A stretch of DNA of 64,000 nt from the NCBI GenBank assembly GCA_964582645.1, contig CAZOTB010000006.1, positions 1,972 through 65,971 on the forward strand, read 5' to 3'. This document shows, one piece after another, positions 1 through 64,000 of the stretch; the first letter of the stretch is position 1; each line of letters opens with the position of its first letter. The DNA comes from an uncultured Verrucomicrobiota bacterium. Its GTDB lineage: Bacteria; Verrucomicrobiota; Verrucomicrobiia; Palsa-1439; CAZOTB01. The notes under the pieces are model-generated. The model had not been told where the DNA came from. It did no database searches and saw nothing but the letters and a program-made list of their open reading frames with translations. The position numbers were made by a program, and so were the translations under genes.

Positions 1-830
1 ACCAGCATCGCCGTCGGAGCGGGGCGGCGCGCGAGGAGCGAGTCGAGCATCGTCTGAATGCCTTCAAGAGAGCCATCATGGTGCAGAACGCTCCCTTCCA
101 TGTCAGGATGACGAGTCTTGTGAACCGCCTCGAGAAACGCCCCCTCACTGAGCCGGTGACCTGCCGTGACGCCGCGTTCGCAGAACAGCACGACGTTCCG
201 ATGCCCCTTTGCCGCGAACAAGTCCACGGCATGTTGGTACGATGCCACGTAATCCATATCCACCGACGGCAGTTCGATGTCAGGCAAACAGGAACCAAAC
301 ACCATCGCGGGCAGACCACGGTCGGCGAACCACATGTGGCTCTCCGGTTGCAGGCTGCACAGAATCCACGCGGCAGCGCGGTGACGTCCAACGAGTTGGG
401 CCAGCGTCTTCGAACAATCGCGTCCGCGCAAGTAGGGGCTGATGGAGATTTCCAAGGTCAAGCCGGCATGATGCAACCGTTGCTGCATGTCCTCGATGAC
501 AAGCGTGACGGACTGCAGAATCTGAAACAGCGGCATGGCGCCCAGGAGAACGACCGTCCGGGACCGGGCCGCTGTTGCACGGGTCTTATCCGGTATGCGA
601 ATCAACCTGCGTCGTCCCACCACTGCAATCAGCCCTTCGCGTCTCAACACCTCCAGCGCCGCGCGTAATGTGTTGCGGCTGATTTGTAATTCATCGCAGA
701 GGTGCCGTTCCGCGGGCAACTGACCCTTCCACAGACCCTTCTGGAGTTTGGAGCGCAAGTTGTCGGCAACCTCGGCAGCGAGCGACGGACGCCGCGGGGA
801 TGCCACTGTCAACTGTTCAAGCTTGGTCAT
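1..830 (-). CDS. GntR-HTH / LacI-type periplasmic-binding-fold sugar regulator, 5'-partial in window (C-terminus beyond window start)
   Basis: Reverse-complement translation from ATG at 830-828 gives MTKLEQLTVASPRRPSLAAEVADNLRSKLQKGLWKGQLPAERHLCDELQISRNTLRAALEVLRREGLIA..., a paralog of the regulator at 6912..8099. The plus-strand ORFs 78..668 and 702..1025 are antisense artefacts of it. Confidence 0.7.
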   Translation of the reverse strand, partial: MTKLEQLTVASPRRPSLAAEVADNLRSKLQKGLWKGQLPAERHLCDELQISRNTLRAALEVLRREGLIAVVGRRRLIRIPDKTRATAARSRTVVLLGAMPLFQILQSVTLVIEDMQQRLHHAGLTLEISISPYLRGRDCSKTLAQLVGRHRAAAWILCSLQPESHMWFADRGLPAMVFGSCLPDIELPSVDMDYVASYQHAVDLFAAKGHRNVVLFCERGVTAGHRLSEGAFLEAVHKTRHPDMEGSVLHHDGSLEGIQTMLDSLLARRPAPTAML

Positions 831-842
831 GAGGCCGACCGC

Positions 843-2519
843 TCAGACATTCCATCCCGGGTGGTAGCGATCCACGACGAGGCCGTCCAGCGTTTTGGGT
901 TCGTGATAGATCGGACCTTGCTCGACGAACTGCCGCAGGCGCGCCCGGCCTTCTTTCGAGCCGAGATGGTAGGCGAACCGACGAAACGCCGGCTGCGCGA
1001 TGTAGCCGTCCAGGTCCCAGAATGAAAAACCGTCCACGCCTTCCTTGAGCCATTGCTCCGCGCGGTCGAGCATCGCCTTTGGCGTCTCGTAGATGCCGGC
1101 AGGTTCGTAGGTCATGCGATTGAGAATCGGGCAGAGCTTGGTGTTTGTCCCGCGCACGACCTCGATCCATTCCGGGACGGTGATCAGCGTCGGCTTGGCT
1201 TCGTAACCGTATGGGTACGGACACAACACATCCACCAGACGTTCCTTCGCCCACACATCGCAGTCCATGCCGAAGTGGCGATTGATGATCGGCTGCGCGA
1301 GCGTGAGCGCGATGATCTTCGTCTCGCGTCCCCTACCCGCTTCGGTGACGGTGCGGCGGATGTCACGCATGAGGCCGGTCACGAAATCAGCGCGCACCTG
1401 GCGCAATGCCGGATCGTCGGATTTCACAGAATGCATATCCCGGCCGGTTTTCGCGCGGAATGCGTCGGCCACCGGCTTCTCGAACAGAATCAGCGGCCAA
1501 CCGCGGTTGAAGACCAGGCACACGCCATCCGCGCCGAACTCGACGTTCTCGCGGAAGTGTTCGAGGAAGTACTGCCGCACCTCGGGATAGGCGATGGAAA
1601 GCCGGGAGATGGGCGTGCCGTCGAAGTCCACGCAGCGCCACTCGGGATGCGCGTCGTAGAACTCGTTGAAGAAGATGCTCTTGAACGGCGCGTACAACCG
1701 GGTGATCGCCATGCGATGATAGGCGTAGAGTTTCCGCCCGATGCTGTGCGCCGCGGCGATCGAGTCGCGCAACGGACAACGTCCCTCGCGCTCGAACTTC
1801 AGAAGTTGTTGCACCGTCCAGACGTAATACTCGTCGTCATCGGGATACGTCTCCTCGGCGACGCGCGCGGTGGGATACCGGTGCGCGGGCAACTTCGTGA
1901 TGTATTGCGCCGCGCCGTTGATGTCCGTGCCGTGGAGGATGTCGGTGACGTGCGTGTCCTCGAACTGCAATTCTTCTTCGAGCATATCGTCGAGGGGGAT
2001 CGGCCCCAAGTTGCCGGGCATGCCATCGGCGGTGGTAAGCATCAGAATCTCGGGCTTGGTCGGCGGTTGCGCGGGTGAGAGTTTGATGAAGGCCACGCCC
2101 GCGCGGCGCCGCATGGGGGCGTCCTGCTTCAGCAGCAACACGTCGCCGGGCTGCAGTTCCACGTCGCGCCACCAGCACTCCTCGAACGCTTGCGCCGACG
2201 GTGACGCGGGACCGTGGGCCAGCTTGCGCCAACAACGGTCGCGTTCGAGTTTCAGCAGCACCTTATCGCTGTAATTGACGACCATGCCGATGGTGATCGC
2301 GTAGCGACCCGTTACCGGCAGCGGGATGCGCAACTCGGGCGCGCGCTGGGGCGGGTTCGCCAGGATCATCGTGCCGGCGAAGTCCTTGGTTTCGTAGGTC
2401 GCGGTCTGCCAATAGCCCGGCAGCGCCCGCGTATGAAGCCCGCGCGTATCCGGGAGCTTGGTGAAATCGCAGAACCACCAGTCGTTGCCGCGTTGTTGCC
2501 AGGTTGTTTTCATAAGCAC
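843..2519 (-). CDS. hypothetical protein, possibly glycoside-hydrolase-like (558 aa)
   Basis: Long ORF with codon usage consistent with neighbouring genes. It lies in an operon-like arrangement upstream of the regulator at 830. The N-terminus MLMKTTWQQRGNDWWFCDFTKLPDT is duplicated at 3795..3867. Confidence 0.6.
   Translation of the reverse strand: MLMKTTWQQRGNDWWFCDFTKLPDTRGLHTRALPGYWQTATYETKDFAGTMILANPPQRAPELRIPLPVTGRYAITIGMVVNYSDKVLLKLERDRCWRKLAHGPASPSAQAFEECWWRDVELQPGDVLLLKQDAPMRRRAGVAFIKLSPAQPPTKPEILMLTTADGMPGNLGPIPLDDMLEEELQFEDTHVTDILHGTDINGAAQYITKLPAHRYPTARVAEETYPDDDEYYVWTVQQLLKFEREGRCPLRDSIAAAHSIGRKLYAYHRMAITRLYAPFKSIFFNEFYDAHPEWRCVDFDGTPISRLSIAYPEVRQYFLEHFRENVEFGADGVCLVFNRGWPLILFEKPVADAFRAKTGRDMHSVKSDDPALRQVRADFVTGLMRDIRRTVTEAGRGRETKIIALTLAQPIINRHFGMDCDVWAKERLVDVLCPYPYGYEAKPTLITVPEWIEVVRGTNTKLCPILNRMTYEPAGIYETPKAMLDRAEQWLKEGVDGFSFWDLDGYIAQPAFRRFAYHLGSKEGRARLRQFVEQGPIYHEPKTLDGLVVDRYHPGWNV
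2452..2506. repeat. 55-bp direct repeat, copy 1 (covers the 5' end of CDS 843..2519)
   Basis: gggagcttggtgaaatcGcagaaccaccagtcgttgccgcgttgttgccaggttg matches 3785..3839 with one mismatch. Weaker similarity extends about 10 bp on both sides. Confidence 0.9.
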
Positions 2520-2533
2520 AATCCTCGTGGGGT

Positions 2534-3685
2534 TCAGTCAAGGACGCTGCCGGTGGCCAAAGCCTTGAAGAAGCGTTGAAGCGGCCAGATGCGGATCGAA
2601 CCGTCCTTGAGTTCGGCGGATCCGGTGTAAACACCGTGGGCGCTGGTCAGAATCTTGTCGGCCAGCAGAGTCTTTAGCGACGTGCTGTATTCACTGCGCC
2701 ACGTGGCAGCCGCCTTGACCTCGATTCCCACGGCCCTCTTTGCGCGCGTCCAGATGAAGTCCACTTCGGTTCCGTTTGGAGTGCGCCAGTAATGGAGTTG
2801 GCCCCCGAGGTTTTGGAATGCAAGTGCTGCGCGCAATTCGTGGAGCACCCATGTTTCGAGCAGGAAACCGCGTTCGCTCCCCTCCAGCGGTTCGCGCAGG
2901 CGACCGGCCAGCGCGCGGGCCACCCCGGGGTCGAACAGGTAAAACTTCGGACTCGCGACCTCTTTGACTTTGGCGCGCCGCCGCCATGCCGGCAGCCAAA
3001 ACCCGATGAGGGTGTCCACCAAGGTCGAGAAGTAACCTTGCACGGTGGGTCGCGCCACGGCGGCATCGCGCGAAAGGCCGGCGACGTTGACGATCTGGCC
3101 ATTCATCAAAGCGGCGATTTCGAGGAAGCGAGCGAAAGAATCGAGGTTGCGGACAAGAGCCTCCTGCTGGATTTCCTCGCGGATGTAGTTCGCGACATAG
3201 GCATCGAGAGCTTCCACGGCGTGGGCCGGCTCCGTCACAATCTGCGGCAGCAAACCCGTGCGCAGCACACGGTCGAGGTCGCAGTTGTACTTCAACTCTG
3301 CCGCAGTCAAAGGGAAGAACTGGCGGTTGAGGGCGCGGCCGGCGAGGAGATTGACGTCGAGGCGTTTCAGTTTGCGGGCGCTCGAGCCGCTGAGAGCGAA
3401 ATGATAGGCGCGACCATGGTCCGCGATCAGGGAGTGGACCTCGTTGAGCAGTGACGGCAGCCGCTGAACTTCATCCACCACGATCCAGGTCCCGCGGGGA
3501 CACGCTTCGACCTGGTGGCGGAAGGACTCCGGTTGCCGGCTCATCGCCAGAATGGTCTGCGTTCGAAGCAGGTCAAACCAGAGCGCGTCGGGCAAGGCTT
3601 GCTTCAGCCAGGTCGTCTTGCCGGTGCCCCGCGGACCGAAAAGGAAGAACGAGCGATCCGGCAACGAAAGAAGCCGTGGAATCAT
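2534..3685 (-). CDS. AAA+ superfamily ATPase, DUF4143/COG1373-type
   Basis: Walker A motif GPRGTGKTT near the N-terminus and a DUF4143-like C-terminal region. A single gene bracketed by the 55-bp direct repeats. Confidence 0.9.
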   Translation of the reverse strand: MIPRLLSLPDRSFFLFGPRGTGKTTWLKQALPDALWFDLLRTQTILAMSRQPESFRHQVEACPRGTWIVVDEVQRLPSLLNEVHSLIADHGRAYHFALSGSSARKLKRLDVNLLAGRALNRQFFPLTAAELKYNCDLDRVLRTGLLPQIVTEPAHAVEALDAYVANYIREEIQQEALVRNLDSFARFLEIAALMNGQIVNVAGLSRDAAVARPTVQGYFSTLVDTLIGFWLPAWRRRAKVKEVASPKFYLFDPGVARALAGRLREPLEGSERGFLLETWVLHELRAALAFQNLGGQLHYWRTPNGTEVDFIWTRAKRAVGIEVKAAATWRSEYSTSLKTLLADKILTSAHGVYTGSAELKDGSIRIWPLQRFFKALATGSVLD

Positions 3686-3867
3686 CGCCAGCAGATTAGC
3701 GGTAAATCTGCTGGCGGTCTATGCAAATCTGCCTCCGCTTGCAGGCAGGTCGGCGGCACCCCGTTGCGCCAGCCGTGCGTGTCGGGGAGCTTGGTGAAAT
3801 CACAGAACCACCAGTCGTTGCCGCGTTGTTGCCAGGTTGAGCTCATAGGCAAAATGATTGCGGGCAA
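3682..3867 (-). pseudogene. Duplicated 5' fragment of the 843..2519 gene (only about the first 25 codons conserved, then divergent/out-of-frame)
   Basis: Encodes MSSTWQQRGNDWWFCDFTKLPDTHG... compared with MLMKTTWQQRGNDWWFCDFTKLPDTRG... in the full gene. It has no glycosidase-like body. Confidence 0.5.
3785..3839. repeat. 55-bp direct repeat, copy 2
   Basis: Near-identical to 2452..2506. Confidence 0.9.
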
Positions 3868-3900
3868 AATGATTCTGGCTTCAAATGATCTTGCCCGAAA

Positions 3901-5022
3901 TCATTTTGCCTGAGAAATCCTCAACCGCATCCACCGGATGTTCGTAATGGCATCCTCCTGACACCAGAAGACGAGGAATACTGCACCGCTGGGTAGCAGG
4001 GCCATCTGTGGAAAACCGAACTTCAGCCCGCTCAACTCCTCGCTTCGGTTGCCGACGCCCGTCATACCACTCGTCGCGCCCTGCCAAAGAGGGGCTTCGC
4101 ACAGATTGACCCATCGGTCCTTTTCGATGCGCGCGTGCGTGCCCCACAAGCCCGGCTTGTCGTGACGCCGATACGCTGCGAGCACGTGGTTGTCCCCGGC
4201 ATGAAGAAGCTTGCAAGTCTGAGCGAGAAAACCGGTGGGCCGCGGCGCCGAGAACGTACGTCCACGGTCGCGGCTGATGGTGTACGGCGTGGGATGTGTC
4301 TTGCCGGATTTCGGATCATAGACCCACGCCACGCTCACCAACCGTCCGTCAGCCAGCACGGTCACGCCTTGCTCCCAATGGATGCAGCCGGTCTTGCGTC
4401 CGTCGAATGTGCACCCCCAGATCGGCCATGTCCTGCCTCCGTCTTCACTGATGAGGATACCGGCTTGCTCGCCGTTGGGCAACTCGCCGTCCCAGCCGCG
4501 CCAGGTCGAGACGGGCGCGAACAAATCCCCACCCGGCATCTCGCGGACCGGATGACAGATCTCCCATGCGGGTCCACGAAATGGAGGCGTGAGAATGCGC
4601 GGCGCGGACCAACTCCGGCCGCCGTCCCGGCTTTCAACCGCGATCAGGTCGGAGGGAACGTAACCGAGGTTGGCGCGGTTGAGCACGCCTTCCTCCGGAT
4701 CGTCGCGATACATCAGCAGGCCGAACCCGAACATGCGCCCGTCGGAGAGCAGGCTCGTGCGGATCGTGTGCGTGGTCGGCCTGCCAGGGGGCGTCGAGAT
4801 CAACGGCCCTTGCAGTTCCCAACTCTTGCCGTCGTCGGTCGAGCGCGACAGTACGGTATGATAGTCCATACTCTCCGGCCCCTGGCCGATGTCGAACGTA
4901 CAAACCAACTCGCCGTTCGCCAGCCGTGAGATTGCCGGGTGCATCGCGTGGATGGCACGCAGATGCGGTTTGGGATTGCGGAAGACGAGGCCGGTCTCTG
5001 CGACGTGGATGGACGAAGTCAT
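3901..5022 (-). CDS. BNR/Asp-box repeat glycosyl hydrolase, exo-alpha-sialidase-like (GH33-like beta-propeller)
   Basis: Four Asp-box motifs (STDDGKSW, SRDGGRSW, SEDGGRTW, SRDRGRTF), 373 aa. Confidence 0.85.
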   Translation of the reverse strand: MTSSIHVAETGLVFRNPKPHLRAIHAMHPAISRLANGELVCTFDIGQGPESMDYHTVLSRSTDDGKSWELQGPLISTPPGRPTTHTIRTSLLSDGRMFGFGLLMYRDDPEEGVLNRANLGYVPSDLIAVESRDGGRSWSAPRILTPPFRGPAWEICHPVREMPGGDLFAPVSTWRGWDGELPNGEQAGILISEDGGRTWPIWGCTFDGRKTGCIHWEQGVTVLADGRLVSVAWVYDPKSGKTHPTPYTISRDRGRTFSAPRPTGFLAQTCKLLHAGDNHVLAAYRRHDKPGLWGTHARIEKDRWVNLCEAPLWQGATSGMTGVGNRSEELSGLKFGFPQMALLPSGAVFLVFWCQEDAITNIRWMRLRISQAK

Positions 5023-5087
5023 GGGAAGGTTCTACCAGAAGTCTCGGGAATCGCCATCGGAATGTGGGGTCCAAGCGCAGTTCGTCT

Positions 5088-5156
5088 CAAGCTGAAGCTG
5101 GTACTCCAACCGATAGCTGCTCGATGGCTTCCGTTGGGAGTACAAGCTTCAGCTTG
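5088..5156. repeat. Hairpin repeat element, copy 1 (25-nt arms caagctgaagctggtactccaaccg / cgttgggagtacaagcttcagcttg, 19-nt loop)
   Basis: Imperfect inverted repeat 66 bp upstream of the BNR gene start. Homologous to the elements at 19917..19985 and 41548..41616. Confidence 0.85.
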
Positions 5157-5200
5157 CGTTTGGTCGGGCTCGGAAAAAAACCGAAATGTGCCCGACGAGG

Positions 5201-5956
5201 TTACGGTCCCCAGAAGTCGTAGCCGCCGTAGGCGCACCACTGATTCCAATCCGACGGCCAGGGCAGCGTGTTCTGCCACCATGCGCTGCCGAAGTTCATT
5301 GGCCCGCTGTTGTGGATGAACTCACCGTGCCCGTCCACGAAAACGAAGTTCAACCCTCGCCCTTGATGCCGTGGATACTCGTAGGTGCCGGATCCCCACT
5401 CGCCAAATGCCGGCCGATCGAGATAGCTCGGTTCAATGAAGTACCACGCCAGACACTCCGCCACCAGCACAGTGGTGTGCCGCCTTCTGGCCTCCGCGAG
5501 CGAATGCGTGGTGGCCGAGCCGGTGGCGAGCACGAATGCGCTGTTGGCTCCGTAGGGAACGCTGCCGCTCAGCCCCGCGCGGAGACTCGGACATCCGCGA
5601 CTTCGTTCGTTGCCATAAATGCGATTGATCAATCCATTCCCATTCCAGACGTTCGAGCCGCCGAGGTACGGAATGACCGCGACGTCCCATGCGTTCCCGC
5701 AGTGGTTGGTGTCGAGGTAGCCGTTGTTGTCCTCCGCGAGTAACTGCGTGCCGATGCCGACCTGCCGGAGATTGGCGAGACAGGCCGTGCGTTTGGCGGT
5801 TTCCCGGGCGTTCTGCAGAGCAGGCAAAAGCATCGCGGCGAGGATTGCGATGATCGCGACAACGACGAGGAGCTCGATGAGGGTGAAACTGGCCCGATGC
5901 TGGATTCTGGATGCTTGGTACTGGATACCCAGCATCAAGGATCGAGCATCCAGCAT
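5201..5956 (-). CDS. Prepilin-type N-terminal cleavage/methylation domain protein with DUF1559 (H-X9/10-DG) C-terminus
   Basis: [25 protein letters not shown]-terminal pilin-like helix and C-terminal [10 protein letters not shown]. The start is taken at the internal Met (MLDARS...) because the ORF track's 6016 start overlaps the upstream PEP-CTERM gene. Confidence 0.8.
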
Positions 5957-5970
5957 CTGCTCTCCACGGC

Positions 5971-6840
5971 TCATTCGCGCCGACGAAGGACGAGCAGGAC
6001 GCCACTTGCCGCACACAACAGGGCCGCGCTTGTCGGCTCGGGGACCACCAGTGTGAAATCATCGAAGCCGGCTCGCCGGCTCGCCTCGCCGGTTGTAGTT
6101 CCAAGCGACAAGACAATGCTTTGAATCTTCGAAAGGTCCCCACCCGCCCAGGTCAGCCCGCTGACATCGGCGCCATTTAGCGCGAGGCGGAAGGTGTCGC
6201 TTACGAAATCCGCCTGGATGGTCAGGTCCTGCCACGTGTTGACCTTGAATACCATGCCGGGAATCGTGTGTGTACCGCTGCCGTCCACGTACTGCACCGT
6301 TCCATCCAATCCGGAGCCGCCGTCGCGCAATCGAATGTCGAAGGCCGGACTCGTACCAACTGTTGCAGCGCTATCATAGCCAGTGATTCGCACGGCGCCG
6401 CGCCAGCCATCGTGCCCCGAGAGGCCGAAAATCTTGGTCGTCAGATCGAGCGCGGTGGCTGATTGCATCAAGGCCTGATCTGTGACCGAGATCGGCGCCC
6501 ATGCCTGCCCGACATTGCCACCCGTGTCGAAGCTCTGCATCGTGTGGAGGTACTGTTGACCGGAGGCAGCGGCAAAGGACGGGTAAGAAAACCCACCGGT
6601 CAGGTTCTGTGGATGTCGCACCTCTTGCACGTAGTACACCTGGTCCTCGACGACCGCCCAACTCGGTCCGACCACCGGGGTGGTGGGATCGTTGTCACTC
6701 GTTTCCAGCCAGTACGTGGCCGAGGACACCGGACTCTCGAAATCGTCTTTGAAGATGACGGTCTGTGCAGTGGCCGATGCGGCCCATGCCCATGCGGCGG
6801 CGACTGCGATCAAAACTTTGCCGTAGCGTTGTGTGCTCAT
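5971..6840 (-). CDS. PEP-CTERM sorting-domain secreted protein
   Basis: Signal peptide [26 protein letters not shown]. The C-terminus [25 protein letters not shown] has a PEP motif, a TM helix and an Arg-rich tail. Confidence 0.85.
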
Positions 6841-6911
6841 AATGTTTCTCCGTCTTTGTTCGGAGCCTACGAGTCACACGCAACCGAGTCGAGGTGCTCG
6901 ATTTGGTCACC

Positions 6912-8099
6912 TCAGGTAACCAACCGTCGCGGGGCCGATACCGAACCGCCCGCGACGAATCGCGGCATGATTCGCACCGGCATGGGTCGGCGCGGCCCGT
7001 CACGCGCCGTCTGCAACACCATTCGCGCGAGCTGCCGGGCAAACGCAAACGGATCGAGCGCATATCGCGACACCGTTGGGATCACGTACCGCAGACAAGG
7101 ATCGTCGCCCATCGAGATGATTGACACATCCGCCGGCACGCGCAGCCCGATTCTCGTCAGGTGTCCGAGGACGGTCAGCACTTCCAGCGCGTCTGAAACC
7201 ACCAGCGCGGTCGGGGAGGATTGACTCTGTAACAGCGACTCCACCGTCCGACAGAGGGCTTCCACCGTACCGTCATGATGCACAATGCGCGCGGTCACTC
7301 GCCCTCGTTCGAGCTTCTGGACTGCGAACGAGAAGCCGCGTTCGAGTTGGTGGTATCCGGCTAATTCACTCTGGAGAATCAGCAGGGCGATGTTTTTGTG
7401 TCCTTTTGCCAGGAGCAAATCCACGGCATGCTGGGCGGCTGCCTGATTGTCAATGTCCACCGAGGGCAACGGCACGTCCGCCTCGCACGAACCAAACACG
7501 ACCGACGGCAACCCCCTCCCGGCGAACCAGCGATGTGTCTCCCGTTGCACGCTCCAGAGAATCCAGCAATCGGCGGGCATCTGCCCGACGGTCTTCGACA
7601 GCGTGCGCGCGCAATCATGGAGTCCGAACCGAGGACTGATGGCAATCTGCAGCTCCAGTCCTGCGCGATACAACTGTTTCTGCAAATCCTCCAGCACGAC
7701 AGTGAACCGCTGATGGACAACATCCAGCGGCGTTGCTCCCAGAATCTGCACCCGCCCGGTGGTCTCCCGCCGCGCTGCCCGCGCGGGACGAATCGTGATG
7801 AGACGTCGCCGAGTACTCGACATGCGGAGCCAGCCCTGACGTTGCAGTTGATCGAGCGCGGTGCGCAGTGTCTTGCGACTGACCTGGAGTTCGTCGCACA
7901 GGCGCCGCTCGGCGGGAAGCGACCCCTTCCACTCGCCCTCGCGCAGCTTTCCTTTCAGGATTTCCACGACCTGTGTGGCGAGCGGCAGCCGGTGAGGCAA
8001 TGCCGTTACATCCTTCCCCTGTGTCCGAGCAGCGCGCACGTCGTGGCATGTAGCAGAAGATGACGGGGAAAGCCAAGCACGTCGTTCGTGCGCGCGCAT
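6912..8099 (-). CDS. GntR-HTH / LacI-type sugar-binding transcriptional regulator
   Basis: GntR-like HTH (LCDELQVSRKTLRTALDQLQRQGWL) followed by a periplasmic-binding-protein-like effector domain. The true start may be downstream of 8099. The plus-strand ORF 7398..8063 is its antisense. Confidence 0.85.
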   Translation of the reverse strand: MRAHERRAWLSPSSSATCHDVRAARTQGKDVTALPHRLPLATQVVEILKGKLREGEWKGSLPAERRLCDELQVSRKTLRTALDQLQRQGWLRMSSTRRRLITIRPARAARRETTGRVQILGATPLDVVHQRFTVVLEDLQKQLYRAGLELQIAISPRFGLHDCARTLSKTVGQMPADCWILWSVQRETHRWFAGRGLPSVVFGSCEADVPLPSVDIDNQAAAQHAVDLLLAKGHKNIALLILQSELAGYHQLERGFSFAVQKLERGRVTARIVHHDGTVEALCRTVESLLQSQSSPTALVVSDALEVLTVLGHLTRIGLRVPADVSIISMGDDPCLRYVIPTVSRYALDPFAFARQLARMVLQTARDGPRRPMPVRIMPRFVAGGSVSAPRRLVT

Positions 8100-8200
8100 C
8101 CCTGAGACAGGACAGCAAGAATGATTTCACACTTCCCGAAGTATGCAATCATCCTTGCTGCGCGCCGCTGTCGCGGCACAGCGGGCATCCTGACGGTTGG

Positions 8201-8560
8201 TCACTTCAATGTTCCGTCCGGGTTATACTTGGCGCATTCCGCGAGATGGTCGCGCTCGATCATTTCGGCAAGTTCGTTGCGATCCTTGAAGACCTGCATC
8301 GTCGGCACCTTGAACTTTGTCTTTCTCCATCGCTTCCTCTTTTCGAAGTTCATCAGCAACGTCTGCCCGGTGGTGTTATCATCCACGATGAAGATCGGGC
8401 GTCGCTCCCACTTGATGGCGGGAAACAGCTCGTGCTGCTGCAACTCGTGGTCGGGCGGTAATGCTTCCTTGATCTGGGCAATGAACTCGTCCGCGAACTC
8501 AAGGTAGATCAAAGTCCATGGCCATTTGACTTCGAGAGCGTCGTTCTTGGTTGTTGTCAT
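8201..8560 (-). CDS. hypothetical small protein (119 aa), locally lower GC
   Basis: Clean ORF with GC about 52% against about 64% in the flanks. No recognisable motif. Confidence 0.45.
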   Translation of the reverse strand: MTTTKNDALEVKWPWTLIYLEFADEFIAQIKEALPPDHELQQHELFPAIKWERRPIFIVDDNTTGQTLLMNFEKRKRWRKTKFKVPTMQVFKDRNELAEMIERDHLAECAKYNPDGTLK

Positions 8561-8561
8561 A

Positions 8562-8690
8562 TCAAAGACGGCAGGAAGCGCCCCCGGGCAGCAACAGCGA
8601 GATGGTTGGATGCATCGCGTGGATCGCGCGCAGGTGCGGTTTCGGGTTGCGATAGACGAGACCGGTGTTGGTCACTGTCATCGAGTTCGA
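8562..8690 (-). pseudogene. Orphan 5' fragment of a BNR-sialidase paralog (about 30 codons)
   Basis: Encodes MSNSMTVTNTGLVYRNPKPHLRAIHAMHPTISLL compared with MTSSIHVAETGLVFRNPKPHLRAIHAMHPAISRL at 3901..5022. The nucleotide identity is about 75% over about 90 bp, and no body follows. Confidence 0.45.
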
Positions 8691-8783
8691 CATGCGGGAA
8701 GCTTGCGGCAAAGTCGGCGAAACTTGCAACTCCATTTTGCTTCGGCACGCGCGCGACATGTGCTCTAATTGCGGTTGAGTCTC

Positions 8784-9821
8784 ATGAGCGGGCAGAAGCA
8801 TGTCGAAATCCGTGAGTACCTGTTGAGCCGCATCCGCCGCGGATTGCTCCGGCCGGGGGACAAGGCACCGTCGGAATACGAGCTCGCGCGGCGATTCAAC
8901 GTCAACAAGACCACCGCGAACAAGGCTGTGGCGATGCTCGTCTCGGAAGGATTCCTCGAACGGCGCAAAGGCGCGGGCACGTTTGTCGTCAATGAATTCG
9001 CCACCGTCACTCCCGCGATTGGCATCTACACGAACCTCAAGTCGGGGTCGTACTTCCCGCAGTTGCTGATCGGAGTCGAAGAGGAAGCGTACGCGCGCGG
9101 GTACAGTGTCACGTTCTTGCAATTTCCCGGCTGGGGCGCCGAGTTCGATGCGGACCGATTCTGGAAATACGTCGCCTCCACCGGCATCAAGGGACTGATC
9201 ATCAACCGCCCGTTCCAGAAACCGCTGACGAACATCCCGACACTCTTCCTCGACACCGCGGCGCCTGCCGCCGATGTGGATCAGGTGCAGGTGGACAACG
9301 AAGAAGGCGGGCGATTGCTCGCGAAGCATTTCCTCGACATGGGACACAAGCACGTCGCGTTTGTCTCCCAGGATCCGTCGCGCGAGGATCTCGTCGCGCG
9401 AGCGCGCGGTTTTCTTGGCGCATTCGAGAAGCGCGGACTCGGCAAGCGATCGCACGATTTGCATTCCTTCTCACCCGCACAACACAACCTGCCCACCGTG
9501 TTGCGTCGGCTGCTCCTGACCAATGCGGAACTCACGGGGATCGGGTTCGACTCCGACCACGTGGCGCATCGGGCGATCGAGATTCTGCAAAAGCTGCCAA
9601 AGGCAAAGTGCGAGCAGATCTCCGTGGCGGGCTTCGGCAACGTCGCGCCCACGGGATTCCCGTACAAGCTAACGAGCATCGAGCAACACCCGCTCACGCT
9701 CGGCCATCTCGCCGCCAGCACGCTCATTGACCGTATCGAGGGACGAACGAAACATCCCGCCAGAGTTCTTGCGCCCGTCGAGTTGTTCCCGGGCGACACC
9801 GTCCGGCGCATCAACGCATGA
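8784..9821 (+). CDS. GntR-HTH / LacI-type sugar-binding transcriptional regulator
   Basis: EYELARRFNVNKTTANKAVAMLVSEGFL HTH followed by a PBP-like domain. It sits directly upstream of the PhyH-DapA-UroD operon. Start placed at MSGQKHVEIREYLL. Confidence 0.85.
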   Translation: MSGQKHVEIREYLLSRIRRGLLRPGDKAPSEYELARRFNVNKTTANKAVAMLVSEGFLERRKGAGTFVVNEFATVTPAIGIYTNLKSGSYFPQLLIGVEEEAYARGYSVTFLQFPGWGAEFDADRFWKYVASTGIKGLIINRPFQKPLTNIPTLFLDTAAPAADVDQVQVDNEEGGRLLAKHFLDMGHKHVAFVSQDPSREDLVARARGFLGAFEKRGLGKRSHDLHSFSPAQHNLPTVLRRLLLTNAELTGIGFDSDHVAHRAIEILQKLPKAKCEQISVAGFGNVAPTGFPYKLTSIEQHPLTLGHLAASTLIDRIEGRTKHPARVLAPVELFPGDTVRRINA

Positions 9822-9906
9822 CCCGCGCGGGGTGAATGAGTCGGAGCCGTCGGCTCAGACAGGATTTGCTTCTGCATCGGCTGCCACCCCGTGTAGGTTT
9901 TGCCGA

Positions 9907-10692
9907 ATGAACTGGGTCCATCCTGAGTTTCGCTACGGTGATGTCGAACATGACCAGTATCGGGAGCTTGGCTACAGCATCTTTCCGCGCTTCCTCTCGA
10001 CGCAAGCGGTGGCGCATGCGCGCAGCCACATGGATCGCATGCTCGGTCAACTCCAGCCCGGCAGGTTGTCCGATGAGATCTATTCGGCACACCAACAAGA
10101 GCCGTGGATCTTCGACCTCGCGACGCAGCCGTCCATCCTCGACATGATCGAACGACAGATCGGCCCGAACATCGTCCTCTGGTCGTCGCACCTGATCTGC
10201 AAACCGCCGCGCACGGGTCGCGCGATTCCGTGGCATCAGGATGCGCCGTACTGGAACGTTTCCGGCAACCTCTCGGGCGCGGTCTGGATCGCGTTCGACG
10301 ACATCGGCGCGGACAACGGCGGCATGGCGGTCCTGCCCGGCTGGCACAACAAGGGCACGCTCAAGGTCCGCGAGCGCGGCACGAGCTTCTTCAACGACGA
10401 GATTGATCCCTCCGCATTGCCGCCCAACCCTGATGCCGTGAAAGTGCAGTACGCCTTCCCAGCCGGTGGCGCGGCGACGCATCACGTGATGATGCCGCAC
10501 AACTCGATCCCCAACACCTCCGACCGCTGGCGGCGCGTGCTCGTGCTGCGTTACATGGCCGCCGACGGCGTCATGGGCGACAAGCTGTACGAGGATTACC
10601 GGACCGGCGCGAAGTTTCCGCGCGAGTTTTATCTCGTCCGCGGCCAGGATGTATTGCAACGAAGTCTGAAACGAAAACCGACTTATGACTGA
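9907..10692 (+). CDS. Phytanoyl-CoA dioxygenase (PhyH) family Fe(II)/2-oxoglutarate oxygenase
   Basis: WHQDAPYW (HxD) and a distal HNS histidine, a PhyH-like fold. ATG at 9907. Overlaps the next gene by 8 nt. Confidence 0.85.
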   Translation: MNWVHPEFRYGDVEHDQYRELGYSIFPRFLSTQAVAHARSHMDRMLGQLQPGRLSDEIYSAHQQEPWIFDLATQPSILDMIERQIGPNIVLWSSHLICKPPRTGRAIPWHQDAPYWNVSGNLSGAVWIAFDDIGADNGGMAVLPGWHNKGTLKVRERGTSFFNDEIDPSALPPNPDAVKVQYAFPAGGAATHHVMMPHNSIPNTSDRWRRVLVLRYMAADGVMGDKLYEDYRTGAKFPREFYLVRGQDVLQRSLKRKPTYD

Positions 10693-11620
10693 CAACTTTA
10701 CCGGATTGATTGCCGCGACGTTCACACCCTTCCATGCGGATGGGAGCTTGAATCTCGATGTGATTCCCGGCTACGTGGCGCGACTGCGTTCGCAGCATCT
10801 TGCGGGCGTCTTCGTCTGTGGCACGACCGGCGAGGGAGCTTCGCTGACGACCGACGAACGCACATTGGTCGCGGAACAATGGATGGCCGCGGTCGGGCGC
10901 GAACTGCCGGTGACGGTTCACGTGGGCCAAAATTCGCTTGAGGACGCGAAATCCCTGGCGCGGCATGCGCAGCAGATCGGAGCGAACGCGATCGCGGCCG
11001 TAGCACCCTCGTTCTTCCGGCCCGCGATGTCCGAACTGCTTTCGTTCTGCGCCGAACTGGCCGCCGGCGTGCCCGGCCTGCCGTTCTACTTCTATCACAT
11101 GCCTTCCTTGACAGGCGTCGAGTGCTCCCTGATCGAATTCCTCAAGGCCGCCACGGATCGCATTCCGAACTTCGCGGGCATCAAGTACACGCATGAGGAC
11201 CTTGACGAATTCGAGCGTTGCGTAGCGACCGCCGGTGCCCGCCAGCGGATGCTGTTCGGTCGGGATGAAATGCTCTTGTCGGGACTGGAATGCGGCGCGC
11301 ACGGCGCGGTGGGCAGCGCCTACAACTTCACCGCGCCCATGTTTCATCGTCTGCTCGCGGCCTGGCGCGACGGCGACCTCGCCACGGCAAAGCGGGAACA
11401 ACAACGCGCCGCCGACCTGATCACATTGCTGCGCGGATACGGCCTCATCCCCGCGCAGAAAGCATTGATGAAGCTGCTCGGAGTGGACTGCGGCCCGGCG
11501 CGTTTGCCGCTGCGGAGTCTTCCCGACGACGAATCCGCGCAATTGCGCGAGCAGTTAAGCCGGCTGGGGGTTTTTGATTGGGTCGCGACCCGTGATGACC
11601 TGCCGGCCCCCGCGTCTTGA
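10685..11620 (+). CDS. DapA/NanA-family class I aldolase (dihydrodipicolinate synthase / N-acetylneuraminate lyase family)
   Basis: GTTGE motif and a Schiff-base lysine context GIKYT. In a sialidase context an NanA-like function is plausible but unproven. Confidence 0.85.
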   Translation: MTDNFTGLIAATFTPFHADGSLNLDVIPGYVARLRSQHLAGVFVCGTTGEGASLTTDERTLVAEQWMAAVGRELPVTVHVGQNSLEDAKSLARHAQQIGANAIAAVAPSFFRPAMSELLSFCAELAAGVPGLPFYFYHMPSLTGVECSLIEFLKAATDRIPNFAGIKYTHEDLDEFERCVATAGARQRMLFGRDEMLLSGLECGAHGAVGSAYNFTAPMFHRLLAAWRDGDLATAKREQQRAADLITLLRGYGLIPAQKALMKLLGVDCGPARLPLRSLPDDESAQLREQLSRLGVFDWVATRDDLPAPAS

Positions 11621-11663
11621 TTCGCGGGCGCATCGAGTGCCGCTGCGCACTCGTCAGGGTTGT

Positions 11664-12788
11664 ATGAAGAACGTCCACCTCAAGCGATTGTTGGAACAAC
11701 TGGAGACAGCGATCCAGCCCGCGCGTCAAGCGGAGACGGACCGGCTGTACCAGCGGGCGCTTCGCTCGGAAGATACGGAGCGAATTCCGCTGAGCCTGGC
11801 CTATCCGCTGCCCGTGGACTCGTCGTTCAGTCCCTTTCCCCACCGCGAGTTGTTCGCTGATCCCGAGAAGATGCTGTTCAACGAACTCGTCCACGCCTTC
11901 GAGACCAGCATTCTGCATCACGCGACCGTGCAGGACGATTTGCCGTTCACGATCCGCGCGAACTTCGGCACCGGCGTGATCGCGCCGCTGTTCGGCGCGC
12001 GGGTCGAGCAAGTGGACGACAATCCGCCCTGGGTGCGCTCCTTCGAGAGCCTCGATGCATTCCAGCGCGTGTTCGACTGCGACCCGCTCGACTTCAGCCG
12101 GGGCTGGTGTCCGCGCGTCGTGGAACGCTACGAATTCTACCGCGCCACGCTCGCGGAATATCCGCGGCTCAACCGGGCGGTGTGGCGCGTGTTGCCCGAC
12201 CTGCAAGGGCCGATGGACACAGCGGAGATGTTGCGCGGCAGCGAATGGTATGAGGATTTGGTCGAGCGACCCGCGATGGTGAACAAGTTACTCGCGCTGC
12301 TGGCCCAGGCCCAGGTCGGGTTCGCGCGACGGCTGCAACCGTTGCTCAACGACGGCCCGCCCGGCTTCTGCCATCAGCACGCGAGCGCGTTGGCCGGTAA
12401 CATCCTCATCCGGAACGACTCCGCGATCATGATTTCCCCGGCGATGTACCGGGAACAGATCGCGCCGCACGACGAATGGGTGTTGCGGGAGATGGGCGGC
12501 GGCGGCATCCATTCCTGCGGCAACATCGGCCACCTGGCGGCGGAATATCTGCGACTGCCCTCGCTGCGCGCGCTCGATCTCGGCCAGCCGGAACTGAACG
12601 ATCTCGATTCCCTGTACGCGCTGGCCCGCGCGCGGAAGGTCGCGTTGATCCGGGTGGACGTACCCGAGGACGAACTCGTGTCGGGCCGCGTCCGCGAACG
12701 TTTTCCCACCGGCGTAACGCTGCGACACCGATCAGCGTCGCTGGCGGCGGCGGCGCAACTCATGGCCCGCTACCGGGGCGCATCATGA
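11664..12788 (+). CDS. Uroporphyrinogen-decarboxylase (URO-D) fold protein, MtaA/CmuA-like
   Basis: URO-D-like length with an H-S-C-G zinc-type motif (GGGGIHSCGNIGH). Its stop overlaps the start of the next gene (ATGA). Confidence 0.7.
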   Translation: MKNVHLKRLLEQLETAIQPARQAETDRLYQRALRSEDTERIPLSLAYPLPVDSSFSPFPHRELFADPEKMLFNELVHAFETSILHHATVQDDLPFTIRANFGTGVIAPLFGARVEQVDDNPPWVRSFESLDAFQRVFDCDPLDFSRGWCPRVVERYEFYRATLAEYPRLNRAVWRVLPDLQGPMDTAEMLRGSEWYEDLVERPAMVNKLLALLAQAQVGFARRLQPLLNDGPPGFCHQHASALAGNILIRNDSAIMISPAMYREQIAPHDEWVLREMGGGGIHSCGNIGHLAAEYLRLPSLRALDLGQPELNDLDSLYALARARKVALIRVDVPEDELVSGRVRERFPTGVTLRHRSASLAAAAQLMARYRGAS

Positions 12789-13780
12789 CCGCGCGCGCAT
12801 TGGCTTTGGAGGCGCTGGCGCACCGCGTGCCACCGCGAATCCCTTGGACACTCTACGTGGCCAAGCCGCTCGCGGCGAAGTTGGAGAAACTCTGGGGCGC
12901 GCGGGAAAACTGGCCGTGTCCGGCGGACGATCTCGTCCGCATTCTCTGGGATGTCGAGACCGAGGAGGTCGGCCCGGCCTTGTTCCGGGATCGGTTCGGC
13001 TGCGAATGGAAACGGGAGCCGGGCGGTTACGTGTTCGTCAACCCGCCACTGACCGAGCCGGACGCGCGCCTGATCCCGCGCATCGAGTTGATCACCGACG
13101 ACGACGTGCGCCTGATCTGCACCACCCGGCAACGCCACCCCGACCGGTTCATCTTCTACCAGTTCACCGCGACGCTGGGCGAACGGTTGTGGAACTTGCG
13201 CGGCATGGAACAGACGCTGATGGATTACCTGAGCGAACCGAATTTCGTCCACGCCGCGCTCGATTTGTTGCTGGAACTGCACCTCACGGCACTGGAGAAA
13301 CTGCTGCCGTTGCCGGTGGACGGCGTCACGTTCGGCGATGACTACGGCGCGCAGCGCGGCTTGATGATCAGCCGGGAAGTGTTTCGGAAGTTCTACAAGC
13401 CGCGGTTGGCGAAGTTGTACGAGAAAGTGCGCGCCGCCGGCAAGATCGTCGGCCATCACTCCTGCGGGGACAATACGCCCATCCTGCGCGACTTCGTGGA
13501 CATTGGGTTGCAGATGTTTCATCCGCTCCAGCCGGAAGCGATGGACATCCGGCAGGTGAAACGCGAATTCGGCCAGCACCTCACCTTCCGCGGCGGCATC
13601 GGCACGCAACGGGCGATTGTGTTCGGCACGCCCGCCCAAGCGCGGGCCGAAGTGCTCGAGGCCGTCCGCATTCTGTCCGCAGGCGGGGGCTATTTCCTCG
13701 AAACCGCCAAGCCGTTGCCGGAAGAAACACCCGTGGAAAACGCGGTGGCGGTAATCGAGGCGATGGTGGCCGCGAGATAG
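12785..13780 (+). CDS. Uroporphyrinogen-decarboxylase (URO-D) fold protein, second paralog
   Basis: GKIVGHHSCGDNTPIL motif. Translationally coupled to the preceding gene. Confidence 0.7.
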   Translation: MTARALALEALAHRVPPRIPWTLYVAKPLAAKLEKLWGARENWPCPADDLVRILWDVETEEVGPALFRDRFGCEWKREPGGYVFVNPPLTEPDARLIPRIELITDDDVRLICTTRQRHPDRFIFYQFTATLGERLWNLRGMEQTLMDYLSEPNFVHAALDLLLELHLTALEKLLPLPVDGVTFGDDYGAQRGLMISREVFRKFYKPRLAKLYEKVRAAGKIVGHHSCGDNTPILRDFVDIGLQMFHPLQPEAMDIRQVKREFGQHLTFRGGIGTQRAIVFGTPAQARAEVLEAVRILSAGGGYFLETAKPLPEETPVENAVAVIEAMVAAR

Positions 13781-13790
13781 GCTCGCCCTG

Positions 13791-14582
13791 TCAGCCCAGT
13801 TCGGCCTCGAACGCCGCGACTTCCGGGAAGCGCGTTCGCCCGCGCACCAATCGACCGAGGCGTGGCTTGCGATGGTTGTACACTTCGACCGCGTCCGCGT
13901 CGGCGTAGCGGAGGAACAGGATGCGCCGGTCGCGGTCCTTCGACCGGTTGCCTTCGGACTTGTGCAGCATCCAGCAGTTGAAGATCAGGCACTCGCCCGC
14001 TTGCAACGGCGCGGGGACAGCTTTTGATTCATCGGCCTCGACCACAACTTCCACACCGGCTTTCTTCTGCTCGGGCGTCATCTGGTTGCGAACGTTGATC
14101 TGGCCCTGGCGATGGCTGCCGGGGATGATCCAGAGACAGCCGTTCTCAACGTCGGCATCGTCGAGCGCGGTCAGGCAGGTAATCGCATTGTAGGGATCGA
14201 GTTCGCCGTAGCCGTTGTCCTGATGCCAGCCGAACGGTTTGGTGTTGCCGCGCATCTTGAAGGTGAGCTGCGAAGTCGCGCCCTTGATGTTCGGGCCGAT
14301 GATTTGTTCGGCCACGTCCACGAGCGGGCCGCGGAAGTAATAATCGCGAATGACCGGCGCCTTGTGATGAATGTTCTGGAGCAGCGCGTTTTGCAGCCAG
14401 GTCTTGGTCGGATCGAACGGCCCTTTCTCCGCTTCCCACGCACGCATCGCCTGCTCGCGCATCAGCGTCAGCCCACGGTTGGTCAACGTGCGACCCAGGA
14501 GCAGATAGCCGTCGTCCTGGTATTGCGCCAGGTTGGTCGCGGTGAGCTTCCGGTATTGAAACAGTTCGTTCAGTGGATTCAT
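13791..14582 (-). CDS. Phytanoyl-CoA dioxygenase (PhyH) family oxygenase
   Basis: WHQDNGY HxD motif and a PhyH-like length. Convergent with the plus-strand operon. Confidence 0.85.
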   Translation of the reverse strand: MNPLNELFQYRKLTATNLAQYQDDGYLLLGRTLTNRGLTLMREQAMRAWEAEKGPFDPTKTWLQNALLQNIHHKAPVIRDYYFRGPLVDVAEQIIGPNIKGATSQLTFKMRGNTKPFGWHQDNGYGELDPYNAITCLTALDDADVENGCLWIIPGSHRQGQINVRNQMTPEQKKAGVEVVVEADESKAVPAPLQAGECLIFNCWMLHKSEGNRSKDRDRRILFLRYADADAVEVYNHRKPRLGRLVRGRTRFPEVAAFEAELG

Positions 14583-14615
14583 GGCGTCACTCTGGTCGTC
14601 GAGGTGGTCAACCTT

Positions 14616-16859
14616 TCATGGTCGGAGCCGGATGGTTTGTCTCCGTTTCAAGGAGAGCGTGATGATCTTGTGTCGCCACGGGCTTTTGACGCGCGCCGTG
14701 CCGCCGAGTTCGCTGTGGATGATGATCTCCACCGTCCGACCTTTGCGCCGGCGGGCCGAAACCAGAAACGCCCCGGCTGCTCGCAATTTCGCGAACGACA
14801 CATCTTTCCAGTCGCGTGGCACAGCGGGAAAGACACGGATCATACCGTTGTGGCTTTGCAGCAGCATTTCCAGCAGGGCGGCGCTGAAACCGGAGTTGGT
14901 CTCGTTGGTGAAGATTTTCGCCGCGGCCATGCCGCGACCGGTGCCCCGGAAATCAAAGTTCCAGTTGAACCCGCCCGTCGCCGACGTGTACACGTCCATG
15001 AATTCGCGCAACAAGTCCCGCGCTTGGTCGCCCCGGCCCACCCGCGCGCACGCGGCGGCGACCCAGACGGGTGAGAATCCGCCCCACAGCCAGCGGCCTT
15101 TCTCGATGAACCGGTCAAGCGACCGTTCCGCCGGCGGGCCGGTCAGGTCGGCACACGGATACACAGGAGTCAACACGCCCGGATGCCGGTGCGAATACAG
15201 AAACTCCTTGCTCTCCATTTCGATCAAATGACCCCGACGCATTGGGTAGGGGGGTAGATGGGCGAGTCGTTCCCGACATTGTCTCGCCAGGTCGGCATCG
15301 CACCCTAGCGTGTCGCAGCTTTCCATGACCGCGCGGAAGAGCAACCGGATCAGCGCGAGGTCCATCGCGGGGTTCTTGCCCCACGCTTCGTAGCTCCCCT
15401 CGCCCGCTTCCGGGGTGTTCGACGGCCAGATGTCGTATTGGCCACGCCGGTTCTTCGTCAGGAAATCCAAGTAGAACGCGGCGCACTCTTTCAGGAACGG
15501 ATACGCCACCTCGCGCAGAAACCTTTTGTCGCGCGAATACTGGTAATGCGTCCAGAAATTCTGCGCCACAAACGCCGCGTGACCGGCCCAGTGGAGCGTC
15601 GTCACGTAACCGCGCGGTGCGAGGCCCGCATGCGGCGACGCGCAACAGGAGAACTGCACCCCGCGACAGCCCCAGTACTCCCGCGTGAACCGCCGGCTTT
15701 CCACCAGCCAGCCCCGGACCGTGTCATAGTACGGCCAACCCAGTTCCAGGTGGTTGCTGGCGTAGATCGGCCAGTAGTTCATCTGGATGTTCAGGTCGTT
15801 GGTGTAATCGTTCCAGCTCTTTCCCTCCGGCTCCATCCGCCACAACCCTTGCAGCCCGGGCATCAGGCAGCCGCGCCGGGAGGAACTCCCGAGCAGGTAC
15901 AGGCCGAAATGATATTGGCGCAGGAGGTTCGTGTCGGGAATCTGCACACGCGACGCGTTCCAGAACATCGTCCACCAGCGCCGATGCGTGGTGTGAATGC
16001 GCCCGAACCCCGCGGCGGCTGCCGCCCAGACGCGCCGGCAGGCTTCCGTTTTGGCCGCCGGTGTATCGCGGTGGGACACCAATGCCAGATAGATCACGAA
16101 CTCCGCGCGGCTCTCCGCCGTCAGCGTGATGCGCTGCGCGCTCGCGGCGACCTGCGACCCCCGCGCCGCGCCCTGCGCCAGGACCGCGATTGTATAGTCC
16201 TCGTTGTGCCAGCCGCGCACGCGATGCCAGAGAATCCCGCCGGTGCAACCGGCGGCCACGGTCGCTTTGGGGTCCTGCGGCTGGTTCTCCAGCGTCAGGT
16301 CCATCCCGAACGTCATCGGCCGGGGCGGGTTGCCGCGCCGCCAGTCCATCTGATGGCGGACGCGGATCGCCAGCACCTGATGCTCGACGCTGACCAGCGC
16401 TTCGATCAGTTGGCGGCGGACGCGCGTCTGGAACGACGTGGCAACCAGCGCCCGTTGCATGTCGAGCCGGTAGCCAAAGTCCAGCAACTCGATCTCATGC
16501 TCGAACCGGCTGGTGTCGAGCACCAGCGCGCCCGCCGGCAACAGACAGAATTTGCCGCGCCATTTCCGGGTGGCTTCCGCAAACGCCAGCTCAATGCGCT
16601 CCCATTGCTCGCGTTCGATCCACTGGCGCACCGTGGCGAACCGCTCGGCGACGCGGAAGGAGCGCCGTCGGCCCGTACCGTCGTCGCAGCGTTCGTCCCA
16701 GACGTTGGATTTCGCGAGGCGGAACGTGGTTCGCTTGTGGTACGGGATCACCAGCGCGCCGAGGTCGCCGTTGCCAAGTGGCACGCCGTCCGGGATCTCG
16801 CAGCAGAAATTGTGGTGCGCGAAGTTCCAGGCGTCAGATTGGATGGTGTTCACGGTCAA
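14616..16859 (-). CDS. Glycoside hydrolase family 95-like (alpha-L-fucosidase-type, six-hairpin) protein
   Basis: 747 aa with an NDLNIQMNYWP motif resembling the GH95 catalytic N-x-N region. Confidence 0.65.
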   Translation of the reverse strand: MTVNTIQSDAWNFAHHNFCCEIPDGVPLGNGDLGALVIPYHKRTTFRLAKSNVWDERCDDGTGRRRSFRVAERFATVRQWIEREQWERIELAFAEATRKWRGKFCLLPAGALVLDTSRFEHEIELLDFGYRLDMQRALVATSFQTRVRRQLIEALVSVEHQVLAIRVRHQMDWRRGNPPRPMTFGMDLTLENQPQDPKATVAAGCTGGILWHRVRGWHNEDYTIAVLAQGAARGSQVAASAQRITLTAESRAEFVIYLALVSHRDTPAAKTEACRRVWAAAAAGFGRIHTTHRRWWTMFWNASRVQIPDTNLLRQYHFGLYLLGSSSRRGCLMPGLQGLWRMEPEGKSWNDYTNDLNIQMNYWPIYASNHLELGWPYYDTVRGWLVESRRFTREYWGCRGVQFSCCASPHAGLAPRGYVTTLHWAGHAAFVAQNFWTHYQYSRDKRFLREVAYPFLKECAAFYLDFLTKNRRGQYDIWPSNTPEAGEGSYEAWGKNPAMDLALIRLLFRAVMESCDTLGCDADLARQCRERLAHLPPYPMRRGHLIEMESKEFLYSHRHPGVLTPVYPCADLTGPPAERSLDRFIEKGRWLWGGFSPVWVAAACARVGRGDQARDLLREFMDVYTSATGGFNWNFDFRGTGRGMAAAKIFTNETNSGFSAALLEMLLQSHNGMIRVFPAVPRDWKDVSFAKLRAAGAFLVSARRRKGRTVEIIIHSELGGTARVKSPWRHKIITLSLKRRQTIRLRP

Positions 16860-17530
16860 AACTTGCGGGCGGCGCGGTCAATCCGCACCTCGTCGATCAG
16901 ACCTTCAAAGTCGCCATCGTGCGCCCGGTCGCCGATGCGCAGCGTGCGGTAGGGATTCGTGATGTCGAGCAACTCCTTCGTTGATACCGGCGTGCCCGCA
17001 ACGCCATCCACCACGAGCATCGCATTCGCTTTACGCTCGGCCACGAGCACAATGTGATGCCACTGACCGTCGGTGACCGTCGTCGGATGGGCGATGATGA
17101 TTCGGTGCTGGCCGTCGGCGATGACCGCCACGACCCTGCCAGCATCCAGCACGATCATCCAACCCGGCTCGACCTCGTCGCCCCGGCACTTTTTGTTGAT
17201 CAGATGCGCCCACCGGTTCGTCGTGGTGGTACGCATCCACAACTCGACGGTAAAATCGGTGGTTTCCCCAAAATCAAGGTCGGGTCGCTCGCCGCGTTCG
17301 CCGCCGCAGTCCACGAAATCATCGTCGCCGTCGAACTGCAGCGCCTGGCCGACCTTGCCGGGCATCAGTTTCGCGCCCGTGATCTGGCCGTGGTTGTTGC
17401 GCCCGCTCGTATCGCGCGCGACGCGGTTCGTGGCTTCGTCGAAATGCAGGAGCAGGATCGGGGCGTCCTCCGCGCAGGCGAGGGTTGTAGCGAGCAAAAG
17501 CAGCGTGAAGGCAAAAAAGGGGACATTCAT
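16856..17530 (-). CDS. Secreted LamG/concanavalin-A-like lectin domain protein
   Basis: Signal peptide MNVPFFAFTLLLLATTLACA and a Laminin_G_3-like body. The stop overlaps the GH95 start (ATGA). Start chosen at 17530 rather than the track's 17614. Confidence 0.7.
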   Translation of the reverse strand: MNVPFFAFTLLLLATTLACAEDAPILLLHFDEATNRVARDTSGRNNHGQITGAKLMPGKVGQALQFDGDDDFVDCGGERGERPDLDFGETTDFTVELWMRTTTTNRWAHLINKKCRGDEVEPGWMIVLDAGRVVAVIADGQHRIIIAHPTTVTDGQWHHIVLVAERKANAMLVVDGVAGTPVSTKELLDITNPYRTLRIGDRAHDGDFEGLIDEVRIDRAARKF

Positions 17531-17605
17531 AATTTTCGCCGCCAAAGATGGTTCTCTTTCGATTCGCGCATCGATGGCGAAAATTATGAATGTCCCCTTT
17601 TTTGC
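17511..17605. repeat. 30-bp perfect inverted repeat with a 35-nt spacer (17511..17540 / 17576..17605)
   Basis: gcaaaaaaggggacattcataattttcgcc and its exact reverse complement. The left arm contains the LamG start codon, and the structure lies 6 bp downstream of the DUF4838-like gene stop. Confidence 0.9.
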
Positions 17606-17610
17606 CTGGT

Positions 17611-20085
17611 TCATTCAAACCTCCATTCGCCGAAATTGTTGGGTTCGGCGAAATGTGCTTCGACGCTGTTCCAACTCGTGTACTCGTTGGCAGGACGTTC
17701 TTCGCGGGTCAGGTTCCCGAACCACACTGCGCCCGCGGGCGCTTCTTTCAGGCCGAGCGTGGCAAACGGAATCCGAAGTTCCGCCGTCCACGACGCGCCG
17801 TTGGTCCGGACGGCGCACGTCCACTCCAGGTTGTAGGCGGCGTTGTGCTTGAGGCCGTCCCACTGCGCGCCGGTCGGGTTCGTGGCGAGATGCCACCACT
17901 GATTGCGGTCCGACGTGTGACTGAAAAACACCTCGGCCACATCGTCCGCGTGGTAGAACCGGTCCGCATCGCGCGGCCATGACTGGCCCACGATCTCATC
18001 CGGTTTGGGTTCGGCGCAGTCGAACGCGATGTAGAGGTTCTGGTCGTCGTACACCAACCGGGCGGTGGTTGCCTTCGTGCCCGGTACGCGCATGCCGCGC
18101 ACCCGAAACGCATCCGCCACCGCCGCCTTCTGCCAAGCCGCGTCCGAGAGAGCGCCATTGACGGTTGGCGCAGCGACTCCCGCCGGCAGGCGCGGGATGG
18201 TCAGCGTGCGCGTCTCCGGCGCCCAAACGGGCTGCGGGTGGCGCGCGATGACGAACGAGTCGGTGGCCGGGACGGGGGGCCCGGGCGGGAGGTTGAGCAG
18301 TCCCGCTTGTCGCAGGTTCTCGCGAAGCAGGGCCAGGTTGGCGCCAAACATTTCCAGCCGTTTGCGTTGCGGTTCGGTGGCGGCGCGGTTCAACGCCTGC
18401 TGGTAGAGCGTCTCCATCCGGCCGTAAAGCGGCAGGTAAACGTCGCGCACCATTTCATAGTTCACTTCGTAATTGCGTATTGCGGTTTCAGTGAGCTTGT
18501 ACCGGCGAATGGCGTCATCGAGCATCGTGAACAAGTCGCGCATGGAAGTCCAGCCGGGGCCGTAGGCGCGGCGCAACCATTCTTCATACGTGCGCCGCAC
18601 ATCGAGGTCGCCGTCCCACGCCAGCTTGGCGTAGAGGTAATTGATCGGCGCGCCGTAACCCCAGGCTTCCGCGCCGACCAGGTACAGGCCGGTGCCGCCA
18701 AGGCGGTGGATGGTGGGAATCTCCAGGCTCAACAGTTCGAGGCTCGGCGGCGTGGGCGTGCCCGAGGCCGAGCGCAACCACACCGTGTAGCTCTGGTAGC
18801 TGAAGTGCCGGGTCAACTGCGCCCACTCACGCGCCACGCGCACGAACTCCTGCCGGTACTGCGGCTTGTACAAGGCATAGCCGTAGTAGTCGATGTGGGC
18901 CCAGTTGAGCGCGACGTTGGGTTCGAGCGTGATCGGTCGTTGCGGCGGGTACTGGTAGTTGAAGTACACGAGGCCGCAGAGCAGTTTGTCGGGATGCCTG
19001 GCGGCGACGAGCCGCGCGACGTCGTTGTAGAACTTGAGGATCAGGTAACTAAACGAATCGTTGCCGTGCGGGTCTTTCTCGATCAAGGGCCGGCACCGGT
19101 CGCACCGGCAAAAACCGGGGCCGTCGGCGGGCGAGATCGAAAGGACCGGGTACTCGGGATGTCGTTCAATGCTGCGGATCACGCCGTCAGCGAACGCGCG
19201 CACCACGTCTTCCCGGCTGGTGCAGAATTTGTCTTTGTCGCCGCCGACCGCGAGCCATTCGGGATGTTGTTTCAACAAAGCGGAGGGGATGTGGTCATCC
19301 CACGCATGCGCCATCTGCAACAGCAGCGTGCCGCCGAGTTTCTGGCGGCGCACCCATTCGTCCACAGCCGGGTGACCCGGATTGTGGGCGCCGTGTCCGC
19401 TCTCGTGGATGTACGCGAGCCGGCGCATCTGGAAATCGGGCGCCTCGGTGAGATTGATCCGCGGCAACCGCCACGTCGCGCGCTGGGGGATGTCCTCGCC
19501 CCATTCGCCCGGCAACAGCCAACGCACGTCGAGATACCTTTCGAGGAACGTGTACGTGCCGAGCAGTGTCCCACGGCTGATCCGCAAGTCACTGGGGGCG
19601 TACCCCGGTTGGAAGATCTGCTTGGAATCCGGATCATCGCGCCCGGCGATGAACAGGTCCGCGCCGCGCGTCCGAATCACAAAGCCGTCATCCGGCAGCC
19701 CGGACAAGTCAATCTGCCCGGTGTCACCGAGGGCGATCATCGGCGAGGCGGGTCTGTGGACGATGGGCAGTTTCTCCCCGGTGGCGATTTCGATGACGCG
19801 CTGGAGTTCCTGCGCGGCGAGCGTCACGGAAGAGGGCGCGTTGGCGTCATGATAGATCCGGTACGACGACTGAGTGCCGGTGTGAACACAAGAGACAAGG
19901 AAGAACGCGACGAAGAGCAAGCTGAAGCTTGTACTCCAAACGCAAGCTGGGAATGGTCTCGTTCGGAGTACAAGCTTCAGCTTGCTTCGTTTGCCCGTTC
20001 TCAAATCAATCCCTCGGCCCGCGCCAGCCAATACGCCCACAACCAGTGGACCAGCGCGTCGCCGTCGAAGGCGCGGGTCATCCAT
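17611..20085 (-). CDS. DUF4838-like putative glycoside hydrolase with a C-terminal CBM9/DOMON-like domain
   Basis: About 800 aa with a lipoprotein-like signal (LLFVAFFLVSC). The true start is probably the TTG near 19920 inside hairpin copy 2, because the 20085 ATG overlaps the upstream gene by 85 bp. Confidence 0.7.
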   Translation of the reverse strand: MDDPRLRRRRAGPLVVGVLAGAGRGIDLRTGKRSKLKLVLRTRPFPACVWSTSFSLLFVAFFLVSCVHTGTQSSYRIYHDANAPSSVTLAAQELQRVIEIATGEKLPIVHRPASPMIALGDTGQIDLSGLPDDGFVIRTRGADLFIAGRDDPDSKQIFQPGYAPSDLRISRGTLLGTYTFLERYLDVRWLLPGEWGEDIPQRATWRLPRINLTEAPDFQMRRLAYIHESGHGAHNPGHPAVDEWVRRQKLGGTLLLQMAHAWDDHIPSALLKQHPEWLAVGGDKDKFCTSREDVVRAFADGVIRSIERHPEYPVLSISPADGPGFCRCDRCRPLIEKDPHGNDSFSYLILKFYNDVARLVAARHPDKLLCGLVYFNYQYPPQRPITLEPNVALNWAHIDYYGYALYKPQYRQEFVRVAREWAQLTRHFSYQSYTVWLRSASGTPTPPSLELLSLEIPTIHRLGGTGLYLVGAEAWGYGAPINYLYAKLAWDGDLDVRRTYEEWLRRAYGPGWTSMRDLFTMLDDAIRRYKLTETAIRNYEVNYEMVRDVYLPLYGRMETLYQQALNRAATEPQRKRLEMFGANLALLRENLRQAGLLNLPPGPPVPATDSFVIARHPQPVWAPETRTLTIPRLPAGVAAPTVNGALSDAAWQKAAVADAFRVRGMRVPGTKATTARLVYDDQNLYIAFDCAEPKPDEIVGQSWPRDADRFYHADDVAEVFFSHTSDRNQWWHLATNPTGAQWDGLKHNAAYNLEWTCAVRTNGASWTAELRIPFATLGLKEAPAGAVWFGNLTREERPANEYTSWNSVEAHFAEPNNFGEWRFE
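19917..19985. repeat. Hairpin repeat element, copy 2 (26/25-nt arms gcaagctgaagcttgtactccaaacg / gttcggagtacaagcttcagcttgc, 18-nt loop)
   Basis: Near-perfect inverted repeat whose arms encode the first residues of the downstream secreted protein. Confidence 0.9.
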
Positions 20086-21452
20086 TTCTGATCGGGCGGC
20101 AACTGGTCGCGGTAATCAATCTTCCAGCGCATCTGTGGCAGGTCCATCGCTTCGAGAATGTCCCGCCCGGTATCCGCAGCGCCAAGGTCGGCGTGATACC
20201 GGTGAATCTGGAACGCCGCGCGCGCGAACATCGTCGGCGAATGGCCCGACTTCACGTCGGCCACGAAGCCTTTGTGGCGCCAGACGGGATTGGGTTGGCC
20301 GCCGGCGTAGAACGGTTTCTCGACTGGTTGTATCGCGCCCGTGGCCGGGTCGTAATAGAAATGGCCGCGCTCCAGGCAATCGTCGCCGATGGCCCGGCGG
20401 CCGGTCTCGTAAGCGACGCGGAGTTGACGCAGCCACGTGTCGCGTTGCGGGGCGTCGTGCTCCAGCAGGGGGATCAGCGACGCCGCGGCGGAGGCGGTAT
20501 GTTCGGGTACGGCTGGCCAGAGGAAGGGTTCCATTTCAGGTTGTGCGCCGGTCTCCTGACCGCGCACTACGTCCGACCGAAGGTCTCCAGTCCGGCGCGG
20601 GAGACCTGCGGTCGATGCCCCGGCGCGGTCGGGAGACCGGCGCCGAACACCGGTGCGGATTCCGCCTAAAGGCGGGACACCGAACATCGGCACGAAGGGC
20701 GGACCGGCTTTCACTTCCGGCAGCGCGGCGAGGCGCTCGAATTCGGCGCGGAAACGCTGTTCGCCGGTATGTTTCCAGGCGAGCCAATTGAAGACCGGAA
20801 ACCGGTTGAGCGGCCATTGCCAGTCGTGGGTGCGTTCGCGATAGGGATGCCGGTACTGCCGCCGCAACCACATCCCGGCAATGCCGCCGATGATCTCGCG
20901 AATCTTCGCGCGCTCGGCGTCGGTGGCCAGCGGGGCGAACTGGTCGAGACCGACCATGGCGTAGAGGCACTGGTCGGTGGACATCTCCCGGCTCAACCGA
21001 CCGCAGTGAAATTTGCTGAAGAACCCCGGCTCGACCGCCTGGGAGAGGTCGTACAGTTTCGCCAACGCGCGGAAGGTGCGCCGCGCTTGATCGAGCGCCG
21101 ACGCTTCCGCAGTGACGCGGTATTTCCACACCAGCGCGGCGAGATACGCGCCCGTGCACATGCCGGTATTCTCGTAGGCCATGTACGCGCCAAACTCCGC
21201 TTCGGTCGCCGCGCCGGGATGGCGCAGGATGTCCATGTCGGGCGTGAAGAAACCGCGCGCGAACGGGCGCATCGCTTCGGCGTCGATCCACGACAACACC
21301 AAGCCGTGGGCATTCACGAGAGATTGCTCGACGGCGTCCTCGAATTGGGCGGCGCGCTCGTTCGTAGTTAGGCACGGAGCGTCAGCGGAGTGCCGTGCCG
21401 TTCGGGGCCGAGCCTCAGCCACGACGCCACTCCGCTTCGCTTCGTGGCTCAC
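20001..21452 (-). CDS. hypothetical protein (483 aa), possibly an alpha/alpha-toroid hydrolase/epimerase-like fold
   Basis: Long ORF 16 bp downstream of the prepilin gene. It contains an internal low-complexity, palindrome-rich segment at about 20560-20660. Confidence 0.65.
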   Translation of the reverse strand: MSHEAKRSGVVAEARPRTARHSADAPCLTTNERAAQFEDAVEQSLVNAHGLVLSWIDAEAMRPFARGFFTPDMDILRHPGAATEAEFGAYMAYENTGMCTGAYLAALVWKYRVTAEASALDQARRTFRALAKLYDLSQAVEPGFFSKFHCGRLSREMSTDQCLYAMVGLDQFAPLATDAERAKIREIIGGIAGMWLRRQYRHPYRERTHDWQWPLNRFPVFNWLAWKHTGEQRFRAEFERLAALPEVKAGPPFVPMFGVPPLGGIRTGVRRRSPDRAGASTAGLPRRTGDLRSDVVRGQETGAQPEMEPFLWPAVPEHTASAAASLIPLLEHDAPQRDTWLRQLRVAYETGRRAIGDDCLERGHFYYDPATGAIQPVEKPFYAGGQPNPVWRHKGFVADVKSGHSPTMFARAAFQIHRYHADLGAADTGRDILEAMDLPQMRWKIDYRDQLPPDQKWMTRAFDGDALVHWLWAYWLARAEGLI

Positions 21453-21467
21453 TACAAACGCCCTCGA

Positions 21468-22175
21468 TCACTGATTCCATCGGTCGGTGTTGTTGACGAC
21501 GTTCAGGACCGGTTGTTTCTCCGCGTGGCCGTCCACGAACGCGGCGATGGTCGTGCGGTTGTGGCGACCGAAGATGGAGTCTCGGGTGTAGCGCTCATCG
21601 TACATCGGGATGGCGTTCGGGTTGTGCCCCGGCATGTACCAGTAGGCGTAGCCGGGCGACTGGGCCATGGTCTGGTTCAGTAAATAGCCGCCGGCGTCCA
21701 ACAGCAAGTAGGTCTGGGCGGGGCGCGGGATACTGGCGAACTTGCTCGGCGGGACGGGCGTGCCTTGGAGCAGGTGGCCGCAGACGTTGTAATTCAAACC
21801 GTAGTTGCCGAAGCCGAGGTTGCGGGAGTTGCGGACGCCGCCCGGGCAATTGATCCAGGCAGGTTGCGGGTCCATGTCCATCGCGATCTGGCTGACGGGT
21901 TTGCCTTGGAGCATCCCCACCGCGTTCTGTTGCCAGAAATAGGCGATGTCCACTCCGTTGGCTTGCGGGCTGGCTGGCGGCGGGCACGTCCCAGCGTATT
22001 CGTCGGCGTACAGCATCAAGGCTTGGTGGATTTGGCGGACGTTGGACAGACACGTGGCACCCTTGGCTGTCTCGCGGGCGCTTCTCAAGGCCGGCAAGAG
22101 CAACGCCGCCAGAATTGCGATGATGGCGACGACGACCAGCAACTCAATTAAGGTGAATCCGGTTCGTCCTTTCAC
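21468..22175 (-). CDS. Prepilin-type N-terminal cleavage/methylation domain protein, DUF1559 (H-X9-DG)
   Basis: GTG start at 22175 gives (M)[30 protein letters not shown]-terminal [13 protein letters not shown]. The longer ATG-initiated ORF in the track has an implausible Arg/Cys-rich leader. Confidence 0.8.
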
Positions 22176-22254
22176 ACAATTGTCATCGCGGCGTTCTGCC
22201 GCCGCGCTCCGTCCTCTTGCCGCATCAACCGCACACGCCGCCAGCGCGGCGTGG

Positions 22255-23037
22255 CTACACCGCCTTCCGCCGTCGGCACCTCCACAACACCAACCCACCG
22301 GTGACCAGGAGCAATCCCGTGCTCGGTTCGGGCGCCTCGAAGCCGATGGCCCAGCGGATATAATCGTATTCAGCCGAACCAGAAGGCGCCCCCCAATCAC
22401 CGAACTCAAGCCAGCGATTGCCGCCTGCGGTTGAACTGGCAACCGACAACACGGGATTGAACATGTCATCCACAAACAGCTTGCTGGTGCCGCCGGCGGA
22501 GACCACCCGGTACGTGTGCCAATCCGTGCCCAGCGCCAGGTTGGAGACGACGGTACTTGTCCCGGTCAAGACGGCGGCGTTTTGTGAGGCGCGCGCTACG
22601 AAGCCCGCCGCGTCGCCGGCGGTGCGGAATTCCACGCCGAACGCGGCGTTGAACGGATGACCGGTCAGCATGCGCATGCGATACTCGACCGTCCACACGT
22701 TGGTGGCCGGCAACACGGTCGAGGGACCGTATAACCGAAAGCCCATACCATCGTTATTGACTCCGGTATCGATCGTCAACCCCTCGCTCGTGACTGTCAC
22801 CGAGCCGCCCGCGCCCTGCAGGTCTTCGGCAAAGAAGTTGCCGGCACCAAATCCGTTGGTGGGATACGTGCCGCCTTCGTAACCGTAGCTCCAGAGCACC
22901 CCATTGGCGGACAGGTTCGTCGAGAAACCGACCGCGCCAAGCTCGCTCGAACTCACCCCGATGGCCAGCGCCAGCGCGCCGGCCAGTTTCAGGATCTTAC
23001 CGACTTTGTTGTTGTGTCTAACTGATTTGCTTTTCAT
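22255..23037 (-). CDS. PEP-CTERM sorting-domain secreted protein
   Basis: Signal peptide present. C-terminal [25 protein letters not shown]. Confidence 0.85.
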
Positions 23038-23047
23038 GCTTTTCTCC

Positions 23048-25198
23048 CTAGTTTGTCCGTGATTGGTTCTGCGCCTTCAAAGTGCTGGTCACGGCGGCCG
23101 GATTGGCCTGCGCCGACTGGCGGACAACCACCGCCTGGTACAACCCAAGGCGCGGCAGCACCAGCCGCCGGCCCGCGAGCGGGAGCGGTTTCCCGTCCGG
23201 CTCTGATTGCGCTTGCGCCTCCAACTCTCCCAGCACCCCCCCCAGCTCGATTTCGATGTCGGCCAACTGCTCGCATTCGCCCGCCCCCGAAATGAAGTCG
23301 CCGGCATCGTACTGATGATTCAAGAAATGCAGCGTGATCGCGTCGCCCCGGCGGGTCGCCAGCACTTCGACGCATTCGTGACCGCGCAGGCGCACCGCTT
23401 GGCCGCCGAGCAGTTCGTTCAACAGGTTGATGGCCAGCCGGTGCGGCCAGGGATGCCGGGTCTGGTGTTCGTCGGCGCAGGTCAGTTGCAGCGCGCAGGC
23501 GATGACCCGGCCTTTGCCCACTTGATTGATCGTGATGCCCGGATGCCAATCGGCTTGCTCGCGCGTCGCCGGCCAGTTGGGCGGGTTTTGGATATCCGAC
23601 GTGCGCACCTTGTCCATGAACTGCGGCACCAGATGCGCCAGCGGCCGGGCCGTCGCGCAATGCAACACCTGGGCTTGGCCGCATTGGAAATACACCGGTT
23701 CATCGGCGAGCAATCCCGCGCTAATGGCGGGAGTCGCCGGCTGAAGATAAAATCCATACCCGCGCAACGTGCCGTGCGGCGCGCAGCCGACGAGCGATTC
23801 CAGCATGAACGGCCCGTCGGTGTTGCGGCGCGCCAGCGGGCCTTCGACCAACAACCGTCCGCCGTGTCGCACGTAAGCTTCGAGCGCGATGGCCAGTTCG
23901 TCGTCGATTTCGAGCGCGGCGGGCACGATCAGCGCCCGGGGCGCATGCGCCGCGTCGAGTGTGCGGACGATGGTGAAGAGGAAATGGCCGTTGCGCAGCC
24001 ATTCGACCCATTTCCAGATCGCGGTCGGGCGGTCAACGAGGCAGCACTGGCCGGCTTCAAGCAGGCCGATCTCGGCGACGGGCTGGCCGCCGGTGAGCAG
24101 GGGGCGGTTGGTCCGCACCCACGCGCCCCATTCGGCCAGCCGGTCCATGTTGCCGGCCGACAACCGGCCATCGGGGGCGTGATTGATGCCGAGAGTGTAC
24201 GTGCCGCCGCCGATCAAGGTGGCGAGCGATTCGAGCTGGATGAGCGTGAGCGGCTTGGCCACGTTGTGCGACCACTCCAGTTCGGCGCAACTCATCAATT
24301 CATACGGCCGCCCGTCCTGGGGCAACAACTTCGTCCACAGGCACCGGGCCGGCGGGTGGTGTGCCTCGCCGGTGTAGTAGTCGGAGAGCTCGTCCACCCG
24401 GTCGTTGAACGGGTGGCGCCGTTTGCCCGCACCGTTGAAGCTCAGCAGCAGCGGCCGCGGCAGCTTGAGCAGGTCGCGTTTCACTTCAATCAGGAAGCGC
24501 CGGTAGCTCTCCGCGCGGAACTCGTCGTGGCGCGTGGTACCGAATGCGTCGGTCAGATGCTCGCCGCCGAACCACTCCGAATAGGCCCGGTGACAGTGTT
24601 CGCAGAAACAGGTGTCCTGGCCCTCTTTCAGGTCACAAGCCGGCGGATGCGGCGGCAGATAGAGAATGTCGAGCCAGTAGCCCACGATCGGGTAACGCTC
24701 GGCCAGTTCACGCAGTTGGGCGCGCACGAAATCGCGGAACGGGCTGTTCACGCACAGCCAATGATAGTGGAAGAAGTACTTGTGGTCGGGCACGAGAACC
24801 CGGTCATGCACATCCCGAATGCGCCACTCGGGATGTTCGCTGCCCACGAGGCTGTTCAGCGAGAGCGAGTAGTAGGCGATGACGCGAATGTCGCGTTTGC
24901 GGCAGGCGGCCACCTGTTCGCCAAAGAAATCGCGCGTGGGCTGCGCCTTCGTGTGCGCCGACGGCCAAAGCTGGAAGCCGTCATGGTGCTGCGTGAGCAG
25001 CGTGACTGTCTCGAACCCGATCCTGGCCCACGTGGCCGCGTAGTGGTCGGGATCGAACTGACTCTTGTCCGCCGCCCATGCCGGCGAGATGAAATGGGGA
25101 ATGCCGCGGATGAGGTCCGTCTTGAGCCACGGAAACAGTCGCGCCACCTCTTCGGCGCTTCGCACCACATCGTCCGCCTGTGCTGGTATCAATGGCAT
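23048..25198 (-). CDS. GH29-like alpha-L-fucosidase domain protein with additional C-terminal domains (716 aa)
   Basis: HHDGFQLWPS motif typical of GH29 TIM-barrel fucosidases. Confidence 0.6.
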   Translation of the reverse strand: MPLIPAQADDVVRSAEEVARLFPWLKTDLIRGIPHFISPAWAADKSQFDPDHYAATWARIGFETVTLLTQHHDGFQLWPSAHTKAQPTRDFFGEQVAACRKRDIRVIAYYSLSLNSLVGSEHPEWRIRDVHDRVLVPDHKYFFHYHWLCVNSPFRDFVRAQLRELAERYPIVGYWLDILYLPPHPPACDLKEGQDTCFCEHCHRAYSEWFGGEHLTDAFGTTRHDEFRAESYRRFLIEVKRDLLKLPRPLLLSFNGAGKRRHPFNDRVDELSDYYTGEAHHPPARCLWTKLLPQDGRPYELMSCAELEWSHNVAKPLTLIQLESLATLIGGGTYTLGINHAPDGRLSAGNMDRLAEWGAWVRTNRPLLTGGQPVAEIGLLEAGQCCLVDRPTAIWKWVEWLRNGHFLFTIVRTLDAAHAPRALIVPAALEIDDELAIALEAYVRHGGRLLVEGPLARRNTDGPFMLESLVGCAPHGTLRGYGFYLQPATPAISAGLLADEPVYFQCGQAQVLHCATARPLAHLVPQFMDKVRTSDIQNPPNWPATREQADWHPGITINQVGKGRVIACALQLTCADEHQTRHPWPHRLAINLLNELLGGQAVRLRGHECVEVLATRRGDAITLHFLNHQYDAGDFISGAGECEQLADIEIELGGVLGELEAQAQSEPDGKPLPLAGRRLVLPRLGLYQAVVVRQSAQANPAAVTSTLKAQNQSRTN

Positions 25199-25282
25199 GA
25201 CAACGCCATCCTAGACATATCCCGTGGCCACTCAATGCAGAATCGGGCTGGGCCGATCAACGTGAATGAGTCACGGTATCCG

Positions 25283-26224
25283 CTACCCGAGGCGTGCCCT
25301 CTGTCGCAGGTAGGTTTGCAACAACTCCGCAAACGGCGTGGAAGTACGGGCGAGACAATATCCAATGCGGTTGGTGTGGCATGCGTTCTCGAGTTCGTGC
25401 ATGTACTCGCCCATCAACTGCCGGTAACGCTTGCGCACGTGACGCGGGTCGAGCTTGAGTTGCTCGAAGGTTTCCATGTCCTGAAAGATGGCTCGTCGGT
25501 CAAAGGTGAAATCAATCTCGGCATCGTCGAGCACGTGGAAGACGATGATGTCGTGCCGCAGATGCTGGAAATGTTTCAAGCCCTGGAGGATCTTCTGCGC
25601 ATCGTCGAGCAGGTCGCTGATGATGATGATCAACCCTCGGCGTTTGATGTTCGCGGCGAGCGCGTGCAGCACGGCGCCGGCATCGGTCTCGCCTCCCGGC
25701 TGGGCGTTGGCCAGCATCTCCAGGATCTTCTTCTTTTGGTTGGGCGTTGCCCGAGGGGGAAGGCTCCGGCGCAATTCCGTGTCGAACATGACCAAACCCG
25801 TGGCGTCCTGCTGCCGAAGAAGCAACTGCGTCAGACACGCCGCCAGGCACGAGCCGTAATGCAGCTTGGTGAGCGTGCCGCTGGTGAATCCCATCGAACC
25901 GCTGGTGTCGAGCAGGATGGTCGAGCGAAGATTGGTCTCAGCTTCGTACTGTTTGACGTAGTAGCGGTCGGTCTTGGCGAACACCTTCCAGTCAATGTGC
26001 CGAAGTTCGTCGCCCGGGGAGTACTCGCGGTGTTCGCTGAACTCGATGCTGAACCCGTGAAACGGGCTTTTGTGCATCCCGCTGATGAAACCCTCGACGA
26101 CGCGGCGCGCGAGCAGTTTGAGATCGCCGAGGCCGGTGACGATACGCGGGTCGGCAAGGTGCGGGGGGAGTTCGGAGGATGGCAGGCCTGTCGAGGATAG
26201 ACGATAGAGGATAGAGGATTGCAT
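25283..26224 (-). CDS. DUF58 family protein (vWA-like partner of MoxR)
   Basis: DUF58-like conserved core (FHGFSIEFSEHREYSPGDELRHIDWKVFAKTDRYYVKQYE) downstream of MoxR. The first 15 codons are encoded by the heptamer repeat. Confidence 0.85.
   Translation of the reverse strand: MQSSILYRLSSTGLPSSELPPHLADPRIVTGLGDLKLLARRVVEGFISGMHKSPFHGFSIEFSEHREYSPGDELRHIDWKVFAKTDRYYVKQYEAETNLRSTILLDTSGSMGFTSGTLTKLHYGSCLAACLTQLLLRQQDATGLVMFDTELRRSLPPRATPNQKKKILEMLANAQPGGETDAGAVLHALAANIKRRGLIIIISDLLDDAQKILQGLKHFQHLRHDIIVFHVLDDAEIDFTFDRRAIFQDMETFEQLKLDPRHVRKRYRQLMGEYMHELENACHTNRIGYCLARTSTPFAELLQTYLRQRARLG
26193..26218. repeat. GGATAGA-type heptamer tandem repeat (gaggatagacgatagaggatagagga), left partner of an inverted pair
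   Basis: Reverse complement of 26637..26662 with one mismatch. Confidence 0.85.
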
Positions 26225-26230
26225 TGCGGG

Positions 26231-26617
26231 CTAGCGAGAGGCGGTCCGACAAAAGTCGTCTGCACGCTCGATCATTCGATTCAGCATTGCGCCGACGTGT
26301 TGCCATCGGTCGTCCATTTCCCGGTGCTGCGCCAGGGTCAGGTAACCGCAGTCCACGGCGTGATCAAGCCAAGCCTGTGTTTCCATTGCTTCACCCAGAG
26401 CATCGTCAATCTTGCTGATAAAGGACGCCGGATACCGTCGGCGCGCCCAAGCTTCCGCGATCATCGCATTCACCGCGCGGGAGGAACGCCGTATCTGGTC
26501 GGTGAGTGAGTACTTCTCTTCGGGCGGAAATCCGTTTGTGATCAAGAATACCTTCTTTGCTTCTGCACGGGCGAGCTTGTAAACCTCCAAGTCCCGAAAA
26601 CTCCGAATAGCCGGCAT
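26231..26617 (-). CDS. Four-helix-bundle protein (23S rRNA intervening-sequence protein family, PF05635/TIGR02436-like)
   Basis: FRDLEVYKLARAEAKKVFLITNGFPPEEKYSLTDQIRRSSRAVNAMIAEAW matches the family signature. Strong RBS ggaaggag. Inserted between MoxR and DUF58. Confidence 0.85.
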   Translation of the reverse strand: MPAIRSFRDLEVYKLARAEAKKVFLITNGFPPEEKYSLTDQIRRSSRAVNAMIAEAWARRRYPASFISKIDDALGEAMETQAWLDHAVDCGYLTLAQHREMDDRWQHVGAMLNRMIERADDFCRTASR

Positions 26618-26636
26618 GAGTTGCTCCTTCCTGCGA

Positions 26637-26662
26637 TCCTCTATCCTCTATCCTCTATCCTC
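26637..26662. repeat. CCTCTAT heptamer tandem repeat (tcctctatcctctatcctctatcctc), right partner of the inverted pair
   Basis: Its reverse complement equals the 26193..26218 repeat with one mismatch. It lies in the 5' UTR of the four-helix-bundle gene. Confidence 0.85.
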
Positions 26663-27674
26663 GAGCTTTTGCGTAATCCGCTTCCGTGGGTTCGGGGACG
26701 TTCTGGAGCAACTGCTCGATGATGTTCACCGAAGAAATCCCTTTCGCTTCCGCAGCGAAACTCGGCAGGATGCGGTGACGCAATACCGGCTTGGCGACGG
26801 CGCGGATGTCTTCGCAGGAGACATTATAGTGGCCGTGCAGCGCGGCGTGAGCCTTCGCGCCGAGCACCAGGTACTGCACGGCGCGCGGGCCGGCGCCCCA
26901 ATCAATCAGTTGCTTCGCAAAATCAGCCGAGTCAGTTTCCTTGGGGCGTGTGGCGCGGACGAGGTTCACGGCGTAGCCGGCCACGTGCGGCGTGATCGGG
27001 ATCTCGCGGACGAGGCGCTGGAAGTTGATGATGTCCGCGCCGCTGAAAACTGCCTCGAGCGCGGGCTTCTCCATCCCGGTTGTTCGCAGAGCGATCTGCA
27101 GCTCTTCTTCCTTCGTGGGATACGTGATCGCCACTTTGAACATGAACCGGTCGAGTTGCGCCTCGGGCAACGGATATGTTCCTTCCTGCTCGATCGGGTT
27201 CTGCGTCGCGAGCACGAAGAATGGTTCGTCCAGTTTGTAGTCGCCGCCGCCGATGGTGATCTTGTGTTCCTGCATCGCTTCGAGCAAGGCAGCCTGCGTC
27301 TTGGGCGGGGTGCGGTTGATTTCGTCGGCGAGGATGATGTTGGCGAAAATCGGCCCGTGAATGAACCGCACGCTGCGTTTGCCGGTGGTCATGTCTTCCT
27401 CCATCACGTCCGTACCGAGAATGTCCGACGGCATCAGGTCGGGCGTGAACTGGATGCGCTTGAACTTGAGGTGCAGTAGCCGGGCGAGCGTCGAGATCAT
27501 CAACGTCTTCGCCAGCCCGGGCACGCCTTCGAGCAGGCAGTGTCCCCCGCAAAGCACGGTGGTGAGCAGTTCATCCACCACATGCGTCTGGCCGATGATG
27601 ACCTTGGACAATTCGGCCTGGATTTTGTCGCGGCCATCGCGAAGCAGTTCGATCGAGTCGGTTGTTTGTGTCAT
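26655..27674 (-). CDS. MoxR-family AAA+ ATPase
   Basis: Walker A GVPGLAKT, Walker B LADEINR and a MoxR-like C-terminus, 339 aa. Confidence 0.95.
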   Translation of the reverse strand: MTQTTDSIELLRDGRDKIQAELSKVIIGQTHVVDELLTTVLCGGHCLLEGVPGLAKTLMISTLARLLHLKFKRIQFTPDLMPSDILGTDVMEEDMTTGKRSVRFIHGPIFANIILADEINRTPPKTQAALLEAMQEHKITIGGGDYKLDEPFFVLATQNPIEQEGTYPLPEAQLDRFMFKVAITYPTKEEELQIALRTTGMEKPALEAVFSGADIINFQRLVREIPITPHVAGYAVNLVRATRPKETDSADFAKQLIDWGAGPRAVQYLVLGAKAHAALHGHYNVSCEDIRAVAKPVLRHRILPSFAAEAKGISSVNIIEQLLQNVPEPTEADYAKARG

Positions 27675-27890
27675 GATTTCAAGATTCTCCTATGGGACAA
27701 ACGCGGCGAGTTAAACATGGTGACGCAGAGAATGCCAAGCTTGAACTCCCTCGTCACCGAAACTTTTTTTCCTTCTATTTCGTGACACGATTTTCTGTTT
27801 GCCGTTTCGCAAAGGCCTTAGCCTGCGTCAAATCCAGAAGCGGGTCGTCAAGGCTATTTTCGTTTGTTTTCCTCAGCAAAAAGAAAGATT

Positions 27891-27917
27891 TTGACATGGG
27901 GGGGGGGCACCTATGGT
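27891..27917 (+). promoter_or_regulatory. Sigma70-like promoter candidate with a G10 homopolymer in the spacer (TTGACA - t G10 cacc - TATGGT)
   Basis: -35 hexamer at 27891-27896, -10 at 27912-27917, 15-nt spacer containing the G10 tract 27898-27907. It lies about 60 bp upstream of the lipoprotein start in an AT-rich intergenic region. Confidence 0.35.
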
Positions 27918-27976
27918 AGAGCCCACGACAGTTCGGAAAAGCGATTGTGAAACGACAAGGACAAGGCGCCGTCGGG

Positions 27977-29656
27977 ATGAGAGCGGTAATTTCAGTTCTG
28001 CTCGCGAGCGTGCTTCTCGTGGCGATCAGTGCATGCACCACGAGCAAGCAAGCCAAGCGTGAGAAGCAGCCCACGACTGAAACAGTGTTCGCGCTCCCGG
28101 AAGGTTTGCACGCGGAAGCGCAGTACCGGCCGGGAGTGGACTCCTCGAAATACCCACTGATCGAAGTCTATCTGCACAATCAAACGAGCCAGCCGGTGGA
28201 ATGGAAGCGTGCCTCTCTGAACGGGAACCAATTGCAGATGCTGACGAACGGGGTCGTGTGGTTCCAGTTCTATCCGACGGAGAAGGCCAATCCCGGTGAG
28301 ACGGTTCTCCTTCAAGTCAATCTGGTGGCGAATCCCCGGAACGAACAGACGGTTCGCTGTGAGACACAGGATGGGCGAATCATCGAAGTCAAACTGCCAC
28401 CCTTCTCAATACCTGCGGTGAAGATGGACGCGGTTACGTTCAGTTGGGACTTCCGTCAGATGTTCGTCGCGTATTCTCCGGGGAGCTACTTCGACTGCTC
28501 TCAGTTGGTGCCCTCGCGTGTTCTCGTGAATGGCGTGGATGCAACCGCAACTTCGGAACTCCTTTCCCCGCCCACTCTGAAAGAGCCTGCCTTTCTCCGA
28601 GTGAAGCTGCCGGAGCCGACCGAGCAAGGCCGCCCTATGTACGTGCGACTGGAGTTGAGGAATGGGATCGTGCGCCACTGTTTGGTTCGAGCTTGGAAGG
28701 GGTTTTTCCTCGACGCGTTCGCGGTGGACGAAAAGAATGCCAAGCTTCGCAAAGCTCTCGGGCTCGATCATCGCCCATTCGGCCGCCACTGCGGTGGCGA
28801 TCCAGCGTGCAATGATCTCGCGCTGGGCAGAAAGTACGGGGCATCCATGGATTCAGTCTTGGAAGAAAGAAAGGCTTCGTGGAAAGAAAAGGATAATCGC
28901 CTCAGCTACGTCTCCCTCTGTACAGCGGCCACGCCAAACGCAGCCTATTCCATCTATGGGCAGTGCATGGACGCGGCCCAAGCCAACCCTTATCGTCTGC
29001 ATTGGTCGCAAGAGGAAAAGTTTGTTGAAACGGAGGAGCGATACCTTCGCTGGTGCCGGCAGGCTGCTTCCCCTCGCCCATGGTTCTGGTTTCCAGAAAC
29101 CTTTGAAGTGCACGGTCGCATTCTGGAAGCCGAGGAGTTGCGCCTGCTGGCGTGCGCAGCGGTCGGCCAAGGGGTAAAAGGCATCAATTATTTCTGCCAT
29201 TCCTATGCTGGACCCCCTCCAGTCCATGGCTTCGATAAGAGTCCGAGGCTGCTTGCCGAAGTTAGAACTCTCAACCGTATGTTCAAAAAATACGAGCACA
29301 TCTTTTCGACCGCCATTCCAATTTCAGACGAAAGTTCTACCGATCAAGCGGATAAGATGGCTGTCAAGACACTCTGGTGCGGAGACCCATCTGGAGTCTT
29401 GGTCGTAATTCGCAACATGGACTATTCGACGGACCGCACTCCCAACGAGTACGGCTCCCATGCCCGATTCCATTGGAAGCCTAATAAAGAGCCGGCAAAA
29501 ATCAGTATTGGTAAGCCCATCTGGATGCCGCTGTGCAAGCATGGCTATGCAACTGATCTGCTAAGTGGAAGACAGGTTCATTACACCGTGAAGGATGCCG
29601 CGATATGGTTGGACATTCAACTGGACCTAGCGAGTCTCATTTTCATCCCGAGCTAA
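27977..29656 (+). CDS. Lipoprotein, function unknown (about 560 aa)
   Basis: MRAVISVLLASVLLVAISAC lipobox signal peptide with AAGGA upstream of ATG 27977. The track starts at an upstream GTG (27947). GC is lower than the flanks. Confidence 0.75.
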   Translation: MRAVISVLLASVLLVAISACTTSKQAKREKQPTTETVFALPEGLHAEAQYRPGVDSSKYPLIEVYLHNQTSQPVEWKRASLNGNQLQMLTNGVVWFQFYPTEKANPGETVLLQVNLVANPRNEQTVRCETQDGRIIEVKLPPFSIPAVKMDAVTFSWDFRQMFVAYSPGSYFDCSQLVPSRVLVNGVDATATSELLSPPTLKEPAFLRVKLPEPTEQGRPMYVRLELRNGIVRHCLVRAWKGFFLDAFAVDEKNAKLRKALGLDHRPFGRHCGGDPACNDLALGRKYGASMDSVLEERKASWKEKDNRLSYVSLCTAATPNAAYSIYGQCMDAAQANPYRLHWSQEEKFVETEERYLRWCRQAASPRPWFWFPETFEVHGRILEAEELRLLACAAVGQGVKGINYFCHSYAGPPPVHGFDKSPRLLAEVRTLNRMFKKYEHIFSTAIPISDESSTDQADKMAVKTLWCGDPSGVLVVIRNMDYSTDRTPNEYGSHARFHWKPNKEPAKISIGKPIWMPLCKHGYATDLLSGRQVHYTVKDAAIWLDIQLDLASLIFIPS

Positions 29657-29663
29657 AGGAGGA

Positions 29664-31478
29664 ATGCTGATGACAGCGATGACGAGAAACTTGAGCATTA
29701 AGTTGCGACACTATGGATTTTTGTTGAGTCTTGTGCTCGTCCAACATTGCTCTGCGCAGACTCCCGACGTGAGCCCGGACATCTCCATCTCTGTCGGCGG
29801 CGTTGCGCGAAGCCAACTTTGTGTGGGCGAACAAGCCACGTTCAGCGCCGAGAATCAGTGCACTGCTGATCCCGATGGCCCAATCAACTATTCTTGGAGT
29901 GGCGCAGTGTCGGGGACAAATCAAACCGTTTACGGATCTTTTACAACGACAGGGAACCGGACGGCTACAGTGAATGTCCATTACAATACAGCCGAGGGCG
30001 GCGTGTACGATGGTTCCACCAATTCACAGTTTACCGTTAAGACAGTATCTTCAATCACCTATGCGAAGAGCGCTGTTTGCCTCGGACAACAAGAACCTTT
30101 CCAGGTGGCGACCGATCCTGCAAATTGCTATGAAGGGATAACGATCACCGTTCCTGATGGCGAGCTCATATCCTACAGTACAAGTACGGGAATCGCCCAA
30201 GTAAAGTTGAACGTTCTTTCCACCGACAATAATGACAAGAAAACCGTCACGGCGAAGTGTGGGGATCCGTCCTGTTCAACCTGCACAGGCCAGGCAAGTA
30301 CTCAAGTTGTCGTGGCTAAAGTGGCCTCTATCACACGGTCGCCATCGGATGGTCCGACTACTGTTTGTAAGGATGAATTTCAGCAGTTTCAGGTGGAAAC
30401 CGAGCCAACCGGACATTACGATAAACCCATTGTTGTTTCCGCATTCGCGTCAGTTAATTATGATACGAATTCAGGGATTGCAACGGTGCACTTTACGAAT
30501 GCATCTCAGACCGCCGTTAATATTTGGGCGAGTTGCGGTCCTGACTCAAAAAACATCGAAACGACAGTGGTAGATGTCGGACCCATTTACGCGACATGCA
30601 CAAATAGAGTTGGAGCCGATGGTGGTCAGATAGGCTTTATGGTGACCCCAACGCCCTCAAATAGGCAGATCGAATGGCGCTACGAAGGAAGCTCTCAAGT
30701 GTGGACCGGTACTACTTTCACTGTTACAGCCCCCTCGGGAAATGGTTTCTTCACAGTGACAGCAAGCGACAAAGACTTGCCGACGTGCTCCGAGACTTTC
30801 GAGGTCGAGGTCGTGGGACATTGTGGTGCGAACTATCCGTGGGAAAATTTCGCCTACGATTCGACCGAAGAAGGAAGGCCGGCCAATTGCGGCGGAGACC
30901 TAGCTTTGTTTGAGCCGCCTCCATTTGCGGTTGCGATCACGGGCAATTACACTGCCTGCCATGGAGTGATCAGTAACACCACTGCATGGTTTCCCCGCAT
31001 AGTCGCACTCGGTTTCACCTATTACAAGGATGTGTGTTGCGGCAGTAGGACCGCTATTACAAACGCGACCATGGTCACGAGCAACGACTTCTGCAATGGC
31101 ATCTTGGCTGAACTTGAACCCCCTGGAGCGTATACAAATTACTGCGCGCCGACGTGCCTCGAAGACTACGTCAGCGTGGGCAACGATGCCTACTGGGCAA
31201 TCTGTACCAACCAGTGGGCGGTGGGAGAAGCTATAGTGGAATCCAAGACGAAGTCATTCGTCTGCATCCAGCGCGACGCCGTCGATGAGGCAGAACGTGA
31301 CCTGGAGGACGATGTCAACAGCGCATTACAGAGTGTCTACAACAACATTATCGCTCAATGGAATAGTCAGTTTGCTACGATTGAGGAAGCCGCCTACGAC
31401 GCTGAAGAGGCCTGCTTGCAGGCACTATCAAGCGAGATCGAACAAAAGGCCTATATTAATGGTTGGACGTGCCCTTGA
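29664..31478 (+). CDS. Secreted Cys-rich protein with internal Ig-like repeats and a distinct C-terminal Cys-rich domain ending ...WTCP
   Basis: Signal peptide present. About 85-aa internal repeats. GC about 47-50%. The C-terminal about 100 aa are homologous to the fragment at 34141..34671. Confidence 0.75.
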   Translation: MLMTAMTRNLSIKLRHYGFLLSLVLVQHCSAQTPDVSPDISISVGGVARSQLCVGEQATFSAENQCTADPDGPINYSWSGAVSGTNQTVYGSFTTTGNRTATVNVHYNTAEGGVYDGSTNSQFTVKTVSSITYAKSAVCLGQQEPFQVATDPANCYEGITITVPDGELISYSTSTGIAQVKLNVLSTDNNDKKTVTAKCGDPSCSTCTGQASTQVVVAKVASITRSPSDGPTTVCKDEFQQFQVETEPTGHYDKPIVVSAFASVNYDTNSGIATVHFTNASQTAVNIWASCGPDSKNIETTVVDVGPIYATCTNRVGADGGQIGFMVTPTPSNRQIEWRYEGSSQVWTGTTFTVTAPSGNGFFTVTASDKDLPTCSETFEVEVVGHCGANYPWENFAYDSTEEGRPANCGGDLALFEPPPFAVAITGNYTACHGVISNTTAWFPRIVALGFTYYKDVCCGSRTAITNATMVTSNDFCNGILAELEPPGAYTNYCAPTCLEDYVSVGNDAYWAICTNQWAVGEAIVESKTKSFVCIQRDAVDEAERDLEDDVNSALQSVYNNIIAQWNSQFATIEEAAYDAEEACLQALSSEIEQKAYINGWTCP

Positions 31479-31500
31479 TAACCGTGAAGAGGAGAAGAAT

Positions 31501-32313
31501 ATGAGCACAAACAGTATGCTAGACAGCGCCAACGGTCAGAGGCTAGTTGCGAGTTTAGTTGCGTGTTTCAGCCTTCTGGGATTGGGAGCCGGGGATTTAT
31601 CCGCCCAATCCCACGGGGGAATGAACAAGTCAACTCCTGAGAAGCAGTTGCTTTCAATGGGATTCGGAACATCCGCAGAAGACCTGCGTAACGCCCTGGG
31701 CAATTCCAACTTGCTGGCCAGGGTCTTCGCTACCCAATTTATCAAAGAGCAAAATGATAAAGCCTTCACCTCTGACATAAAGAAGCTCTTGGACGACAAG
31801 GAGTCGTGCGTTCGTGTTGAAGCCGCAATGGTATTGGCTCCATGGGGAGAAGCAAAGGCTTCGGAGGTCCTTCGTTCGGAGTTGCAGACTTCCGAAGATG
31901 TGAATGTAAGATTGCGTGCAGCGGGGGCACTGGCTGATGTTGGTGATAGCAGAGGGTTCGGCTTGGTCAAAGCCACCTTGCTTGATGAACGCTCTCCCGT
32001 GCAAACGTACGCCGCAACCATGATACAGAAGTTCGCCCGCTTCCGCGGCCAAGGCATAGACAGCCTCGCCGTTCAACTGCAAGCAATGGACATCGCTGTT
32101 AAGAAGGCCGAGAAGAAAGAAAGTGAGGGTGCGGTCAGACAAGCAGCATGGCTGTTCAGAGTCTTGGCGCATGACTTGGAGCAATCCGAGGACAGCCGGG
32201 CGGTGGCCAAGTTGCATGAGGCTTCCAAGTCGAAGGATCCCAAGATTCGTTTTGCCGCTGAACAAAGCCTGAAAAGAAGCGAGCAGAAGCAGGCTAGCGG
32301 GAAACAGCATTGA
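31501..32313 (+). CDS. Secreted HEAT/PBS-lyase-like repeat protein
   Basis: RBS GGAGAAG followed by ATG 31501. Signal peptide LVASLVACFSLLGLGAGDLSAQS. HEAT-like repeats. Paralog of 34727..35530. Confidence 0.75.
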   Translation: MSTNSMLDSANGQRLVASLVACFSLLGLGAGDLSAQSHGGMNKSTPEKQLLSMGFGTSAEDLRNALGNSNLLARVFATQFIKEQNDKAFTSDIKKLLDDKESCVRVEAAMVLAPWGEAKASEVLRSELQTSEDVNVRLRAAGALADVGDSRGFGLVKATLLDERSPVQTYAATMIQKFARFRGQGIDSLAVQLQAMDIAVKKAEKKESEGAVRQAAWLFRVLAHDLEQSEDSRAVAKLHEASKSKDPKIRFAAEQSLKRSEQKQASGKQH

Positions 32314-32363
32314 GATGGCTTAAAGCCTCAAAGCATTGAACCCAATGCGAGACGCGTCTCGGC

Positions 32364-32870
32364 TTGAACCGCTCGGGGCGCGGTTATACCATCGCGGGCC
32401 GGATGAGATGCTTGCGGATGAAGCAGTTTATAGCGTCGGCATGGACGAGGTCGAAATGCCTGACCAGCAAACTTAGCGAAATCCTCAAACACAACAATGC
32501 CTCTGGGTGGGCAACTTTTCTCGTGTCACTCGTGATGGTATACGCCCTCCTCCAGACCAACAGGGCCATCAAGCAGACCGCTGAGTCTATCGAACTCCAG
32601 AGGTCTGCTAACTCTAACGCTGCCGTACAACTGCGAATCGAGCAGGATACGAGGTTATACCCGGAACTAGAATGCCGGTGGGACACCATCAGCGGCCTCG
32701 TCCTCCGCAACGTGGGTACCGCGCCTGCGACGAACATCAATCTTCGCACTGCCGTTGTCTGCGTCACGTCCAATGTTTCATACGACTTCCGAGCGCGGCG
32801 GGGTCACATCTTCAATTTTCACAAAGGAATTTTCCGTCCCGCCAATCCTCAGTCGGTTTGTGACAATTGA
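32364..32870 (+). CDS. hypothetical protein with one TM helix
   Basis: ORF with a hydrophobic segment WATFLVSLVMVYALLQT. Low-GC island context. Confidence 0.4.
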   Translation: MNRSGRGYTIAGRMRCLRMKQFIASAWTRSKCLTSKLSEILKHNNASGWATFLVSLVMVYALLQTNRAIKQTAESIELQRSANSNAAVQLRIEQDTRLYPELECRWDTISGLVLRNVGTAPATNINLRTAVVCVTSNVSYDFRARRGHIFNFHKGIFRPANPQSVCDN

Positions 32871-32989
32871 AGATCAGACCCCGGCTGGCCCTGCCGAGCC
32901 GTGTGGCCTTTCGAAGATGCATTCGAAGATGCACTGGGAGAGGATCACGAAGGTTTCACAGCTTGCTACGTTTCAAGCGCTGATTCGTG

Positions 32990-34134
32990 GTATTCTCCGC
33001 GCGGTCATAGATTGAGCTTCTGAGAGGCTGGCGTGGACAGCGCAAATCCAGTACAATCAGATCGAGTTGGTCGCTTGACGATCATGCTTCAACTGGAATT
33101 CCGTTTCGAGGACATCGAGTTCTTCGAACGCCAGCGGTTCGAGCATCCTCACCCCTGGCTGCAACGCAAGTTTGAAGCCCTCTTCCTCAAAAGCCACCAC
33201 CTGCCGCATCAGACCATCTGCGAACTGTGCGGGATTTGTGGCAACACCTTGCGCCGCTACCTCATCGAGTACCAGCAGGGGGGCCTCGCCCACGTGCAGG
33301 AACTACCCTTTCACCGTCCCTCCAGCGTCTTGGAATCGCATCGCGGCTTCCTGCGAGAGGAGTTCACGCTGCGACCGGTGGCTACCGTCCGAGAGGCGGC
33401 GGCGCGCATCGCTGAACTCACCGGCGTGCGCCTGTGCCTGACCCAGACCCGGGATTGGTTGCATCGGCTCGGTCTGAAGTGGCGCAAGGTGGCACCGATC
33501 CCGGCCAAGGCCGATCCGGCCGCCCAAGCCGAGCTCAAGGCTCAGAAGCTCGAACCGCGTCTGCAGGAGGCGCGGGCGGGCCAACGGGCGGTCTATTTCG
33601 TGGATGCGGCTCACTTTGTCTATGGGGCATTTCTGGGGTGTTTATGGTCGCTGACGCGGGTGTTTGTGCGCACGCCGTCCGGTCGGCAGCGCTTCAACGT
33701 GCTGGGGGCGCTCGATGCGCTGACGCACGAACTGATCACGGTGACCAACGAGACGTATATCAACGCGCTGAGTGTGTGTCAGTTGCTGCGACAACTGGCG
33801 GCGCAAGCCGGGGGCAAGGCGGTGACCGTGGTGCTGGACAACGCGCGCTACCAGCACTGTGCGCTGGTGGAGACGGAGGCGGCGGCGTTGGGGATCGAGT
33901 TGCTGTTTTTGCCGCCGTATTCGCCGAACCTGAACTTGATCGAGCGGTTGTGGAAGTTTGTGAAGAAGCGCTGTTTGAACTCGAGGTATCATGCAGATTT
34001 TGGGGTGTTTCGGGGTGCGATCCAGGAATGTTTGGCGAAGATTGGAACCCGCCACAAAGCGGAGCTCGATACGCTACTGACCCTCAATTTCCAGACGTTT
34101 GAAAAAGCTCAATCTATGACCGCGTGAAGAATAC
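32990..34134 (+). mobile_element. IS630-family insertion sequence (about 1.15 kb) with 29-bp imperfect terminal inverted repeats
   Basis: TIRs gtattctccgcgcggtcatagattgagc (32990..33017) and gctcaatctatgaccgcgtgaagaatac (34107..34134) share 26/29 identity. A single transposase ORF lies inside, and the element's GC is higher than the surrounding island. Confidence 0.8.
33033..34127 (+). CDS. IS630/Tc1-mariner family transposase (DDE_3)
   Basis: Hallmark LLFLPPYSPNLNLIERLW motif. An N-terminal HTH region is present. The start may be the internal Met at 33084. Confidence 0.85.
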   Translation: MDSANPVQSDRVGRLTIMLQLEFRFEDIEFFERQRFEHPHPWLQRKFEALFLKSHHLPHQTICELCGICGNTLRRYLIEYQQGGLAHVQELPFHRPSSVLESHRGFLREEFTLRPVATVREAAARIAELTGVRLCLTQTRDWLHRLGLKWRKVAPIPAKADPAAQAELKAQKLEPRLQEARAGQRAVYFVDAAHFVYGAFLGCLWSLTRVFVRTPSGRQRFNVLGALDALTHELITVTNETYINALSVCQLLRQLAAQAGGKAVTVVLDNARYQHCALVETEAAALGIELLFLPPYSPNLNLIERLWKFVKKRCLNSRYHADFGVFRGAIQECLAKIGTRHKAELDTLLTLNFQTFEKAQSMTA

Positions 34135-34140
34135 ATCCGA

Positions 34141-34671
34141 GTGACAGGCATAAAAATCAAAGTTTTTATCAATGTTTGTCGGCCACCGCCGACGGCTGGT
34201 GTACCTTTCATAGAGGGAGCCGGCGATCCACAGATTAACTCAGGTAACGTTTGCTCTGTTCTTTGCAGCTTTACCCCTAATCAGACTGGTTGCGCACCGT
34301 ATTCGAACTTTGCTTCTGAGGACTGTCTCAAAGCTCATGAAGAACAACATTTTCAGGATTTTGACGATGAATTTGACTTTATCTGGGCGTATTATGAAGA
34401 TGAGATCGAAGACCTCCACGTCCCTTTTGCCTGTACAGACATGGATGACCCTGCGGAGGCTGTTGAAGCCATCTTTTGGTCCGAAGACGGCAACGGCATA
34501 GGGGATCAACTATCCGAAGCGTACCTCGCTGCTGCTGACATTTTCAATGATGCCACTTGGCGGGCTCAATCTGAAGTCAACGCAATCGCAGCAGAAAACA
34601 CTTGTTTATCAGGACAGCGGGCGCAAATCCAGCAGCGATTTGGCCAACCCAGTTGTCCGAGCTGCCCGTGA
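34141..34671 (+). CDS. Orphan C-terminal module homologous to the C-terminus of 29664..31478 (GTG-initiated at the IS630 right end, no signal peptide)
   Basis: Shared pattern CAP..., F[VA]C..D, A.W..Q....AA..E..CL......Q......CP, ending SCPSCP versus WTCP. The reading frame is closed by a stop 24 nt upstream inside the IS TIR. Confidence 0.45.
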   Translation: MTGIKIKVFINVCRPPPTAGVPFIEGAGDPQINSGNVCSVLCSFTPNQTGCAPYSNFASEDCLKAHEEQHFQDFDDEFDFIWAYYEDEIEDLHVPFACTDMDDPAEAVEAIFWSEDGNGIGDQLSEAYLAAADIFNDATWRAQSEVNAIAAENTCLSGQRAQIQQRFGQPSCPSCP

Positions 34672-34726
34672 AATAATGCTACAATACAATCTGCAAAGAA
34701 TGAGCGGAACAGAAGGGAGAATACAA

Positions 34727-35530
34727 ATGGAACTTAGTAGAGGACGAACAGTAACTATTTCTATTTCGTTGGTTACTTTGTGTCTCGCAATTAACGCAGT
34801 GAGTTTGCATGCCCAAACACCGGCAGGCAGGGGTGACGACATGCCCGTACCAACCTCAGAGGAGCAACTCAAGGCGAAGGGATTCGACACGACGGAGGAA
34901 GGACTTCGAAGTGCCCTGAGCACTTCGAATACGTTGACCCGCGTTTACGCGGTTCGAGTTATCAAAGAGAAGAACATCAAATCACTCATACCGGATCTGG
35001 AACTGCTGCTCGACGACAGTAAATCGAGGACTAGGGCCGAGGCCGCTATGGCGCTCGCCAAGTTGGGGAGCCCTAGAGGGCTCCCGTCCCTAAAAATGGA
35101 AATGAAAACATCCAAGGAACAGGGCGTCAAGCTTGATGTTGCAGGAGCACTCGCTGAGTTAGGCGACAGCAGTGGCTATTCTGTTGTCAAAGCCTGCCTG
35201 TTGGATAGTAAGAACCTTGGGTTGCAGCACATGGCCTCGCACCAAGTACACAAATTCTCTGGTCTCAAGGGGGGAGCAGACGCACAATCGCTTTACCTGC
35301 TAGGCATGGATGCAGCGGGTCGCCAGGCGAAAAGCGAGAACGAGAAAGAGGCCAAATCAGCCCGTGTGTTGTTTAGACTGATGGTGAGCGGGCTTGGGAT
35401 GGTTGGTGATGAAGGGGCAATGCCAAAACTACAAGAAATGACCCAATCGGATGATCCTGAACTGCGTGAGGCAGCCGAAAGAGCTTTGAAAACCATCGAG
35501 AAGCGAGTCGAAAGTAAAACGAAGAAATGA
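34727..35530 (+). CDS. Secreted HEAT/PBS-lyase-like repeat protein, paralog of 31501..32313
   Basis: RBS AAGGGAGAA followed by ATG 34727. Signal peptide TVTISISLVTLCLAINAVSLHAQ. About 35% identity to the first HEAT gene, visible by eye. Confidence 0.75.
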   Translation: MELSRGRTVTISISLVTLCLAINAVSLHAQTPAGRGDDMPVPTSEEQLKAKGFDTTEEGLRSALSTSNTLTRVYAVRVIKEKNIKSLIPDLELLLDDSKSRTRAEAAMALAKLGSPRGLPSLKMEMKTSKEQGVKLDVAGALAELGDSSGYSVVKACLLDSKNLGLQHMASHQVHKFSGLKGGADAQSLYLLGMDAAGRQAKSENEKEAKSARVLFRLMVSGLGMVGDEGAMPKLQEMTQSDDPELREAAERALKTIEKRVESKTKK

Positions 35531-35612
35531 GTTTAGGATGGGTTGTAATTATTGAAAATCTGATCGACTGTCATGGACTCATCCCAATCCATTCCACACA
35601 TTCGATTGTTTC

Positions 35613-35993
35613 TCACAGTTGATCCTTCTTTTCTGAAACTTGAGCAGACTCTTTCACGGAAGCTTGTTCATCGGCGATACTTGGGCGTTTGTTTATCTTA
35701 GTCTGGCATTCTTCCGTCACGGTCTGGCGTGTTTCTGTCGCAGTCTGGCGTTCTTCCGTGAGAAATTGGCGTTTGTCTTTCATACTTTGGTCAGCTTTCG
35801 ACACACTCTGGCCGTTGTTCTTAACCCAGATGTCTTTGTCTTTACCGCTTTTGTGCGCGGGTGCGACGGATTGACCGTGGCGAGGCCGGCGTAGCCGCGG
35901 TTCTGGGCAGCGCGCGAGTTTACAGATTTGTCTTCCTGGAAGGGGAAATTCCCCTTCACCTTTATCCTCTCCCGCGCTGGGGAGAGGAAACAA
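35613..35993 (-). CDS. Possible small heptad-repeat protein (RQTATETRQTVTEECQTK...) spanning the 21-bp array; coding status uncertain
   Basis: Longest ORF across the array. The alternative plus-strand ORF 35640..35894 is also open. Confidence 0.25.
   Translation of the reverse strand: MFPLPSAGEDKGEGEFPLPGRQICKLARCPEPRLRRPRHGQSVAPAHKSGKDKDIWVKNNGQSVSKADQSMKDKRQFLTEERQTATETRQTVTEECQTKINKRPSIADEQASVKESAQVSEKKDQL
35680..35826. repeat. 21-bp degenerate tandem repeat array (about 7 units, consensus GTCTGGCGTTCTTCCGTCACG)
   Basis: Units at 35680, 35701, 35722, 35743, 35764, 35785 and 35806. It would encode 7-aa periodic peptides on either strand. Confidence 0.8.
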
Positions 35994-36269
35994 AGCTCTT
36001 CGTGTGACAACCGCTCAGTCTGCGGGTTCGATTTCGACCACCCGCACCTCCTTCGCGAGATGGTCTCTCCAAAATGTTATCAGGAATTCGTGGTGCAATT
36101 TGACATCCAATTCGCGTCCCGTGTCGTCCTTCTCCGTGAAATCACCGGCCACAGCCTGGCTCGCTTTGAGTGCATCGAGGAATTGAAAAAAGCTTGCGTC
36201 GTTTCACGCCTCGTATCGAGAGCAGGAACTGCAGCGCGTCCTCGTCAAGCACAAGCTTCCAAGCCCGAC

Positions 36270-36482
36270 TCATAGGCCCGCAGCCCGCAATTCCCTGTCG
36301 AGCCGCTTCGCAGTATCAAGGGTTACCTTCCCACCGGCATCCATTCGACGCATGCGCGCGCCGAGCTTGGCCTGGTGGGTCGGATCATCCATTCTTGCGA
36401 GATGCTTGAGGTACGCGCTCGCAAAAAGCCGATTCTCACCGCTCATCTTGTCAATGGACTTTCTGATTTGCGTCGTGCTCAT
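36270..36482 (-). CDS. hypothetical small protein (70 aa)
   Basis: Short ORF in the AT-richer tail of the island. Followed by another sub-60-aa ORF at about 36018-36131 with only a GTG start. Confidence 0.3.
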   Translation of the reverse strand: MSTTQIRKSIDKMSGENRLFASAYLKHLARMDDPTHQAKLGARMRRMDAGGKVTLDTAKRLDRELRAAGL

Positions 36483-36532
36483 TGCGGCTCATCATAGGCT
36501 ATCAGGGAACAACTGCAAGCGATTCATTACAA

Positions 36533-39355
36533 CTATGGCGCCAGAAACACATCCGCCGCGTCCACGTAAATCCGCGTGCCGGCAGGGATGACTTTCCGCC
36601 CCTCCTTTGCCGAGCCGAGGAAGTGCATATATCCCTTGGGTTCGCCCGTGGTGGCCGGACCGGTGCGCCAACTGAACGTCCGCCACGGTTCGACGTTGTT
36701 GATCGGTTCAAGCCAGCCCCATTGCTGCAAGGTGACGGCAGGAGCGCCCACGATCGAGTACACACCATCGCTTTGCGTGGTCGAACGGCGCAGCTCCGAC
36801 CAGCGAAAATCCGCGTCGGTGCAGAGGATGTTACACCGCGCGAACAGCCGGTCGCCAATGCCGGTGGGAAATCGGATTGTGACGTACACGGGCGGGGCCA
36901 CCGCCTGGGGGAGTTCGATCTGCACACATTTGCGTCCGTCCGTTCCGAATCCATCCACGATGGAAAACTTCGCAGCCTGTGCCTTCGGCGGTTCGGCGGG
37001 CGTCGAGAACTCGACGTGCGCGATGGCGTTGCTCACCACCTCGGTTTTCTCGAATGATGGATCCGGCAACAGCGGCGTCGGCCAGTATCGTTTCGCCGCG
37101 TCGGCGAACAGCGCTTTGCTCTGGATCGCGTCCTTGACGAGCGCCTGGAGGGCGGTCGCTTCCTTGACGGCCTCCTCCTCCTTGGTTGTCTTAAGGACCG
37201 CCTCGACGAGCCCTGCGGCCTTCTCGTACTCCTTCTTGAAATAGGCCGCGCGAATCTCAAGCAAGGTCGAACGCAGCGCATACCGTCCGGTCGGCTCGGC
37301 CTTGGTCAAGGTCTTGAGTTCGGCGAGCGCAGCGTCGGTGTCCTGGGTTGCGAGCAGCAACTGCGCGTTCAGATACACCACGTCGGGATTCAATCGGGCA
37401 TCGGGAAACTCGAACACGAGGCTGTCGAAACTGGTGCGAACCTTGTCGGCGAGCGCGGTGATCGTGTCCCGGCTTCCGATTTCCGAGTAGCCGCCGGGAT
37501 CGAACACCATCTTCGTCAACTCGCCCACGCCCTGCCGCAAGGTGCTGTAGAGCGACCCGCGACGGATGGCCTGTTCCCGTTCGGTGCGTCCGTCCCCCAC
37601 CTCGACCAGTTTGGCTTCGTCGTAGGCCTTGCGCGCAGAAGCGAGGTCGCCTTGCTGCAGGAACGCATCGCCGAGCGCGATTTGCGCCGAGCGTTCCAGT
37701 TTGGGATCGTCGCCACCCTTGTCCTTGATAATCTGGTTGAACGCCTCGATGGACTGCGGATACCGAGCCGCGCGCAACTGCAGCTTCCCGATTTCCAGAC
37801 GAACTCTCGTCCGCAACGTCCGCTGCTTCTCGAGCTTGGCGTCCATCTGTTGCAGTTCCGCCACCGCGGCGTCCCACTGCCCGAGGTCGGCTTTTGCGTC
37901 GGCGATCTTTTGTCGCGCGGAAAGCTCCACCGTCGTCGGAACCGTGCCCGACTTCGTGAGGTACAATGGCGCGAGCTTCAGGATCGTCTCGGCGCGCAGC
38001 TTGCGGTCAGAGATTTGTTCGGCGATGGCGATCAACGTCCACAACGTCCCCGGCTCGTACTGGCCGAGCATCGGCGTGACGAGGCGAATCATCTCCTGCG
38101 CGGCAACGGGGCTGACCGAGTTGGACATCGGGATTTTCTGCTTTGGCAACGCCGAGAAACTGGTGGCGAGCACCACCTTTTGAAACTTCGATGCGCCCGC
38201 GGTGAGCGTGACGGTGTAGCGGCCCGGCTTGACGTACACGTGCGCCGGGTTCGGTTCGGCGCTCGTCGTTCCGTCGCCGAAGTCCCACTGATACGTCACG
38301 CCCTCCGTTTTTCCGACCGTGCGGTTGTGAAACCGCACCATCACGACCGGCTGGTCCGCGCCGAGAAGCATGTCGGTTTGGAAATCGTTGAAGAATGCCG
38401 CGGTCGCCTGATCGCACAGCCTGTAGTCGCGCACCATGCTGCCGACGACCGATGGATGCCACACCGGCGCGACCGGCTTCGCGACGAGGTTTGCATAGTG
38501 GTACTCGGGCCATGGCACCAGCCACGAAATGCCCGTCACGCCGAACCCGGACACGCGCGCCTGGAGAATTTCCAGCGCCTGCGTGCCGCGCGGTAGCAGC
38601 ACGTCGGCGATGCTTGGCGTCTTGACGGTCACGTCGGCAGGAGTCGAGGCCACCGGCTGCCCGTTCACCGCCAGAAAACCATGATCTTTCGCAAAGAGGC
38701 CAACCTTGTACACGTCTTCACGCGGGGTCTGCCACGCACCCCATGTGCGCGACATGAACTGGTTCTCGGACTCGTCGAACGGGTTGCAGCGGGATTGGGT
38801 GTCGTCAAGGACCGCCACACCCATGCTGGTCGCGGCGGCGCTCCACAGTTTCCGCATCGAGTCCCACGTGCTCGAATCGCCATCGGGGCGTGCACGCGTC
38901 TCGTAGAAGAGGCCGCGACCGAAGTTGGTCGGTGCCACTCCGCTGGTGAGCGATCCGCCGAAGAACAGATGCGCCGTGTCCTCTCCCGGCGGGACAGAGA
39001 ACAAAACCATGCTCGCGTTGAGCGGGTGGGTGTAGATAATTTCGATGGGGCGCGCGTTGCCCTTGGAGTCCGTCACGCGGACGTTCTGCGAACCCGCAGC
39101 GAGGATGCCACCGGAAAAGAAGCGAACGGCACAGACCGCAACGTCGTTGGTGGGACGCTCGCCGGACATCTCCACCCGGTAGCGAGCGACCGCGCCGTCC
39201 GGCCAGGGGACGTCGCCCTGCGCGAGGATGGAGGATAGAGGATAGAGGATGGCCGGGATCAGCCAACGCGCATTCTTGATGGCGGATTCCATTCTCCATC
39301 TTCCATTCTCCATCCTCCCGCGCTTCACAGCACACCTCCCGGGGGCGAGGTGCAC
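36533..39355 (-). CDS. Secreted PKD-domain and TPR-repeat protein (940 aa)
   Basis: PKD signature WDFGDGTTSAEPNPAHVYVKPGRYTVTL, followed by TPR-like helical repeats and an N-terminal signal-like leader. Confidence 0.85.
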   Translation of the reverse strand: MHLAPGRCAVKRGRMENGRWRMESAIKNARWLIPAILYPLSSILAQGDVPWPDGAVARYRVEMSGERPTNDVAVCAVRFFSGGILAAGSQNVRVTDSKGNARPIEIIYTHPLNASMVLFSVPPGEDTAHLFFGGSLTSGVAPTNFGRGLFYETRARPDGDSSTWDSMRKLWSAAATSMGVAVLDDTQSRCNPFDESENQFMSRTWGAWQTPREDVYKVGLFAKDHGFLAVNGQPVASTPADVTVKTPSIADVLLPRGTQALEILQARVSGFGVTGISWLVPWPEYHYANLVAKPVAPVWHPSVVGSMVRDYRLCDQATAAFFNDFQTDMLLGADQPVVMVRFHNRTVGKTEGVTYQWDFGDGTTSAEPNPAHVYVKPGRYTVTLTAGASKFQKVVLATSFSALPKQKIPMSNSVSPVAAQEMIRLVTPMLGQYEPGTLWTLIAIAEQISDRKLRAETILKLAPLYLTKSGTVPTTVELSARQKIADAKADLGQWDAAVAELQQMDAKLEKQRTLRTRVRLEIGKLQLRAARYPQSIEAFNQIIKDKGGDDPKLERSAQIALGDAFLQQGDLASARKAYDEAKLVEVGDGRTEREQAIRRGSLYSTLRQGVGELTKMVFDPGGYSEIGSRDTITALADKVRTSFDSLVFEFPDARLNPDVVYLNAQLLLATQDTDAALAELKTLTKAEPTGRYALRSTLLEIRAAYFKKEYEKAAGLVEAVLKTTKEEEAVKEATALQALVKDAIQSKALFADAAKRYWPTPLLPDPSFEKTEVVSNAIAHVEFSTPAEPPKAQAAKFSIVDGFGTDGRKCVQIELPQAVAPPVYVTIRFPTGIGDRLFARCNILCTDADFRWSELRRSTTQSDGVYSIVGAPAVTLQQWGWLEPINNVEPWRTFSWRTGPATTGEPKGYMHFLGSAKEGRKVIPAGTRIYVDAADVFLAP

Positions 39356-40548
39356 GCGACATAAAGCACGCCGTTCTTTGCGACCACCATGTCGTTGATC
39401 ATGGTCGCCTTCAGGTCAAACCGCTGCGGCTCTCCCTTGGGGAGGCCGTCTGCATCGAGGGAGTAAATCGAGAGAAGCGACCGCGAGTTGGCGATGCAGA
39501 GACGGTCGTGGACATCGTCCACGCACGCGAGGCGAACCGGATCCACCTGTACGAACTGAGGCACGCTCGTGAGCCGACCCTCGCGCGTGAGTTGATAAAT
39601 CCCCATCTCCGAGCCGCGGGCATTCGGGACGTACAGCTTCCGATGGCGGACGCTGACCGGCGGGGCAGAATTGTACTTGCTCTGCGTCGCGATCGCCTGT
39701 GTGAAGGAGAGGGCACGGCCATCTTCGGTGAACGTAAACACGATCTTGGTGGTGCCGACGTCGCTTCCATAACAACGCCGCCATTCCGGCACGCGCCTCC
39801 ATTCCGAGAGTCTGATCGGGGTCTTCAACTGGAAATCGGATGGCTGCCGCCCCGATCTCTTCGGCCTGGGCGCGCCGCGGCGTGGAGGGGGCGCCGGTTG
39901 AGTCTTCAAGGTCTGAACCAACTCCTCGTCCGCAACCGGCCAGAGGCTCACCCACGCGTGGCTTTCGCCGAAATACAGGAATCGTCCCAGCGGGTCCACG
40001 AACAAGGAGCGAATCGCCAAGGTGCGTCGCGTTGCCCGGAGTCGCTGCAAGGGTTCATGGGGCATCCCTTCCTCGTCCAAGGCCAGCGCGGCAACGAAGG
40101 CAACGTTGGTATCCTGTCGAAAGGTGGCGAGCTTATCGGGCGTGGCATTGACGTAGAGCTGCGCCTGGGTCGGGTCCACCGCGATGTCGGTGATCGCGTA
40201 CTGGGAACCCGGCAAGGGAACTCCCTCGACGATCCCATCGGCGTGTTGCCGGCGGCTGTCGGAAATCAGTCTGCCTTCGCCGTCGAGTTGGAACGTCGTC
40301 AACGCCATGCCGTTCGTCCTACCGGCAAGACCGACGTAGAGCAGCGGTTTTGTCGGATGCAACTCCACTGAACGCGCGCCGAGGACGGGGACCGGGATGA
40401 CGTGGGGAGGGAGTTCCTGCGCAAGACACCGGGTGAGAATGGAGGAAAGAAGATAGAGGATGGCAAAGCAGCTTGCGCGGCGAACCAGCGCCCTCTTCCC
40501 TCGTCCATTTTCCATCTTGAATTCGTTCATGGCGCGGGAATGACACAC
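39325..40548 (-). CDS. Secreted lactonase-like 7-bladed beta-propeller family protein
   Basis: Signal-like leader ...CFAILYLLSSILTRCLAQ and beta-propeller-like repeats. Overlaps the downstream gene by 31 bp. Confidence 0.7.
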   Translation of the reverse strand: MCHSRAMNEFKMENGRGKRALVRRASCFAILYLLSSILTRCLAQELPPHVIPVPVLGARSVELHPTKPLLYVGLAGRTNGMALTTFQLDGEGRLISDSRRQHADGIVEGVPLPGSQYAITDIAVDPTQAQLYVNATPDKLATFRQDTNVAFVAALALDEEGMPHEPLQRLRATRRTLAIRSLFVDPLGRFLYFGESHAWVSLWPVADEELVQTLKTQPAPPPRRGAPRPKRSGRQPSDFQLKTPIRLSEWRRVPEWRRCYGSDVGTTKIVFTFTEDGRALSFTQAIATQSKYNSAPPVSVRHRKLYVPNARGSEMGIYQLTREGRLTSVPQFVQVDPVRLACVDDVHDRLCIANSRSLLSIYSLDADGLPKGEPQRFDLKATMINDMVVAKNGVLYVACTSPPGGVL

Positions 40549-41663
40549 CGAAAACCAATCGTCACCGAATGCGGCACCGGAGCGGGCTCAAGGGCAGCTT
40601 CGTCGGCATTCGAACGGCGCGCCCAGGCCCGTGATTGCACGAAACCGATGTAGCCCCAATGCCCGCCCTTGACGACGTGGAAGGCATTCGTGCCCGGCAA
40701 CACGGCTGGGACAACACTCGGAGCAGGAACAACATTCGTGGCCGCGACCACATTCGTAGCGGCAACGGGCGGCACATTCGTGCTTGGTTGCGGGGGCAAA
40801 ACCGTGACGGCCGTCCACTCATCCGCGGTCCATTCCGAGACGTTGCCGGCCAGGTCCATCACGGCGAACGTGCTGCGGTCGTTGGTGGTGGTGCCGCAGG
40901 GTCGCGTGGCCCGGTCGCCGCGCTCGGCGGTATTGGCGTTGTCGGGATTCCACTGCTCGCCCCATGGAAACGACCAGTTGTTCGTCCCGCGCGCAGCTCG
41001 TTCCCATTGCACCTCGGTGGGCAAGGCTTTGCCGGCCCACTTCGCGTACGCCATCGCGTCGTCCCACGTGACGCAGGTGACCGGATAATCCGCCGCATCA
41101 TAAATCGGATCGGCGCTGGTGAACCACGTGCCATTCGGCCACGTGAACGCCTGATAGAACCAGTGTGAGAACGCCGCCAGCGGCACGGGCGCGGCGTGTT
41201 TGGTGGCGTCCATGAATTTCTTGTAGCGGCGATTGCTGACTTCGAAGCGATCCATGAAGAAACCGTTCACGAAGATGTTGGTCGCAGGCAGCACGTACTT
41301 GAAAAGCTCTTTCCCGGCGACGCGCACGTGACTGGCGGAAAGGTCGGCGCCGCCGGCAGGTTTCACCCCGGTATTGATCAACCCGCCATCGGCACCGGGA
41401 AACGATCCGGGCGCGAGCCCGATGATGCATTCCCCGGGCGGCACAAAAACCATTTCGGCGCCGTCGGTTTGGGAGATGTAGAAATCGCCCTGAGCGACGA
41501 CGCCGGGAGGAAGCGTGGCCGGTTTCTGCGCGAGCGAAGGAAACGAGCACGACAGAAGCAAGCTGAAGCTGGCACTCCAAACGAGAGCCTGAAAAGCCGA
41601 TGTTTGGAGTACAAGCTTCAGCTTGCCGGCCCCGCTCGCTGTTGACCCGTCTCGCCGCCTCAT
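40527..41663 (-). CDS. Formylglycine-generating enzyme (FGE-sulfatase / SUMF1) family protein
   Basis: GNVSEWTADEW, KGGHWGY and IGFRCV signature motifs. The start is uncertain because hairpin copy 3 spans the N-terminal codons. Confidence 0.85.
   Translation of the reverse strand: MRRRDGSTASGAGKLKLVLQTSAFQALVWSASFSLLLSCSFPSLAQKPATLPPGVVAQGDFYISQTDGAEMVFVPPGECIIGLAPGSFPGADGGLINTGVKPAGGADLSASHVRVAGKELFKYVLPATNIFVNGFFMDRFEVSNRRYKKFMDATKHAAPVPLAAFSHWFYQAFTWPNGTWFTSADPIYDAADYPVTCVTWDDAMAYAKWAGKALPTEVQWERAARGTNNWSFPWGEQWNPDNANTAERGDRATRPCGTTTNDRSTFAVMDLAGNVSEWTADEWTAVTVLPPQPSTNVPPVAATNVVAATNVVPAPSVVPAVLPGTNAFHVVKGGHWGYIGFVQSRAWARRSNADEAALEPAPVPHSVTIGFRCVIPAP
41548..41616. repeat. Hairpin repeat element, copy 3 (arms gcaagctgaagctggcactccaaacg / tttggagtacaagcttcagcttgc, 19-nt loop)
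   Basis: Homologous to the elements at 5088 and 19917. The arms overlap the signal-peptide codons of the FGE-family gene. Confidence 0.9.
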
Positions 41664-44600
41664 TGATCTTCCGCCAATCGGCGATAGTAGCGCTTCAACG
41701 CTTCCTCATCACGCTTGGGAAACTCCTCCTGCCGCGGGTTGAGGACGAGTGGGTTGGCGCTCTTGCTCAAGCCAACGTCGAAATCGAACGCTGCGCCGGG
41801 CGCGATCTCGCGATACACCCGCTTGAGCTTGTCGAGCGCCTGCTCCTGCATGTGCCAGAGCTTCTCGCTCGGCCCCTTGCGGACTTCTTCTTCGATCTGC
41901 CGCATCAAATCCACCCCTTTGAACCAATCCGCCGACGGCGTGAACATCTGCTCGAATTGCTTCGTGACTTCCTCCGCGCGTTTCACCAGTTGCGCCTGAC
42001 GGTTCGCCAGGTCGCGTTTCAGTCCTTCCGCGCTCACGTCCATATCCTTCGAGCCCTTGCCTTCCTGGATGATGTCCGCCGAAGCAATGCCCGCGTACTG
42101 CGCGGCCTCGCTCGCTCGTGGCTTGCCGAGTTCGCCCTCGCCTTTCTCGTGGCCCGCGAGCTTTCCGCCCGTCGCCGTGGTCGGGTCGGCGCCGGGATCG
42201 CCCTCGACCTTTTCGTCCTGAACGAAGCCCTTCTGGTCCGGCGCGTTGAGTCCTTCGCCGGGCCGACCCTTCATGTCCTTGGCCTTGTCCATGCCGAGTT
42301 CACCGAAGGTCGGCCCCTGCCGTCCGCTGCGGGAACGGCCGCCGATGTTGAGCGACGCGGGCATTTTGTTGCCGGTCTTGCCGCGCATGGCATAATTGCC
42401 CATCGGCGCATCCATGTCGCCCACATCGCCGGTGTCTTTCATGTCGGTGTTCATCTCCATGAAACTCGTGATCATCTTTTCGCGCAGCCGTTCCTGCTGG
42501 TCAATCAGGTCGCCGATCAAGTCCTCCATCATCTCGGGCTTGGCGTCCTTCTTGATGTCCTTCGGGCCGCCGCGCGCGCCCTCGAACTGCGACCAATCCT
42601 GGTTGCGCGCCGAGTCCTTGCCGGGTGTGAGATGGTACTTCGACGGGTCCACTTCCTTCGGGTCGCGGTACTCCTGATAGCTGGCCGCCATCTTCTGTTG
42701 ATATTCGAGATTGTTCCAATCGGCGTTCTTGATCTCTGCTTTCGCCTGCTCGGCTTGCCGGGCGGCGTCCTGCAAGCGCTTCAGATACTTCGCAATCTCG
42801 TCCGCCGCCATCTCGTCGGCAAGGGGTCGCTCCGGCACGTTGGTTTGTTTGCTGGGCGCAGATTTCTTTTCCGTACCCTCCCTGGCAAGTCCCTCGGCGG
42901 TCTTGAGCGCCTTGTAAATCGACGCCTGCGCGTCCGAGCCAACCGGTGCCTTCTTCAACTCCTCCCGCAGACTCGAGGCGATGGACTCGGCGACCTTGGC
43001 GAGTTCGCTGCGGATCATCGCGAGCAGCGATTGGAGGCTGTCCACCGCGTGTGTCTCAGCTTGCAATGCCGGTGCCCATTGCTGCGCGCGCAACGACGCC
43101 TCGGCGGTCTGCATCACGGGCGGGATGTTTTTCGCTTTGAACGCCGTGTTGAGATCCATGAAGACTTTCGCCGCGGCGATCTTCTCCGCCGAGAGACGGG
43201 CGGTCGTGTCGTCGAGTCGTTTCTGCAAATCGGCGAGCCAGACGGACGCCTCTTTCTGCCGATCAGCCAACTTGGTCGTGCCTGCCGCGTCGGGCGCGGA
43301 GGCATTGGGCGGCGTCTTGGTAACGAGATCCTGTTCCACGGCAAGAATCTTCTCCAAGCCGGCCACGACCGTCTGGAGGGCAATCTCCGTTTCGAGATTG
43401 GAAGCTTGTTCAAGCAACCCTTTCAATGTGTCCAGAATCACGTTCTGCACCTGGAGACTCGCCTGCAGCTTTTCGCGTCGCTCGGTGAGTTCTGTGAGAC
43501 CCAAGCCCTGCGTCAGGTGATCGGCGGCCAGAACCATCTCGCGTTGGGTGAGTCCATCGAGCGCCTCGCGGATGCCGTTGAACACCCCCACCTCGATTCG
43601 CTTGCTCAAGTCGGTCGTCTTGACGCGGATTGTGATCTGGTTCGTTGCCGCGTTCTCGAAATGCTTCATGGTGAGCGTGGCGAAAGCGGCGTCGGACCAC
43701 TTGGTGATCTTGTCGGCCTCAAAATCGGGCGCGATGGTCTTGCAGATGTCCACGTTCGCCTGCTGCAACTGGATCAACTCCGTCAGCCCGCGCTTCAGCT
43801 CCGCGGCGGCGAGCAACTTCGCATCCACCAAATCGCGTGTGGCAACCAGGCGCACTCGCACCGGCTGGCTGCGCGACGGCTTGCGTTCCTTGTCAGGGTT
43901 GAAGTCAGTTGCTTCGGCCACGACCGTCCATGTCTCGCCGACCGCGCCGAGATCGGTGACGGCCACGGCGTGCGCTTGCTCCATGTTGTGCTGTGTCTTG
44001 CTGCCCGGCTGGGTCAGTAAGACCTTGGGGGCATCGGCCTCGTTCTTCCACGCGAGCAGGCGAACTTCGCGCAACCCGAAATCGTCCTCAGCCGTGAGCG
44101 TGAGCGATTGCGCCTGATCAGGAGTGACGGCGATGTCTTCCTTGGGTTTGAGTTCCACCGATGGCAGCCGGTCGGGTTGCACTTTGAAGTCGCGTTCGAT
44201 CGGGAGCGTATTCTTGAAACCACGGGTGTCCCGAAATGTGAGTTGGTAGGCGCCGCTTTGCTCGATTGGTCCTTCCCACTCAAAGGTGTCGGGACGACTC
44301 CCCTTCATCGTGACGCTCTTCGCAGCCGGCAGTGTGATCTCCGCCCGCGACAACGCCCTGTTCGCGCGCACGGTCAACCGTACCCGGCTGCCTTGCGGGG
44401 CAAGGACGTCGCCGTGACCTTCCTTCTCCGTTTTCTCGGGGAGACCCGTCCATTCGGGATACTGATAGCCGACGGTGATTCCCGCGATATCCGGGCCTTC
44501 GACAGCGCGAATGCGGAACCGCTCCGAGCGTGCGTCGCCCGCGCGAACGGAGTAGGTGATCGTCTGGCGCACATCGAGAAACGTGTGGGCGTACTTGTTC

Positions 44601-45370
44601 GGCGCGCTGGGAGAAAGATCGAGGTGTTGCCAATCGCCACCACGGGAGAAATGAAGGGTGACTTTGTCCGGCGTCTTTCCGCCCGTGGTGATCTGCACCT
44701 CGGCAACGCTGCCCATGGGGACTTCCATCGAGCCCGGCTTCACCTCGAGCGTGGTATCGGTGATTGGCTGGATGTTCGATAGCGGACGTGCGAGCCGGGC
44801 GGTCGCGTTGCTGAATTGCTTCGGGAACATCTTGGCGTAGCCGACGATCAGCACCGCGATCAACACAAAGGCCCCGAGCCATTGCGCGGCGCGCTTGATT
44901 GGCAGCGCCCGCTCCAGCGGTGGCCCTTTCTGGAGCGCATCGCTGTTTTCGGCGAGCGCTTTTTCGATCGCGTCTCCACGTTCCGTGCCGCCAAGTCTGC
45001 CCAGTTGCACCGAGTTGATGATGCGGTTCTGTCGGTCGCCGAGGCGGCCTTCGAGGTGGACCGCCACCGCTTCGTCGGTGTACGGCTGACGCAACGGCAC
45101 CACCACGCGCATGACGAAGAGCCAGATGGAAAAAGACACGAACACGACGAGCAAGAGCAGCCGCACGGCCCAGGGAAGATGCAGCCAGTTGTCGAGGGCA
45201 GCCGCGCCCAGGAAGATTCCAAACACGGCGGCGAGCGCGATGCCGAGCCCTTCGGCGAGGGTCAACAGCCGCCAGCGCTTCCGCAAGCGGCGGATGTGGG
45301 CGAGGAAATTGCCAATCGAATCAGGCTCTGAACTCATTCCGTGTAACAGAGTAAACGCTGCATTGGACAC
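41660..45370 (-). CDS. Large membrane-anchored coiled-coil protein (1236 aa), possibly DUF4175-like
   Basis: Two N-terminal TM helices. Long Ala/Glu/Lys/Gln-rich coiled-coil and low-complexity Gly/Asp/Lys segments. Continuous ORF with coherent codon usage. Confidence 0.8.
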   Translation of the reverse strand: MSNAAFTLLHGMSSEPDSIGNFLAHIRRLRKRWRLLTLAEGLGIALAAVFGIFLGAAALDNWLHLPWAVRLLLLVVFVSFSIWLFVMRVVVPLRQPYTDEAVAVHLEGRLGDRQNRIINSVQLGRLGGTERGDAIEKALAENSDALQKGPPLERALPIKRAAQWLGAFVLIAVLIVGYAKMFPKQFSNATARLARPLSNIQPITDTTLEVKPGSMEVPMGSVAEVQITTGGKTPDKVTLHFSRGGDWQHLDLSPSAPNKYAHTFLDVRQTITYSVRAGDARSERFRIRAVEGPDIAGITVGYQYPEWTGLPEKTEKEGHGDVLAPQGSRVRLTVRANRALSRAEITLPAAKSVTMKGSRPDTFEWEGPIEQSGAYQLTFRDTRGFKNTLPIERDFKVQPDRLPSVELKPKEDIAVTPDQAQSLTLTAEDDFGLREVRLLAWKNEADAPKVLLTQPGSKTQHNMEQAHAVAVTDLGAVGETWTVVAEATDFNPDKERKPSRSQPVRVRLVATRDLVDAKLLAAAELKRGLTELIQLQQANVDICKTIAPDFEADKITKWSDAAFATLTMKHFENAATNQITIRVKTTDLSKRIEVGVFNGIREALDGLTQREMVLAADHLTQGLGLTELTERREKLQASLQVQNVILDTLKGLLEQASNLETEIALQTVVAGLEKILAVEQDLVTKTPPNASAPDAAGTTKLADRQKEASVWLADLQKRLDDTTARLSAEKIAAAKVFMDLNTAFKAKNIPPVMQTAEASLRAQQWAPALQAETHAVDSLQSLLAMIRSELAKVAESIASSLREELKKAPVGSDAQASIYKALKTAEGLAREGTEKKSAPSKQTNVPERPLADEMAADEIAKYLKRLQDAARQAEQAKAEIKNADWNNLEYQQKMAASYQEYRDPKEVDPSKYHLTPGKDSARNQDWSQFEGARGGPKDIKKDAKPEMMEDLIGDLIDQQERLREKMITSFMEMNTDMKDTGDVGDMDAPMGNYAMRGKTGNKMPASLNIGGRSRSGRQGPTFGELGMDKAKDMKGRPGEGLNAPDQKGFVQDEKVEGDPGADPTTATGGKLAGHEKGEGELGKPRASEAAQYAGIASADIIQEGKGSKDMDVSAEGLKRDLANRQAQLVKRAEEVTKQFEQMFTPSADWFKGVDLMRQIEEEVRKGPSEKLWHMQEQALDKLKRVYREIAPGAAFDFDVGLSKSANPLVLNPRQEEFPKRDEEALKRYYRRLAEDQ

Positions 45371-45422
45371 TACAGGCTGAGGTTTTGTTGCACAAGATTG
45401 CAGCGCAAACTAGGTTTCGATC

Positions 45423-46346
45423 TTACGCGTCGCCGCCGGCGTGTTTCACCAGCGCCGCGATGGCGATGGAATGGATCTTCGTCTGCGCCGTCTCGGCCCG
45501 GGACAGCAGTATGATCGGCACCTTCGCGCCGACGATGATTCCGCCGCTCTCGCCTTTTGCAAAGTAGATGACGGCACGATAGAAAATGTTGGCCGCCTCG
45601 ATGTCGGGATGGAGAAATATGTCGGCGCTGGCCACGACCGGGCTCTTGATTCCCTTTCGGTCGGCGGCGAATTCACTCAGCGGCACGTCGAGCGCCAGCG
45701 GGCCCTCGATGTATGCGCCGGTAATCTGACCGCGCCGGTTCATCATCGTCAACGCGGCCGCGTCCACCGTCGCGGGCATGTCGGGGTTCACGAATTCGAG
45801 CGCGCACAACGGCACCAACTTCGGCTCGGCGATGCCGATGGCGTGGGCGACCTCGATGCAGTTCTTGGCGATCTCCGCCTTCTGCGCGAGCGTGGGCGCG
45901 ATGTTGATGGCGGCGTCGCTCATGATCATGAGTCGCTTGAAGCCCGGCACCTCAAAGACGACCACCTGGCAAAGGTGCCGACCCGTGCGCAGACCGGTTT
46001 CCTTGTCGAGGACGGTTTTGATCAACGTCGCCGTGCTGACTTTGCCCTTCATCAACAGATCGGCCTTGCCTTCGCGAACCAACCCGGTTGCCTTTTGCGC
46101 ACAGGCGGACGGATCGGTCTCGTGAATCAACTTCGAAGCGGGAATCTTGAGGCCCACCTTGTCGGCCAGGCTCTGGATTTTCGACTTGTCGCCGACGAAG
46201 ATGCCTTCTGCCAATCCCATCTCGCCCGCGAGCTTGATGCTTTCGATCACATCGGGGTCCTGTCCCACGGCGACGGCGATGCGCTGTTTGCCGAGTTGCC
46301 GGGCAGAATCTACCAGTTCCTTCAGCGACTTGAACGGCTGTTTCAT
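45423..46346 (-). CDS. ptb: Phosphate butyryltransferase / phosphate acetyltransferase family (PTA_PTB)
   Basis: 307 aa with characteristic DPDVIESIKLAGEMGLAEGIFVGD and SRAETAQTKIHSIAIAAL regions. No adjacent buk gene. Confidence 0.8.
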   Translation of the reverse strand: MKQPFKSLKELVDSARQLGKQRIAVAVGQDPDVIESIKLAGEMGLAEGIFVGDKSKIQSLADKVGLKIPASKLIHETDPSACAQKATGLVREGKADLLMKGKVSTATLIKTVLDKETGLRTGRHLCQVVVFEVPGFKRLMIMSDAAINIAPTLAQKAEIAKNCIEVAHAIGIAEPKLVPLCALEFVNPDMPATVDAAALTMMNRRGQITGAYIEGPLALDVPLSEFAADRKGIKSPVVASADIFLHPDIEAANIFYRAVIYFAKGESGGIIVGAKVPIILLSRAETAQTKIHSIAIAALVKHAGGDA

Positions 46347-46481
46347 AACGTGATGCCGAAAAACGCGGTGATGCTAGGAGACTGCGCCATTCACGTCAAC
46401 GGGATTCAGGATTCCGCGCGCTCAACGGTGCTGGCATCGGCACTGCTAAACGGGCTGAACCCAATCGAAAGGAAATTACTC

Positions 46482-47120
46482 ATGAAAATCAGATCAACGT
46501 CGTGTTTGTTCGCAGCAATGCTGGCGGTGTTTTACTTTTTCGTCGGACAACCTACCACGGGCCGCGCGGGCGGACTTCCCGTCGAGGTGCTCGAGCTCCA
46601 GACCTCGATGAAAGGAGCAGAACAGGAATACGATGGAGAAACACCGGTCATCGCCAAGGTCACCATCACCCCGGACATCCTGATCAACCTGGCTCTCGGA
46701 CGACCCATCGCAAATCCAGTTGGCGATACCGAGGTGCTGGGTTTCATCGTTTGCTGGGAAGGTCCTCCCGTGATCGTCGTGTATGATACCGAGTCCGAAG
46801 AAATCCTCGCCACCATCGCCGTCGGCGAGGCGATCTATGCGGCGGATTCACAATCGAAATCGGTGGTCCTGGTCGTGTTCGACATTCAGGAGACGGGAAA
46901 TGAGAACAACGGCCTCAGCGGCGGTTTCCTGATTCTGACCGGCGGCTCGACGAACGGCGAGGACGAGTGTCCCACGTCGGTTTTGGGCACGCTGGTCGGC
47001 GTGTTACAGGGCGTCACGACGGACGAATTCTCCACCGAGGAATTCGAGGTCATTATCAACAAAGGAAAACTCAGCGTGAAGGCGCCCCCCATCGGCGTCG
47101 TGATCGGTGGACCGCTCTAA
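46482..47120 (+). CDS. Small secreted hypothetical protein (212 aa)
   Basis: RBS aaaggaa followed by ATG 46482 and signal peptide MKIRSTSCLFAAMLAVFYFFVG. The track ORF 45441..47120 is over-extended because the upstream region lacks stops. Confidence 0.6.
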   Translation: MKIRSTSCLFAAMLAVFYFFVGQPTTGRAGGLPVEVLELQTSMKGAEQEYDGETPVIAKVTITPDILINLALGRPIANPVGDTEVLGFIVCWEGPPVIVVYDTESEEILATIAVGEAIYAADSQSKSVVLVVFDIQETGNENNGLSGGFLILTGGSTNGEDECPTSVLGTLVGVLQGVTTDEFSTEEFEVIINKGKLSVKAPPIGVVIGGPL

Positions 47121-47156
47121 GCGTGTTTGCGTTTCATCCTCCATTCATTGCGGACC

Positions 47157-47197
47157 GAAGAAACGCCGCCTTCGAAGGGCGGCGTTTCTGCTTTGGG
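47157..47197 (+). terminator. Rho-independent terminator candidate (10-bp stem aaacgccgcc/ggcggcgttt, 7-nt loop, followed by ctgctttggg)
   Basis: Perfect stem-loop at 47161..47187, 40 bp after the stop of 46482..47120. Confidence 0.5.
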
Positions 47198-47296
47198 AGC
47201 AACATTGTAGGAGCCGTTCCCCGAACAGCGAACGTGGAAGATCGCGATTCGGGGAACTGCTCCTGCGAGTGAAGTGCGGGCTTGGGCAAAAGGCAA

Positions 47297-47370
<74 letters not shown>

Positions 47371-47423
47371 ATCAACGGCGGCAGAATGGTAGATGGGGAA
47401 TGGGAAATGGTCAATCAGTTCCC

Positions 47424-47834
47424 TCACGTCACCGGCTTCTTCCAGATCGGCACGACCTGTTTGAGACGATCAATCAAATACTGCGCTGCCTGAAACGCCT
47501 CACCGCGATGACCGGAGACCACGCACACGTAGAGCGATGGCTCGCCCACCCGGATTACGCCAACGCGATGGACCACCTTGAGCGAGGAGATCGGGAACTT
47601 CGCGAGCGTCTCGTCCATGATCTTGTGGAACTGAAACTCCGCCATCTCGCGATACGCCTCATACTCGAGCGCGGTGATGGGTTGTCCAGACTCCATGTCG
47701 CGCACGACGCCGAGAAACTCGACCACCGCGCCGCAATCGGAGGGAATGGCGCGAGCGCGCACCAATTGTTGCTGGTCAATCGCCTCCGGAGTAATGACCA
47801 ATTCCTTCTTCATCCTTCCTTCTTCATCCTTCAT
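47424..47834 (-). CDS. moaE: Molybdopterin synthase catalytic subunit MoaE
   Basis: MoaE-like length and conserved C-terminal region. Possible alternative start at the second Met (47813). Confidence 0.85.
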   Translation of the reverse strand: MKDEEGRMKKELVITPEAIDQQQLVRARAIPSDCGAVVEFLGVVRDMESGQPITALEYEAYREMAEFQFHKIMDETLAKFPISSLKVVHRVGVIRVGEPSLYVCVVSGHRGEAFQAAQYLIDRLKQVVPIWKKPVT

Positions 47835-47844
47835 CCTTTTATCG

Positions 47845-48090
47845 TCACCCTCCCGCGACCGGCGGCATCAGCGAAATCTCATCGCCCTCGCTCACCAGTT
47901 CATCCGCGACGGCAAATTCCATCCCGCGCGCGACCAATGTGCTCTTGGCGTAGTTCCGCAGCACAGGGTACCGTGCCCGCGCCGCCTCCACCACGTCCCC
48001 CACCCTCGCGGCAGCCGGCAACTCCACTTCGAACCGCTCGATGCCGGTGACACGACGAAACTCGGCGAATAGCTGCACCGTCACCTTCAC
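47845..48090 (-). CDS. moaD: Molybdopterin synthase sulfur-carrier subunit MoaD (ThiS/MoaD fold)
   Basis: 81 aa ending in GG. Located immediately upstream of moaE. Confidence 0.85.
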   Translation of the reverse strand: MKVTVQLFAEFRRVTGIERFEVELPAAARVGDVVEAARARYPVLRNYAKSTLVARGMEFAVADELVSEGDEISLMPPVAGG

Positions 48091-48638
48091 TTCTTGTACA
48101 CGCCTTTCTTGAGCACCGCGAGATAGGGCAGGTTGCGATACAAGTCCGCGTAATCGAGTCCGTACCCGACCACGAAATCATCCGGGATCTCGAACCCGCG
48201 AAAGTCGGGCTTGATGTCCACTTTGCGCCGCGACGGTTTGTCGAGGAGCACGCACGTCTTCAAATCGAGCGGCCGCAACGCGCGGATCACGTCCGACAGA
48301 TACCTGAGCGTATGCCCCGTATCCAGGATGTCGTCCACGAGCAACACGTGCCGGTCCTGCACGCCCACGCGGAGTTGTTTCGTGATCGTGATCACGCCCG
48401 AGGATTTGGTCGAGTCGCCATAACTCGACGCCCCGATGCAATCGAGGTGCAATCGAATCGGCAGCAGGCGGATGAGGTCGGAGATGAACATGAGGCTTCC
48501 CGTGAGCACGCAGATGATGGTCAGCGGTTTTTCCCGGTACTCGATCAACACTTCGCCCGCCAGCCGATGCACCGCCTTCTCGATTTCCTCCGGCGTAAAA
48601 AGGATCCGTTCGATGTCATCCTCGAAGCGTTGGCTCAT
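48087..48638 (-). CDS. hpt: Hypoxanthine-guanine phosphoribosyltransferase
   Basis: PRPP-binding motif VLLVDDILDTGHTL, 183 aa. The stop overlaps the moaD start. Confidence 0.9.
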   Translation of the reverse strand: MSQRFEDDIERILFTPEEIEKAVHRLAGEVLIEYREKPLTIICVLTGSLMFISDLIRLLPIRLHLDCIGASSYGDSTKSSGVITITKQLRVGVQDRHVLLVDDILDTGHTLRYLSDVIRALRPLDLKTCVLLDKPSRRKVDIKPDFRGFEIPDDFVVGYGLDYADLYRNLPYLAVLKKGVYKK

Positions 48639-48926
48639 GGCGGGAAGAAGTTAACGCGATAGGCGCACTCAAAGCAACACTCACGCGACAGCCCTGTCTC
48701 CCGCGTTCGAGGTTGAACCGCCTCGCAGAGCGAATGGCAATGCTCGGAGGCTCACTTGGAGGGCGTCGCGGAGTATGCGCGCGATTTTGCCTCTGGGTTT
48801 GCGTCGAAAGACTCGACGTGCAATGCCGGGTGGTTCCATGATCTCGGTAAAGCGTTGAAGCTCGCGTCGCTGTCGGTCACGATCACGACATGGATGAAGT
48901 CCGCGTCCACGCTCACTATCCCCGGA

Positions 48927-50855
48927 CTATCGAACCGGCGCGTCCCCTTTCCCATCAATGAACGTCTGCAGCCAGAGTTCGAGTGTCACCAGCGCCCAGA
49001 TGCGGAGGCCGTAGTCTTCGCGGCCGGCAAGGTTGTCGTCCCAGATTTTGTTCACCATGGCCGGATCGAGAAAGCCTCGTTTCAGCAAGTGCGATTCTCC
49101 GATCAACTCGCGAATGCGCTCGCGGTACTCGTTGCGAATCCACGCGCGCACAGGGCCGCTGAATCCCGCCTTGCGTCGGCGCAGGATCGAGCGCGGCAGA
49201 ACCGGCTCGAGCGTCCGGCGCAGGATGTATTTCTGCTGCAGACCCTGCACCTTGAGCGTATCGGGGATTGAGAATGCGAGTTCGACGAACCGATGGTCGA
49301 GCATCGGAATGCGCACCTCAACCGAGCTGGCCATGCTGGCTTTGTCGGAGTAGGCGAGATTGAGAAAGGGCAGGAACGTCTTGAGATCGAGATAACAGAT
49401 GCGATTGAGGGGCGATAGCTTGGAAGCACGACGCAGGCAGCGCAGGTGCGTGCCATACAGTTCCTCGCGGCCCACGGCCTTTCCGAGCAACTGGCTCACC
49501 TCTTCGGGCGTGTAGTACGAACAGAAGCCGAGGTAGGAGTCCTCGAAGGCGAGGTCGGCGCTGCGGAGAAACTTTTTCAGGTTGCGCGTCGGCGCGTACA
49601 TGCGGGTGCGACTCGCGACGCTTTGCGTGGCAACATGGCCGCCCAGCAACCGACGCAGCTCGGCCGGCAATCCCCGATACTGCAATGCCAGTTTCGCCGC
49701 GAGGTGTCGCGGATAGCCGGCAAACAATTCCTCCCCGCCCACGCCCGCGAGCATCACCGTCGCCTTCTTGCGCGCCTCGCGACAGATGAGATAGGTCGAG
49801 ATGGCGGCGGGATCGGCGATTGGCTCGTCAAGATGCCACACCAGTTTCGGCCAGATGTCGAACCCGCCCGGGTCGAGGATGATCTCGTTGTAATCGAGCG
49901 GTTGGTTCAACTCCGCGGCAACGCGCGCGAACTTCACGTCGTCGGGAATGATGTCGAGCTTCAGGTCCTGCGAACGAAACCCGACCGTGTACGTGATGAT
50001 GGGAGTGGTGAGTTCGCGGCGCATCAACGTCAGGATCGCGCTCGAGTCCAGGCCGCCACTCAGGAAGGTCCCCACCGGCACATCGCTGACAAGGCGACGC
50101 TTGATGGAATTGCGCAGCAATGAGACGAGCTTTTTCTGATAGTTGGGCGTGGTGAGCGGCTCCTGCGGTTCGAGCGGCACATCCCACCACTCGCGGATTT
50201 CGACGTGGCCATCCTTCCATTTGAGCCAGTGCCCCGGCGGGAGCTTTGAGATGCCCCGAAAGAGCGTGTCGGGATCGGGCACCCAGAGGAAACTCAGGTA
50301 GCGGCTCAGATTTTCCGTGGCGAGTTCGCGTCGCACTCCCGGCAGTTGCAAAAGCGCCTTCGCTTCCGACGCGAACGCGATCCCGGCATCCGGCAGGCTT
50401 GCGTAGTACAACGGTTTCTCGCCGAGCCGGTCGCGAGCGAGGAACAGGGTGTGTTCCTGCTTGTCCCAGATGCCGAACGCAAACATGCCGTTGAATCGGT
50501 CCAGACACGACGCGCCCCATTGCCGGTAGGCGTACAACAACACCTCGGTGTCGCAGGTCGAGCGGAACTGAATCCCCCGAGCAGCGAGGACGTCACGGAC
50601 ATCCTGAAAGTTGTAGATCTCGCCGTTGAACACGATCCAGTAGCGCCCGCTGTCGTCCGACATGGGCTGATGTCCCGCGGCGGACAGATCGAGGATGCTC
50701 AGTCGCCGATGCCCGAACCAGACGTGGTAGTTCGCGTTGCGGAAATGCTCGACGCCGGCGTCATCCGGGCCGCGGTGCTGAAGCATCGACAACGCGGCAC
50801 GGAAGGTCTGCTCTTCCGTGTTGCTGCGTGTGATCCAACCGAGAATGCCGCACAT
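48927..50855 (-). CDS. asnB: Asparagine synthase (glutamine-hydrolysing) family amidotransferase
   Basis: N-terminal MCGILGW (Cys2 nucleophile), a GATase-2 domain and an Asn-synthase domain with SGGLDSS. Confidence 0.9.
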   Translation of the reverse strand: MCGILGWITRSNTEEQTFRAALSMLQHRGPDDAGVEHFRNANYHVWFGHRRLSILDLSAAGHQPMSDDSGRYWIVFNGEIYNFQDVRDVLAARGIQFRSTCDTEVLLYAYRQWGASCLDRFNGMFAFGIWDKQEHTLFLARDRLGEKPLYYASLPDAGIAFASEAKALLQLPGVRRELATENLSRYLSFLWVPDPDTLFRGISKLPPGHWLKWKDGHVEIREWWDVPLEPQEPLTTPNYQKKLVSLLRNSIKRRLVSDVPVGTFLSGGLDSSAILTLMRRELTTPIITYTVGFRSQDLKLDIIPDDVKFARVAAELNQPLDYNEIILDPGGFDIWPKLVWHLDEPIADPAAISTYLICREARKKATVMLAGVGGEELFAGYPRHLAAKLALQYRGLPAELRRLLGGHVATQSVASRTRMYAPTRNLKKFLRSADLAFEDSYLGFCSYYTPEEVSQLLGKAVGREELYGTHLRCLRRASKLSPLNRICYLDLKTFLPFLNLAYSDKASMASSVEVRIPMLDHRFVELAFSIPDTLKVQGLQQKYILRRTLEPVLPRSILRRRKAGFSGPVRAWIRNEYRERIRELIGESHLLKRGFLDPAMVNKIWDDNLAGREDYGLRIWALVTLELWLQTFIDGKGDAPVR

Positions 50856-50954
50856 GATTCAATTCTGACTCCAGAAAAGATTAGCCGGGAACGCAGGGGA
50901 CAGAAAGCGCAAAGATCGAAGGAGATGCCGGGTTCGGGACTATGTGGTCGCCGA

Positions 50955-52397
50955 TCATCCGGCAGCCTCGGCATCGGTCATCTGAAACTCGCGCGGACGC
51001 CGGGGCAGGTTGGCAATGAGAAATGTGAAGAACAGCACCGATGGCCACAATTGGAGGAGTAATCGCTCCATGACGGGCGGGAGCCACCGCTCGATCCCTG
51101 AACCCGCGTCTGCAGGGGCGACCAACGAGCACGCCACGATTCCGCCCCAGCTAAACAGCAGGAATACGCAGAACGCCATCACGTCCGTCCTGTCCGACTC
51201 GCCCACCACTTTTCCGCAAACGAGAATCAGCACCACCAGCACCGCGACGGCCCCCCCGCTGAAGGAGACGACGGTCTCGACGAAAGTCCGCACGATCAGG
51301 AGCAACCGGATCGGTTCGGCCAGGCTTTGAACAACCCCGCTCGGCTGTGGCGCGGCAAAGAGGAACTGGAGCTGCGGCAACCCGAGATTGAAGTGAAGCG
51401 CGACCAGAATCGGCGGCAGCAGACCGGCAGCCAGGCATAGCGCTTCGCGAATAAACGCCGTCCAACCATTTGCCGCCACCACCATGATCGCCCGCGCCAG
51501 CAGTAGTGCAAGCACAAGCCAGAAGCCGTCGTGTTTCGTCCACACCATGAAACCGGCGGCCAACCCGGCCAGCACGAGTAATCCCCGGCTGCTTTTCGCG
51601 CTGCATTGCCCCGAGAGATGCAACAGGATGAACACCGACAGCAGGAAGAAACCGACCGGCACATCCGCTTGTTGATACGCGCCGTGGCGGATCCACAGGG
51701 TGGTCCCCAGGAGAAAGACGCAGGCCAGCACGCCGCGGATCTCGCCTCGGAGCAGATACAGCGCGGTGACGAGCAATCCCGCGGCGCCGAACGTGAAGAA
51801 CATCGCCAGCAGCGACGGCGCCCATTGGGTTTCCTTCCCCACGCAATGCCAGACGCGCGCGATCGAACACGGGAGCAGCATCGGCGATGAAGCACTCTCC
51901 AGGAGCGGACTGAATACGTTCTGCCAATGTTGGCCTCCCCGGTAGAGGAACGCAGCGCGCAAGTTCCAGTTGCCCAGTGCCTCCCAACCACCGCTCGAAT
52001 GGTTGATGGTCCAAAAAGCGAAATTGATCACCGCCAGCGAAAGGACGAAACAAAGCCCGCCCCACAGCAGATGCGAAAGCAGCGAGCGGGGTTCGACGGG
52101 ATACCGAAACGGGCTGTCGGTGGCAGGCGTTCGCACCACGAGTCGCCACACGAGAAAGACCGACACGATCACGGTCAGCGCGATCTCCACGAGCAGGAAC
52201 ATCGGCCTCCATGATCCGGCGACCTCGAGATACAGGAGCAGAATCATCGAGGAAAATCCCAATGCCAGGCCAAGCGCCAGGATCACCTTGAACGGAAACG
52301 GCGGTTGAAAGGAGTTCTCCTTCGGCCACAGAATCCATACGAGCAGCAGCGAGGGAAGCAGCGGAAGCAAGACCCAGAGTATGCCGAGGAGGATCAT
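50955..52397 (-). CDS. Polytopic integral membrane protein (at least 10 TM helices); possibly an exosortase-like or GT-C-type glycosyltransferase
   Basis: 480 aa, highly hydrophobic. Adjacent to the asnB-like amidotransferase, an arrangement seen in exosortase/EPS loci. No catalytic motif was verified. Confidence 0.7.
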   Translation of the reverse strand: MILLGILWVLLPLLPSLLLVWILWPKENSFQPPFPFKVILALGLALGFSSMILLLYLEVAGSWRPMFLLVEIALTVIVSVFLVWRLVVRTPATDSPFRYPVEPRSLLSHLLWGGLCFVLSLAVINFAFWTINHSSGGWEALGNWNLRAAFLYRGGQHWQNVFSPLLESASSPMLLPCSIARVWHCVGKETQWAPSLLAMFFTFGAAGLLVTALYLLRGEIRGVLACVFLLGTTLWIRHGAYQQADVPVGFFLLSVFILLHLSGQCSAKSSRGLLVLAGLAAGFMVWTKHDGFWLVLALLLARAIMVVAANGWTAFIREALCLAAGLLPPILVALHFNLGLPQLQFLFAAPQPSGVVQSLAEPIRLLLIVRTFVETVVSFSGGAVAVLVVLILVCGKVVGESDRTDVMAFCVFLLFSWGGIVACSLVAPADAGSGIERWLPPVMERLLLQLWPSVLFFTFLIANLPRRPREFQMTDAEAAG

Positions 52398-52825
52398 TTG
52401 GTGCGTGCGCGAAACAACGCGACCCCATTTCCGTAATCGGAAACGAGTGCCCGCACCGCGTTCGTGGCAAGCTCGGGCGGGATTGTTCCCGATTTGAAGT
52501 TCCCGACGGCGATGGGCGGTTTCTGGCCGCGAGTCAACACCACGGGTGCGAGCACGTACTGCGTAAACGCGAAATGGGAGGCAGAACCGGTATCCGAAAC
52601 GTACCCAACCACACGTTTGGGATCCAGCTCGGCCCGGATCTTTGCGAAGCGGCGTTTGTACTTCGCGAGTTCATTCCATGGGTCGTAATACGCGATCTCG
52701 CTCTCCGGGTACGGGCTGGAGTACCGTTTCGCCTCCCGCCCGAACAGGATCAGGTTGGAAACCAGCGCGAACGAACCCACCAGAAAAATGGCCAGGACGC
52801 GACGGACGGGCAGATCAAGTTTCAT
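52394..52825 (-). CDS. Small membrane-anchored hypothetical protein (143 aa)
   Basis: N-terminal TM helix. The stop overlaps the downstream membrane-protein start (4 bp). Confidence 0.55.
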   Translation of the reverse strand: MKLDLPVRRVLAIFLVGSFALVSNLILFGREAKRYSSPYPESEIAYYDPWNELAKYKRRFAKIRAELDPKRVVGYVSDTGSASHFAFTQYVLAPVVLTRGQKPPIAVGNFKSGTIPPELATNAVRALVSDYGNGVALFRARTK

Positions 52826-52904
52826 GACGCGGCGGCGAGCATAGCTGGTGTGCGCCGGTCGTCAAAGCTGTTTCCGATCATCCACCCGCGCAAGAATGGA
52901 GTGA

Positions 52905-53774
52905 TCAATGTCCCCGCCCCATCAGTCCACGGAACTGGCTCGGGGACTTGCCGGTGACCTGCTTGAAGCGGCGCGAAAAATGAAACTCGTCGCAGAACCC
53001 CAGTGCGGCGGCGATCTCGCGGTTGCTCAACTTCCCTTCATGGACCATCTCACACGCGCGATCCATCACACGGGCCATGCGATACTGACCGGGTGAGGCG
53101 CCGGCAAGCTTGAGAAATCGCTTCCGAAACGTCTCGTACGACATCGTCATCCGCTTGGCCACGGTCTGGAAGTACATCGGCTGTTCTAGATCCGCTTCCA
53201 GGAACGCGCATGCGCGAGCCAGCCACTCAGTGTCGCCTTCCGCCGCCGGATCACGTCGGTCGCCCTGCAACACGTCGGCGAGAACCTGCTGCAATTTGCA
53301 GAGTTGGGCGAGAGATTGTTTCTCATCCAGAGGCACGCGCCCGGCTACCACCTCCTCGAAACGGCGAACCCAGTAATCCACCGGCTCGACATGATGGATC
53401 GGTTTCGACGGATCAATGAGTCGCCGCTTGCGCCACAATTCGATCATCGGGCCTTCAAAGACGATCCAGAACTCCTCCCAGGAACGGTCCGGGCTCGCGC
53501 CGTAGCGATGCGGGTGATCGGGAAACACGATGATGGCGTCGCCCGGTCGCAGCTCCTGGTGAAGCCCGCGTGCGTCATGATACTGCCCGAGTCCATCCAA
53601 CGTGTACACGATGGCAAAGCTTCCCAAAATCCGCATTGGCATCAGAGGCGTGCCTGCCTTCACCTGGCTGTGGCCCGCCTGCGTGATGCGTCCCAATGGG
53701 CTCTTTGCCGCGTTTTGAAAGACAAGCCCGCTTCGCTTTCCCTTCTGCATTACATCCCAAATCGTACATGCCAT
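52905..53774 (-). CDS. AraC-family transcriptional regulator (cupin-like N-terminus, AraC HTH C-terminus)
   Basis: C-terminal AraC signature ...LSNREIAAALGFCDEFHFSRRFKQVTGKSPSQFR. Divergent from the oxygenase at 53825. Confidence 0.85.
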   Translation of the reverse strand: MACTIWDVMQKGKRSGLVFQNAAKSPLGRITQAGHSQVKAGTPLMPMRILGSFAIVYTLDGLGQYHDARGLHQELRPGDAIIVFPDHPHRYGASPDRSWEEFWIVFEGPMIELWRKRRLIDPSKPIHHVEPVDYWVRRFEEVVAGRVPLDEKQSLAQLCKLQQVLADVLQGDRRDPAAEGDTEWLARACAFLEADLEQPMYFQTVAKRMTMSYETFRKRFLKLAGASPGQYRMARVMDRACEMVHEGKLSNREIAAALGFCDEFHFSRRFKQVTGKSPSQFRGLMGRGH

Positions 53775-53824
53775 TTACCAAGTTTGCCATTCCCTTTTCA
53801 CAGTGTGTGTGGAATGTTGGCCGC

Positions 53825-54751
53825 ATGAGCACGTTACAAGCAGTGGAACTTTCGGCACGCGGATTCAAACTGGACACATCGGAAAGCGCATTCGGAGAGC
53901 TGCGCAGTTCGATGGACATCATCGAGGATGCCGATGCGTTGCGCGAGCGGATGCGCCAGGATGGCTATCTCTACCTGGCGGACTACCTGGATCGTGACGA
54001 AGTCATGGAAGCGCGGCGCGTAATCACGAACCGCCTCTGGGAGAAAGGAATCTTGGACCCGGCTCGCGATCCAATGGACGCAATCCGAAAGCCGGGCATC
54101 GAGATGGGCTGGATGCCCGAGTTAGCGAAGGACAATCCCGCCCTGGAGAAGCTGCTGTATTCCGGGAGGATGATGAAGTTTTACGAGCATTTTCTTGGCG
54201 GCCCCGTGCGACATTTCGACTACACGTGGTTTCGCGCGGTGTGTCGCGGCCCGCAGCATACCACGGCGCCGCATTGTGACATCGTCTATATGGGACGCGG
54301 CACAAAACAACTTTACACCGCCTGGACGCCGATCGGCGACGTGACGCTCGAGATGGGCGGCTTGATGATTCTCGAAGGATCGAACCGCAAGGCAGACAAA
54401 CTCAGGAACTATCTCGAACGCGACGTGGACACCTATTGCATCAATGGTCGTCACGCCCATGACATCGAATCGGGCAAGAAGACATGGGAATGGCCGGGTT
54501 GGCTTTCGCCGAATCCGGTATCGCTGCGCGAGAAGCTCGGGGGTCGTTGGCTCACCACCGAGTACGGCGCAGGCGACTTGCTGACCTTCTCCATGGCCAC
54601 CGTGCACGCCGCGCTCGACAACCACACGAACCGGATTCGTCTTTCCTCCGACTCGCGTTACCAACTCGCCTCCGAGCCCGCGGACGAACGCTGGATCGGC
54701 GAGAACCCGGCACGACACGGTCGCGCAGCGAAGCGTGGACGGATTTGTTGA
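53825..54751 (+). CDS. PhyH-family Fe(II)/2OG-dependent oxygenase (ectoine-hydroxylase-like)
   Basis: HCDIVYM HxD motif and a distal His in TVHAALDN. ATG at 53825, 50 bp from the AraC start. Confidence 0.8.
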   Translation: MSTLQAVELSARGFKLDTSESAFGELRSSMDIIEDADALRERMRQDGYLYLADYLDRDEVMEARRVITNRLWEKGILDPARDPMDAIRKPGIEMGWMPELAKDNPALEKLLYSGRMMKFYEHFLGGPVRHFDYTWFRAVCRGPQHTTAPHCDIVYMGRGTKQLYTAWTPIGDVTLEMGGLMILEGSNRKADKLRNYLERDVDTYCINGRHAHDIESGKKTWEWPGWLSPNPVSLREKLGGRWLTTEYGAGDLLTFSMATVHAALDNHTNRIRLSSDSRYQLASEPADERWIGENPARHGRAAKRGRIC

Positions 54752-54861
54752 ACGGCGCCTCACCCGATTTCCACCCGCCGCGCGCCTCGCCCGCCGAAAT
54801 CTTTTGCGGTCCCGCCTGTCTGCCTTACAATCCCGTCCATGCCCACGGAGAATGACGTTCC

Positions 54862-56400
54862 ATGACACCGACTCGACTCCTGCCGGATCTGTTCCTGTTT
54901 CGCGATCGCTGCAATGTCTATGTCGTGCGCGACGGCGACGAAGCGATTGCGATTGATTTCGGCTCGGGGAAATGGATTCGAGCGCTGCCAAAACTCGGGA
55001 TTCACAGGCTGAAGCACGTGTTCCTGACGCATCATCATGTGGACCAAAGCGCGGGGCTCTTGGCGCGAAAGAATTGGCCGTTCACCATCCACGCGCCAGC
55101 GGGTGAAGATCCGTTTCTCTCGCCGGATGGCGTCCGCAAGTTTTGGGAAGCGCGCAAGCAGAGCGGGCCTTGCCCGCCGAGCTACTCCGTACTCCCGCGC
55201 GGCATCCCCGGTATTCGCCACGACATGACGGGATTCTCGGACGTGTTTTGCGGTAACCGACGCATCCGATTCATCCACACTCCCGGCCATGGACCCAATG
55301 CGGTTTCCGTCATCGTCACGCTCCACGGCAAACAGATCGTGCTCTGTGGCGACGCCGCCCATACCGGCGCCACAATCTGGCAACCCCATCATCTCGAATG
55401 GGATCATTGGACGGGGGCCGGCGCGCTCGCAGCGTGGGAGGGAATTCAGCGGCTGACCAATCTGGGCATGAACATGCTCTGCCCATCGCATGGGTCGGTG
55501 ATTCAGCATCGCCCTCGTCAGATGCTGACGAAACTCGCCGGCAAGCTCCTCGAATTCTATCAGGTCAAAGGTCACATCTGCCCAGGCGAACGCGACTACT
55601 ACCTCACGCCCGAGTTTCTCAAGTGCGGCGCGCGACGGATTCTGCCTCATCTTTACCAATTCGGCTGCAACAGCTACTTGTTGCGTTCCGATCGCGGCGA
55701 GGCGCTGGTGGTGGACCCGTATTCGGCTGACTTCGCGCAGGTGAGACCGTTGCTGTCGGAATTGGGCGATCCCAAGGTCACGGTTGCCACCGCGACGCAC
55801 TATCATTCCGATCACAGCGATGGCCTGCCGCTCGCACGGCAGGAATACGGCGCGAAAATCTGGCTCCATCCGTGGGTCGCAGCGCCACTCTACAGGCCGG
55901 ACAGTTCACGCTTTCTCTGGCTTCCCAAGGAGCCCATCCGCGCCGGCGCGCTCTGGCCGGAACGCTGTGTCTGGCGCTGGAACGAATACGAGTTCCGCAT
56001 AGCACCGTTCCCGGGTCAGACATGGTGGCACTGCGCGTTCATGACGAACGTGGACGGCAAGCGCGTGTTGTTCGGTGGCGACAACTTCCAGCCCGCGTCG
56101 CGATGGAATGCCACGGGCGGTTTCTGCGCGGCCAACGGCAGTCGCTTCGAGGGATTCGTCCGGAGCGCCCGCCTCGTGTTGGATTGGAAACCGCACATCC
56201 TCGTTTGCGGCCACGGCACCTACTACGAGTTTCGCGCGAGCCAGTTCCGCAAGATCATCGCCTGGGCCCGACGCGCCGAGGCCGCCACAAAAGCCTTGTG
56301 TCCGTCGGGGGACTTGGAGAATGATTACTACCTCCACCACCCCGGCGACGCATGCAGACTGAGCCCCAATCGTCCGCGCCGAAAATCCTCGAGGACCTGA
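54862..56400 (+). CDS. Tandem metallo-beta-lactamase-fold hydrolase (two MBL domains)
   Basis: HHHVDQ motif in the first domain and THYHSDH in the second. The minus-strand ORF 54760..55869 is its antisense. Confidence 0.75.
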   Translation: MTPTRLLPDLFLFRDRCNVYVVRDGDEAIAIDFGSGKWIRALPKLGIHRLKHVFLTHHHVDQSAGLLARKNWPFTIHAPAGEDPFLSPDGVRKFWEARKQSGPCPPSYSVLPRGIPGIRHDMTGFSDVFCGNRRIRFIHTPGHGPNAVSVIVTLHGKQIVLCGDAAHTGATIWQPHHLEWDHWTGAGALAAWEGIQRLTNLGMNMLCPSHGSVIQHRPRQMLTKLAGKLLEFYQVKGHICPGERDYYLTPEFLKCGARRILPHLYQFGCNSYLLRSDRGEALVVDPYSADFAQVRPLLSELGDPKVTVATATHYHSDHSDGLPLARQEYGAKIWLHPWVAAPLYRPDSSRFLWLPKEPIRAGALWPERCVWRWNEYEFRIAPFPGQTWWHCAFMTNVDGKRVLFGGDNFQPASRWNATGGFCAANGSRFEGFVRSARLVLDWKPHILVCGHGTYYEFRASQFRKIIAWARRAEAATKALCPSGDLENDYYLHHPGDACRLSPNRPRRKSSRT

Positions 56401-56720
56401 TCCGCCAGGCGGAGAGCGCGGGCGCGAGCGACATCCATCTTCAGATGCTCTCAGGCGAGCCACTGCCGGCGCTTTCAAGCCAACCACTAGCGCGCCGTAG
56501 CCATGGAGATAGTAGATCGAGAGATGGAAGTTCTCGCCGCGGGCGAAAGGAAGGCCTTCAAACCAGGACAACAGGAGTACCCCATCCGCTCCGAGGCGGC
56601 CGTCAACCTTCCCCAAGGAAAGTTCGTGCTGAACCTCGACAACAAAAGCATCCGACTGGAGTGGAGACTGGCCAACGCAGACCAAGGAGGGCCGGTAGCA
56701 CGTGAAGCGGTCCTGCAATA
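56340..56720 (+). pseudogene. Possible frameshifted N-terminal remnant of a PilT/GspE-type secretion ATPase
   Basis: ILEDLIRQAESAGASDIHLQ resembles the ...GASD[IL]HL... N-terminal motif of PilT/GspE. The following segment (IVDREMEVL..., VLNLDNK) is in another frame, and no Walker-A domain follows. Confidence 0.25.
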
Positions 56721-56750
56721 AGCACTCGAACGAAGCTCCGAGCCTGGACG

Positions 56751-57185
56751 TTGATCCTGTGCCTGATCTACATCGGTCTGCTCGCGGTCTTGCTGGCGCT
56801 TGGGTTTTCCTCCCTGATCCGCTGCGAGGAGAACCACCGCAATCTCAGGCGCAACGCCAACGACATCGAACGAACCTTGAAGGCCGGCGAACGCGGGCGG
56901 GCAGATGTGCGCGACGCCGTCGCAGCTCCAGAGCCTTCCGCCGATGGCCGCGTATTGCGGACTCCCCAGCGATCCGGCGAGGTGACGTCTCACTTCGACG
57001 GCAACACCGTCTGGCGCGATTCCGACGATCGCCACATCACGTTCCTGAAATCGGTGAAGAGTTCACAAATGTTTTCCGCCCCGCGCGAGCACGTCCATGC
57101 ATGGCGATGGGAAGTCGAATTGGCCAGTCCGCAGAAGATCGTGCGCGTGCGCCCGTTGTTCACCTTCCAGGCGGTGCCCAGGTGA
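56751..57185 (+). CDS. hypothetical single-TM protein (TTG start)
   Basis: LILCLIYIGLLAVLLALGFSSLIR TM helix followed by an about 110-aa soluble domain. Start codon uncertain. Confidence 0.35.
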   Translation: MILCLIYIGLLAVLLALGFSSLIRCEENHRNLRRNANDIERTLKAGERGRADVRDAVAAPEPSADGRVLRTPQRSGEVTSHFDGNTVWRDSDDRHITFLKSVKSSQMFSAPREHVHAWRWEVELASPQKIVRVRPLFTFQAVPR

Positions 57186-57379
57186 AACGGAAGTGAACTC
57201 AAGGCTCAGCGCTCATGGTCGTGATCGTCGTGCTGGCGATTGTCACGATGTATGCAGTCACCCACACCGCTGTGCTGCACCATCTGCGAGCGGAACTTCG
57301 ACTGATCGAGACGGAGCAGGTCAAGAAGCTGGACCGTCCGTAAGCTACGAGGCGTCACCTTTGCCGCGAAAGCACTTTA

Positions 57380-57413
57380 CCAAAAAAGTGGCTCACGTGA
57401 GCCACTTTTTTGG
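57380..57413. terminator. Perfect 34-bp palindrome ccaaaaaagtggctcacgtgagccacttttttgg; bidirectional intrinsic-terminator-like hairpin
   Basis: GC-rich 7-bp stem gtggctc/gagccac with loop acgt, flanked by A6 and T6 symmetric on both strands. About 55 bp downstream of the small basic ORF. Confidence 0.6.
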
Positions 57414-57466
57414 TAAAGTGGAACACGTGACAAGCGCGGGACAACAGCGTGCGCGGTGGGTTTGGA

Positions 57467-57637
57467 TCAACGCGAAGGGCGCGGGGAACGTGCGGCGCGC
57501 TTGCGCCACGAATCGCTCTCGGAGAGTTCGTCGGCGCGCCAGGTCAAATCCATACGGGCGGCACGACGCGGCTTTTGGGCCGCCCATGAGACACCCATCT
57601 CGGTTTCTTTGGCTTTTTTTGCGCCGCCCTTTTTCAT
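57467..57637 (-). CDS. Candidate small, highly basic protein (56 aa) with a strong Shine-Dalgarno
   Basis: cagGGAGGgaacgATG followed by MKKGGAKKAKETEMGVSWAAQKPRRAARMDLTWRADELSESDSWRKRAARSPRPSR, then the palindromic terminator. Confidence 0.3.
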   Translation of the reverse strand: MKKGGAKKAKETEMGVSWAAQKPRRAARMDLTWRADELSESDSWRKRAARSPRPSR

Positions 57638-57749
57638 CGTTCCCTCCCTGAGAACAGACACCGCCCTGGTGGAAGCGTTCGATTTCAATGCAGTTTCGAG
57701 GCCATTCTCTGCCGTGCTCCTGAGACCGCACAAATACAACCGCCTGCCG

Positions 57750-59030
57750 CTACAGGATCGGGTTTCCTCGGAAAAACGCGCCTCGCGTGAGGACCTCGAA
57801 GCGCAGGTGGGTCGCGGACAACAACGCCACGAGGAATTCCCCGGAGGTGGAATGCCGTGACGCTTTGGGAGCATCGAGTAAGAGGAAGTTTGCTTCCTTG
57901 CCAACGTCGAGATTCCCGCAACAAGTGCCGGAGCCCAGCGCCTCCGCTCCGGCCAGCGTGGCCCGGTAGAATGCAGCAACGGGGGTGAATGGCAACCCGG
58001 CCTCGGCATGCACGCGCAGGAAGGTTTTCATCACGTGCAACATGCTCAAGCTCGGCCCCGCGGCGATGTCACTCGCGAGCGCCCAGCGGATACCGGCCTT
58101 GCGGATTCGCTCGATCGGCATGCGACCGCTTCCGAGCGCTTCGTTGGAAGTGGGACAGTGCGCCACGACCGCATCGGCGGCTTTGAGCATCGCGAGTTCG
58201 TCGTCGTCGAGGTAGATGCAATGAGCGAGGATCGTCCGCGGGCCGAGTAACCCGGCACGGTGATAGACCTCGGTGTAACTGTGGCAATCCGGGAAGAGTT
58301 TGTGCACCCACGCGATCTCCTCAAGGTTTTCGGCGAGGTGGGTTTGAACAAAACAACCGTGTTGTTTCGCGATTTCGCTCGCCCGTTTCATCAGCGCCAT
58401 CGAACAGGTCGGCGCGAACCGGGGGGAGACGGCGTATTGTAGCGGCGGACGTTGACCGCGGGTGGTCCCTCCACCGCCGCCCTCCACGCGGGCGGCTGCA
58501 GCCCGCTCCGTAATCGCCATCGCTTCGTCCTCGGTTTGGGTCAGTTCCCTGGGTGCGTTCTCCGTCATCATCACGTTGCCGACAACAAAATGCCCAAACG
58601 GAGGCGTGAAGGCTTCCAGGGCGGTCTCGTGGATGGAGGAATAAACGGCCCCGACCATTGTCCCGCTGCGCGCAAGATCGGTGAAGCACTGGACCGCGGC
58701 GTCCCGCGCATAGGCTGCATCCGCAAATCGGGTTTCCTCGGGCCAGACATGCTCGTTCAACCACGGCAGCAGACCCTGTCCTGTGGCGGTGCCTTTGACT
58801 CGGTTCTGAACCCAGTGAAAGTGCACGTCGGTGAATGCCGGCAGGATCAGCGGCGCAGGGTTCGATTCCACAATTTCGAGCGCGCCCTTGCCGAATCGTT
58901 TCGTCACCGCCTCGGTCGAGCCGATGGCACCGACCTGCCCGGCGTCATTCACCACGAGCAGACCGTCGGCGTAGAGCGCGCAATGGCTCTCGCTCCGCGG
59001 ATTCAGGATTGTACCTCGATAGGCGCGCAT
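57750..59030 (-). CDS. Amidohydrolase-superfamily deaminase (guanine deaminase / chlorohydrolase-like)
   Basis: HFHWVQ metal-binding motif, QTHLAEN and AHC motifs. Start set at MRAYRGTILNP (59030). The track's longer N-terminal extension is antisense to the small gene at 59121..59405. Confidence 0.8.
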   Translation of the reverse strand: MRAYRGTILNPRSESHCALYADGLLVVNDAGQVGAIGSTEAVTKRFGKGALEIVESNPAPLILPAFTDVHFHWVQNRVKGTATGQGLLPWLNEHVWPEETRFADAAYARDAAVQCFTDLARSGTMVGAVYSSIHETALEAFTPPFGHFVVGNVMMTENAPRELTQTEDEAMAITERAAAARVEGGGGGTTRGQRPPLQYAVSPRFAPTCSMALMKRASEIAKQHGCFVQTHLAENLEEIAWVHKLFPDCHSYTEVYHRAGLLGPRTILAHCIYLDDDELAMLKAADAVVAHCPTSNEALGSGRMPIERIRKAGIRWALASDIAAGPSLSMLHVMKTFLRVHAEAGLPFTPVAAFYRATLAGAEALGSGTCCGNLDVGKEANFLLLDAPKASRHSTSGEFLVALLSATHLRFEVLTRGAFFRGNPIL

Positions 59031-59120
59031 GAGAGGGCACTGTATGGGGTCGAGAGTGGGTAGTCGAGGATGGAGCGCGAAGACTTTTGCTTTCAGGGAA
59101 CGGTTTGCTAGACTTCCAGC

Positions 59121-59405
59121 ATGGCAATGAAATCCGCATACGAACTGGCGCTCGAACGCATGGGCAAAGGCGCCTCGACGCCCAAGTTGACGGAGGAACA
59201 GAAGAAGCAACTCGCCGAGTTGGACAGCCGTTACAAGGCGAAGATCGCCGAGACGGAACTGCGGCTGAAGCCCAAAATCCAGGAGGCATCTTTTGCCGGC
59301 AACGAAGAAGAGGCCGACAAGCTCCGTGCTCAACTCGCGAAAGATCTCCAGTCGCTCCGCGAGGAACTCGAGGCGAAGAAGGAGAAAGTGAGGAAGAGTG
59401 GTTAA
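59121..59405 (+). CDS. hypothetical small coiled-coil protein (94 aa)
   Basis: Lys/Glu-rich heptad-like sequence. Weak RBS. Confidence 0.4.
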   Translation: MAMKSAYELALERMGKGASTPKLTEEQKKQLAELDSRYKAKIAETELRLKPKIQEASFAGNEEEADKLRAQLAKDLQSLREELEAKKEKVRKSG

Positions 59406-59440
59406 GTGCCCACGTGCCCAAGAGTCTGAGTTTAGAAAAA

Positions 59441-59513
59441 GCACTCAAGCACTCAGGCACTTGGACACTCAGGCACTTAGACACTGAGCCACTTAGTCAC
59501 TCAGGCACTCTAT
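59441..59513. repeat. 16-bp tandem repeat, about 4.6 copies (CACTCAGGCACTTRGA)
   Basis: Units at 59450, 59466, 59482 and 59498. The last unit overlaps the ATG of the HAD gene. Confidence 0.85.
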
Positions 59514-60279
59514 GCTTGCCCGCTCCTGGCTCATGGACCTTGATGGGGTCGTGTATCGCGGCAGCCAACCGGTCCGCGGCGCGGCGGAGTTCATTCGCTG
59601 GCTGATCGAAACGAACCAGCCGTTTCTGTTTCTGACCAACCACGCTGCGCGCACGCCGGAGAGTTTCGCTCAGAAGCTGCAGGGCATGGGCATTCCCGCC
59701 GAACCACGACACATCCTGTCGTCCGCCATGGTGACGGCGATGTTCCTCCAGCGCGAACGCCCGGGCAAGACCGTGTTCCTGATTGGCGAAGAAGGTCTGC
59801 GTCACGCGTTGGCGGGGGCCGGCGTGCAAATTGTGGAGCATCAGCCCGACCTCGTCGTGGTCGGGCTCGATCGCGGCATCCACTACGACCTGCTGGTGCG
59901 CGCGTCGCGATTCATTCTGGGCGGCGCCGAGTTCATCGGCACGAACGGCGACGGGTCGTATCCACTGGAGGACGGCCCCGCGCCGGAGTGCGGGGCGTTG
60001 CTGGCAGCCATCCAGGCGGCCACGGGAAAGACGCCACTCGTGATGGGAAAACCGGAAAGGTTCATGTACGAGGAAGGATTGCGGACGCTGGGCGCGACGA
60101 AGGAGCACGCGATCATGGTTGGCGACCGGCTCGATACCGACATCGCAGGTGCCAAACGGCTGGGAATTCGCAGCGTGCTTGTTCTCTCGGGAGCCACCAG
60201 CCGGTCCGAGGCGGATGCTTCGCCCACCAAGCCGGACGTCATCGTCCCCGATCTCGCTGCGTGTCGGGACTCGCATTGA
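59512..60279 (+). CDS. HAD-superfamily subfamily IIA hydrolase (NagD-like sugar phosphatase)
   Basis: Motif I DLDGVVY and a HAD-IIA-like C-terminal cap arrangement. Confidence 0.85.
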   Translation: MLARSWLMDLDGVVYRGSQPVRGAAEFIRWLIETNQPFLFLTNHAARTPESFAQKLQGMGIPAEPRHILSSAMVTAMFLQRERPGKTVFLIGEEGLRHALAGAGVQIVEHQPDLVVVGLDRGIHYDLLVRASRFILGGAEFIGTNGDGSYPLEDGPAPECGALLAAIQAATGKTPLVMGKPERFMYEEGLRTLGATKEHAIMVGDRLDTDIAGAKRLGIRSVLVLSGATSRSEADASPTKPDVIVPDLAACRDSH

Positions 60280-60368
60280 AACCAGCGGACGCAAGCTGGC
60301 TCGGACATCTTTTCTCTTGTTGAAACTCCCGCCCAAACTTATACGATACGTGGCGCACGAGGAAACCC

Positions 60369-60608
60369 ATGGCTGAAATCGCAAACAAATACAAAGAAAA
60401 CGTGGTGGGCAAATTCTACGTGGACACGAATTGCATTGATTGCGATCTGTGCCGCGAAACGGCACCCGCCAACTTCACCCGCAACGAAGACGGGGGCTAT
60501 TCCTACGTCTATAAGCAGCCCACCACGCCCGAGGAAGAGGCGCTCTGCAAGGAAGCCAAGGAAGGCTGCCCCGTCGAGGCCATTGGGGACGACGGCGACA
60601 AGTCGTAG
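60369..60608 (+). CDS. Single-cluster [3Fe-4S]/[4Fe-4S] ferredoxin
   Basis: CIDCDLC...CP cysteine pattern, 79 aa. Confidence 0.85.
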   Translation: MAEIANKYKENVVGKFYVDTNCIDCDLCRETAPANFTRNEDGGYSYVYKQPTTPEEEALCKEAKEGCPVEAIGDDGDKS

Positions 60609-60641
60609 TGCATCGTCCCCCCGCCGCTGCGGGGCTGTTTT

Positions 60642-61082
60642 ATGCCTGGCCACACGGTTGAAACCTCCGCCAGCGTCGAGGATTACCTCGAACGCATCCA
60701 TGAGTTGATCGAGGAGAAGGGTTCCGCCCGCGTGGTGGACATCGCTTCTTCGCTCGAAATCGCCAAGGCATCCGTCACGCGCATGGTGCAGAAGTTGGAT
60801 GAGAAAGGACTCGTCGTGTACGAGCGGTACGGGGCGCTGGGACTCACGCCGAAAGGCCGGCAGGTCGCGCGCGCCATTCAGCATCGGCACAGCGTGCTGA
60901 CCGAGTTTTTCCGCAAACTCGGCGTGGATGAAGCCACACTCCAGAAGGACGTCGAGGGGATTGAACACCATCTCAGCCCGACCACGTTCACCTGCCTGCA
61001 AGACCTGGTGCAGTTCCTCACGGAGCACCCCAAACTGTTGAACGAGTTCGTGGCGTACCGCAGCGGGACAGCGAAGAAGTGA
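60642..61082 (+). CDS. DtxR/MntR-family metal-dependent transcriptional repressor
   Basis: N-terminal winged HTH (SVEDYLERIHELIEEKGSARVVDIASSLEIAKASVTRMVQKL) and a dimerisation/metal-binding domain. Confidence 0.85.
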   Translation: MPGHTVETSASVEDYLERIHELIEEKGSARVVDIASSLEIAKASVTRMVQKLDEKGLVVYERYGALGLTPKGRQVARAIQHRHSVLTEFFRKLGVDEATLQKDVEGIEHHLSPTTFTCLQDLVQFLTEHPKLLNEFVAYRSGTAKK

Positions 61083-61113
61083 ACGATTGGTCCCCTGCCG
61101 AGACATCCCCGGC

Positions 61114-61833
61114 ATGATGCTCATCGCACATCGTGGCGCCTCCGGCACGGCGCCGGAGAATACGCTGGCGGCGTTTCGTCAGGCCATCAAAGTCGGCGCT
61201 CTCTGGCTTGAGATGGACGTGTGCTCGTCGCGTGATGGCGAGATTGTGGTGATCCATGACGATACACTGGAACGCACCACGAACGGGCGGGGACGGGTGC
61301 GCGATTGTTCGCTGGCGGAACTGAAGCGGCTCGATGCGGGTTCCTGGTTTCACAAGCGTTTCAAGGCGGAACGAATCCCCACGCTTCGTGAGGCGCTGCT
61401 GCTGGCGAGACGAAGTGGAGTTGGACTGTTGATCGAGATGAAGCCGGGCACTTACCTCGACGGCAGGTTCGAGCGCGATTTGGTGCGATTGCTGGAGCGG
61501 GAGCGGATGATCGGAAAGGCGTTCGTCATGTCCTTCAACCATTCCGCCGTGGGACGAGTCAAGCGGATCGAACCCCGAATCAAGACGCTGCTGCTCGTCG
61601 CAAGACGTACTGCACTTTCGAGATTGCTGAGGCAGATCAGGACGCACCGCGCCGACGGTCTTTCCGTAGCCGCCCGGCTGGCGGATAAGACCCTCGCGAA
61701 TAGTCTTCACGTCCACGGCAAGCTGTTGATCACCTGGACCGTGAACTCCCTGCGCGAGGCGAAACGGCTCACCGCGGCGGGTGTGGATGGACTTACGACG
61801 GATTGGCCGGAGCGGTTGGGAGGTCGTGGTTGA
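61114..61833 (+). CDS. Glycerophosphodiester phosphodiesterase (GDPD/UgpQ family)
   Basis: IAHRGASGTAPENTLAAF catalytic-His motif. Start chosen at MMLIAHRG; an alternative ATG lies at 61087. Confidence 0.85.
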   Translation: MMLIAHRGASGTAPENTLAAFRQAIKVGALWLEMDVCSSRDGEIVVIHDDTLERTTNGRGRVRDCSLAELKRLDAGSWFHKRFKAERIPTLREALLLARRSGVGLLIEMKPGTYLDGRFERDLVRLLERERMIGKAFVMSFNHSAVGRVKRIEPRIKTLLLVARRTALSRLLRQIRTHRADGLSVAARLADKTLANSLHVHGKLLITWTVNSLREAKRLTAAGVDGLTTDWPERLGGRG

Positions 61834-61947
61834 GTCACGCTCGGCGTTCGGCGAACGCCTCCGACAGCAGACCGCACTGCTGCACCGACCAAATTGATGT
61901 TTCCTTCTTCTCTCGCCCTCGCTAGAATTGCGCCCGCGTCGGCACTA

Positions 61948-64000
61948 TGAAGCAGTCCACGGAACGCAGATCAATCCTCGTCGGATTCGCGGTGGCCGTC
62001 GGCATTCTCGCGGCCATCGGACTGGTTGCGTATTACCAGATTCACGATCTCATTGAGACCAGCCAGTGGGTGGCGCGGACGCACGCGGAAGCGGAGAAAC
62101 TCGAGGCCATTCTCGCCCACCTTGCCAGGGCGGAACTGGGACGCCGGGGGTACATCATCTCAGGACAATCCCGCTACCTCGAACGCTACCAGGAAGCGGC
62201 GACAGCGACGACCAGGGACCTCGACGCCTTGGAGCAATTCACCCGGGCGAATCCATCCCAGCAACGCCGGTTGCAAACGCTGCGTCCGTTGATCGCGGAA
62301 CGATTCAGCCTGCTCGAGCGCTCGATCGAGTTGCGCAAGAGCGGCGACGTGAGCGGGGCAACGAGGCTGTTTCTCGCAGGTAAGGACGACGCCGTCACCG
62401 AGGAGATCCGCAACCTGATCACCCTGATGATCACGGTTCAGGAATCCTTGCTCGCCGATCGCAACGCCCGGGCCACGGCGAGTTCGCGTCGAACATTCCT
62501 GCTCTTGTTGGTCGGATCACTGACCGCGTACGCCCTGCTGACGATCGTGTTCAGTCGCCTCGAACGGGCGGTGGTGGTTCGCCAGAAATCGGAGGAGGAA
62601 CTGCGGCGGGTGCAGGAGCAACTCGAACAGCGCGTCGCCGCGCGTACCGCCGACCTGGCCAGGGCAAACCGCGAACTGGAGCAGAAGATCGCCGAACAGT
62701 CGCGTGCCGAGCAGTTGCTGCGGGAAAGCCAGTCGTTGTTCACGACCCTGGCGAGCGTCTCGCCGGTCGGGATTTTTCGCGCCGATGCGGAAGCCCGATG
62801 CACGTACGTCAACACGCGGCTCTGTCAGATTGCGGGCCGGCCTGCCGAGAGCCTGCTGGGGGAAGGTTGGCGCGACGCCGTGCATCCGGACGACCGCGAA
62901 CGTGTGACCACCGACTGGCCGCACGCCACCTATTCGTTCCAGCGGTTCGAGACGGAAATGCGATTGCAGCGTCCCGATGGAAAGGTCGTGTGGGTACTGT
63001 GCCAGTCGGTCGCCGACCGGGACGAACATGGCACGTTGCTTGGCCACATCGGCACGGTGACCGACGTCACCGCTCGCGTGCAGATTGAAGAGTCCATGCA
63101 TCAATCCCGGCAGTTGTTGCAGGCGACGATTGACGCGTTGTCGGCACACGTGGCGATTCTCGACGACCACGGCACCATCCTCGCCGTGAACCGGGCATGG
63201 CGTGACTTTGGCGCGCGGAACAATTTCCGGGACAAGAACCACGGCGTGGGCATGAACTATCTCCGCGTATGCGACGCTGCGGAAAACACCGGCGACCGGG
63301 ATGCCGCGCAGATCGCCCATGGCATCCGGGACGTGATCAACGGGATGCGCACCGAGTTTCGACATGAGTATCCCTGCCACAGCCCTACCGACACACGTTG
63401 GTTTCAGGCGCGCGTGACCCGGCTCGAGAAGCACAAGCCCGTACGTCTGGCCGTGGCGCATGAAGATGTAACGGAAATCAAGCGCGCGGAACACTCGCTC
63501 CGCCAACTCTCGGGGCGACTGCTGAAGTTGCAGGACGACGAGCGCCGTCACATCGCCCGCGAACTGCACGATGTGACGGGCCAGAATCTGTCGGCCGCAG
63601 CCTTGAACCTGGGCCGGCTTCAGAAGCTTGACCCCGGGCTCGATGAGAGGGGGCGCCAATTGCTGGCCGAGGCGTTGGCGTTGACCGAGCAGGCGCTCCA
63701 GGAGATCCGCACCATGTCCTACCTGTTGCACCCGCCGTTCCTCGACGAGGCCGGGCTCGTGGACGCGTTGAGCTGGTACGTGGAAGGTTTCGCCAAACGC
63801 AGCGGGATTCATGTTGACCTGGTGTCGTTGCCGGGTCTGGGCCGGCTGCCCGCCGAGGTGGAAACGGCGTTATTCCGCGTGGTGCAGGAGAGTCTGTCCA
63901 ATATCCACCGCCACAGCGGCAGCAAGACGGCGGCGATTCAGGTGGCGCGCGACAACGGCATGGTCCGGCTCGAAGTGCGCGACACGGGCGGCGTGACGAT
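61948..64000 (+). CDS. CHASE3-PAS-PAS sensor histidine kinase with a HisKA_3 (NarX/DegS-type) kinase core, 3'-partial (runs off window)
   Basis: Manual translation from ATG 61948: MKQSTERRSILVGFAVAVGILAAIGLVAYYQ... (TM plus CHASE3), a second TM, PAS regions, the H-box DDERRHIARELHDVTGQNL, then the start of an ATPase domain. There is no stop before 64000, so it is absent from the ORF track. The minus-strand ORF 62517..63812 is its antisense. Confidence 0.85.

What the first reader, a model, noticed from the sequence alone, without database searches (positions are those of the whole stretch)
5088..41616. Three-copy family of ~70-bp hairpin elements (conserved 25-26-nt arms, variable 18-19-nt loops) at the 5' ends of glycan-degradation genes
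Copies lie at 5088..5156 (upstream of the BNR sialidase), 19917..19985 (start of the DUF4838-like gene) and 41548..41616 (start of the FGE-sulfatase-family gene). The arms are GCAAGCTGAAGCT(T/G)G(T/C)ACTCCAAACG and its complement, and each arm also contains the mini-palindrome AAGCTGAAGCTT. Arms are conserved while loops differ completely, which points to selection on the stem (an RNA structure or a large dyad operator). In two copies the 3' arm is translated as the start of a signal peptide (WSTSFSLL...); in the third it is out of frame, so the conservation is not at protein level. All three lie upstream of minus-strand secreted hydrolase genes. The element could be a shared cis-regulatory unit or a MITE-like repeat.
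Basis: seen in the sequence. Interest (0 to 1): 0.7.

Follow-up and report, generated by a model that had tools for sequence, protein, structure and literature searches.

The report
REP-type palindromic repeats at gene junctions
The three hairpins are copies of a known kind of bacterial repeat, paired REP palindromes linked to a RAYT transposase; two sit in frame inside signal-peptide coding regions, and they are not a regulator specific to glycan-degradation genes.

Summary
Three ~70-nt hairpins lie at 5087-5157, 19917-19985 and 41558-41626; the finding places the third 10 nt too far left. Each is an inverted pair of a 21-nt module: GGAGT, then a 5-6-bp stem with a TTCA loop. The same module is multicopy and mostly extragenic in MAGs labelled as at least six phyla, and its small stem covaries. 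Four genes for REP-associated tyrosine transposases (NCBIfam NF047646) in the fetched loci are flanked on both sides by GGAGT-footed hairpins. One of them, L119, carries REPs nearly identical to the window's arms. The elements are therefore REP dimers (REPIN/BIME-like), not a glycan-specific regulatory unit and not a classical MITE. Every copy examined lies within about 45 nt downstream of the stop codon of an upstream gene, the usual REP position. In the window's tightly packed operons, that position falls inside the 5' coding end of the next gene. Copies 2 and 3 are exactly 69 nt, share one codon phase, and add 23 residues to the signal peptide. The closest homologues found, including syntenic ones for copy 3, lack the element. 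Intragenic REP dimers of this size are already described, notably in Opitutus terrae. This is a new member of a known kind, of modest interest.

The parts
5087..5157 (-). REP dimer copy 1 (71 nt, tags inside). It is intergenic, 44 nt after the stop (5201) of the N_methyl/DUF1559 gene and 65 nt before the ATG (5022) of the BNR gene. It is the most degenerate copy.
5087..5107 (-). REP module of copy 1: GGAGTACCAGCTTCAGCTTGA
5137..5157 (+). REP module of copy 1: GGAGTACAAGCTTCAGCTTGC
19917..19985 (-). REP dimer copy 2 (69 nt). It starts 15 nt after the stop (20001) of the upstream gene and lies in frame inside the lipoprotein signal peptide of the DUF4838/CBM9 gene.
19917..19937 (-). REP module of copy 2: GGAGTACAAGCTTCAGCTTGC
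19965..19985 (+). REP module of copy 2: GGAGTACAAGCTTCAGCTTGC
41558..41626 (-). REP dimer copy 3 (69 nt). It starts 33 nt after the stop (41660) of the upstream 1236-aa gene and lies in frame inside the signal peptide of the FGE-sulfatase-family gene.
41558..41578 (-). REP module of copy 3: GGAGTGCCAGCTTCAGCTTGC
41606..41626 (+). REP module of copy 3: GGAGTACAAGCTTCAGCTTGC
17611..20004 (-). DUF4838 + CBM9 gene carrying copy 2. The likely start is the TTG at 20004, which overlaps the upstream TGA (TTGA). The N-terminus is MRTGKRS[KLKLVLRTRPFPACVWSTSFSL]LFVAFFLVSC.
40527..41663 (-). FGE-sulfatase-family gene carrying copy 3. Its ATG at 41663 overlaps the upstream TGA (ATGA), and the same overlap is kept in the syntenic homologue L109.
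3901..5022 (-). BNR-repeat gene downstream of copy 1, with no evident signal peptide
5201..6016 (-). Prepilin-type N_methyl + DUF1559 gene. Its stop lies 44 nt upstream of copy 1.
20001..21452 (-). Upstream gene with no Pfam match. Its stop lies 15 nt upstream of copy 2.
41660..45370 (-). Upstream 1236-aa gene, syntenic in L106 and L109. Its stop lies 33 nt upstream of copy 3.

Best explanation
Each hairpin is a dimer of two inverted REP (repetitive extragenic palindrome) modules. This makes it a REPIN/BIME-like, non-autonomous element. The module is an unpaired GGAGT foot (GTTTGGAGT in this lineage) followed by a 5-6-bp stem with a TTCA loop. In the window the two feet face inward, the 'TT' dimer type. 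By analogy with E. coli and Pseudomonas REP systems, the modules are recognised as single-stranded DNA hairpins and are spread or maintained by a REP-associated tyrosine (HUH/Y1) transposase, RAYT, encoded elsewhere in the genome. This mobilisation step is inferred, not shown. The elements accumulate just downstream of stop codons. In this genome adjacent genes overlap (ATGA, TTGA), so that position lies inside the 5' end of the next gene. Only insertions that keep the frame open survive there. Copies 2 and 3 are 69 nt (23 codons), share one codon phase, and read KLKLVL.T......VWS.SFSL, which lengthens the n/h regions of the signal peptides without destroying them. Any effect on expression, such as a 3' stabiliser for the upstream message or a brake on translation of the downstream gene, would be a by-product and was not shown.
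For: (1) The arms are inverted copies of a 21-nt module. Several MAGs have many copies, and the MAGs are labelled Acidobacteria, Desulfobacterales, Lentisphaerae, Chloroflexota, Verrucomicrobiota and planctomycetes among others, each lineage with its own spacer and partner stems. (3) In partner modules chosen without requiring pairing, the mini-hairpin covaries: CAAGC/GCTTG, CAAAC/GTTTG, CGGAC/GTCCG, CAGGC/GCCTG, CACGC/GCGTG. On the alignment, 89% of cells are paired and 26 cells show changes on both sides, against 10.2 in shuffles, with 0 of 500 shuffles reaching the observed value. (4) The modules are extragenic: 14 of 111 lie deep inside ORFs of 150 aa or more, against 78% of random positions. 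(5) About 0.8 Mb of module-selected DNA contains four RAYT genes, matching NF047646 at E = 7e-28, 2e-22, 2e-23 and 7e-21. Each is flanked on both sides by GGAGT-footed hairpins. In L119 the flanking REPs (ACAAGCTGAAGCTTGAACTCCAAAC and GTTTGGAGTTCAAGCTTGAGCTTGT) match the window arms at about 23 of 25 positions, including the extended GTTTGGAGT foot. (6) The closest homologues lack the element and have signal peptides of about 16-22 residues. L109 keeps the same ATGA start. Deleting the 69 nt of copy 2 restores MRTGKR-IFVAFFLVSC, a canonical lipoprotein signal peptide (read from the sequence). (7) Related copies L115 and L113 also lie at or within 10 nt of stop codons, between co-directional or convergent genes. 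Published work describes the same REP placement and intragenic REP dimers encoding 20-30 residues, most numerous in Opitutus terrae (PMC3733652). (8) The supplement of PMC6006769 lists GGAGTACAAACCTAGGTTTGTACTCC under a subclass 2.2 RAYT entry.
Against: The 64-kb window has no RAYT gene, and the rest of the source genome could not be searched. Its copy number and its possession of a RAYT are therefore unknown. The foot is GGAG(T), not the canonical GT[AG]G. The three loops are largely different, so nothing shows recent copying of the dimer as a unit. The window-type dimer is rare in the JGI metagenome set, with 9 loci. Translation through copies 2 and 3 is inferred from the conserved start and from the need for a signal peptide; it was not observed.
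Confidence: 0.85

Rival explanations
1. A dedicated cis-regulatory RNA hairpin in the 5' region of secreted glycan-degrading enzyme genes, controlling translation or mRNA stability as a shared regulon element.
For: The hairpins are very stable on the sense strand, and more stable there than on the antisense strand because of G-U pairs. In copy 2 the extended helix reaches the codons immediately after the TTG start. All three copies lie in minus-strand carbohydrate-related operons.
Against: No Rfam family matches. The closest homologues of both genes lack the hairpin. The same module occurs next to unrelated genes in many phyla and is mostly downstream of genes. The long stem is not the conserved unit. 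The G-U asymmetry rests on 2-3 positions. The gene after copy 1 has no evident signal peptide.
Confidence: 0.07
2. A classical MITE: a deletion derivative of a DDE insertion sequence, mobilised in trans through its terminal inverted repeats.
For: It is short, consists almost entirely of inverted repeats, and is multicopy. An IS630-like element is present in the window at 32990-34134.
Against: No target-site duplication or conserved flank surrounds any copy. The IS630-like TIR (GTATTCTCCGCGCGG...) is unrelated to the arms. Modules also occur singly, in tandem and in either relative orientation, which fits REPs and not TIR-bounded MITEs. The genes they flank encode Y1/HUH RAYTs, not DDE transposases.
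Confidence: 0.04
3. A protein-level feature: a conserved signal-peptide or sorting motif (KLKLVL...VWSTSFSLL) shared by secreted proteins, with the DNA palindrome being incidental.
For: Copies 2 and 3 use the same frame, and the peptide resembles an n-region followed by an h-region.
Against: Copy 1 is non-coding and has a stop in that frame. Homologues have ordinary short signal peptides. A protein search with the peptide alignment found no candidate in 5.8 billion clusters. Conservation follows reverse-complement symmetry, which codons do not explain.
Confidence: 0.02
4. A large dyad operator, or an integron attC-like recombination site, bound by a dedicated double-stranded-DNA protein.
For: The elements have dyad symmetry, and the inner CCAAAC/GTTTGG loosely recalls attC core sites.
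Against: The cross-phylum multicopy distribution, the independent covariation of the sub-hairpins, the absence of cassette-like spacing and the association with RAYT genes all argue against it.
Confidence: 0.02

Closest known systems
E. coli REP/BIME sequences and their transposase RayT (TnpA_REP)
   Same: Both have short imperfect palindromes with an unpaired 5' foot, arranged in alternating orientation, extragenic and close to the 3' ends of genes. In both, a single-copy Y1/HUH transposase gene is flanked by the repeats. The L008 protein matches E. coli RayT at E = 1e-16.
   Different: The foot is GGAG(T), or GTTTGGAGT, instead of GTAG. The stem is shorter (5-6 bp) and has a conserved TTCA loop. 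The associated RAYTs have an HYH (NHYH/NYYH) HUH motif and are about 30% identical to one another across lineages.
REPINs of Pseudomonas (Bertels and Rainey) with Group 2/3 RAYTs
   Same: Two inverted REPs form one long hairpin of about 70-100 nt that behaves as a unit, and the RAYT gene is flanked by them.
   Different: The spacers of the three window copies are largely unrelated, so replication of the whole dimer as a unit is not evident. The host lineage is probably Verrucomicrobiota or another member of the PVC group (Planctomycetes-Verrucomicrobia-Chlamydiae), not Gammaproteobacteria. The same core occurs in several phyla.
GTAG-tagged REP superfamily, including intragenic REP dimers of Opitutus terrae (Di Nocera et al. 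2013, PMC3733652)
   Same: The architecture is modular: tag, stem and short loop. Both show HH, TT and HT dimer types, covarying stems and location just downstream of ORFs. In-frame dimers encoding 20-30 residues occur in both, often at N-termini and most often in a verrucomicrobium.
   Different: The tag differs at its second position (GGAG against GTAG, GYAG or GTGG). This sequence was not found in the supplementary files of that paper that are held as text.
Rickettsia palindromic elements (RPE)
   Same: Both are palindromic repeats tolerated in frame inside protein-coding genes, where they add a peptide segment.
   Different: RPE-1 is longer (about 100-150 bp) and has no known RAYT association (from my own knowledge). 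Here only 2 of 3 copies are coding, and both lie in signal peptides.
MITEs such as Correia elements
   Same: Both are small, non-autonomous repeats rich in inverted repeats that can affect neighbouring genes.
   Different: The window elements have no target-site duplication and no DDE parent element, and their modules also occur singly and in tandem.

Membership tests
REP / REPIN (RAYT-associated repetitive extragenic palindromes) | Unit is a short (20-40 nt) imperfect palindrome able to form a stem-loop | tested here: met
   The 21-nt module has a 5-6-bp stem and a 4-nt loop, and the stem covaries.
REP / REPIN (RAYT-associated repetitive extragenic palindromes) | Conserved unpaired tetranucleotide foot GT[AG]G at the 5' side of the stem | tested here: not met
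   An invariant unpaired foot is present, but it reads GGAGT, so the strict consensus is not met. GGAGT-footed REPs are listed under RAYT entries in the supplement of PMC6006769.
REP / REPIN (RAYT-associated repetitive extragenic palindromes) | Many copies per genome, predominantly extragenic | tested here: inconclusive
   This is met in other genomes. For the window's own genome only 3 dimers in 64 kb are known.
REP / REPIN (RAYT-associated repetitive extragenic palindromes) | Units paired in inverted orientation (HH/TT dimers) forming a larger hairpin | tested here: met
   All 3 window copies are TT dimers. HH and TT dimers occur elsewhere.
REP / REPIN (RAYT-associated repetitive extragenic palindromes) | A RAYT (Y1/HUH, NF047646/PF01797) gene flanked by the same repeats (REPtron) | tested here: met
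   Four REPtrons were found in other genomes: L008, L040, L072 and L119. The L119 REPs nearly match the window arms. No RAYT lies within the window itself.
REP / REPIN (RAYT-associated repetitive extragenic palindromes) | Binding, cleavage or mobilisation of the repeat by its RAYT | not testable with these tools
   This needs biochemistry or comparison of strains.
MITE | Terminal inverted repeats matching a parent IS, plus target-site duplications | tested here: not met
   No duplication or conserved flank is present, and the only IS in the window has unrelated TIRs.
Described structured RNA family (Rfam) | Match to a curated covariance model | tested here: not met
   No family reached its gathering score in the window or in 19 loci. 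At a permissive E-value threshold only chance-level miRNA hits appeared.
Gene-linked cis-regulatory leader | Conserved presence upstream of, or within, orthologous genes | tested here: not met
   The element is absent from the closest homologues of both carrier genes.

The most novel reading that the evidence does not exclude
GGAGT-footed REPs with a TTCA-loop hairpin could form a distinct, so far unnamed REP superfamily served by an HYH-type RAYT clade. Its 19-21-nt core is nearly identical in MAGs from at least six phyla, while the RAYTs themselves have diverged to about 30% identity. That pattern would imply either repeated inter-phylum transfer of REPtrons or extreme constraint on the recognition hairpin, both at odds with the view that REPIN-RAYT systems are vertically inherited and lineage-specific. 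In this PVC-group lineage one open frame of the dimer encodes an n-region-like KLKLVL segment followed by an h-region-like VWSTSFSLL segment. This could let the dimer colonise signal-peptide coding regions preferentially.
Probability: 0.25. Interest if true: 0.5.

Novelty: new member of a known kind. Interest (0 to 1): 0.3.

Why it matters
For annotation, the result removes a tempting false lead. The hairpins are not a regulon signal for polysaccharide-degradation genes. The long N-terminal extensions of two secreted proteins come from in-frame insertion of a selfish repeat, which should be taken into account when calling starts and predicting signal peptides. For mobile-element biology, it adds a REP family with a GGAG(T) foot and its own RAYT clade in PVC-group bacteria and other poorly studied phyla. 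It also gives a clean example of how operon compaction forces REPs into coding sequence. The apparent sharing of one REP core across phyla deserves a proper census.

Tried and rejected
- **Rfam:** the window and 19 loci gave no family at gathering thresholds, and a permissive search gave only chance-level miRNA hits. The recalled candidates Acido-Lenti-1 and Chloroflexi-1 were therefore dropped.
- **Literature search for the core sequence:** it returned one irrelevant paper.
- **All-against-all clustering of ORFs in the 101 loci:** no broadly recurrent neighbour gene emerged. The only informative cluster was the three RAYT ORFs.
- **Viral contig scan:** a single hit, so a phage vector is not indicated.
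- **Strand asymmetry of G-U pairs as evidence for RNA-level selection:** only 2-3 informative positions, so it was judged uninformative (and reading of the sequence).
- **attC site and dyad operator:** considered and rejected on distribution, sub-hairpin covariation and the RAYT association.
- **Protein-level motif:** rejected because copy 1 is non-coding and homologues lack the peptide.
- **Supplements of PMC3733652:** no matching REP sequence.
- **PMC2817692:** no mention of these taxa.
Full report
**1. The observation.**
Reading the three sites and searching with the 26-nt arm at up to 3 mismatches gives exactly six arms in three hairpins:
- 5087-5112 / 5132-5157
- 19917-19942 / 19960-19985
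- 41558-41583 / 41601-41626

Shuffled sequence gives none. The third copy lies 10 nt to the right of the coordinates in the finding. The repeat finder reports the same families. The hairpins are very stable, at -50 to -64 kcal/mol on the minus strand with z-scores of -7 to -10. Loops are 17-19 nt and poorly conserved. Similarity stops exactly at the outer GCAAGC...GCTTGC ends, with no duplicated flank.

**2. Anatomy.**
All flanking genes are on the minus strand.
- **Copy 1** is intergenic. It lies 44 nt after the stop of an N_methyl/DUF1559 gene (5201-6016) and 65 nt before the ATG of a BNR-repeat gene (3901-5022). That gene shows no signal peptide.
- **Copy 2** begins 15 nt after the stop (20001) of the upstream gene. 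It lies inside the N-terminal coding region of a DUF4838/CBM9 protein.
- **Copy 3** begins 33 nt after the stop (41660) of a 1236-aa gene. It lies inside the N-terminus of an FGE-sulfatase-family protein, whose ATG overlaps the upstream TGA.

Copies 2 and 3 are each 69 nt, enter the codon at the same phase, and read KLKLVL[RQ]T-x6-VWS[TA]SFSL. The frame beginning GCA AGC TGA is closed by a stop.

**3. The arms are copies of a widespread module.**
A few hits are chance matches in coding sequence (Sphaerisporangium, Agathobacter). Most come from MAGs that contribute many loci each. These MAGs are labelled as follows:
- Blastocatellia, Pyrinomonadaceae and other Acidobacteria
- Desulfobacterales and Desulfococcaceae
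- Lentisphaerae, Victivallales and Victivallis
- Chloroflexota, Thermoflexales and Anaerolineales
- Verrucomicrobiota
- Pirellulales and Phycisphaerae
- KSB1, Moduliflexus and others

The recurring unit is GGAGT followed by a 5-6-bp stem, a TTCA or TTTA loop and the returning stem. I collected partner modules by foot and loop only, without asking for pairing. Their stems covary: CAAGC/GCTTG, CAAAC/GTTTG, CGGAC/GTCCG, CAGGC/GCCTG, CACGC/GCGTG. On the alignment, 89% of cells pair. Twenty-six cells show changes on both sides, against 10.2 in shuffles, and 0 of 500 shuffles reach the observed value. Slid controls pair at 17-40%.

Within one dimer the two small hairpins often differ from each other, for example GCGGAC...GTCCGC next to GCAAGC...GCTTGC in Chloroflexota.

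Each lineage has its own spacer and partner stem, which argues against contamination. Modules are strongly extragenic: 14 of 111 lie deep within ORFs of 150 aa or more, against 78% of random positions in the same loci. Dimers with feet outward (HH) dominate in Acidobacteria and Desulfobacterota. Dimers with feet inward (TT), as in the window, occur in Verrucomicrobiota and in some Lentisphaerae and Chloroflexota. No Rfam family matches.

**4. Link to a transposase.**
A phmmer search with E. coli RayT (taken from NC_000913.3) against all ORFs of the loci found three homologues. A profile built from these found a fourth in L119. All four match NCBIfam NF047646, 'REP-associated tyrosine transposase', at E = 7e-28 to 7e-21. 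Two score above the curated cut-off and two score 0.5 and 5 bits below it. The first three also match Pfam Y1_Tnp; L119 was not scanned against Pfam.

Each gene is flanked on both sides by GGAGT-footed hairpins:
- **L008:** modules within about 40 nt of both ORF ends.
- **L040 (Lentisphaerae):** TT dimers CACGCTAAAGCYGTGAACTCCAAC...GTTGGAGTTCACAGCTTYAGCGTGTC on both sides.
- **L072:** an inverted pair GGAGTGCTGAAGCTTGCTTCAGC.
- **L119** (metagenome contig, 59% G+C, retrieved with a pattern for the window-type dimer): arrays of GTTTGGAGTTCAAGCTTGAGCTTGT and ACAAGCTGAAGCTTGAACTCCAAAC on both sides. The second of these matches the window arm GCAAGCTGAAGCTTGTACTCCAAAC at 23 of 25 positions, and both share the extended GTTTGGAGT foot.

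The L119 and L040 proteins are 52% identical. L008 is about 30% identical to L040 and L072. All carry an HYH-type HUH motif and a Y...NP motif. This is the REPtron arrangement described for REP-RAYT systems (PMC3733652; PMC6006769). The window itself has no RAYT.

**5. The window copies are lineage-specific insertions.**
For copy 3, the closest homologues (56-66% identity) have signal peptides of about 16-22 residues directly before the conserved AQKPA. The operon is syntenic. L109 keeps the same ATGA stop/start overlap followed by MKFCAVFLFLALNAFAQK, whereas the window has 33 extra nt plus the 69-nt element at that point.

For copy 2, the closest homologues begin with ordinary lipoprotein signal peptides such as MRVSISLLGLVVLGGC. 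Removing the 69 nt from the window sequence gives MRTGKR-IFVAFFLVSC, a canonical lipoprotein signal peptide (sequence; the deletion is my inference). None of the homologous loci contains a module.

Two other window-type copies from a metagenome that also holds a relative of this organism lie at or within 10 nt of stop codons. One sits between co-directional genes (L115) and one between convergent genes (L113). The common denominator is thus 'just after a stop codon', the position reported for REPs between unidirectional and convergent ORFs (PMC3733652). Where genes overlap, as here, that position is the 5' coding end of the next gene, and only frame-preserving copies can persist. The same paper reports intragenic REP dimers encoding 20-30 residues, frequent at N-termini and most numerous in the verrucomicrobium Opitutus terrae.

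**6. Mechanism and confidence.**
- **Shown:** the module structure, its covariation, its extragenic multicopy distribution, the REPtron association, absence from the closest homologues, and frame preservation.
- **Inferred:** that a RAYT elsewhere in this genome recognises the GGAGT-footed hairpin on single-stranded DNA and spreads or maintains the repeats; that translation starts at 41663 and 20004 and reads through the element; and that any effect on mRNA stability or translation is secondary.

I put 0.85 on the REP-dimer identification. The rivals (dedicated regulatory RNA, DDE-type MITE, protein motif, operator or attC site) together get about 0.15, for the reasons listed under each.

**7. 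Comparison and novelty.**
The element works like E. coli REP/BIME and Pseudomonas REPINs and fits the modular 'tagged REP' scheme of Di Nocera et al. It differs in its foot (GGAG(T) rather than GT[AG]G), its conserved TTCA loop, its RAYT clade and its hosts. GGAGT-footed REPs already appear, without comment, in the supplement of Quentin et al. 2018 under subclass 2.2 RAYT entries. I did not find this family in the main text of the papers I read.

The host is probably a member of Verrucomicrobiota or another PVC-group lineage. The best DUF4838 hit, at 59% identity, is from a Verrucomicrobia MAG, and the window has DUF1559/N_methyl genes. I rate this a new member of a known kind. The one less ordinary aspect is the near-identity of the REP core across phyla while the RAYTs have diverged. 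It rests on a capped scan with a pattern that fixed that core, so it needs a proper census.

Noticed in passing
window 17509-17540 and 17576-17607: A perfect 32-nt inverted repeat with a 35-nt spacer, unique in the window. It lies between the stop of the DUF4838 gene (17611) and the Laminin_G_3 gene. On the minus strand the downstream arm (GGCGAAAATTATGAATGTCCCCTTTTTTGCCT) contains an in-frame ATG at 17530-17528 that opens a good signal peptide (MNVPFFAFTLLLLATTL). The hairpin would therefore sequester the probable start codon. It is unrelated in sequence to the REP family.
   Followed up: partly
window 3847-3911: An imperfect palindrome built from AGGCAAAATGATT-like units, at the 3' end of the BNR gene (stop at 3901). 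It shares the AGGCAAAA beginning with the 17509 palindrome.
   Followed up: no
window 57373-57420: A perfect 48-nt palindrome, CACTTTACCAAAAAAGTGGCTCAC|GTGAGCCACTTTTTTGGTAAAGTG.
   Followed up: no
window 32990-34134: An IS630-like insertion sequence. ORF 33033-34127 (+) has DDE_3 and HTH_33 domains and is flanked by 30-bp terminal inverted repeats at 32990-33019 and 34105-34134, 93% complementary.
   Followed up: partly
window 26191-26223, 26632-26664, 39220-39263, 40434-40464: Runs of the heptamer GAGGATA (3-4 units), in both orientations and apparently near gene boundaries. Their function is unknown.
   Followed up: no
window 59441-59504: A tandem array of the octamer GCACTYAG, about 8 copies.
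   Followed up: no
window 2440-2531 and 3773-3864: A 92-nt direct repeat, 86% identical. It appears to correspond to the 5' ends of two paralogous minus-strand genes.
   Followed up: no
L112, L114, L117, L118 (Ga0075121) and L027: In a genome of about 44% G+C, labelled Verrucomicrobiota for L027, the same TT REP dimer is nested inside a larger repeated palindrome. That palindrome has outer inverted repeats GTAAATAGTCAGTGAACCACGT...ACATGTGGTTCACTGACTATTTAC, making a composite element.
   Followed up: no
L008 39-171; L090 7763-7900: Tandem amplifications of single REP modules with a 45-46-nt period. The L008 array lies a few hundred nt from a RAYT gene.
   Followed up: no
window 5163-5195: A further hairpin, GTCGGGC...GCCCGAC, with an inner UUCGG-U7-CCGA stem. 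It lies between the stop of the DUF1559 gene and REP copy 1 and is not followed by a T-run.
   Followed up: no

Follow-up and report, generated by a model that had tools for sequence, protein, structure and literature searches.

Relatives of two URO-D-fold proteins in sialidase loci point to an undescribed tailoring step in acidic-sugar breakdown

The four-gene operon described here lies in the window, i.e., the 64,000-nucleotide stretch of contig CAZOTB010000006.1 of an uncultured Verrucomicrobiota bacterium that was analysed, and may serve the regulated catabolism, in the cytoplasm, of a modified sugar of the sialic-acid type (nonulosonic or ulosonic) released from fucosylated acidic glycans, a reading to which we assign a probability of roughly 0.4. 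The recurrence of relatives of its two URO-D genes in sialidase loci of many phyla suggests that acidic-sugar breakdown includes a tailoring step not yet described, possibly a demethylation. The URO-D pair quite probably represents accessory enzymes of sialic- or ulosonic-acid catabolism and not heme enzymes; that the pair specifically performs demethylation is a doubtful, if conceivable, refinement. The first-pass annotation had not recognized this gene combination from any described pathway, and full-text literature searches indeed found none.

Organization of the operon and its surroundings

The open reading frame listing and JGI's annotation of the source contig (Ga0394876_0000091) yielded the same genes, which lie at the coordinates first reported. 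On the plus strand, PhyH1, a PhyH-family Fe(II)/2-oxoglutarate oxygenase (9907..10692; Pfam PhyH, 90 bits), overlaps by 8 nucleotides with a DHDPS-family class I aldolase of the N-acetylneuraminate-lyase (NAL) type (10685..11620; Pfam DHDPS, 184 bits), which is followed after 43 nucleotides by UROD1 (11664..12788), a divergent protein of an unnamed family, assigned to the URO-D fold by its AlphaFold model and Foldseek. UROD1, in turn, overlaps by 4 nucleotides (ATGA) with UROD2, an MtaA-like URO-D-family protein (12785..13780; Pfam URO-D, 67 bits); both overlaps are real. Directly upstream, on the same strand, lies the gene for a hybrid regulator (8784..9821) combining a GntR-HTH with a LacI-type periplasmic-binding-protein (PBP) domain (Pfam GntR, 60 bits; Peripla_BP_3, 63 bits; Peripla_BP_1, 55 bits), an orthologue of which occupies the same position in a close relative (locus L088), with a 59%-identical one in L082. 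The first-pass annotation was right on the identities of the genes, on their tight coupling and on the type of regulator. A second GntR-HTH/LacI-type sugar-binding hybrid regulator is encoded on the minus strand (6912..8099; Pfam GntR and Peripla_BP_3/1); its JGI call (L003) has a shorter start (362 aa). Between the regulator stop codon and PhyH1, pairwise alignment of the intergenic regions of the window and L088 revealed an identical block of 15 nucleotides, GGGTGAATGAGTCGG (9830..9844), outside of which the spacer has diverged, making this block a candidate operator or promoter element.

Convergent with the operon, on the minus strand, lie the genes for PhyH2, a second Fe(II)/2-oxoglutarate oxygenase (13791..14582; Pfam PhyH, 119 bits), a GH95 glycoside hydrolase of the alpha-L-fucosidase/alpha-L-galactosidase family (14616..16859; Pfam Glyco_hydro_95_cat, 211 bits, plus N- and C-terminal domains), a secreted LamG/concanavalin-like lectin-fold protein (16856..17614; Pfam Laminin_G_3; hydrophobic N terminus) and a putative secreted glycan-active enzyme (17611..20085; Pfam DUF4838, 122 bits, plus CBM9_1). 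A search for solved relatives of the latter found none; its JGI start gives 769 aa. The sialidase and fucosidase surroundings reported earlier were confirmed by Pfam: the cluster is flanked by a BNR/sialidase-like beta-propeller gene (3901..5022, minus strand; 373 aa, no signal peptide; Pfam BNR_2 and BNR), the product of which has distant PDB matches to GH33 sialidases (e.g., 4bbw; E = 1.6e-5), and, at the edge of the glycan cluster, by a GH29-like (Alpha_L_fucos/GHL6) gene (23048..25198, minus strand). In L088, too, a BNR gene flanks the cassette; GH95 is absent there. Pfam scans found no transporter in the cluster.

Judged by its sequence, the product of the gene initially called DapA/NanA-like is an N-acetylneuraminate-lyase-type enzyme. 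A phmmer comparison with solved NALs returned 6arh (E = 8.5e-62), 6h4e (1.8e-61) and 5afd (1.2e-60), and its homologues invariably keep the catalytic tyrosine Y137, the Schiff-base lysine K167 (11183..11185), G192-x-D194-E195 and S211; the same comparison clearly places it with the NALs and not with KDF/KDG aldolases. Because its NCBIfam scores fall short of the NanA equivalog cut-offs, the lyase might in reality act on Kdn, Kdo or a different keto-deoxy acid. Together with the presence of URO-D relatives in sialidase/NanA/NanM-SSF/YhcH loci, this identity supports and narrows the original suggestion of a sugar-acid route. As for the oxygenases, the H-x-D...H...R motifs of PhyH1 are visible in its translation, and the closest PDB relatives are 6zyk, EvdO2 and SnoK for PhyH1 and SnoK, PHYHD1 and EvdO1 for PhyH2. 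An orthologue of PhyH2 is located between DHDPS and UROD1 in L088, and a 60%-identical homologue was found in L060. Because PhyH1 homologues with 57 to 64% identity sit in unrelated gene contexts, the oxygenases represent a lineage-specific addition.

Recurrence of the URO-D genes in sialidase loci

The full cassette recurs only in the close relative L088, an independent assembly with 82 to 88% protein identity in which both overlaps are kept, arguing against chance juxtaposition; in the neighbourhood survey, the four genes did not form a conserved unit beyond close relatives. Both URO-D clades, on the other hand, are recurrently associated with sialidase/NanA/NanM-SSF loci. For UROD1, 60 loci of at least 8 kb were surveyed, representing at least eight phyla (including Verrucomicrobiota, Planctomycetota, Bacteroidota, Lentisphaerota, Chloroflexota, Spirochaetota and Sumerlaeota), and sialic-type markers within 10 kb, namely, BNR sialidases, NanA-like lyases, NanM-SSF transporters and YhcH, were counted and verified by Pfam (BNR_2, DHDPS, NANM [PF24996] fused to SSF, and YhcH/DUF386). 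At least one marker was present in 30 of the 60 loci and at least two in 25, a further URO-D paralog was encoded in 18, and in 10 a DHDPS gene directly adjoins a URO-D gene. Two arrangements recur: BNR-DHDPS-BNR-NanM/SSF-[FAD oxidoreductase]-UROD1 and SusC/D-BNR-BNR-UROD1-RraA-BNR-MFS-DHDPS-URO-D. The other half of the loci lack a marker within 10 kb, some adjoining polysaccharide lyases or GH95 instead. GH95 is found next to UROD1 homologues in L043, L045 and L048. UROD2 homologues adjoin genes for DHDPS, LamG, DUF4838/CBM9, a sulfatase and an AGE-family epimerase; specifically, LamG is conserved beside UROD2 in L088 and L085, the UROD2 homologues of L085 and L087 have a gene similar to the GH29-like one nearby, and DUF4838 plus CBM9 recurs near UROD1 or UROD2 in L082, L085, L088, L006 and L034.

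In the reverse test, a URO-D gene was found in only 1 of 46 NanA-centred loci, suggesting an accessory branch and not a new core route. This low frequency, the markerless half of the UROD1 loci, the lack of a transporter in the cluster and the lyase scores below the NanA cut-offs count against the sialic-acid reading.

Possible chemistry of the URO-D-fold proteins

UROD1 scores a mere 17 bits against Pfam URO-D, under the Pfam cut-off; its homologues are all annotated as hypothetical, its family comprises 191 clusters at E ≤ 1e-30, and its profile found nothing in the PDB by sequence. Its AlphaFold (AF2) model (pLDDT 95.3), however, is a URO-D barrel with MtaA and HemE as best PDB matches, MtaA 4ay8 being the top Foldseek match (E = 1.4e-10). 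For UROD2 (pLDDT 95.3), the top match is MtaA 4ay7 (E = 3.8e-14), and in NCBIfam only MtaA/CmuA-type models match, all far under cut-off; JGI annotates it as uroporphyrinogen decarboxylase. Invariant residues comprise H237-Q-H239, D252, H283-S-C285-G (12510..12521) and D305-L-G-Q-P-E in UROD1 (alignment A1) and D185-D186, H225-S-C227-G (13457..13468), Q249-P-E251 and K309 (13709..13711) in UROD2 (alignment A2). The H-S-C-G motifs reported earlier are thus present and invariant in both families and, like Q-P-E, common to both clades, which hhalign relates with a probability of 93%. Of the MtaA-like zinc motif proposed alongside them, one part stood: H-x-C falls on the zinc-ligand positions in the phmmer alignment to MtaA 4ay7, but the triad is incomplete, the third zinc cysteine of MtaA being a conserved lysine in UROD2. 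The comparison with HemE and MtaA called for in the first-pass annotation places both proteins nearer MtaA than HemE, as members of neither.

As we infer the substrate class, the order of steps and the chemistry of the URO-D and PhyH enzymes, the sugar would be released by secreted or envelope proteins (DUF4838 plus CBM9, LamG) and glycosidases lacking signal peptides (the BNR sialidase-like, GH95 and GH29-like proteins), and would be sensed by the GntR-HTH/PBP regulator. Substituents blocking the lyase would be taken off before cleavage, oxidatively by the two O2-dependent PhyH oxygenases and, by the translationally coupled UROD1 and UROD2, most likely through MtaA-like methyl removal (O-demethylation) at a predicted His/Cys/Glu metal site. 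The NAL-type class I aldolase would then cleave the free 2-keto-3-deoxy acid, yielding pyruvate and an aldose. Candidate substrates are 5-O-methyl-Kdo, a natural methylated ulosonic acid of sulfated prasinophyte walls (PMC3355719), and the O-methylated sialic acids that occur naturally (PMC6963189).

The demethylation first suggested for the pair gains from a single tight operon in a Tannerellaceae locus (L067), BNR-UROD1-URO-D-corrinoid protein (PF02607 plus PF02310)-MetH activation-domain-like (PF02965)-DHDPS, although the UROD1 copy there lacks the otherwise invariant H237 and H239, so that this evidence may not transfer. Counting against demethylation are the UROD2 lysine and the lack of any B12-binding or corrinoid protein in the 64-kb window; in a six-frame search of about 170 loci (2.18 Mb), a B12-binding protein turned up in just one. 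Moreover, alkyl methyl ethers donate their methyl groups poorly, and no sugar O-demethylase of the URO-D fold is known. For decarboxylation, the other chemistry originally offered, nothing speaks: the substrate class provides no electron sink, and NCBIfam yielded no match to a HemE model.

Since most UROD1 and UROD2 genes lack a second URO-D gene, a self-sufficient enzyme fits better than a multicomponent methyltransferase. The two proteins might accordingly be metal-dependent hydrolases or lyases (de-O-acylase, de-N-acylase, lactonase or etherase) on a URO-D barrel that, as functional analogues of NanS-type esterases, free cytoplasmic sialic-type sugars of acyl, lactyl or similar groups; we consider this unlikely yet worth entertaining. 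The commonest sialic-acid modification is O-acetylation (PMC6963189), and SGNH/SASA sialate esterases are not among the recurrent neighbours. The families are single-domain (at most 484 aa among the best 150 representatives), leaving no room for a B12-domain fusion, their genes mostly stand without a corrinoid protein, and a His/Cys/Glu site that has lost the fourth ligand would look less like a thiol-activating zinc site than like an open, catalytic one. The corrinoid module of L067 would be left unexplained, however, and to our knowledge the URO-D superfamily contains no hydrolase.

Less likely still, the URO-D-fold proteins would alter the carbon skeleton next to the aldolase step, as an isomerase or epimerase of the aldose product that replaces AGE/NanE or as a metal-dependent sugar-acid dehydratase supplying the 2-keto-3-deoxy acid (e.g., 2-keto-3-deoxy-fuconate from L-fuconate, with input from the GH95/GH29 fucosidases). 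DHDPS does directly adjoin URO-D genes of three clades (in the 10 loci, the window and L034/L085), as GH95 adjoins UROD1 in the three loci named above; genes for AGE, NanE, NanK and ROK are not recurrent in URO-D loci, some of which contain MR_MLE dehydratase and 2-hydroxyacid dehydrogenase genes, and in Foldseek the TIM barrels of metal-dependent sugar isomerases/epimerases appeared as weak, secondary matches. Yet the 1-in-46 frequency argues that no core step is filled, an AGE-family gene beside the UROD2 homologue in L086 argues against replacement of AGE, the lyase is not of the KDF/KDG type, and Pfam detected in the operon neither a sugar dehydrogenase nor a lactonase that would fit an oxidative fucose route. 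That the genes are ordinary HemE or HemE duplicates placed in a glycan cluster by coincidence is highly improbable. Such a view could draw on the shared fold (HemE structures come after MtaA in the Foldseek lists), the JGI label of UROD2 and a HemN_C-type radical SAM gene near one UROD1 homologue, but neither the A1 nor the A2 consensus sequence contains R-Q-A-G-R, the conserved N-terminal motif of HemE, the UROD1 profile retrieves no PDB entry, and in many phyla the genes consistently lie in a glycan-catabolic setting.

Comparison with known systems

With HemE, the window proteins share the (beta/alpha)8 fold; they differ in identity (13 to 16% to HemE structures), in matching no NCBIfam HemE model, in lying outside a heme-gene context and in their H-S-C-G and Q-P-E, which align with MtaA metal ligands and with no HemE feature. 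The corrinoid:thiol methyltransferases MtaA, MtbA, MtsA and CmuA and the URO-D-family O-demethylase methyltransferases resemble them in fold, best structural and profile matches and H-x-C, as well as through the corrinoid and reactivation-type domains of L067. In contrast, identity to them is a mere 15 to 19%, scores of 45 and 22 bits stand far under the family cut-off of 244, UROD2 has its lysine, the setting is glycan catabolism and not methylotrophy, and the window and nearly all related loci lack a corrinoid protein or RACE activase.

Several URO-D paralogs side by side in bacteria are also found in the type 1 mlp clusters, which combine MtaA-like paralogs with a corrinoid protein and RACE and of which the methyl substrate is unknown (Kountz & Balskus, PMC10418091). 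Mlps, however, share about 30% identity with the methanogen enzymes, occur exclusively in obligate anaerobes (mostly Firmicutes) and are never without a corrinoid protein and a RACE activase (PMC10418091), whereas UROD1 and UROD2 are far more divergent and occur without these partners, beside 2-oxoglutarate oxygenases, in an O2-using organism.

Canonical sialic-acid loci (nanA/nanL, sialidase, NanM, SSF/MFS, YhcH/NanQ; nanLET in Bacteroidota) are matched by the NAL-type lyase and BNR sialidase-like gene of the window and, in homologous URO-D loci, by NanM-SSF fusions, several BNR genes, YhcH and SusC/D. The window differs in having no transporter, NanE, NanK or AGE gene and a lyase under the NanA cut-offs, and most NanA-type loci have no URO-D genes; it adds two PhyH and two URO-D-fold proteins found in no described nan locus. 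Finally, porphyran degraders use a cytochrome P450 sugar O-demethylase on 6-O-methyl-galactose (PMC6292453). The likeness is conceptual, in that a dedicated cytoplasmic enzyme removes a catabolism-blocking methyl group from a glycan-derived sugar; that enzyme is a heme monooxygenase with redox partners, unrelated in fold and chemistry, whereas the candidates in the window are the PhyH-type 2-oxoglutarate oxygenases and the URO-D-fold pair.

Operon and surrounding glycan cluster

The coordinates given in the first-pass annotation proved right throughout, the ORF list being in full agreement with independent JGI gene calls (contig Ga0394876_0000091, 238 kb, metagenome 3300037465). On the plus strand, a regulator gene (8784-9821) is followed by PhyH1 (9907-10692), a DHDPS-family lyase gene (10685-11620), UROD1 (11664-12788) and UROD2 (12785-13780), with an 8-nt overlap between PhyH1 and the lyase gene and a 4-nt overlap between the URO-D genes, both of which are real; PhyH2 (13791-14582) and GH95 (14616-16859) converge on this operon from the minus strand. 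Pfam bore out the identities of both PhyH genes, the DHDPS gene and GH95, as well as the regulator type (GntR plus Peripla_BP domains). The sialidase/fucosidase surroundings were likewise confirmed, since a BNR sialidase-like protein without signal peptide (3901-5022), GH95 and a GH29-like protein belong to one glycan cluster, which spans approximately 3.9 to 25.2 kb of the window and additionally contains two GntR/PBP regulators back to back, the operon itself, a secreted LamG protein, a DUF4838+CBM9 protein and pseudopilin-like proteins. No Pfam family was found for the conserved neighbours at 20001-21452, 5971-6840 and 843-2519, or for positions 12841-16040 of L088, the corresponding locus of a close relative.

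The two regulators (6912-8099 and 8784-9821) are GntR-HTH/LacI-type-PBP hybrids encoded on opposite strands, with a 119-aa ORF without family match (8201-8560) between them. Homologues of the 6912-8099 regulator (34 to 39% identity) flank four metagenome NanA/NanM-SSF loci (L097, L106, L132 and L133). The search for an operator upstream of 9907, proposed in the first-pass annotation, gave a mixed outcome: a conserved palindrome was lacking, as the inverted repeats were limited to weak 10- to 12-nt palindromes that are not kept in L088, but one 15-nt direct block, GGGTGAATGAGTCGG (9830-9844), directly follows the regulator stop codon and is identical in L088, while the spacer around it has otherwise diverged. 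Judged by this sequence conservation, the block may be a candidate operator or promoter element.

Both PhyH proteins scored above the Pfam cut-off (PhyH1, 90 bits; PhyH2, 119 bits), and their translations and alignments contain W-H-Q-D, a distal His and an R-x-x-x-x-x-R-Y segment, i.e., the H-x-D...H iron triad and the 2OG-binding Arg of PhyH oxygenases. The lyase is a class I aldolase (184 bits, Pfam DHDPS) whose top three PDB matches are N-acetylneuraminate lyases (NALs; E = 8.5e-62, 1.8e-61 and 1.2e-60), whereas DapA enzymes matched at approximately 1e-28 or weaker; Tyr137, the Schiff-base Lys167, the sugar-binding G192-R-D194-E195 (G-x-D-E) and Ser211 are invariant among its homologues. 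The lyase did not reach the NanA equivalog cut-offs of NCBIfam (PRK04147, 160.9 versus 281; TIGR00683, 123.9 versus 382). Of the earlier "DapA/NanA-like" label, therefore, PDB matches and motifs uphold a NAL-type enzyme but the scores fall short of NanA proper, and for that reason we file the lyase as NAL-like: its substrate could equally be Neu5Ac, Neu5Gc, Kdn, Kdo or a bacterial nonulosonic acid. None of PhyH1, PhyH2, the lyase and the two URO-D proteins has a signal peptide, which places their chemistry in the cytoplasm. Transporter genes were found nowhere in the 64-kb window.

Outside the cluster, the region from 26 to 64 kb carries unrelated genes, among them those for a sensor kinase, an amidohydrolase and AsnB. 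The Bat-like operon at 25283-27674, which encodes a MoxR-type AAA ATPase together with a DUF58/VWA protein, has no connection with the URO-D finding. The adjacent low-GC stretch (28000-36000; GC of 0.50 to 0.58 versus approximately 0.62 elsewhere in the window) encodes a DDE_3 transposase (33033-34127) and a HEAT-repeat protein, with no Pfam match for two large ORFs (27947-29656 and 29664-31478), and is probably an inserted mobile segment. A 1,236-aa ORF on the minus strand (41660-45370), also without Pfam match, coincides with a strong AT-skew anomaly (-0.284 at 42001-44000) and adjoins an FGE-sulfatase-domain protein (40527-41663) and a PKD/TPR protein (36533-39355). Finally, the PhyH family is expanded in this genome: a third oxygenase of this type (53696-54751) lies with an AraC regulator and a metallo-beta-lactamase-fold protein in a small cluster of its own (52905-56400), and two relatives (L090 and L092) have PhyH triplets as well.

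UROD1 and UROD2 are neither HemE nor canonical MtaA

AlphaFold models of the two proteins (pLDDT of 95.3 for each) adopt the URO-D (beta/alpha)8 fold. In Foldseek searches, the best PDB match was MtaA in both cases, with 4ay8 for UROD1 (E = 1.4e-10, followed by HemE structures) and 4ay7 for UROD2 (E = 3.8e-14, 19% identity), while HemE structures matched at E values of 1e-9 to 1e-12 and TM-scores of 0.55 to 0.74. Pfam detects the URO-D domain in UROD2; UROD1, with 17 bits, stays below the cut-off, so that its assignment rests on structure, and because a profile search of PDB sequences gave no match to UROD1, its fold was established through AF2 and Foldseek. The two are mutually homologous (hhalign probability of 93%), with H-S-C-G and Q-P-E in the same columns. 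H-S-C-G is invariant in each family, and the alignment of the UROD1 family (A1) contains a further invariant H237-Q-H239 and D252. In a phmmer alignment, the zinc-binding His and Cys of MtaA correspond to H225 and C227 of UROD2, and its acidic residues to Q249-P-E251, but Lys309, which is invariant in the UROD2 family, stands opposite the third zinc Cys, so that UROD2 lacks the complete His-x-Cys ... Cys site of MtaA. A partial His/Cys/Glu metal site in the pair is plausible from these alignments.

Among NCBIfam models, only those of the MtaA/CmuA type matched the pair, far below their cut-offs (PRK06252, 44.9 bits for UROD2 and 22.2 bits for UROD1 versus 244; TIGR01463, 35.6 versus 235.4), and no HemE model did. 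HemE enzymes share a conserved, substrate-binding N-terminal R-Q-A-G-R motif; neither A1 nor A2 (the alignment of the UROD2 family) shows it in its consensus or among its invariant residues, as judged by inspection rather than structural superposition. With identities to HemE structures of only 13 to 16%, no matching HemE model and no such motif, the possibility that the paralogs are HemE, allowed for in the first-pass annotation, is effectively excluded. Its description of them as MtaA/CmuA-like, zinc-type proteins holds for the fold, the invariant H-S-C-G and the best structural match, but not for the scores, the zinc triad or the corrinoid partner.

Both families are large. UROD1 has hundreds of homologues at 55 to 60% identity, every one annotated as hypothetical, and comprises 191 clusters at E ≤ 1e-30 in a library of 50%-identity representatives, with no fusion to a further domain, and hence no hint of a partner, among the 150 best of them; for UROD2, the homologues number more than 200.

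Conservation and genomic neighbourhoods

Conservation of the cassette was confirmed in part: it is kept, with both overlaps, in L088, but in no locus other than that of this close relative. At 82 to 88% identity, L088 contains BNR, the regulator, PhyH1-DHDPS, PhyH2, UROD1-UROD2, LamG and DUF4838/CBM9, without GH95. In L082, the regulator, UROD1-UROD2, LamG and DUF4838 are kept and DHDPS and PhyH are missing. Homologues of PhyH1 at 57 to 64% identity are found among other PhyH genes, beside a DAO/AstE pair or among unrelated genes; we therefore rejected PhyH1 as part of a conserved module and regard the PhyH oxygenases as a lineage-specific addition.

To describe the wider context, 80 UROD1 genome loci were fetched (Verrucomicrobiota, Planctomycetota, Prolixibacteraceae and other Bacteroidota, Lentisphaerota, Chloroflexota, Spirochaetota, Sumerlaeota and others), their ORFs were clustered de novo, and the 60 loci of at least 8 kb were counted; the counts are approximate, since genes were called by a simple longest-ORF heuristic that miscalls some of them in GC-rich DNA. 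At least one sialic marker (BNR, NanA-like, NanM-SSF or YhcH) was present in 30/60 loci and at least two in 25/60, another URO-D paralog was present in 18/60, and a DHDPS gene directly adjoined a URO-D gene in 10/60; BNR proteins alone made up 60 of 888 ORFs. The commonest Pfam-verified partners were DHDPS-family aldolases, BNR proteins, URO-D paralogs, NanM (PF24996)-SSF fusion transporters, sulfatases, RraA-like aldolases, MFS transporters, PF12831 FAD oxidoreductases, SusC/D, YhcH/DUF386, LamG and DUF4838. Two gene orders recur, BNR-DHDPS-BNR-NanM/SSF-[FAD oxidoreductase]-UROD1 and SusC/D-BNR-BNR-UROD1-RraA-BNR-MFS-DHDPS-URO-D. Homologues of UROD2 occur in comparable company: in LacI-DHDPS-LamG-UROD2-sulfatase, with DUF4838/CBM9 and GH29 (L085), next to an AGE-family epimerase (L086), and near DHDPS and another URO-D gene (L087).

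Several loci deserve separate mention. In six loci from Prolixibacteraceae and relatives (L013, L014, L023, L024, L029 and L040), an RraA-like class II aldolase/decarboxylase gene lies directly downstream of UROD1, and a second, divergent DHDPS gene directly adjoins a URO-D gene of a further, related clade (c3), giving two aldolase types per locus. In Victivallaceae, Lentisphaeria and a bin labelled Oscillospiraceae (L043, L045 and L048), the gene directly downstream of the UROD1 homologue is GH95, echoing its position near the operon in the window. A PF12831 FAD-dependent oxidoreductase repeatedly adjoins UROD1 and NanM-SSF (L011, L020, L060, L073, L080 and L082) and may be an anaerobe-compatible counterpart of the PhyH oxygenases. 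In L001/L002 (5239-12864), sialic markers are absent, and a UROD1 homologue (60% identity) follows a polysaccharide lyase (Alginate_lyase + Hepar_II_III_C) and a malectin-like protein and precedes a ROK kinase, MFS, SIS and an HemN_C-type radical SAM gene.

The association was also examined in reverse, in 80 metagenome loci centred on NAL-type homologues of the lyase. Among the 46 loci of at least 6 kb, NanM-SSF was present in 19 and BNR in 14, and a URO-D-like gene in only 1. This makes the URO-D proteins accessory components of only some sialic-type loci, unlikely to replace a core nan step.

All 173 fetched sequences (2.18 Mb) were scanned in six frames with a B12-binding domain query (phmmer/jackhmmer). 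The only match, confirmed by Pfam, was in L067, from a Tannerellaceae MAG (DBFJSK010000209.1); the same type of scan found no B12-binding domain in the 64-kb window. In L067 (620-8389), a tight operon encodes SusD, BNR, UROD1, a c3 URO-D protein, a 210-aa corrinoid protein (PF02607+PF02310, B12-binding_2 + B12-binding), a MetH-activation-domain-like protein (PF02965) and DHDPS. As predicted from its domains, this single locus holds a complete methyl-transfer module between sialidase-like and aldolase genes. Of the 62 residues invariant in the UROD1 family, 54 are present in the L067 copy, and H237 and H239 are among those it lacks.

Proposed function and relation to known systems

We propose, with a probability of roughly 75 to 80%, that the operon serves the cytoplasmic catabolism of a modified sialic or ulosonic acid, in which cleavage of the carbon-carbon bond would fall to the NAL-type lyase, and tailoring to the PhyH and URO-D proteins. 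For the URO-D pair, methyl removal is the most likely chemistry, though we put it forward only tentatively. To our knowledge, the characterised non-HemE members of the fold are all methyltransferases (see also PMC10418091), the NCBIfam profiles lean towards MtaA, and L067 supplies the missing corrinoid parts. Suitable substrates are natural, since 5-O-methyl-Kdo occurs in sulfated prasinophyte walls (PMC3355719) and O-methyl sialic acids are likewise found in nature (PMC6963189), and the sulfatases and second aldolase type of many loci would also fit methylated ulosonic-acid polymers. Methyl ethers would then be removed before aldol cleavage, e.g., from 5-O-methyl-Kdo, 8-O-methyl-sialic acid or co-released methyl-fucose, by a reaction that would depend on a corrinoid in anaerobes like the L067 organism and that, in aerobes, would possibly use a distant corrinoid carrier or none. 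Against this stand the near-universal lack of corrinoid proteins in the fetched loci, the many URO-D genes that stand alone, the incomplete zinc triad and a host that appears to use O2. The main rival, which we rate only a little below methyl removal, is that the pair takes off acyl or lactyl groups as a metal hydrolase or lyase that needs no partner. Isomerisation of the aldose product or formation of the keto-deoxy acid is more doubtful still, given how rarely URO-D-like genes accompany NAL-type lyases in the reverse test.

Methylated and otherwise decorated sugars hinder glycan turnover, and for sugar demethylation we know of only a P450 system that has been described. UROD1, UROD2 and c3 may be the first carbohydrate-active members of the URO-D superfamily, acting as O-demethylases of ulosonic/sialic acids or methyl-fucose. 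If so, they would constitute a second, widespread solution to demethylation on the URO-D/MtaA fold, i.e., a new enzyme function in carbohydrate catabolism, would fill a gap in how methylated acidic glycans of algae and animals are turned over, and would account for the many genes labelled "uroporphyrinogen decarboxylase family" that are found in sialidase loci of phyla such as Planctomycetota, Verrucomicrobiota, Bacteroidota and Lentisphaerota. Whatever the chemistry, two conserved families now have a defined pathway setting in which direct tests are possible, and automatic "HemE" annotations are corrected.

The first-pass annotation recognised this gene combination from no described pathway, and in full-text searches of the literature library no paper linked URO-D-family genes to sialidases, PULs, fucoidan, polysaccharide loci or methylated sugars. 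Type 1 mlp clusters consist of at least two Mlp proteins (~30% identity to MtaA/MtbA), a corrinoid protein and a RACE activase (PMC10418091); the URO-D pair in the window is 15 to 19% identical to MtaA and has no corrinoid protein, and thus falls outside that type. The pair resembles MtaA/CmuA methyltransferases but departs from them in score, zinc triad and corrinoid partner. The locus as a whole works like sialic-acid utilisation clusters but is not of a described type: it anchors two uncharacterised enzyme clades to a pathway context and makes for a concrete, testable hypothesis.

Follow-up and report, generated by a model that had tools for sequence, protein, structure and literature searches.

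How does a gene for a small four-helix-bundle protein come to lie between the genes for a MoxR ATPase and a DUF58 protein, bracketed by short inverted repeats, and what sort of unit do gene and repeats form together? The question is raised by one locus in a stretch of 64,000 nucleotides from an uncultured Verrucomicrobiota bacterium (the window). Our answer is that the locus probably holds a cassette of the kind known from intervening sequences (IVSs) of 23S rRNA, here outside rRNA: a PF05635 gene set in inverted heptamer arrays and inserted at the fused stop/start junction of MoxR and DUF58.

Parts of the cassette

The three genes all lie on the minus strand. MoxR, an AAA+ ATPase (AAA_3; 26655..27674), is the upstream host gene, and the gene of a DUF58/VWA protein (25283..26224) is the downstream one. 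Between them is an intact four-helix-bundle gene (26231..26617) with a product of 128 aa that belongs to PF05635 (23S_rRNA_IVP) and TIGR02436. The gene has a Shine-Dalgarno sequence, GGAAGGAG (26624..26631, minus strand), 6 nt before its ATG (26617). A sequence-only reading of this DNA had placed a PF05635-type gene with a ribosome-binding site of its own between MoxR and DUF58, and gene, site and both neighbours are confirmed.

The Shine-Dalgarno sequence is just inside the 5′ arm (26632..26664, minus strand), an array of about four (GAGGATN) units; the 3′ arm (26191..26223, minus strand) is an (NATCCTC) array. On the coding strand the 5′ arm reads CTCGA GGATAGA GGATAGA GGATAGA GGATCGCA and the 3′ arm TGCAA TCCTCTA TCCTCTA TCGTCTA TCCTCGA. 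Tandem Repeats Finder reports both as period-7 arrays of 3.9 copies each. The 26-bp inverted heptamer repeats recognized earlier, GAGGATAGACGATAGAGGATAGAGGA at 26193..26218 and TCCTCTATCCTCTATCCTCTATCCTC at 26637..26662 (both as read on the plus strand), are indeed complementary at 25 of 26 positions, and an inverted-repeat search lengthens them to 33-nt arms, 94% complementary and 408 nt apart. The arms overlap the coding ends of both neighbours. With up to three mismatches the arm 26-mer occurs three times in the window against 0.00 expected (100 shuffles), and an arm 14-mer 10 times against 0.14 expected. A second copy of the gene is absent from the 64-kb window (tblastn). In an Rfam search of 25000..28000 nothing matches at E ≤ 1, and the MoxR, four-helix-bundle and DUF58 proteins have no defence-system match in PADLOC.

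Stop and start codons in the arms

The MoxR frame now ends inside the 5′ arm. Its original TGA reads CGA, and the frame is closed by a TAG of the arm (26655..26657). Read directly from the sequence, the 5′ arm has TAG in all three frames and the 3′ arm is open in all three. The replacement ATG of DUF58 (26222..26224, minus strand) is at the inner edge of the 3′ arm; this ATG (26224) and the first 10 or so codons (MQSSILYRLSS) lie in the arm. Homology of DUF58 to its relatives begins at ..LPPHLADP, and the residues that precede it are cassette-derived.

These properties can be read from the repeat unit. A 5′ arm of the form (GAGGATN)n carries TAG or TGA, and since units of 7 nt are out of step with the triplet code, it closes all three frames of the upstream gene; it doubles as a series of Shine-Dalgarno-like sites. 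A 3′ arm of the form (NATCCTC)n can never hold a stop codon, and its ATG re-initiates the downstream gene. As read from the sequence, insertion is tolerated because of the way the arms are built, with a stop for the gene upstream and a restart for the gene downstream. The start motif ATGC(A/C)ATCC is seen again in L004, L041, L056, L061, L108 and L125, and stop and start are also supplied by the arms between UbiX and UbiA (L099, L039, L031) and at an epimerase junction (L041, L048, L056, L061). Counts of loci with stop and start supplied, 11 of 15 and 8 of 12, are indicative only, the period-7 detector having been too strict (16 loci with both arrays).

A GAGGATG heptamer amounts to a Shine-Dalgarno sequence plus ATG, and the arrays stand exactly at stop/start junctions. 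Such repeats might have arisen by local slippage of the Shine-Dalgarno/start-codon sequence at a coupled junction, around a gene that has always been resident and never mobile. We hold this to be highly improbable, and the observations that speak against it come from relatives, from other phyla and from rRNA.

History of the site in relatives

Empty sites are found in two relatives. In L003, MoxR and DUF58 overlap by 4 nt (GTGTGA), and in L005 they are 2 nt apart (TGA-ac-ATG). A DUF58 tree puts both outside the clade that carries something at this site. Within the window's clade the site is found in four states: with the cassette intact, with the interior of the gene deleted, as a hairpin that lacks the gene, or as a degenerate relic. 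The internal deletion is that of the sister lineage L004, where both the N- and the C-terminal end of the gene are kept between heptamer arms and codons ~11-101 are deleted. In L200 the gene is gone, and (AAGGATG)5 is joined to the inverse array by a 45-nt loop; L196 and L198 are in a degenerate state.

The common ancestor of a small clade took up the cassette, which in sister lineages is being reduced to a gene remnant and then to a bare hairpin. Since L004 holds both gene ends and L200 has a loop similar to the 3′ end of the gene region, the gene-carrying state is likely to be ancestral at the MoxR|DUF58 junction, the one site whose history can be read. That the gene is an insertion, and might be missing from the MoxR-DUF58 loci of relatives, had been proposed from the window alone; it is absent in some of them, as the empty sites of L003 and L005 testify, and decayed copies occupy the same site in L004, L200 and L196. 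The empty sites also argue against the resident gene with slipped repeats. One orthologous site has in this way been caught empty, full, half-deleted and hairpin-only, and orthologous copies persist over about 15% divergence of the host proteins.

Recurrence across phyla

The gene and its arms move as one through more than ten phyla. We find 70 homologous loci, at 60-77% amino-acid identity, in Binatia, Planctomycetota, Verrucomicrobiota, Acidobacteriota, Chloroflexota, KSB1, Bacteroidota, Actinomycetota and others; the window protein itself has 70-82% identity to homologues in other phyla. At 48 of 56 homologous loci, again in more than ten phyla, the inverted repeat of the flanks is stronger than in all 30 shuffles, and the usual layout is (GAGGATN)n upstream of the gene and (NATCCTC)n downstream. 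A strict rule, which calls for a (GAGGATN) array of at least three units no more than 170 nt upstream, is satisfied at 36 of 54 loci, against 0.6% expected from flank density, and none of the upstream arrays under this rule is in the wrong orientation. The two arms vary jointly between lineages (GTGGATN/NATCCAC, GTGAATN/NATTCAC, GTGATTG/CAATCAC), and outer ends of the form CGAGGAT...ATCCTCG are common to many loci. Flank complementarity was judged against the shuffles and the flank-density estimate; a further null, in which upstream and downstream flanks came from different loci, was dropped, the heptamer being common to nearly all loci (null maximum 49).

The arms belong to the cassette, and many phyla have kept its architecture as a unit. 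The sequence-only reading had suggested a search for other four-helix-bundle genes with the same kind of flanking repeat, and such genes do occur across phyla. The same gene and arms stand beside unrelated neighbours in the more than ten phyla, which again speaks against slippage at a resident gene. Of four more distant PF05635 genes, picked regardless of their termini, two are without arrays.

About a quarter of the cassettes seem to be antisense to their neighbours (a rough figure, from longest-ORF heuristics in high-GC DNA), and some have a -10-like motif of their own. In general, then, the cassette does not require read-through from an operon. Among 2.9 million viral contigs we found no homologue of the window's PF05635 subfamily, and the same contigs have only 27 array-bearing stretches. 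One array pair from the viral search (L219, arrays 480 nt apart) was considered as a cassette and rejected, since it encloses no PF05635 gene.

Mobility

The first description of the locus was of a miniature mobile cassette with terminal inverted repeats. Insertion history and spread across phyla bear out its mobility; a mechanism of transposition is not borne out, there being no transposase, no clear target-site duplication and one subfamily copy per genome. Likewise, the repeats are inverted as described, but they are tandem arrays that vary in length and leave the 7th base free, and not classical transposon termini of fixed sequence.

A classical DNA transposon or MITE would have the arms as terminal inverted repeats for a transposase encoded elsewhere, with the gene as cargo. 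This would account for the inverted termini with their 33-nt arms, for the presence/absence difference between relatives, for short gene-less derivatives and for the outer ends common to many loci. We nevertheless consider it improbable. No transposase is found in or beside the 70 loci (flanks) or within about 5 kb in the window, and no recombinase was found for the cassette. A consistent target-site duplication was not seen in L004, L200 and L099; TCGA borders both arms, but this tetramer is palindromic and may be counted with the inverted repeat. Termini made of variable-length tandem arrays with a free base are unlike the defined sites of a transposase. The unit is not multi-copy within genomes: the window's PF05635 subfamily has one locus per genome in the sequence available for 70 genomes. 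The sole cassette ORF encodes a 128-aa helical protein, and the persistence of orthologous copies across the host divergence given above does not favour a transposon either.

Gene-less hairpins

Gene-less arrays are much commoner than gene-carrying ones, and the repeats are therefore not exclusive to the four-helix-bundle gene. In 80 metagenome loci chosen only for an array, there are 28 gene-less hairpins to 1 gene-carrying pair, and eight further gene-less ones lie in the flanks of four-helix-bundle loci. In the window, a gene-less hairpin of the cassette family (39220..39321, minus strand; 33-nt arms, 82% complementary, 36-nt loop) is found 3 codons into the gene of a 940-aa PKD/TPR protein, in place of the ancestral signal peptide. 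A degenerate one (40435..40512, minus strand; 19-nt arms, 79% complementary) is 2 codons into the gene of a 407-aa protein, and here too the ancestral signal peptide is replaced. A prepilin-type DUF1559 gene has at its 5′ end a gene-less hairpin with the variant unit CTGGATN (5896..5957, minus strand; 29-nt arms, 83% complementary, 4-nt loop); DUF1559/N_methyl proteins point to the Planctomycetota-Verrucomicrobiota group. The first two hairpins are missing in L003, and it follows that the hairpins are themselves insertions. Cassette remnants have been co-opted as start codons and signal peptides, and annotators should be aware that repeats are the source of N-terminal extensions such as SSILYPLSSIL or MENGRWRME.

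The spacing of the arms is bimodal. It is either 8-60 nt or 394-528 nt, and the longer interval is always filled by a PF05635 four-helix-bundle gene; no other class of cargo was met with in this survey of array-pair spacing. Two candidates for other cargo were rejected: MoaE (47424..47834), whose flanking period-7 arrays are not complementary (best inverted repeat 11 nt), and L132, where the arrays are 1165 nt apart with no credible ORF between them.

Could the hairpin then be the primary dispersed element, REPIN-like, and the four-helix-bundle gene its trans-acting partner, by analogy with RAYT, or a passenger in hairpin loops? The excess of bare hairpins, the insertion of two of them in the window, the single subfamily hit in each of 70 genomes and the binding of RNA stem-loops by Avd-type proteins (see below) would all fit. 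REPIN-RAYT systems reportedly consist of hairpin doublets of REP sequences plus a single-copy flanked transposase gene, and the likeness is evident: many short junction or intergenic hairpins, with one gene per genome flanked by the same inverted repeats. The flanked gene here, however, encodes a PF05635 helical bundle of 128 aa with no known nuclease or recombinase motif, and not an IS200/IS605-type (Y1) tyrosine transposase, and the arms are tandem heptamer arrays rather than a fixed REP sequence. Bimodal spacing and the lack of other cargo argue against a gene that settled at random between arms. At one site, moreover, the hairpins demonstrably derive from gene-carrying units, and it is there that L004 and L200 make the gene-carrying state the likely ancestral one. 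A hairpin that came first is, in our estimate, possible but unlikely.

Tandem heptanucleotide arrays dispersed in genomes are also said to occur in cyanobacteria, as short tandemly repeated repetitive (STRR) heptamers. Their unit sequences differ from those of the cassette. Cyanobacterial plasmid PF05635 genes are flanked by inverted short tandem arrays of the GCAGGGG type, with units of 7-9 nt. No description of the heptamer arrays was found in the literature searched, a search outside which most subscription journals lay, and a prior description is possible.

Likeness to 23S rRNA intervening sequences

The reading of the locus as an IVS-type cassette draws on the comparison with rRNA. Since about 1990, 23S rRNA has been known to contain gene-carrying IVSs; those with an ORF occur in Leptospira, Coxiella burnetii, Brucella and Haemophilus, in helix 25 or 45. 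To our knowledge there is no explanation of their origin, their movement or the role of the encoded protein. IVS and cassette share a single four-helix-bundle ORF (PF05635/S23p) of about 120-140 aa, a total length of about 430-480 nt, inverted arms of about 28-36 nt, which form a long stem around the ORF, and tandem heptamers of variable copy number in the arm upstream of the ORF. In the Coxiella IVS, 3-4 GACAGAT heptamers stand before the S23p ORF, the terminal stem is 28 bp, and RNase III cleaves at the first repeat (PMC4990558). Azospirillum lipoferum 4B (L241) has a PF05635 ORF inside an LSU rRNA sequence (Rfam, 908 bits) with 36-nt arms, GAGGACG GATGACA GAGGACG GAGGACA, and its unit GAGGACN nearly equals the GAGGATN of the cassette. 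The sequence-only reading had made the link to IVSs via the protein family only; the architecture matches that of ORF-carrying IVSs as well. Inside a 23S rRNA gene, where the architecture is equal, no coding junction exists at which Shine-Dalgarno and start codon of a resident gene could have slipped.

The differences lie in the setting. The window cassette is between the protein-coding genes MoxR and DUF58 and not inside a 23S rRNA gene, and its arms double as the stop of the upstream gene and the start and N-terminus of the downstream one. RNase III excision has been demonstrated for IVSs, whereas for the window cassette it would be presumed. The combination of an ORF with inverted heptamer arrays thus exists also outside rRNA, at operon junctions.

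The protein and its family

Membership in the family is clear: PF05635 matches with 99.3 bits against a cut-off of 33.8 (E 1.8e-28) and TIGR02436 with 88.4 bits against 24 (E 3.5e-25). At the sequence level the protein also matches solved family members, 2rld (E 6e-7) and 2gsc/XCC0516 (E 4e-6), and the family numbers 5480 cluster representatives at E up to 0.001. We know of no function for it outside diversity-generating retroelements (DGRs). There, the Avd protein binds RNA stem-loops (bioRxiv 10.1101/2023.10.23.563531). Avd of Bordetella phage BPP-1 (bAvd) and the window protein have the superfamily PF05635/PF22296 in common. Avd is a pentameric four-helix-bundle barrel and a stem-loop binder. 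By analogy with its homologue Avd, the protein may bind the arm stem.

A weak match of the window protein to bAvd and to the DGR Avd model might be taken to mean that the gene is an orphan Avd gene left by a DGR, the second form of a non-mobile origin, and as highly improbable as the first. The score against the equivalog NF033474 is 26.7 bits, against a cut-off of 80, and among the scanned neighbours no reverse-transcriptase domain was found and no template/variable repeats were noticed. Those neighbours are, downstream, DUF58, a fucosidase-like protein and three products without a Pfam hit, and, upstream, ORFs without a Pfam hit.

A broader proposal, which we put forward as speculation and ourselves consider rather doubtful, is that PF05635 genes and heptamer-array hairpins form one widespread, unrecognised class of mobile elements, which would include the classical 23S rRNA IVSs and perhaps STRR-type repeats. 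In such a class the gene-carrying cassette would stand as the autonomous or founding member, from which the bare hairpins derive. An Avd-like pentamer would bind the arm stem-loop and aid dispersal, possibly via an RNA intermediate. A unit that is not a multiple of three would be an adaptation for landing harmlessly in any frame at gene junctions, even to the point of donating start codons and cores of signal peptides.

The predicted arm stem in RNA

Minimum-energy and centroid folds of 26170..26690 (minus strand) have the arm stem closing the ORF (z = -2.75), and no sigma-70-like promoter was found inside the window cassette. We suppose that the cassette would be co-transcribed with the MoxR-DUF58 operon and that in the RNA the arms would pair into a stem of about 33 bp around the whole gene. 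RNase III, by analogy with rRNA IVSs, might cut this stem, and the cleavage would release or regulate the four-helix-bundle mRNA and split the MoxR message from that of DUF58. With this, the old puzzle of 23S rRNA IVSs becomes testable: one can ask whether the stem in the mRNA is an RNase III substrate, whether a pentamer binds a stem of heptamers and whether hairpins track the gene.

In many loci the free 7th base is mismatched between the arms, and the stem would be split by mismatches into 6-bp blocks. Such blocks would suit a series of protein-binding sites no less than a duplex.

The cassette between MoxR and DUF58

The MoxR (26655..27674, minus strand) and DUF58 (25283..26224, minus strand) genes of the window are separated by a gene read in the same direction, whose 128-aa product (26231..26617, minus strand) belongs to the four-helix-bundle family (PF05635, E 1.8e-28; TIGR02436, E 3.5e-25) and also matches the solved family members 2rld and 2gsc. 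The sequence-only reading had proposed such a gene with its own ribosome-binding site, bracketed by 26-nt inverted repeats, and both parts hold. The site, GGAAGGAG, lies 6 nt upstream of the ATG, and the left repeat, GAGGATAGACGATAGAGGATAGAGGA (26193..26218), and right repeat, TCCTCTATCCTCTATCCTCTATCCTC (26637..26662), both as read on the plus strand, are complementary at 25/26 positions. The full arms are 33 nt long (26191-26223 and 26632-26664), 94% complementary and separated by 408 nt, and Tandem Repeats Finder reports a period-7 array of 3.9 copies in each. The 26-mer at up to three mismatches occurs 3 times in the window (0.00 expected) and its 14-mer core 10 times (0.14 expected); the heptamer arms are thus not a product of chance. 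The stop codon of MoxR falls within the 5′ arm; DUF58 starts in the 3′ arm, which contains roughly its first ten codons. A second copy of the cassette was not found in the 64-kb window, nor did any Rfam family match at the locus.

The best reading of the element is an insertion cassette of the type found as intervening sequences (IVSs) in 23S rRNA, its repeats being widespread also without the gene. The earlier suggestion of a miniature mobile cassette stands as far as insertion is concerned, the element being of IVS type and not a demonstrated transposon. A classical transposon or MITE is improbable, since the defining features are missing: no transposase was found in the cassette, in the flanks of 70 homologous loci or within about 5 kb in the window, and no clear target duplication was seen at the cassette. 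Carriage by phages found no support either, 2.9 million viral contigs holding no homologue of the subfamily.

Insertion and decay at the junction

The closest relatives of the window DUF58 are 80-94% identical to it, and the next ones fall to about 54%. The cassette is intact in the window and in two contigs with identical DUF58 (L001 and L002, 100%). At 93% identity, one locus (L200) has a gene-less hairpin, (AAGGATG)5 followed by a 45-nt loop and the inverse array, and four others (L196-L199) have degenerate arm remnants around an unrelated palindrome, the sequence having been read in L196 and L198. In L004 (84%), the heptamer arms are separated by a spacer of 146 nt that retains about 11 first and 28 last codons of the gene, both ends aligning clearly to the window copy. 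That the insert is absent from other relatives, a check proposed with the sequence-only reading, is confirmed by two empty sites: in L003 (82%) the MoxR and DUF58 genes share 4 nt (GTGTGA), and in L005 (81%) they are joined as TGA-ac-ATG.

In a distance tree of DUF58, the window, L196 and L200 form a group with L004 as sister, and L003 and L005 fall outside. The simplest history would be one insertion in the ancestor of the window, L196, L200 and L004, after which the gene would have been lost independently with the hairpin left behind. The DUF58 N-termini can be aligned only from ..LPPHLADP onward, and the residues preceding it in the window protein are therefore cassette-derived.

Within the decayed cassettes of L196 (3100-3265) and L198 (495-660) lies a GC-rich palindrome of another type, GAATGTGGGAGGCGCCTCCG...CGGAGGCGCCTCCCACATTC, as though an additional sort of repeat element had nested there. 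It should also be noted that a PKD/TPR gene is immediately upstream of MoxR in L003 and about 9 kb away in the window (~27700-36500), a difference that is due to rearrangement or insertion beside the MoxR promoter region. The first two ORFs of this stretch (27947..29656 and 29664..31478) run in the opposite direction and match no Pfam family.

Gene and arms across phyla

The four-helix-bundle protein has thousands of relatives. The best 120 are all at least 70% identical, and the named ones among them belong to metagenome-assembled genomes of Binatia and Deltaproteobacteria. Scanning a single genome for each species gave 70 loci at 60-77% identity, one copy per genome, from Binatia, Planctomycetota, Verrucomicrobiota, Acidobacteriota, Chloroflexota, KSB1, Bacteroidota, Actinomycetota, Calditrichota, Lentisphaerota and 'Deltaproteobacteria'. 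In nearly all of them the ORF is preceded by (GAGGATN)n and followed by (NATCCTC)n, with 2 to 14 units and the seventh base free.

Other four-helix-bundle genes thus proved to be flanked by inverted heptamer repeats, as had been thought worth checking: the best inverted repeat between the two flanks exceeded all 30 shuffles in 48/56 loci. Under a strict rule (at least 3 units, at most 1 mismatch per unit), 36/54 loci have an array in the 170 nt upstream of the gene and 28/54 have one on each side, while the background in the same loci, 0.073 arrays per kb, predicts 0.6% for the 170-nt stretch. Wrongly oriented arrays numbered none upstream and one downstream in these 54 loci. Loci failing the rule mostly have fewer than 3 units or a variant unit, in which case both arms are altered in concert: GTGGATN/NATCCAC in L020, L022, L024 and L027, GTGAATN/NATTCAC in L053, and GTGATTG/CAATCAC in L050 and L052.

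Two insertion sites recur at orthologous positions in Verrucomicrobiota: one precedes the gene of an NAD-dependent epimerase (..VLVTGGAGFIGSH; L041, L048, L056, L061), the other separates UbiX from UbiA (L031, L039, L099), and the 3′ arm provides an MPSS/MSSPSSIL-type N-terminus each time. A neighbor gene ending in ..SGFIKQLYR is convergent to the cassette in L008, L009, L012 and L013, and upstream and co-directional in L042; either independent insertions in both orientations or inversion between the arms would account for this. In L232, L238 and L044 the gene is flanked by arrays in direct orientation, and in L232 each of these has an array of another, roughly complementary type on its outer side, which suggests tandem or nested elements.

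More distant PF05635 genes gave a mixed outcome, so that array flanks are common but not universal in the family as a whole. Inverted octamer arrays, (GGGGACAR)n, flank the gene of L133, and two genes chosen for odd tails of the predicted protein have arms built of (CGGTGAT)n and of (GACAACR)n. Four genes were chosen regardless of the termini; inverted arrays flank two of them, and the other two lack arrays. In seven copies on cyanobacterial plasmids, the arrays are inverted and G-rich with 7-9-nt units in four, direct in one and absent from two. The genes of L231 and L233 have no detectable arrays, yet they too lie between co-directional genes of an operon: ActD and the cytochrome c gene of alternative complex III in the former, a pair of ABC permease genes in the latter.

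Arrays without the gene

The sequence-only reading had treated the repeats as the termini of a unit carrying the four-helix-bundle gene. They do flank it across phyla, but are also widespread without it. Metagenome contigs were scanned for four GAGGATN units, and 80 loci among the matches listed were examined. Of these 80, only L099 has inverted arrays enclosing the gene, where UbiX meets UbiA; in L133 a family member lies 2 kb from the array. Array pairs without the gene, all hairpins, number 28, and the other loci have single arrays. The gaps in these pairs are 8-157 nt, at most 55 nt in all except three. The purine-rich arm comes first in 28/28 pairs from metagenomes, 3/3 from viral contigs and 8/8 from the flanks of the genome loci. 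Arm spacing is bimodal, 8-60 nt, or 394-528 nt with the four-helix-bundle gene inside, and no other class of cargo was found among the array pairs examined.

In the main rival reading, which follows the REPIN-RAYT model, the hairpin would be the primary element and the four-helix-bundle gene a partner of it or a passenger. The abundance of gene-less hairpins favors this reading, the insertion history beside MoxR and the presence of one class of cargo alone speak against it, and we regard it as possible but unlikely.

Three gene-less heptamer hairpins are present in the window. Comparison with L003 shows two to be insertions, each at an overlap of stop and start codons and 2-3 codons past the start; both took the place of a hydrophobic signal-peptide core, the ancestral form being that of L003. 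One (39220-39321, minus strand) lies 3 codons into the ORF of a 940-aa PKD/TPR protein (36533..39355), changing MKRFLAGLVCLLGAATASAQ of L003 to MKRGRMENGRWRMESAIKNARWLIPAILYPLSSILAQ; its 3′ arm encodes a hydrophobic core, AILYPLSSIL, and its 5′ arm MENGRWRME. The other, more degenerate (40435-40512, minus strand), lies in a 407-aa ORF (39325..40548), 2 codons past the ATGA stop/start overlap with an FGE-sulfatase gene, where L003 has MNLLRFIILCPVFALAA and the window MNEFKMENGRGKRALVRRASCFAILYLLSSILTRCLAQ. The third (5896-5957, z = -4.4) consists of (CTGGATN)/(NATCCAG) units, its 29-nt arms being separated by a loop of 4 nt; it is situated in the leader of a gene for a prepilin-type DUF1559 protein, whose ATG comes from one unit. 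The hairpins are predicted to form blocks of 6 bp with a mismatch at the free base between blocks. Three of four folded had z = -4.2 to -5.5; the degenerate one (folded as 40435..40525, z = -1.3) was not distinct from shuffles.

Elsewhere in the window, a purine-rich period-7/14 array (AAGGATG/GAAGGAA, 47802-47838) lies between MoaD and MoaE, and a second array (47385-47410) between MoaE and tRNA-Arg(CCG) (47296..47371). MoaE was rejected as cargo because the two are not complementary. Tandem repeats at 59441-59510 (GCACTCAG x8.8, with superimposed periods of 16 and 24 nt) and 35700-35759 (a 21-nt unit x2.9) are unrelated in sequence to the heptamer family.

Relation to 23S rRNA intervening sequences

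A match on plasmid AZO_p2 of Azospirillum lipoferum 4B (L241, 548-1016) lies within a sequence that matches the Rfam model of bacterial LSU rRNA (908 bits, model positions 666-1853). Its PF05635 ORF is enclosed by arms of 36 nt, 86% complementary, reading GAGGACG GATGACA GAGGACG GAGGACA and the inverse (unit GAGGACN). This is a genuine ORF-carrying 23S IVS; the plasmid record's (incomplete) gene table annotates no gene there. It shares its architecture with the window cassette, and the heptamer unit is almost identical. Of the features compared (the ORF, the enclosing inverted repeats, the tandem heptamers and the location), only the location sets the cassette apart from a 23S rRNA IVS.

The Coxiella burnetii IVS has three to four GACAGAT heptamers before its S23p ORF, their number varying among strains, is closed by a 28-bp terminal stem and is cleaved by RNase III at the start of the first repeat; its authors mention older proposals of the IVS as a mobile element (PMC4990558). 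In the literature accessible to our search, no paper was found to report such arrays beyond rRNA or to treat them as a trait of the PF05635 family in general.

A non-mobile origin, or a remnant of a diversity-generating retroelement (DGR), is hardly credible given the empty sites in relatives, the spread across phyla, the copy inside rRNA and a below-threshold score for Avd, the DGR accessory protein.

How the cassette may work

The arms appear suited to operon junctions. (NATCCTC)n is free of stops in every frame for any N, and (GAGGATN)n supplies TAG, TGA or ATG when N is A, T or G, respectively. As 7 mod 3 = 1, three units reach all three frames. In the window no frame stays open through the 5′ arm; one of the arm's TAGs terminates MoxR, whose original TGA has become CGA. 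The 3′ arm starts with ATGCAATCC, where DUF58 has been restarted. Stop and start codons are supplied in this way at other junctions too. The 5′ arm in addition forms a series of sites resembling Shine-Dalgarno sequences, and at many loci it abuts the ATG of the ORF.

The cassette would be co-transcribed with its operon genes; a search within it gave no sigma-70-like promoter. In the transcript the arms would pair into a stem enclosing the ORF, and both minimum-energy and centroid folds predict closure by a 33-bp stem (z = -2.75). By analogy with rRNA IVSs, RNase III may process this stem. The four-helix-bundle protein may also bind it, since the homologous Avd of DGRs binds RNA stem-loops.
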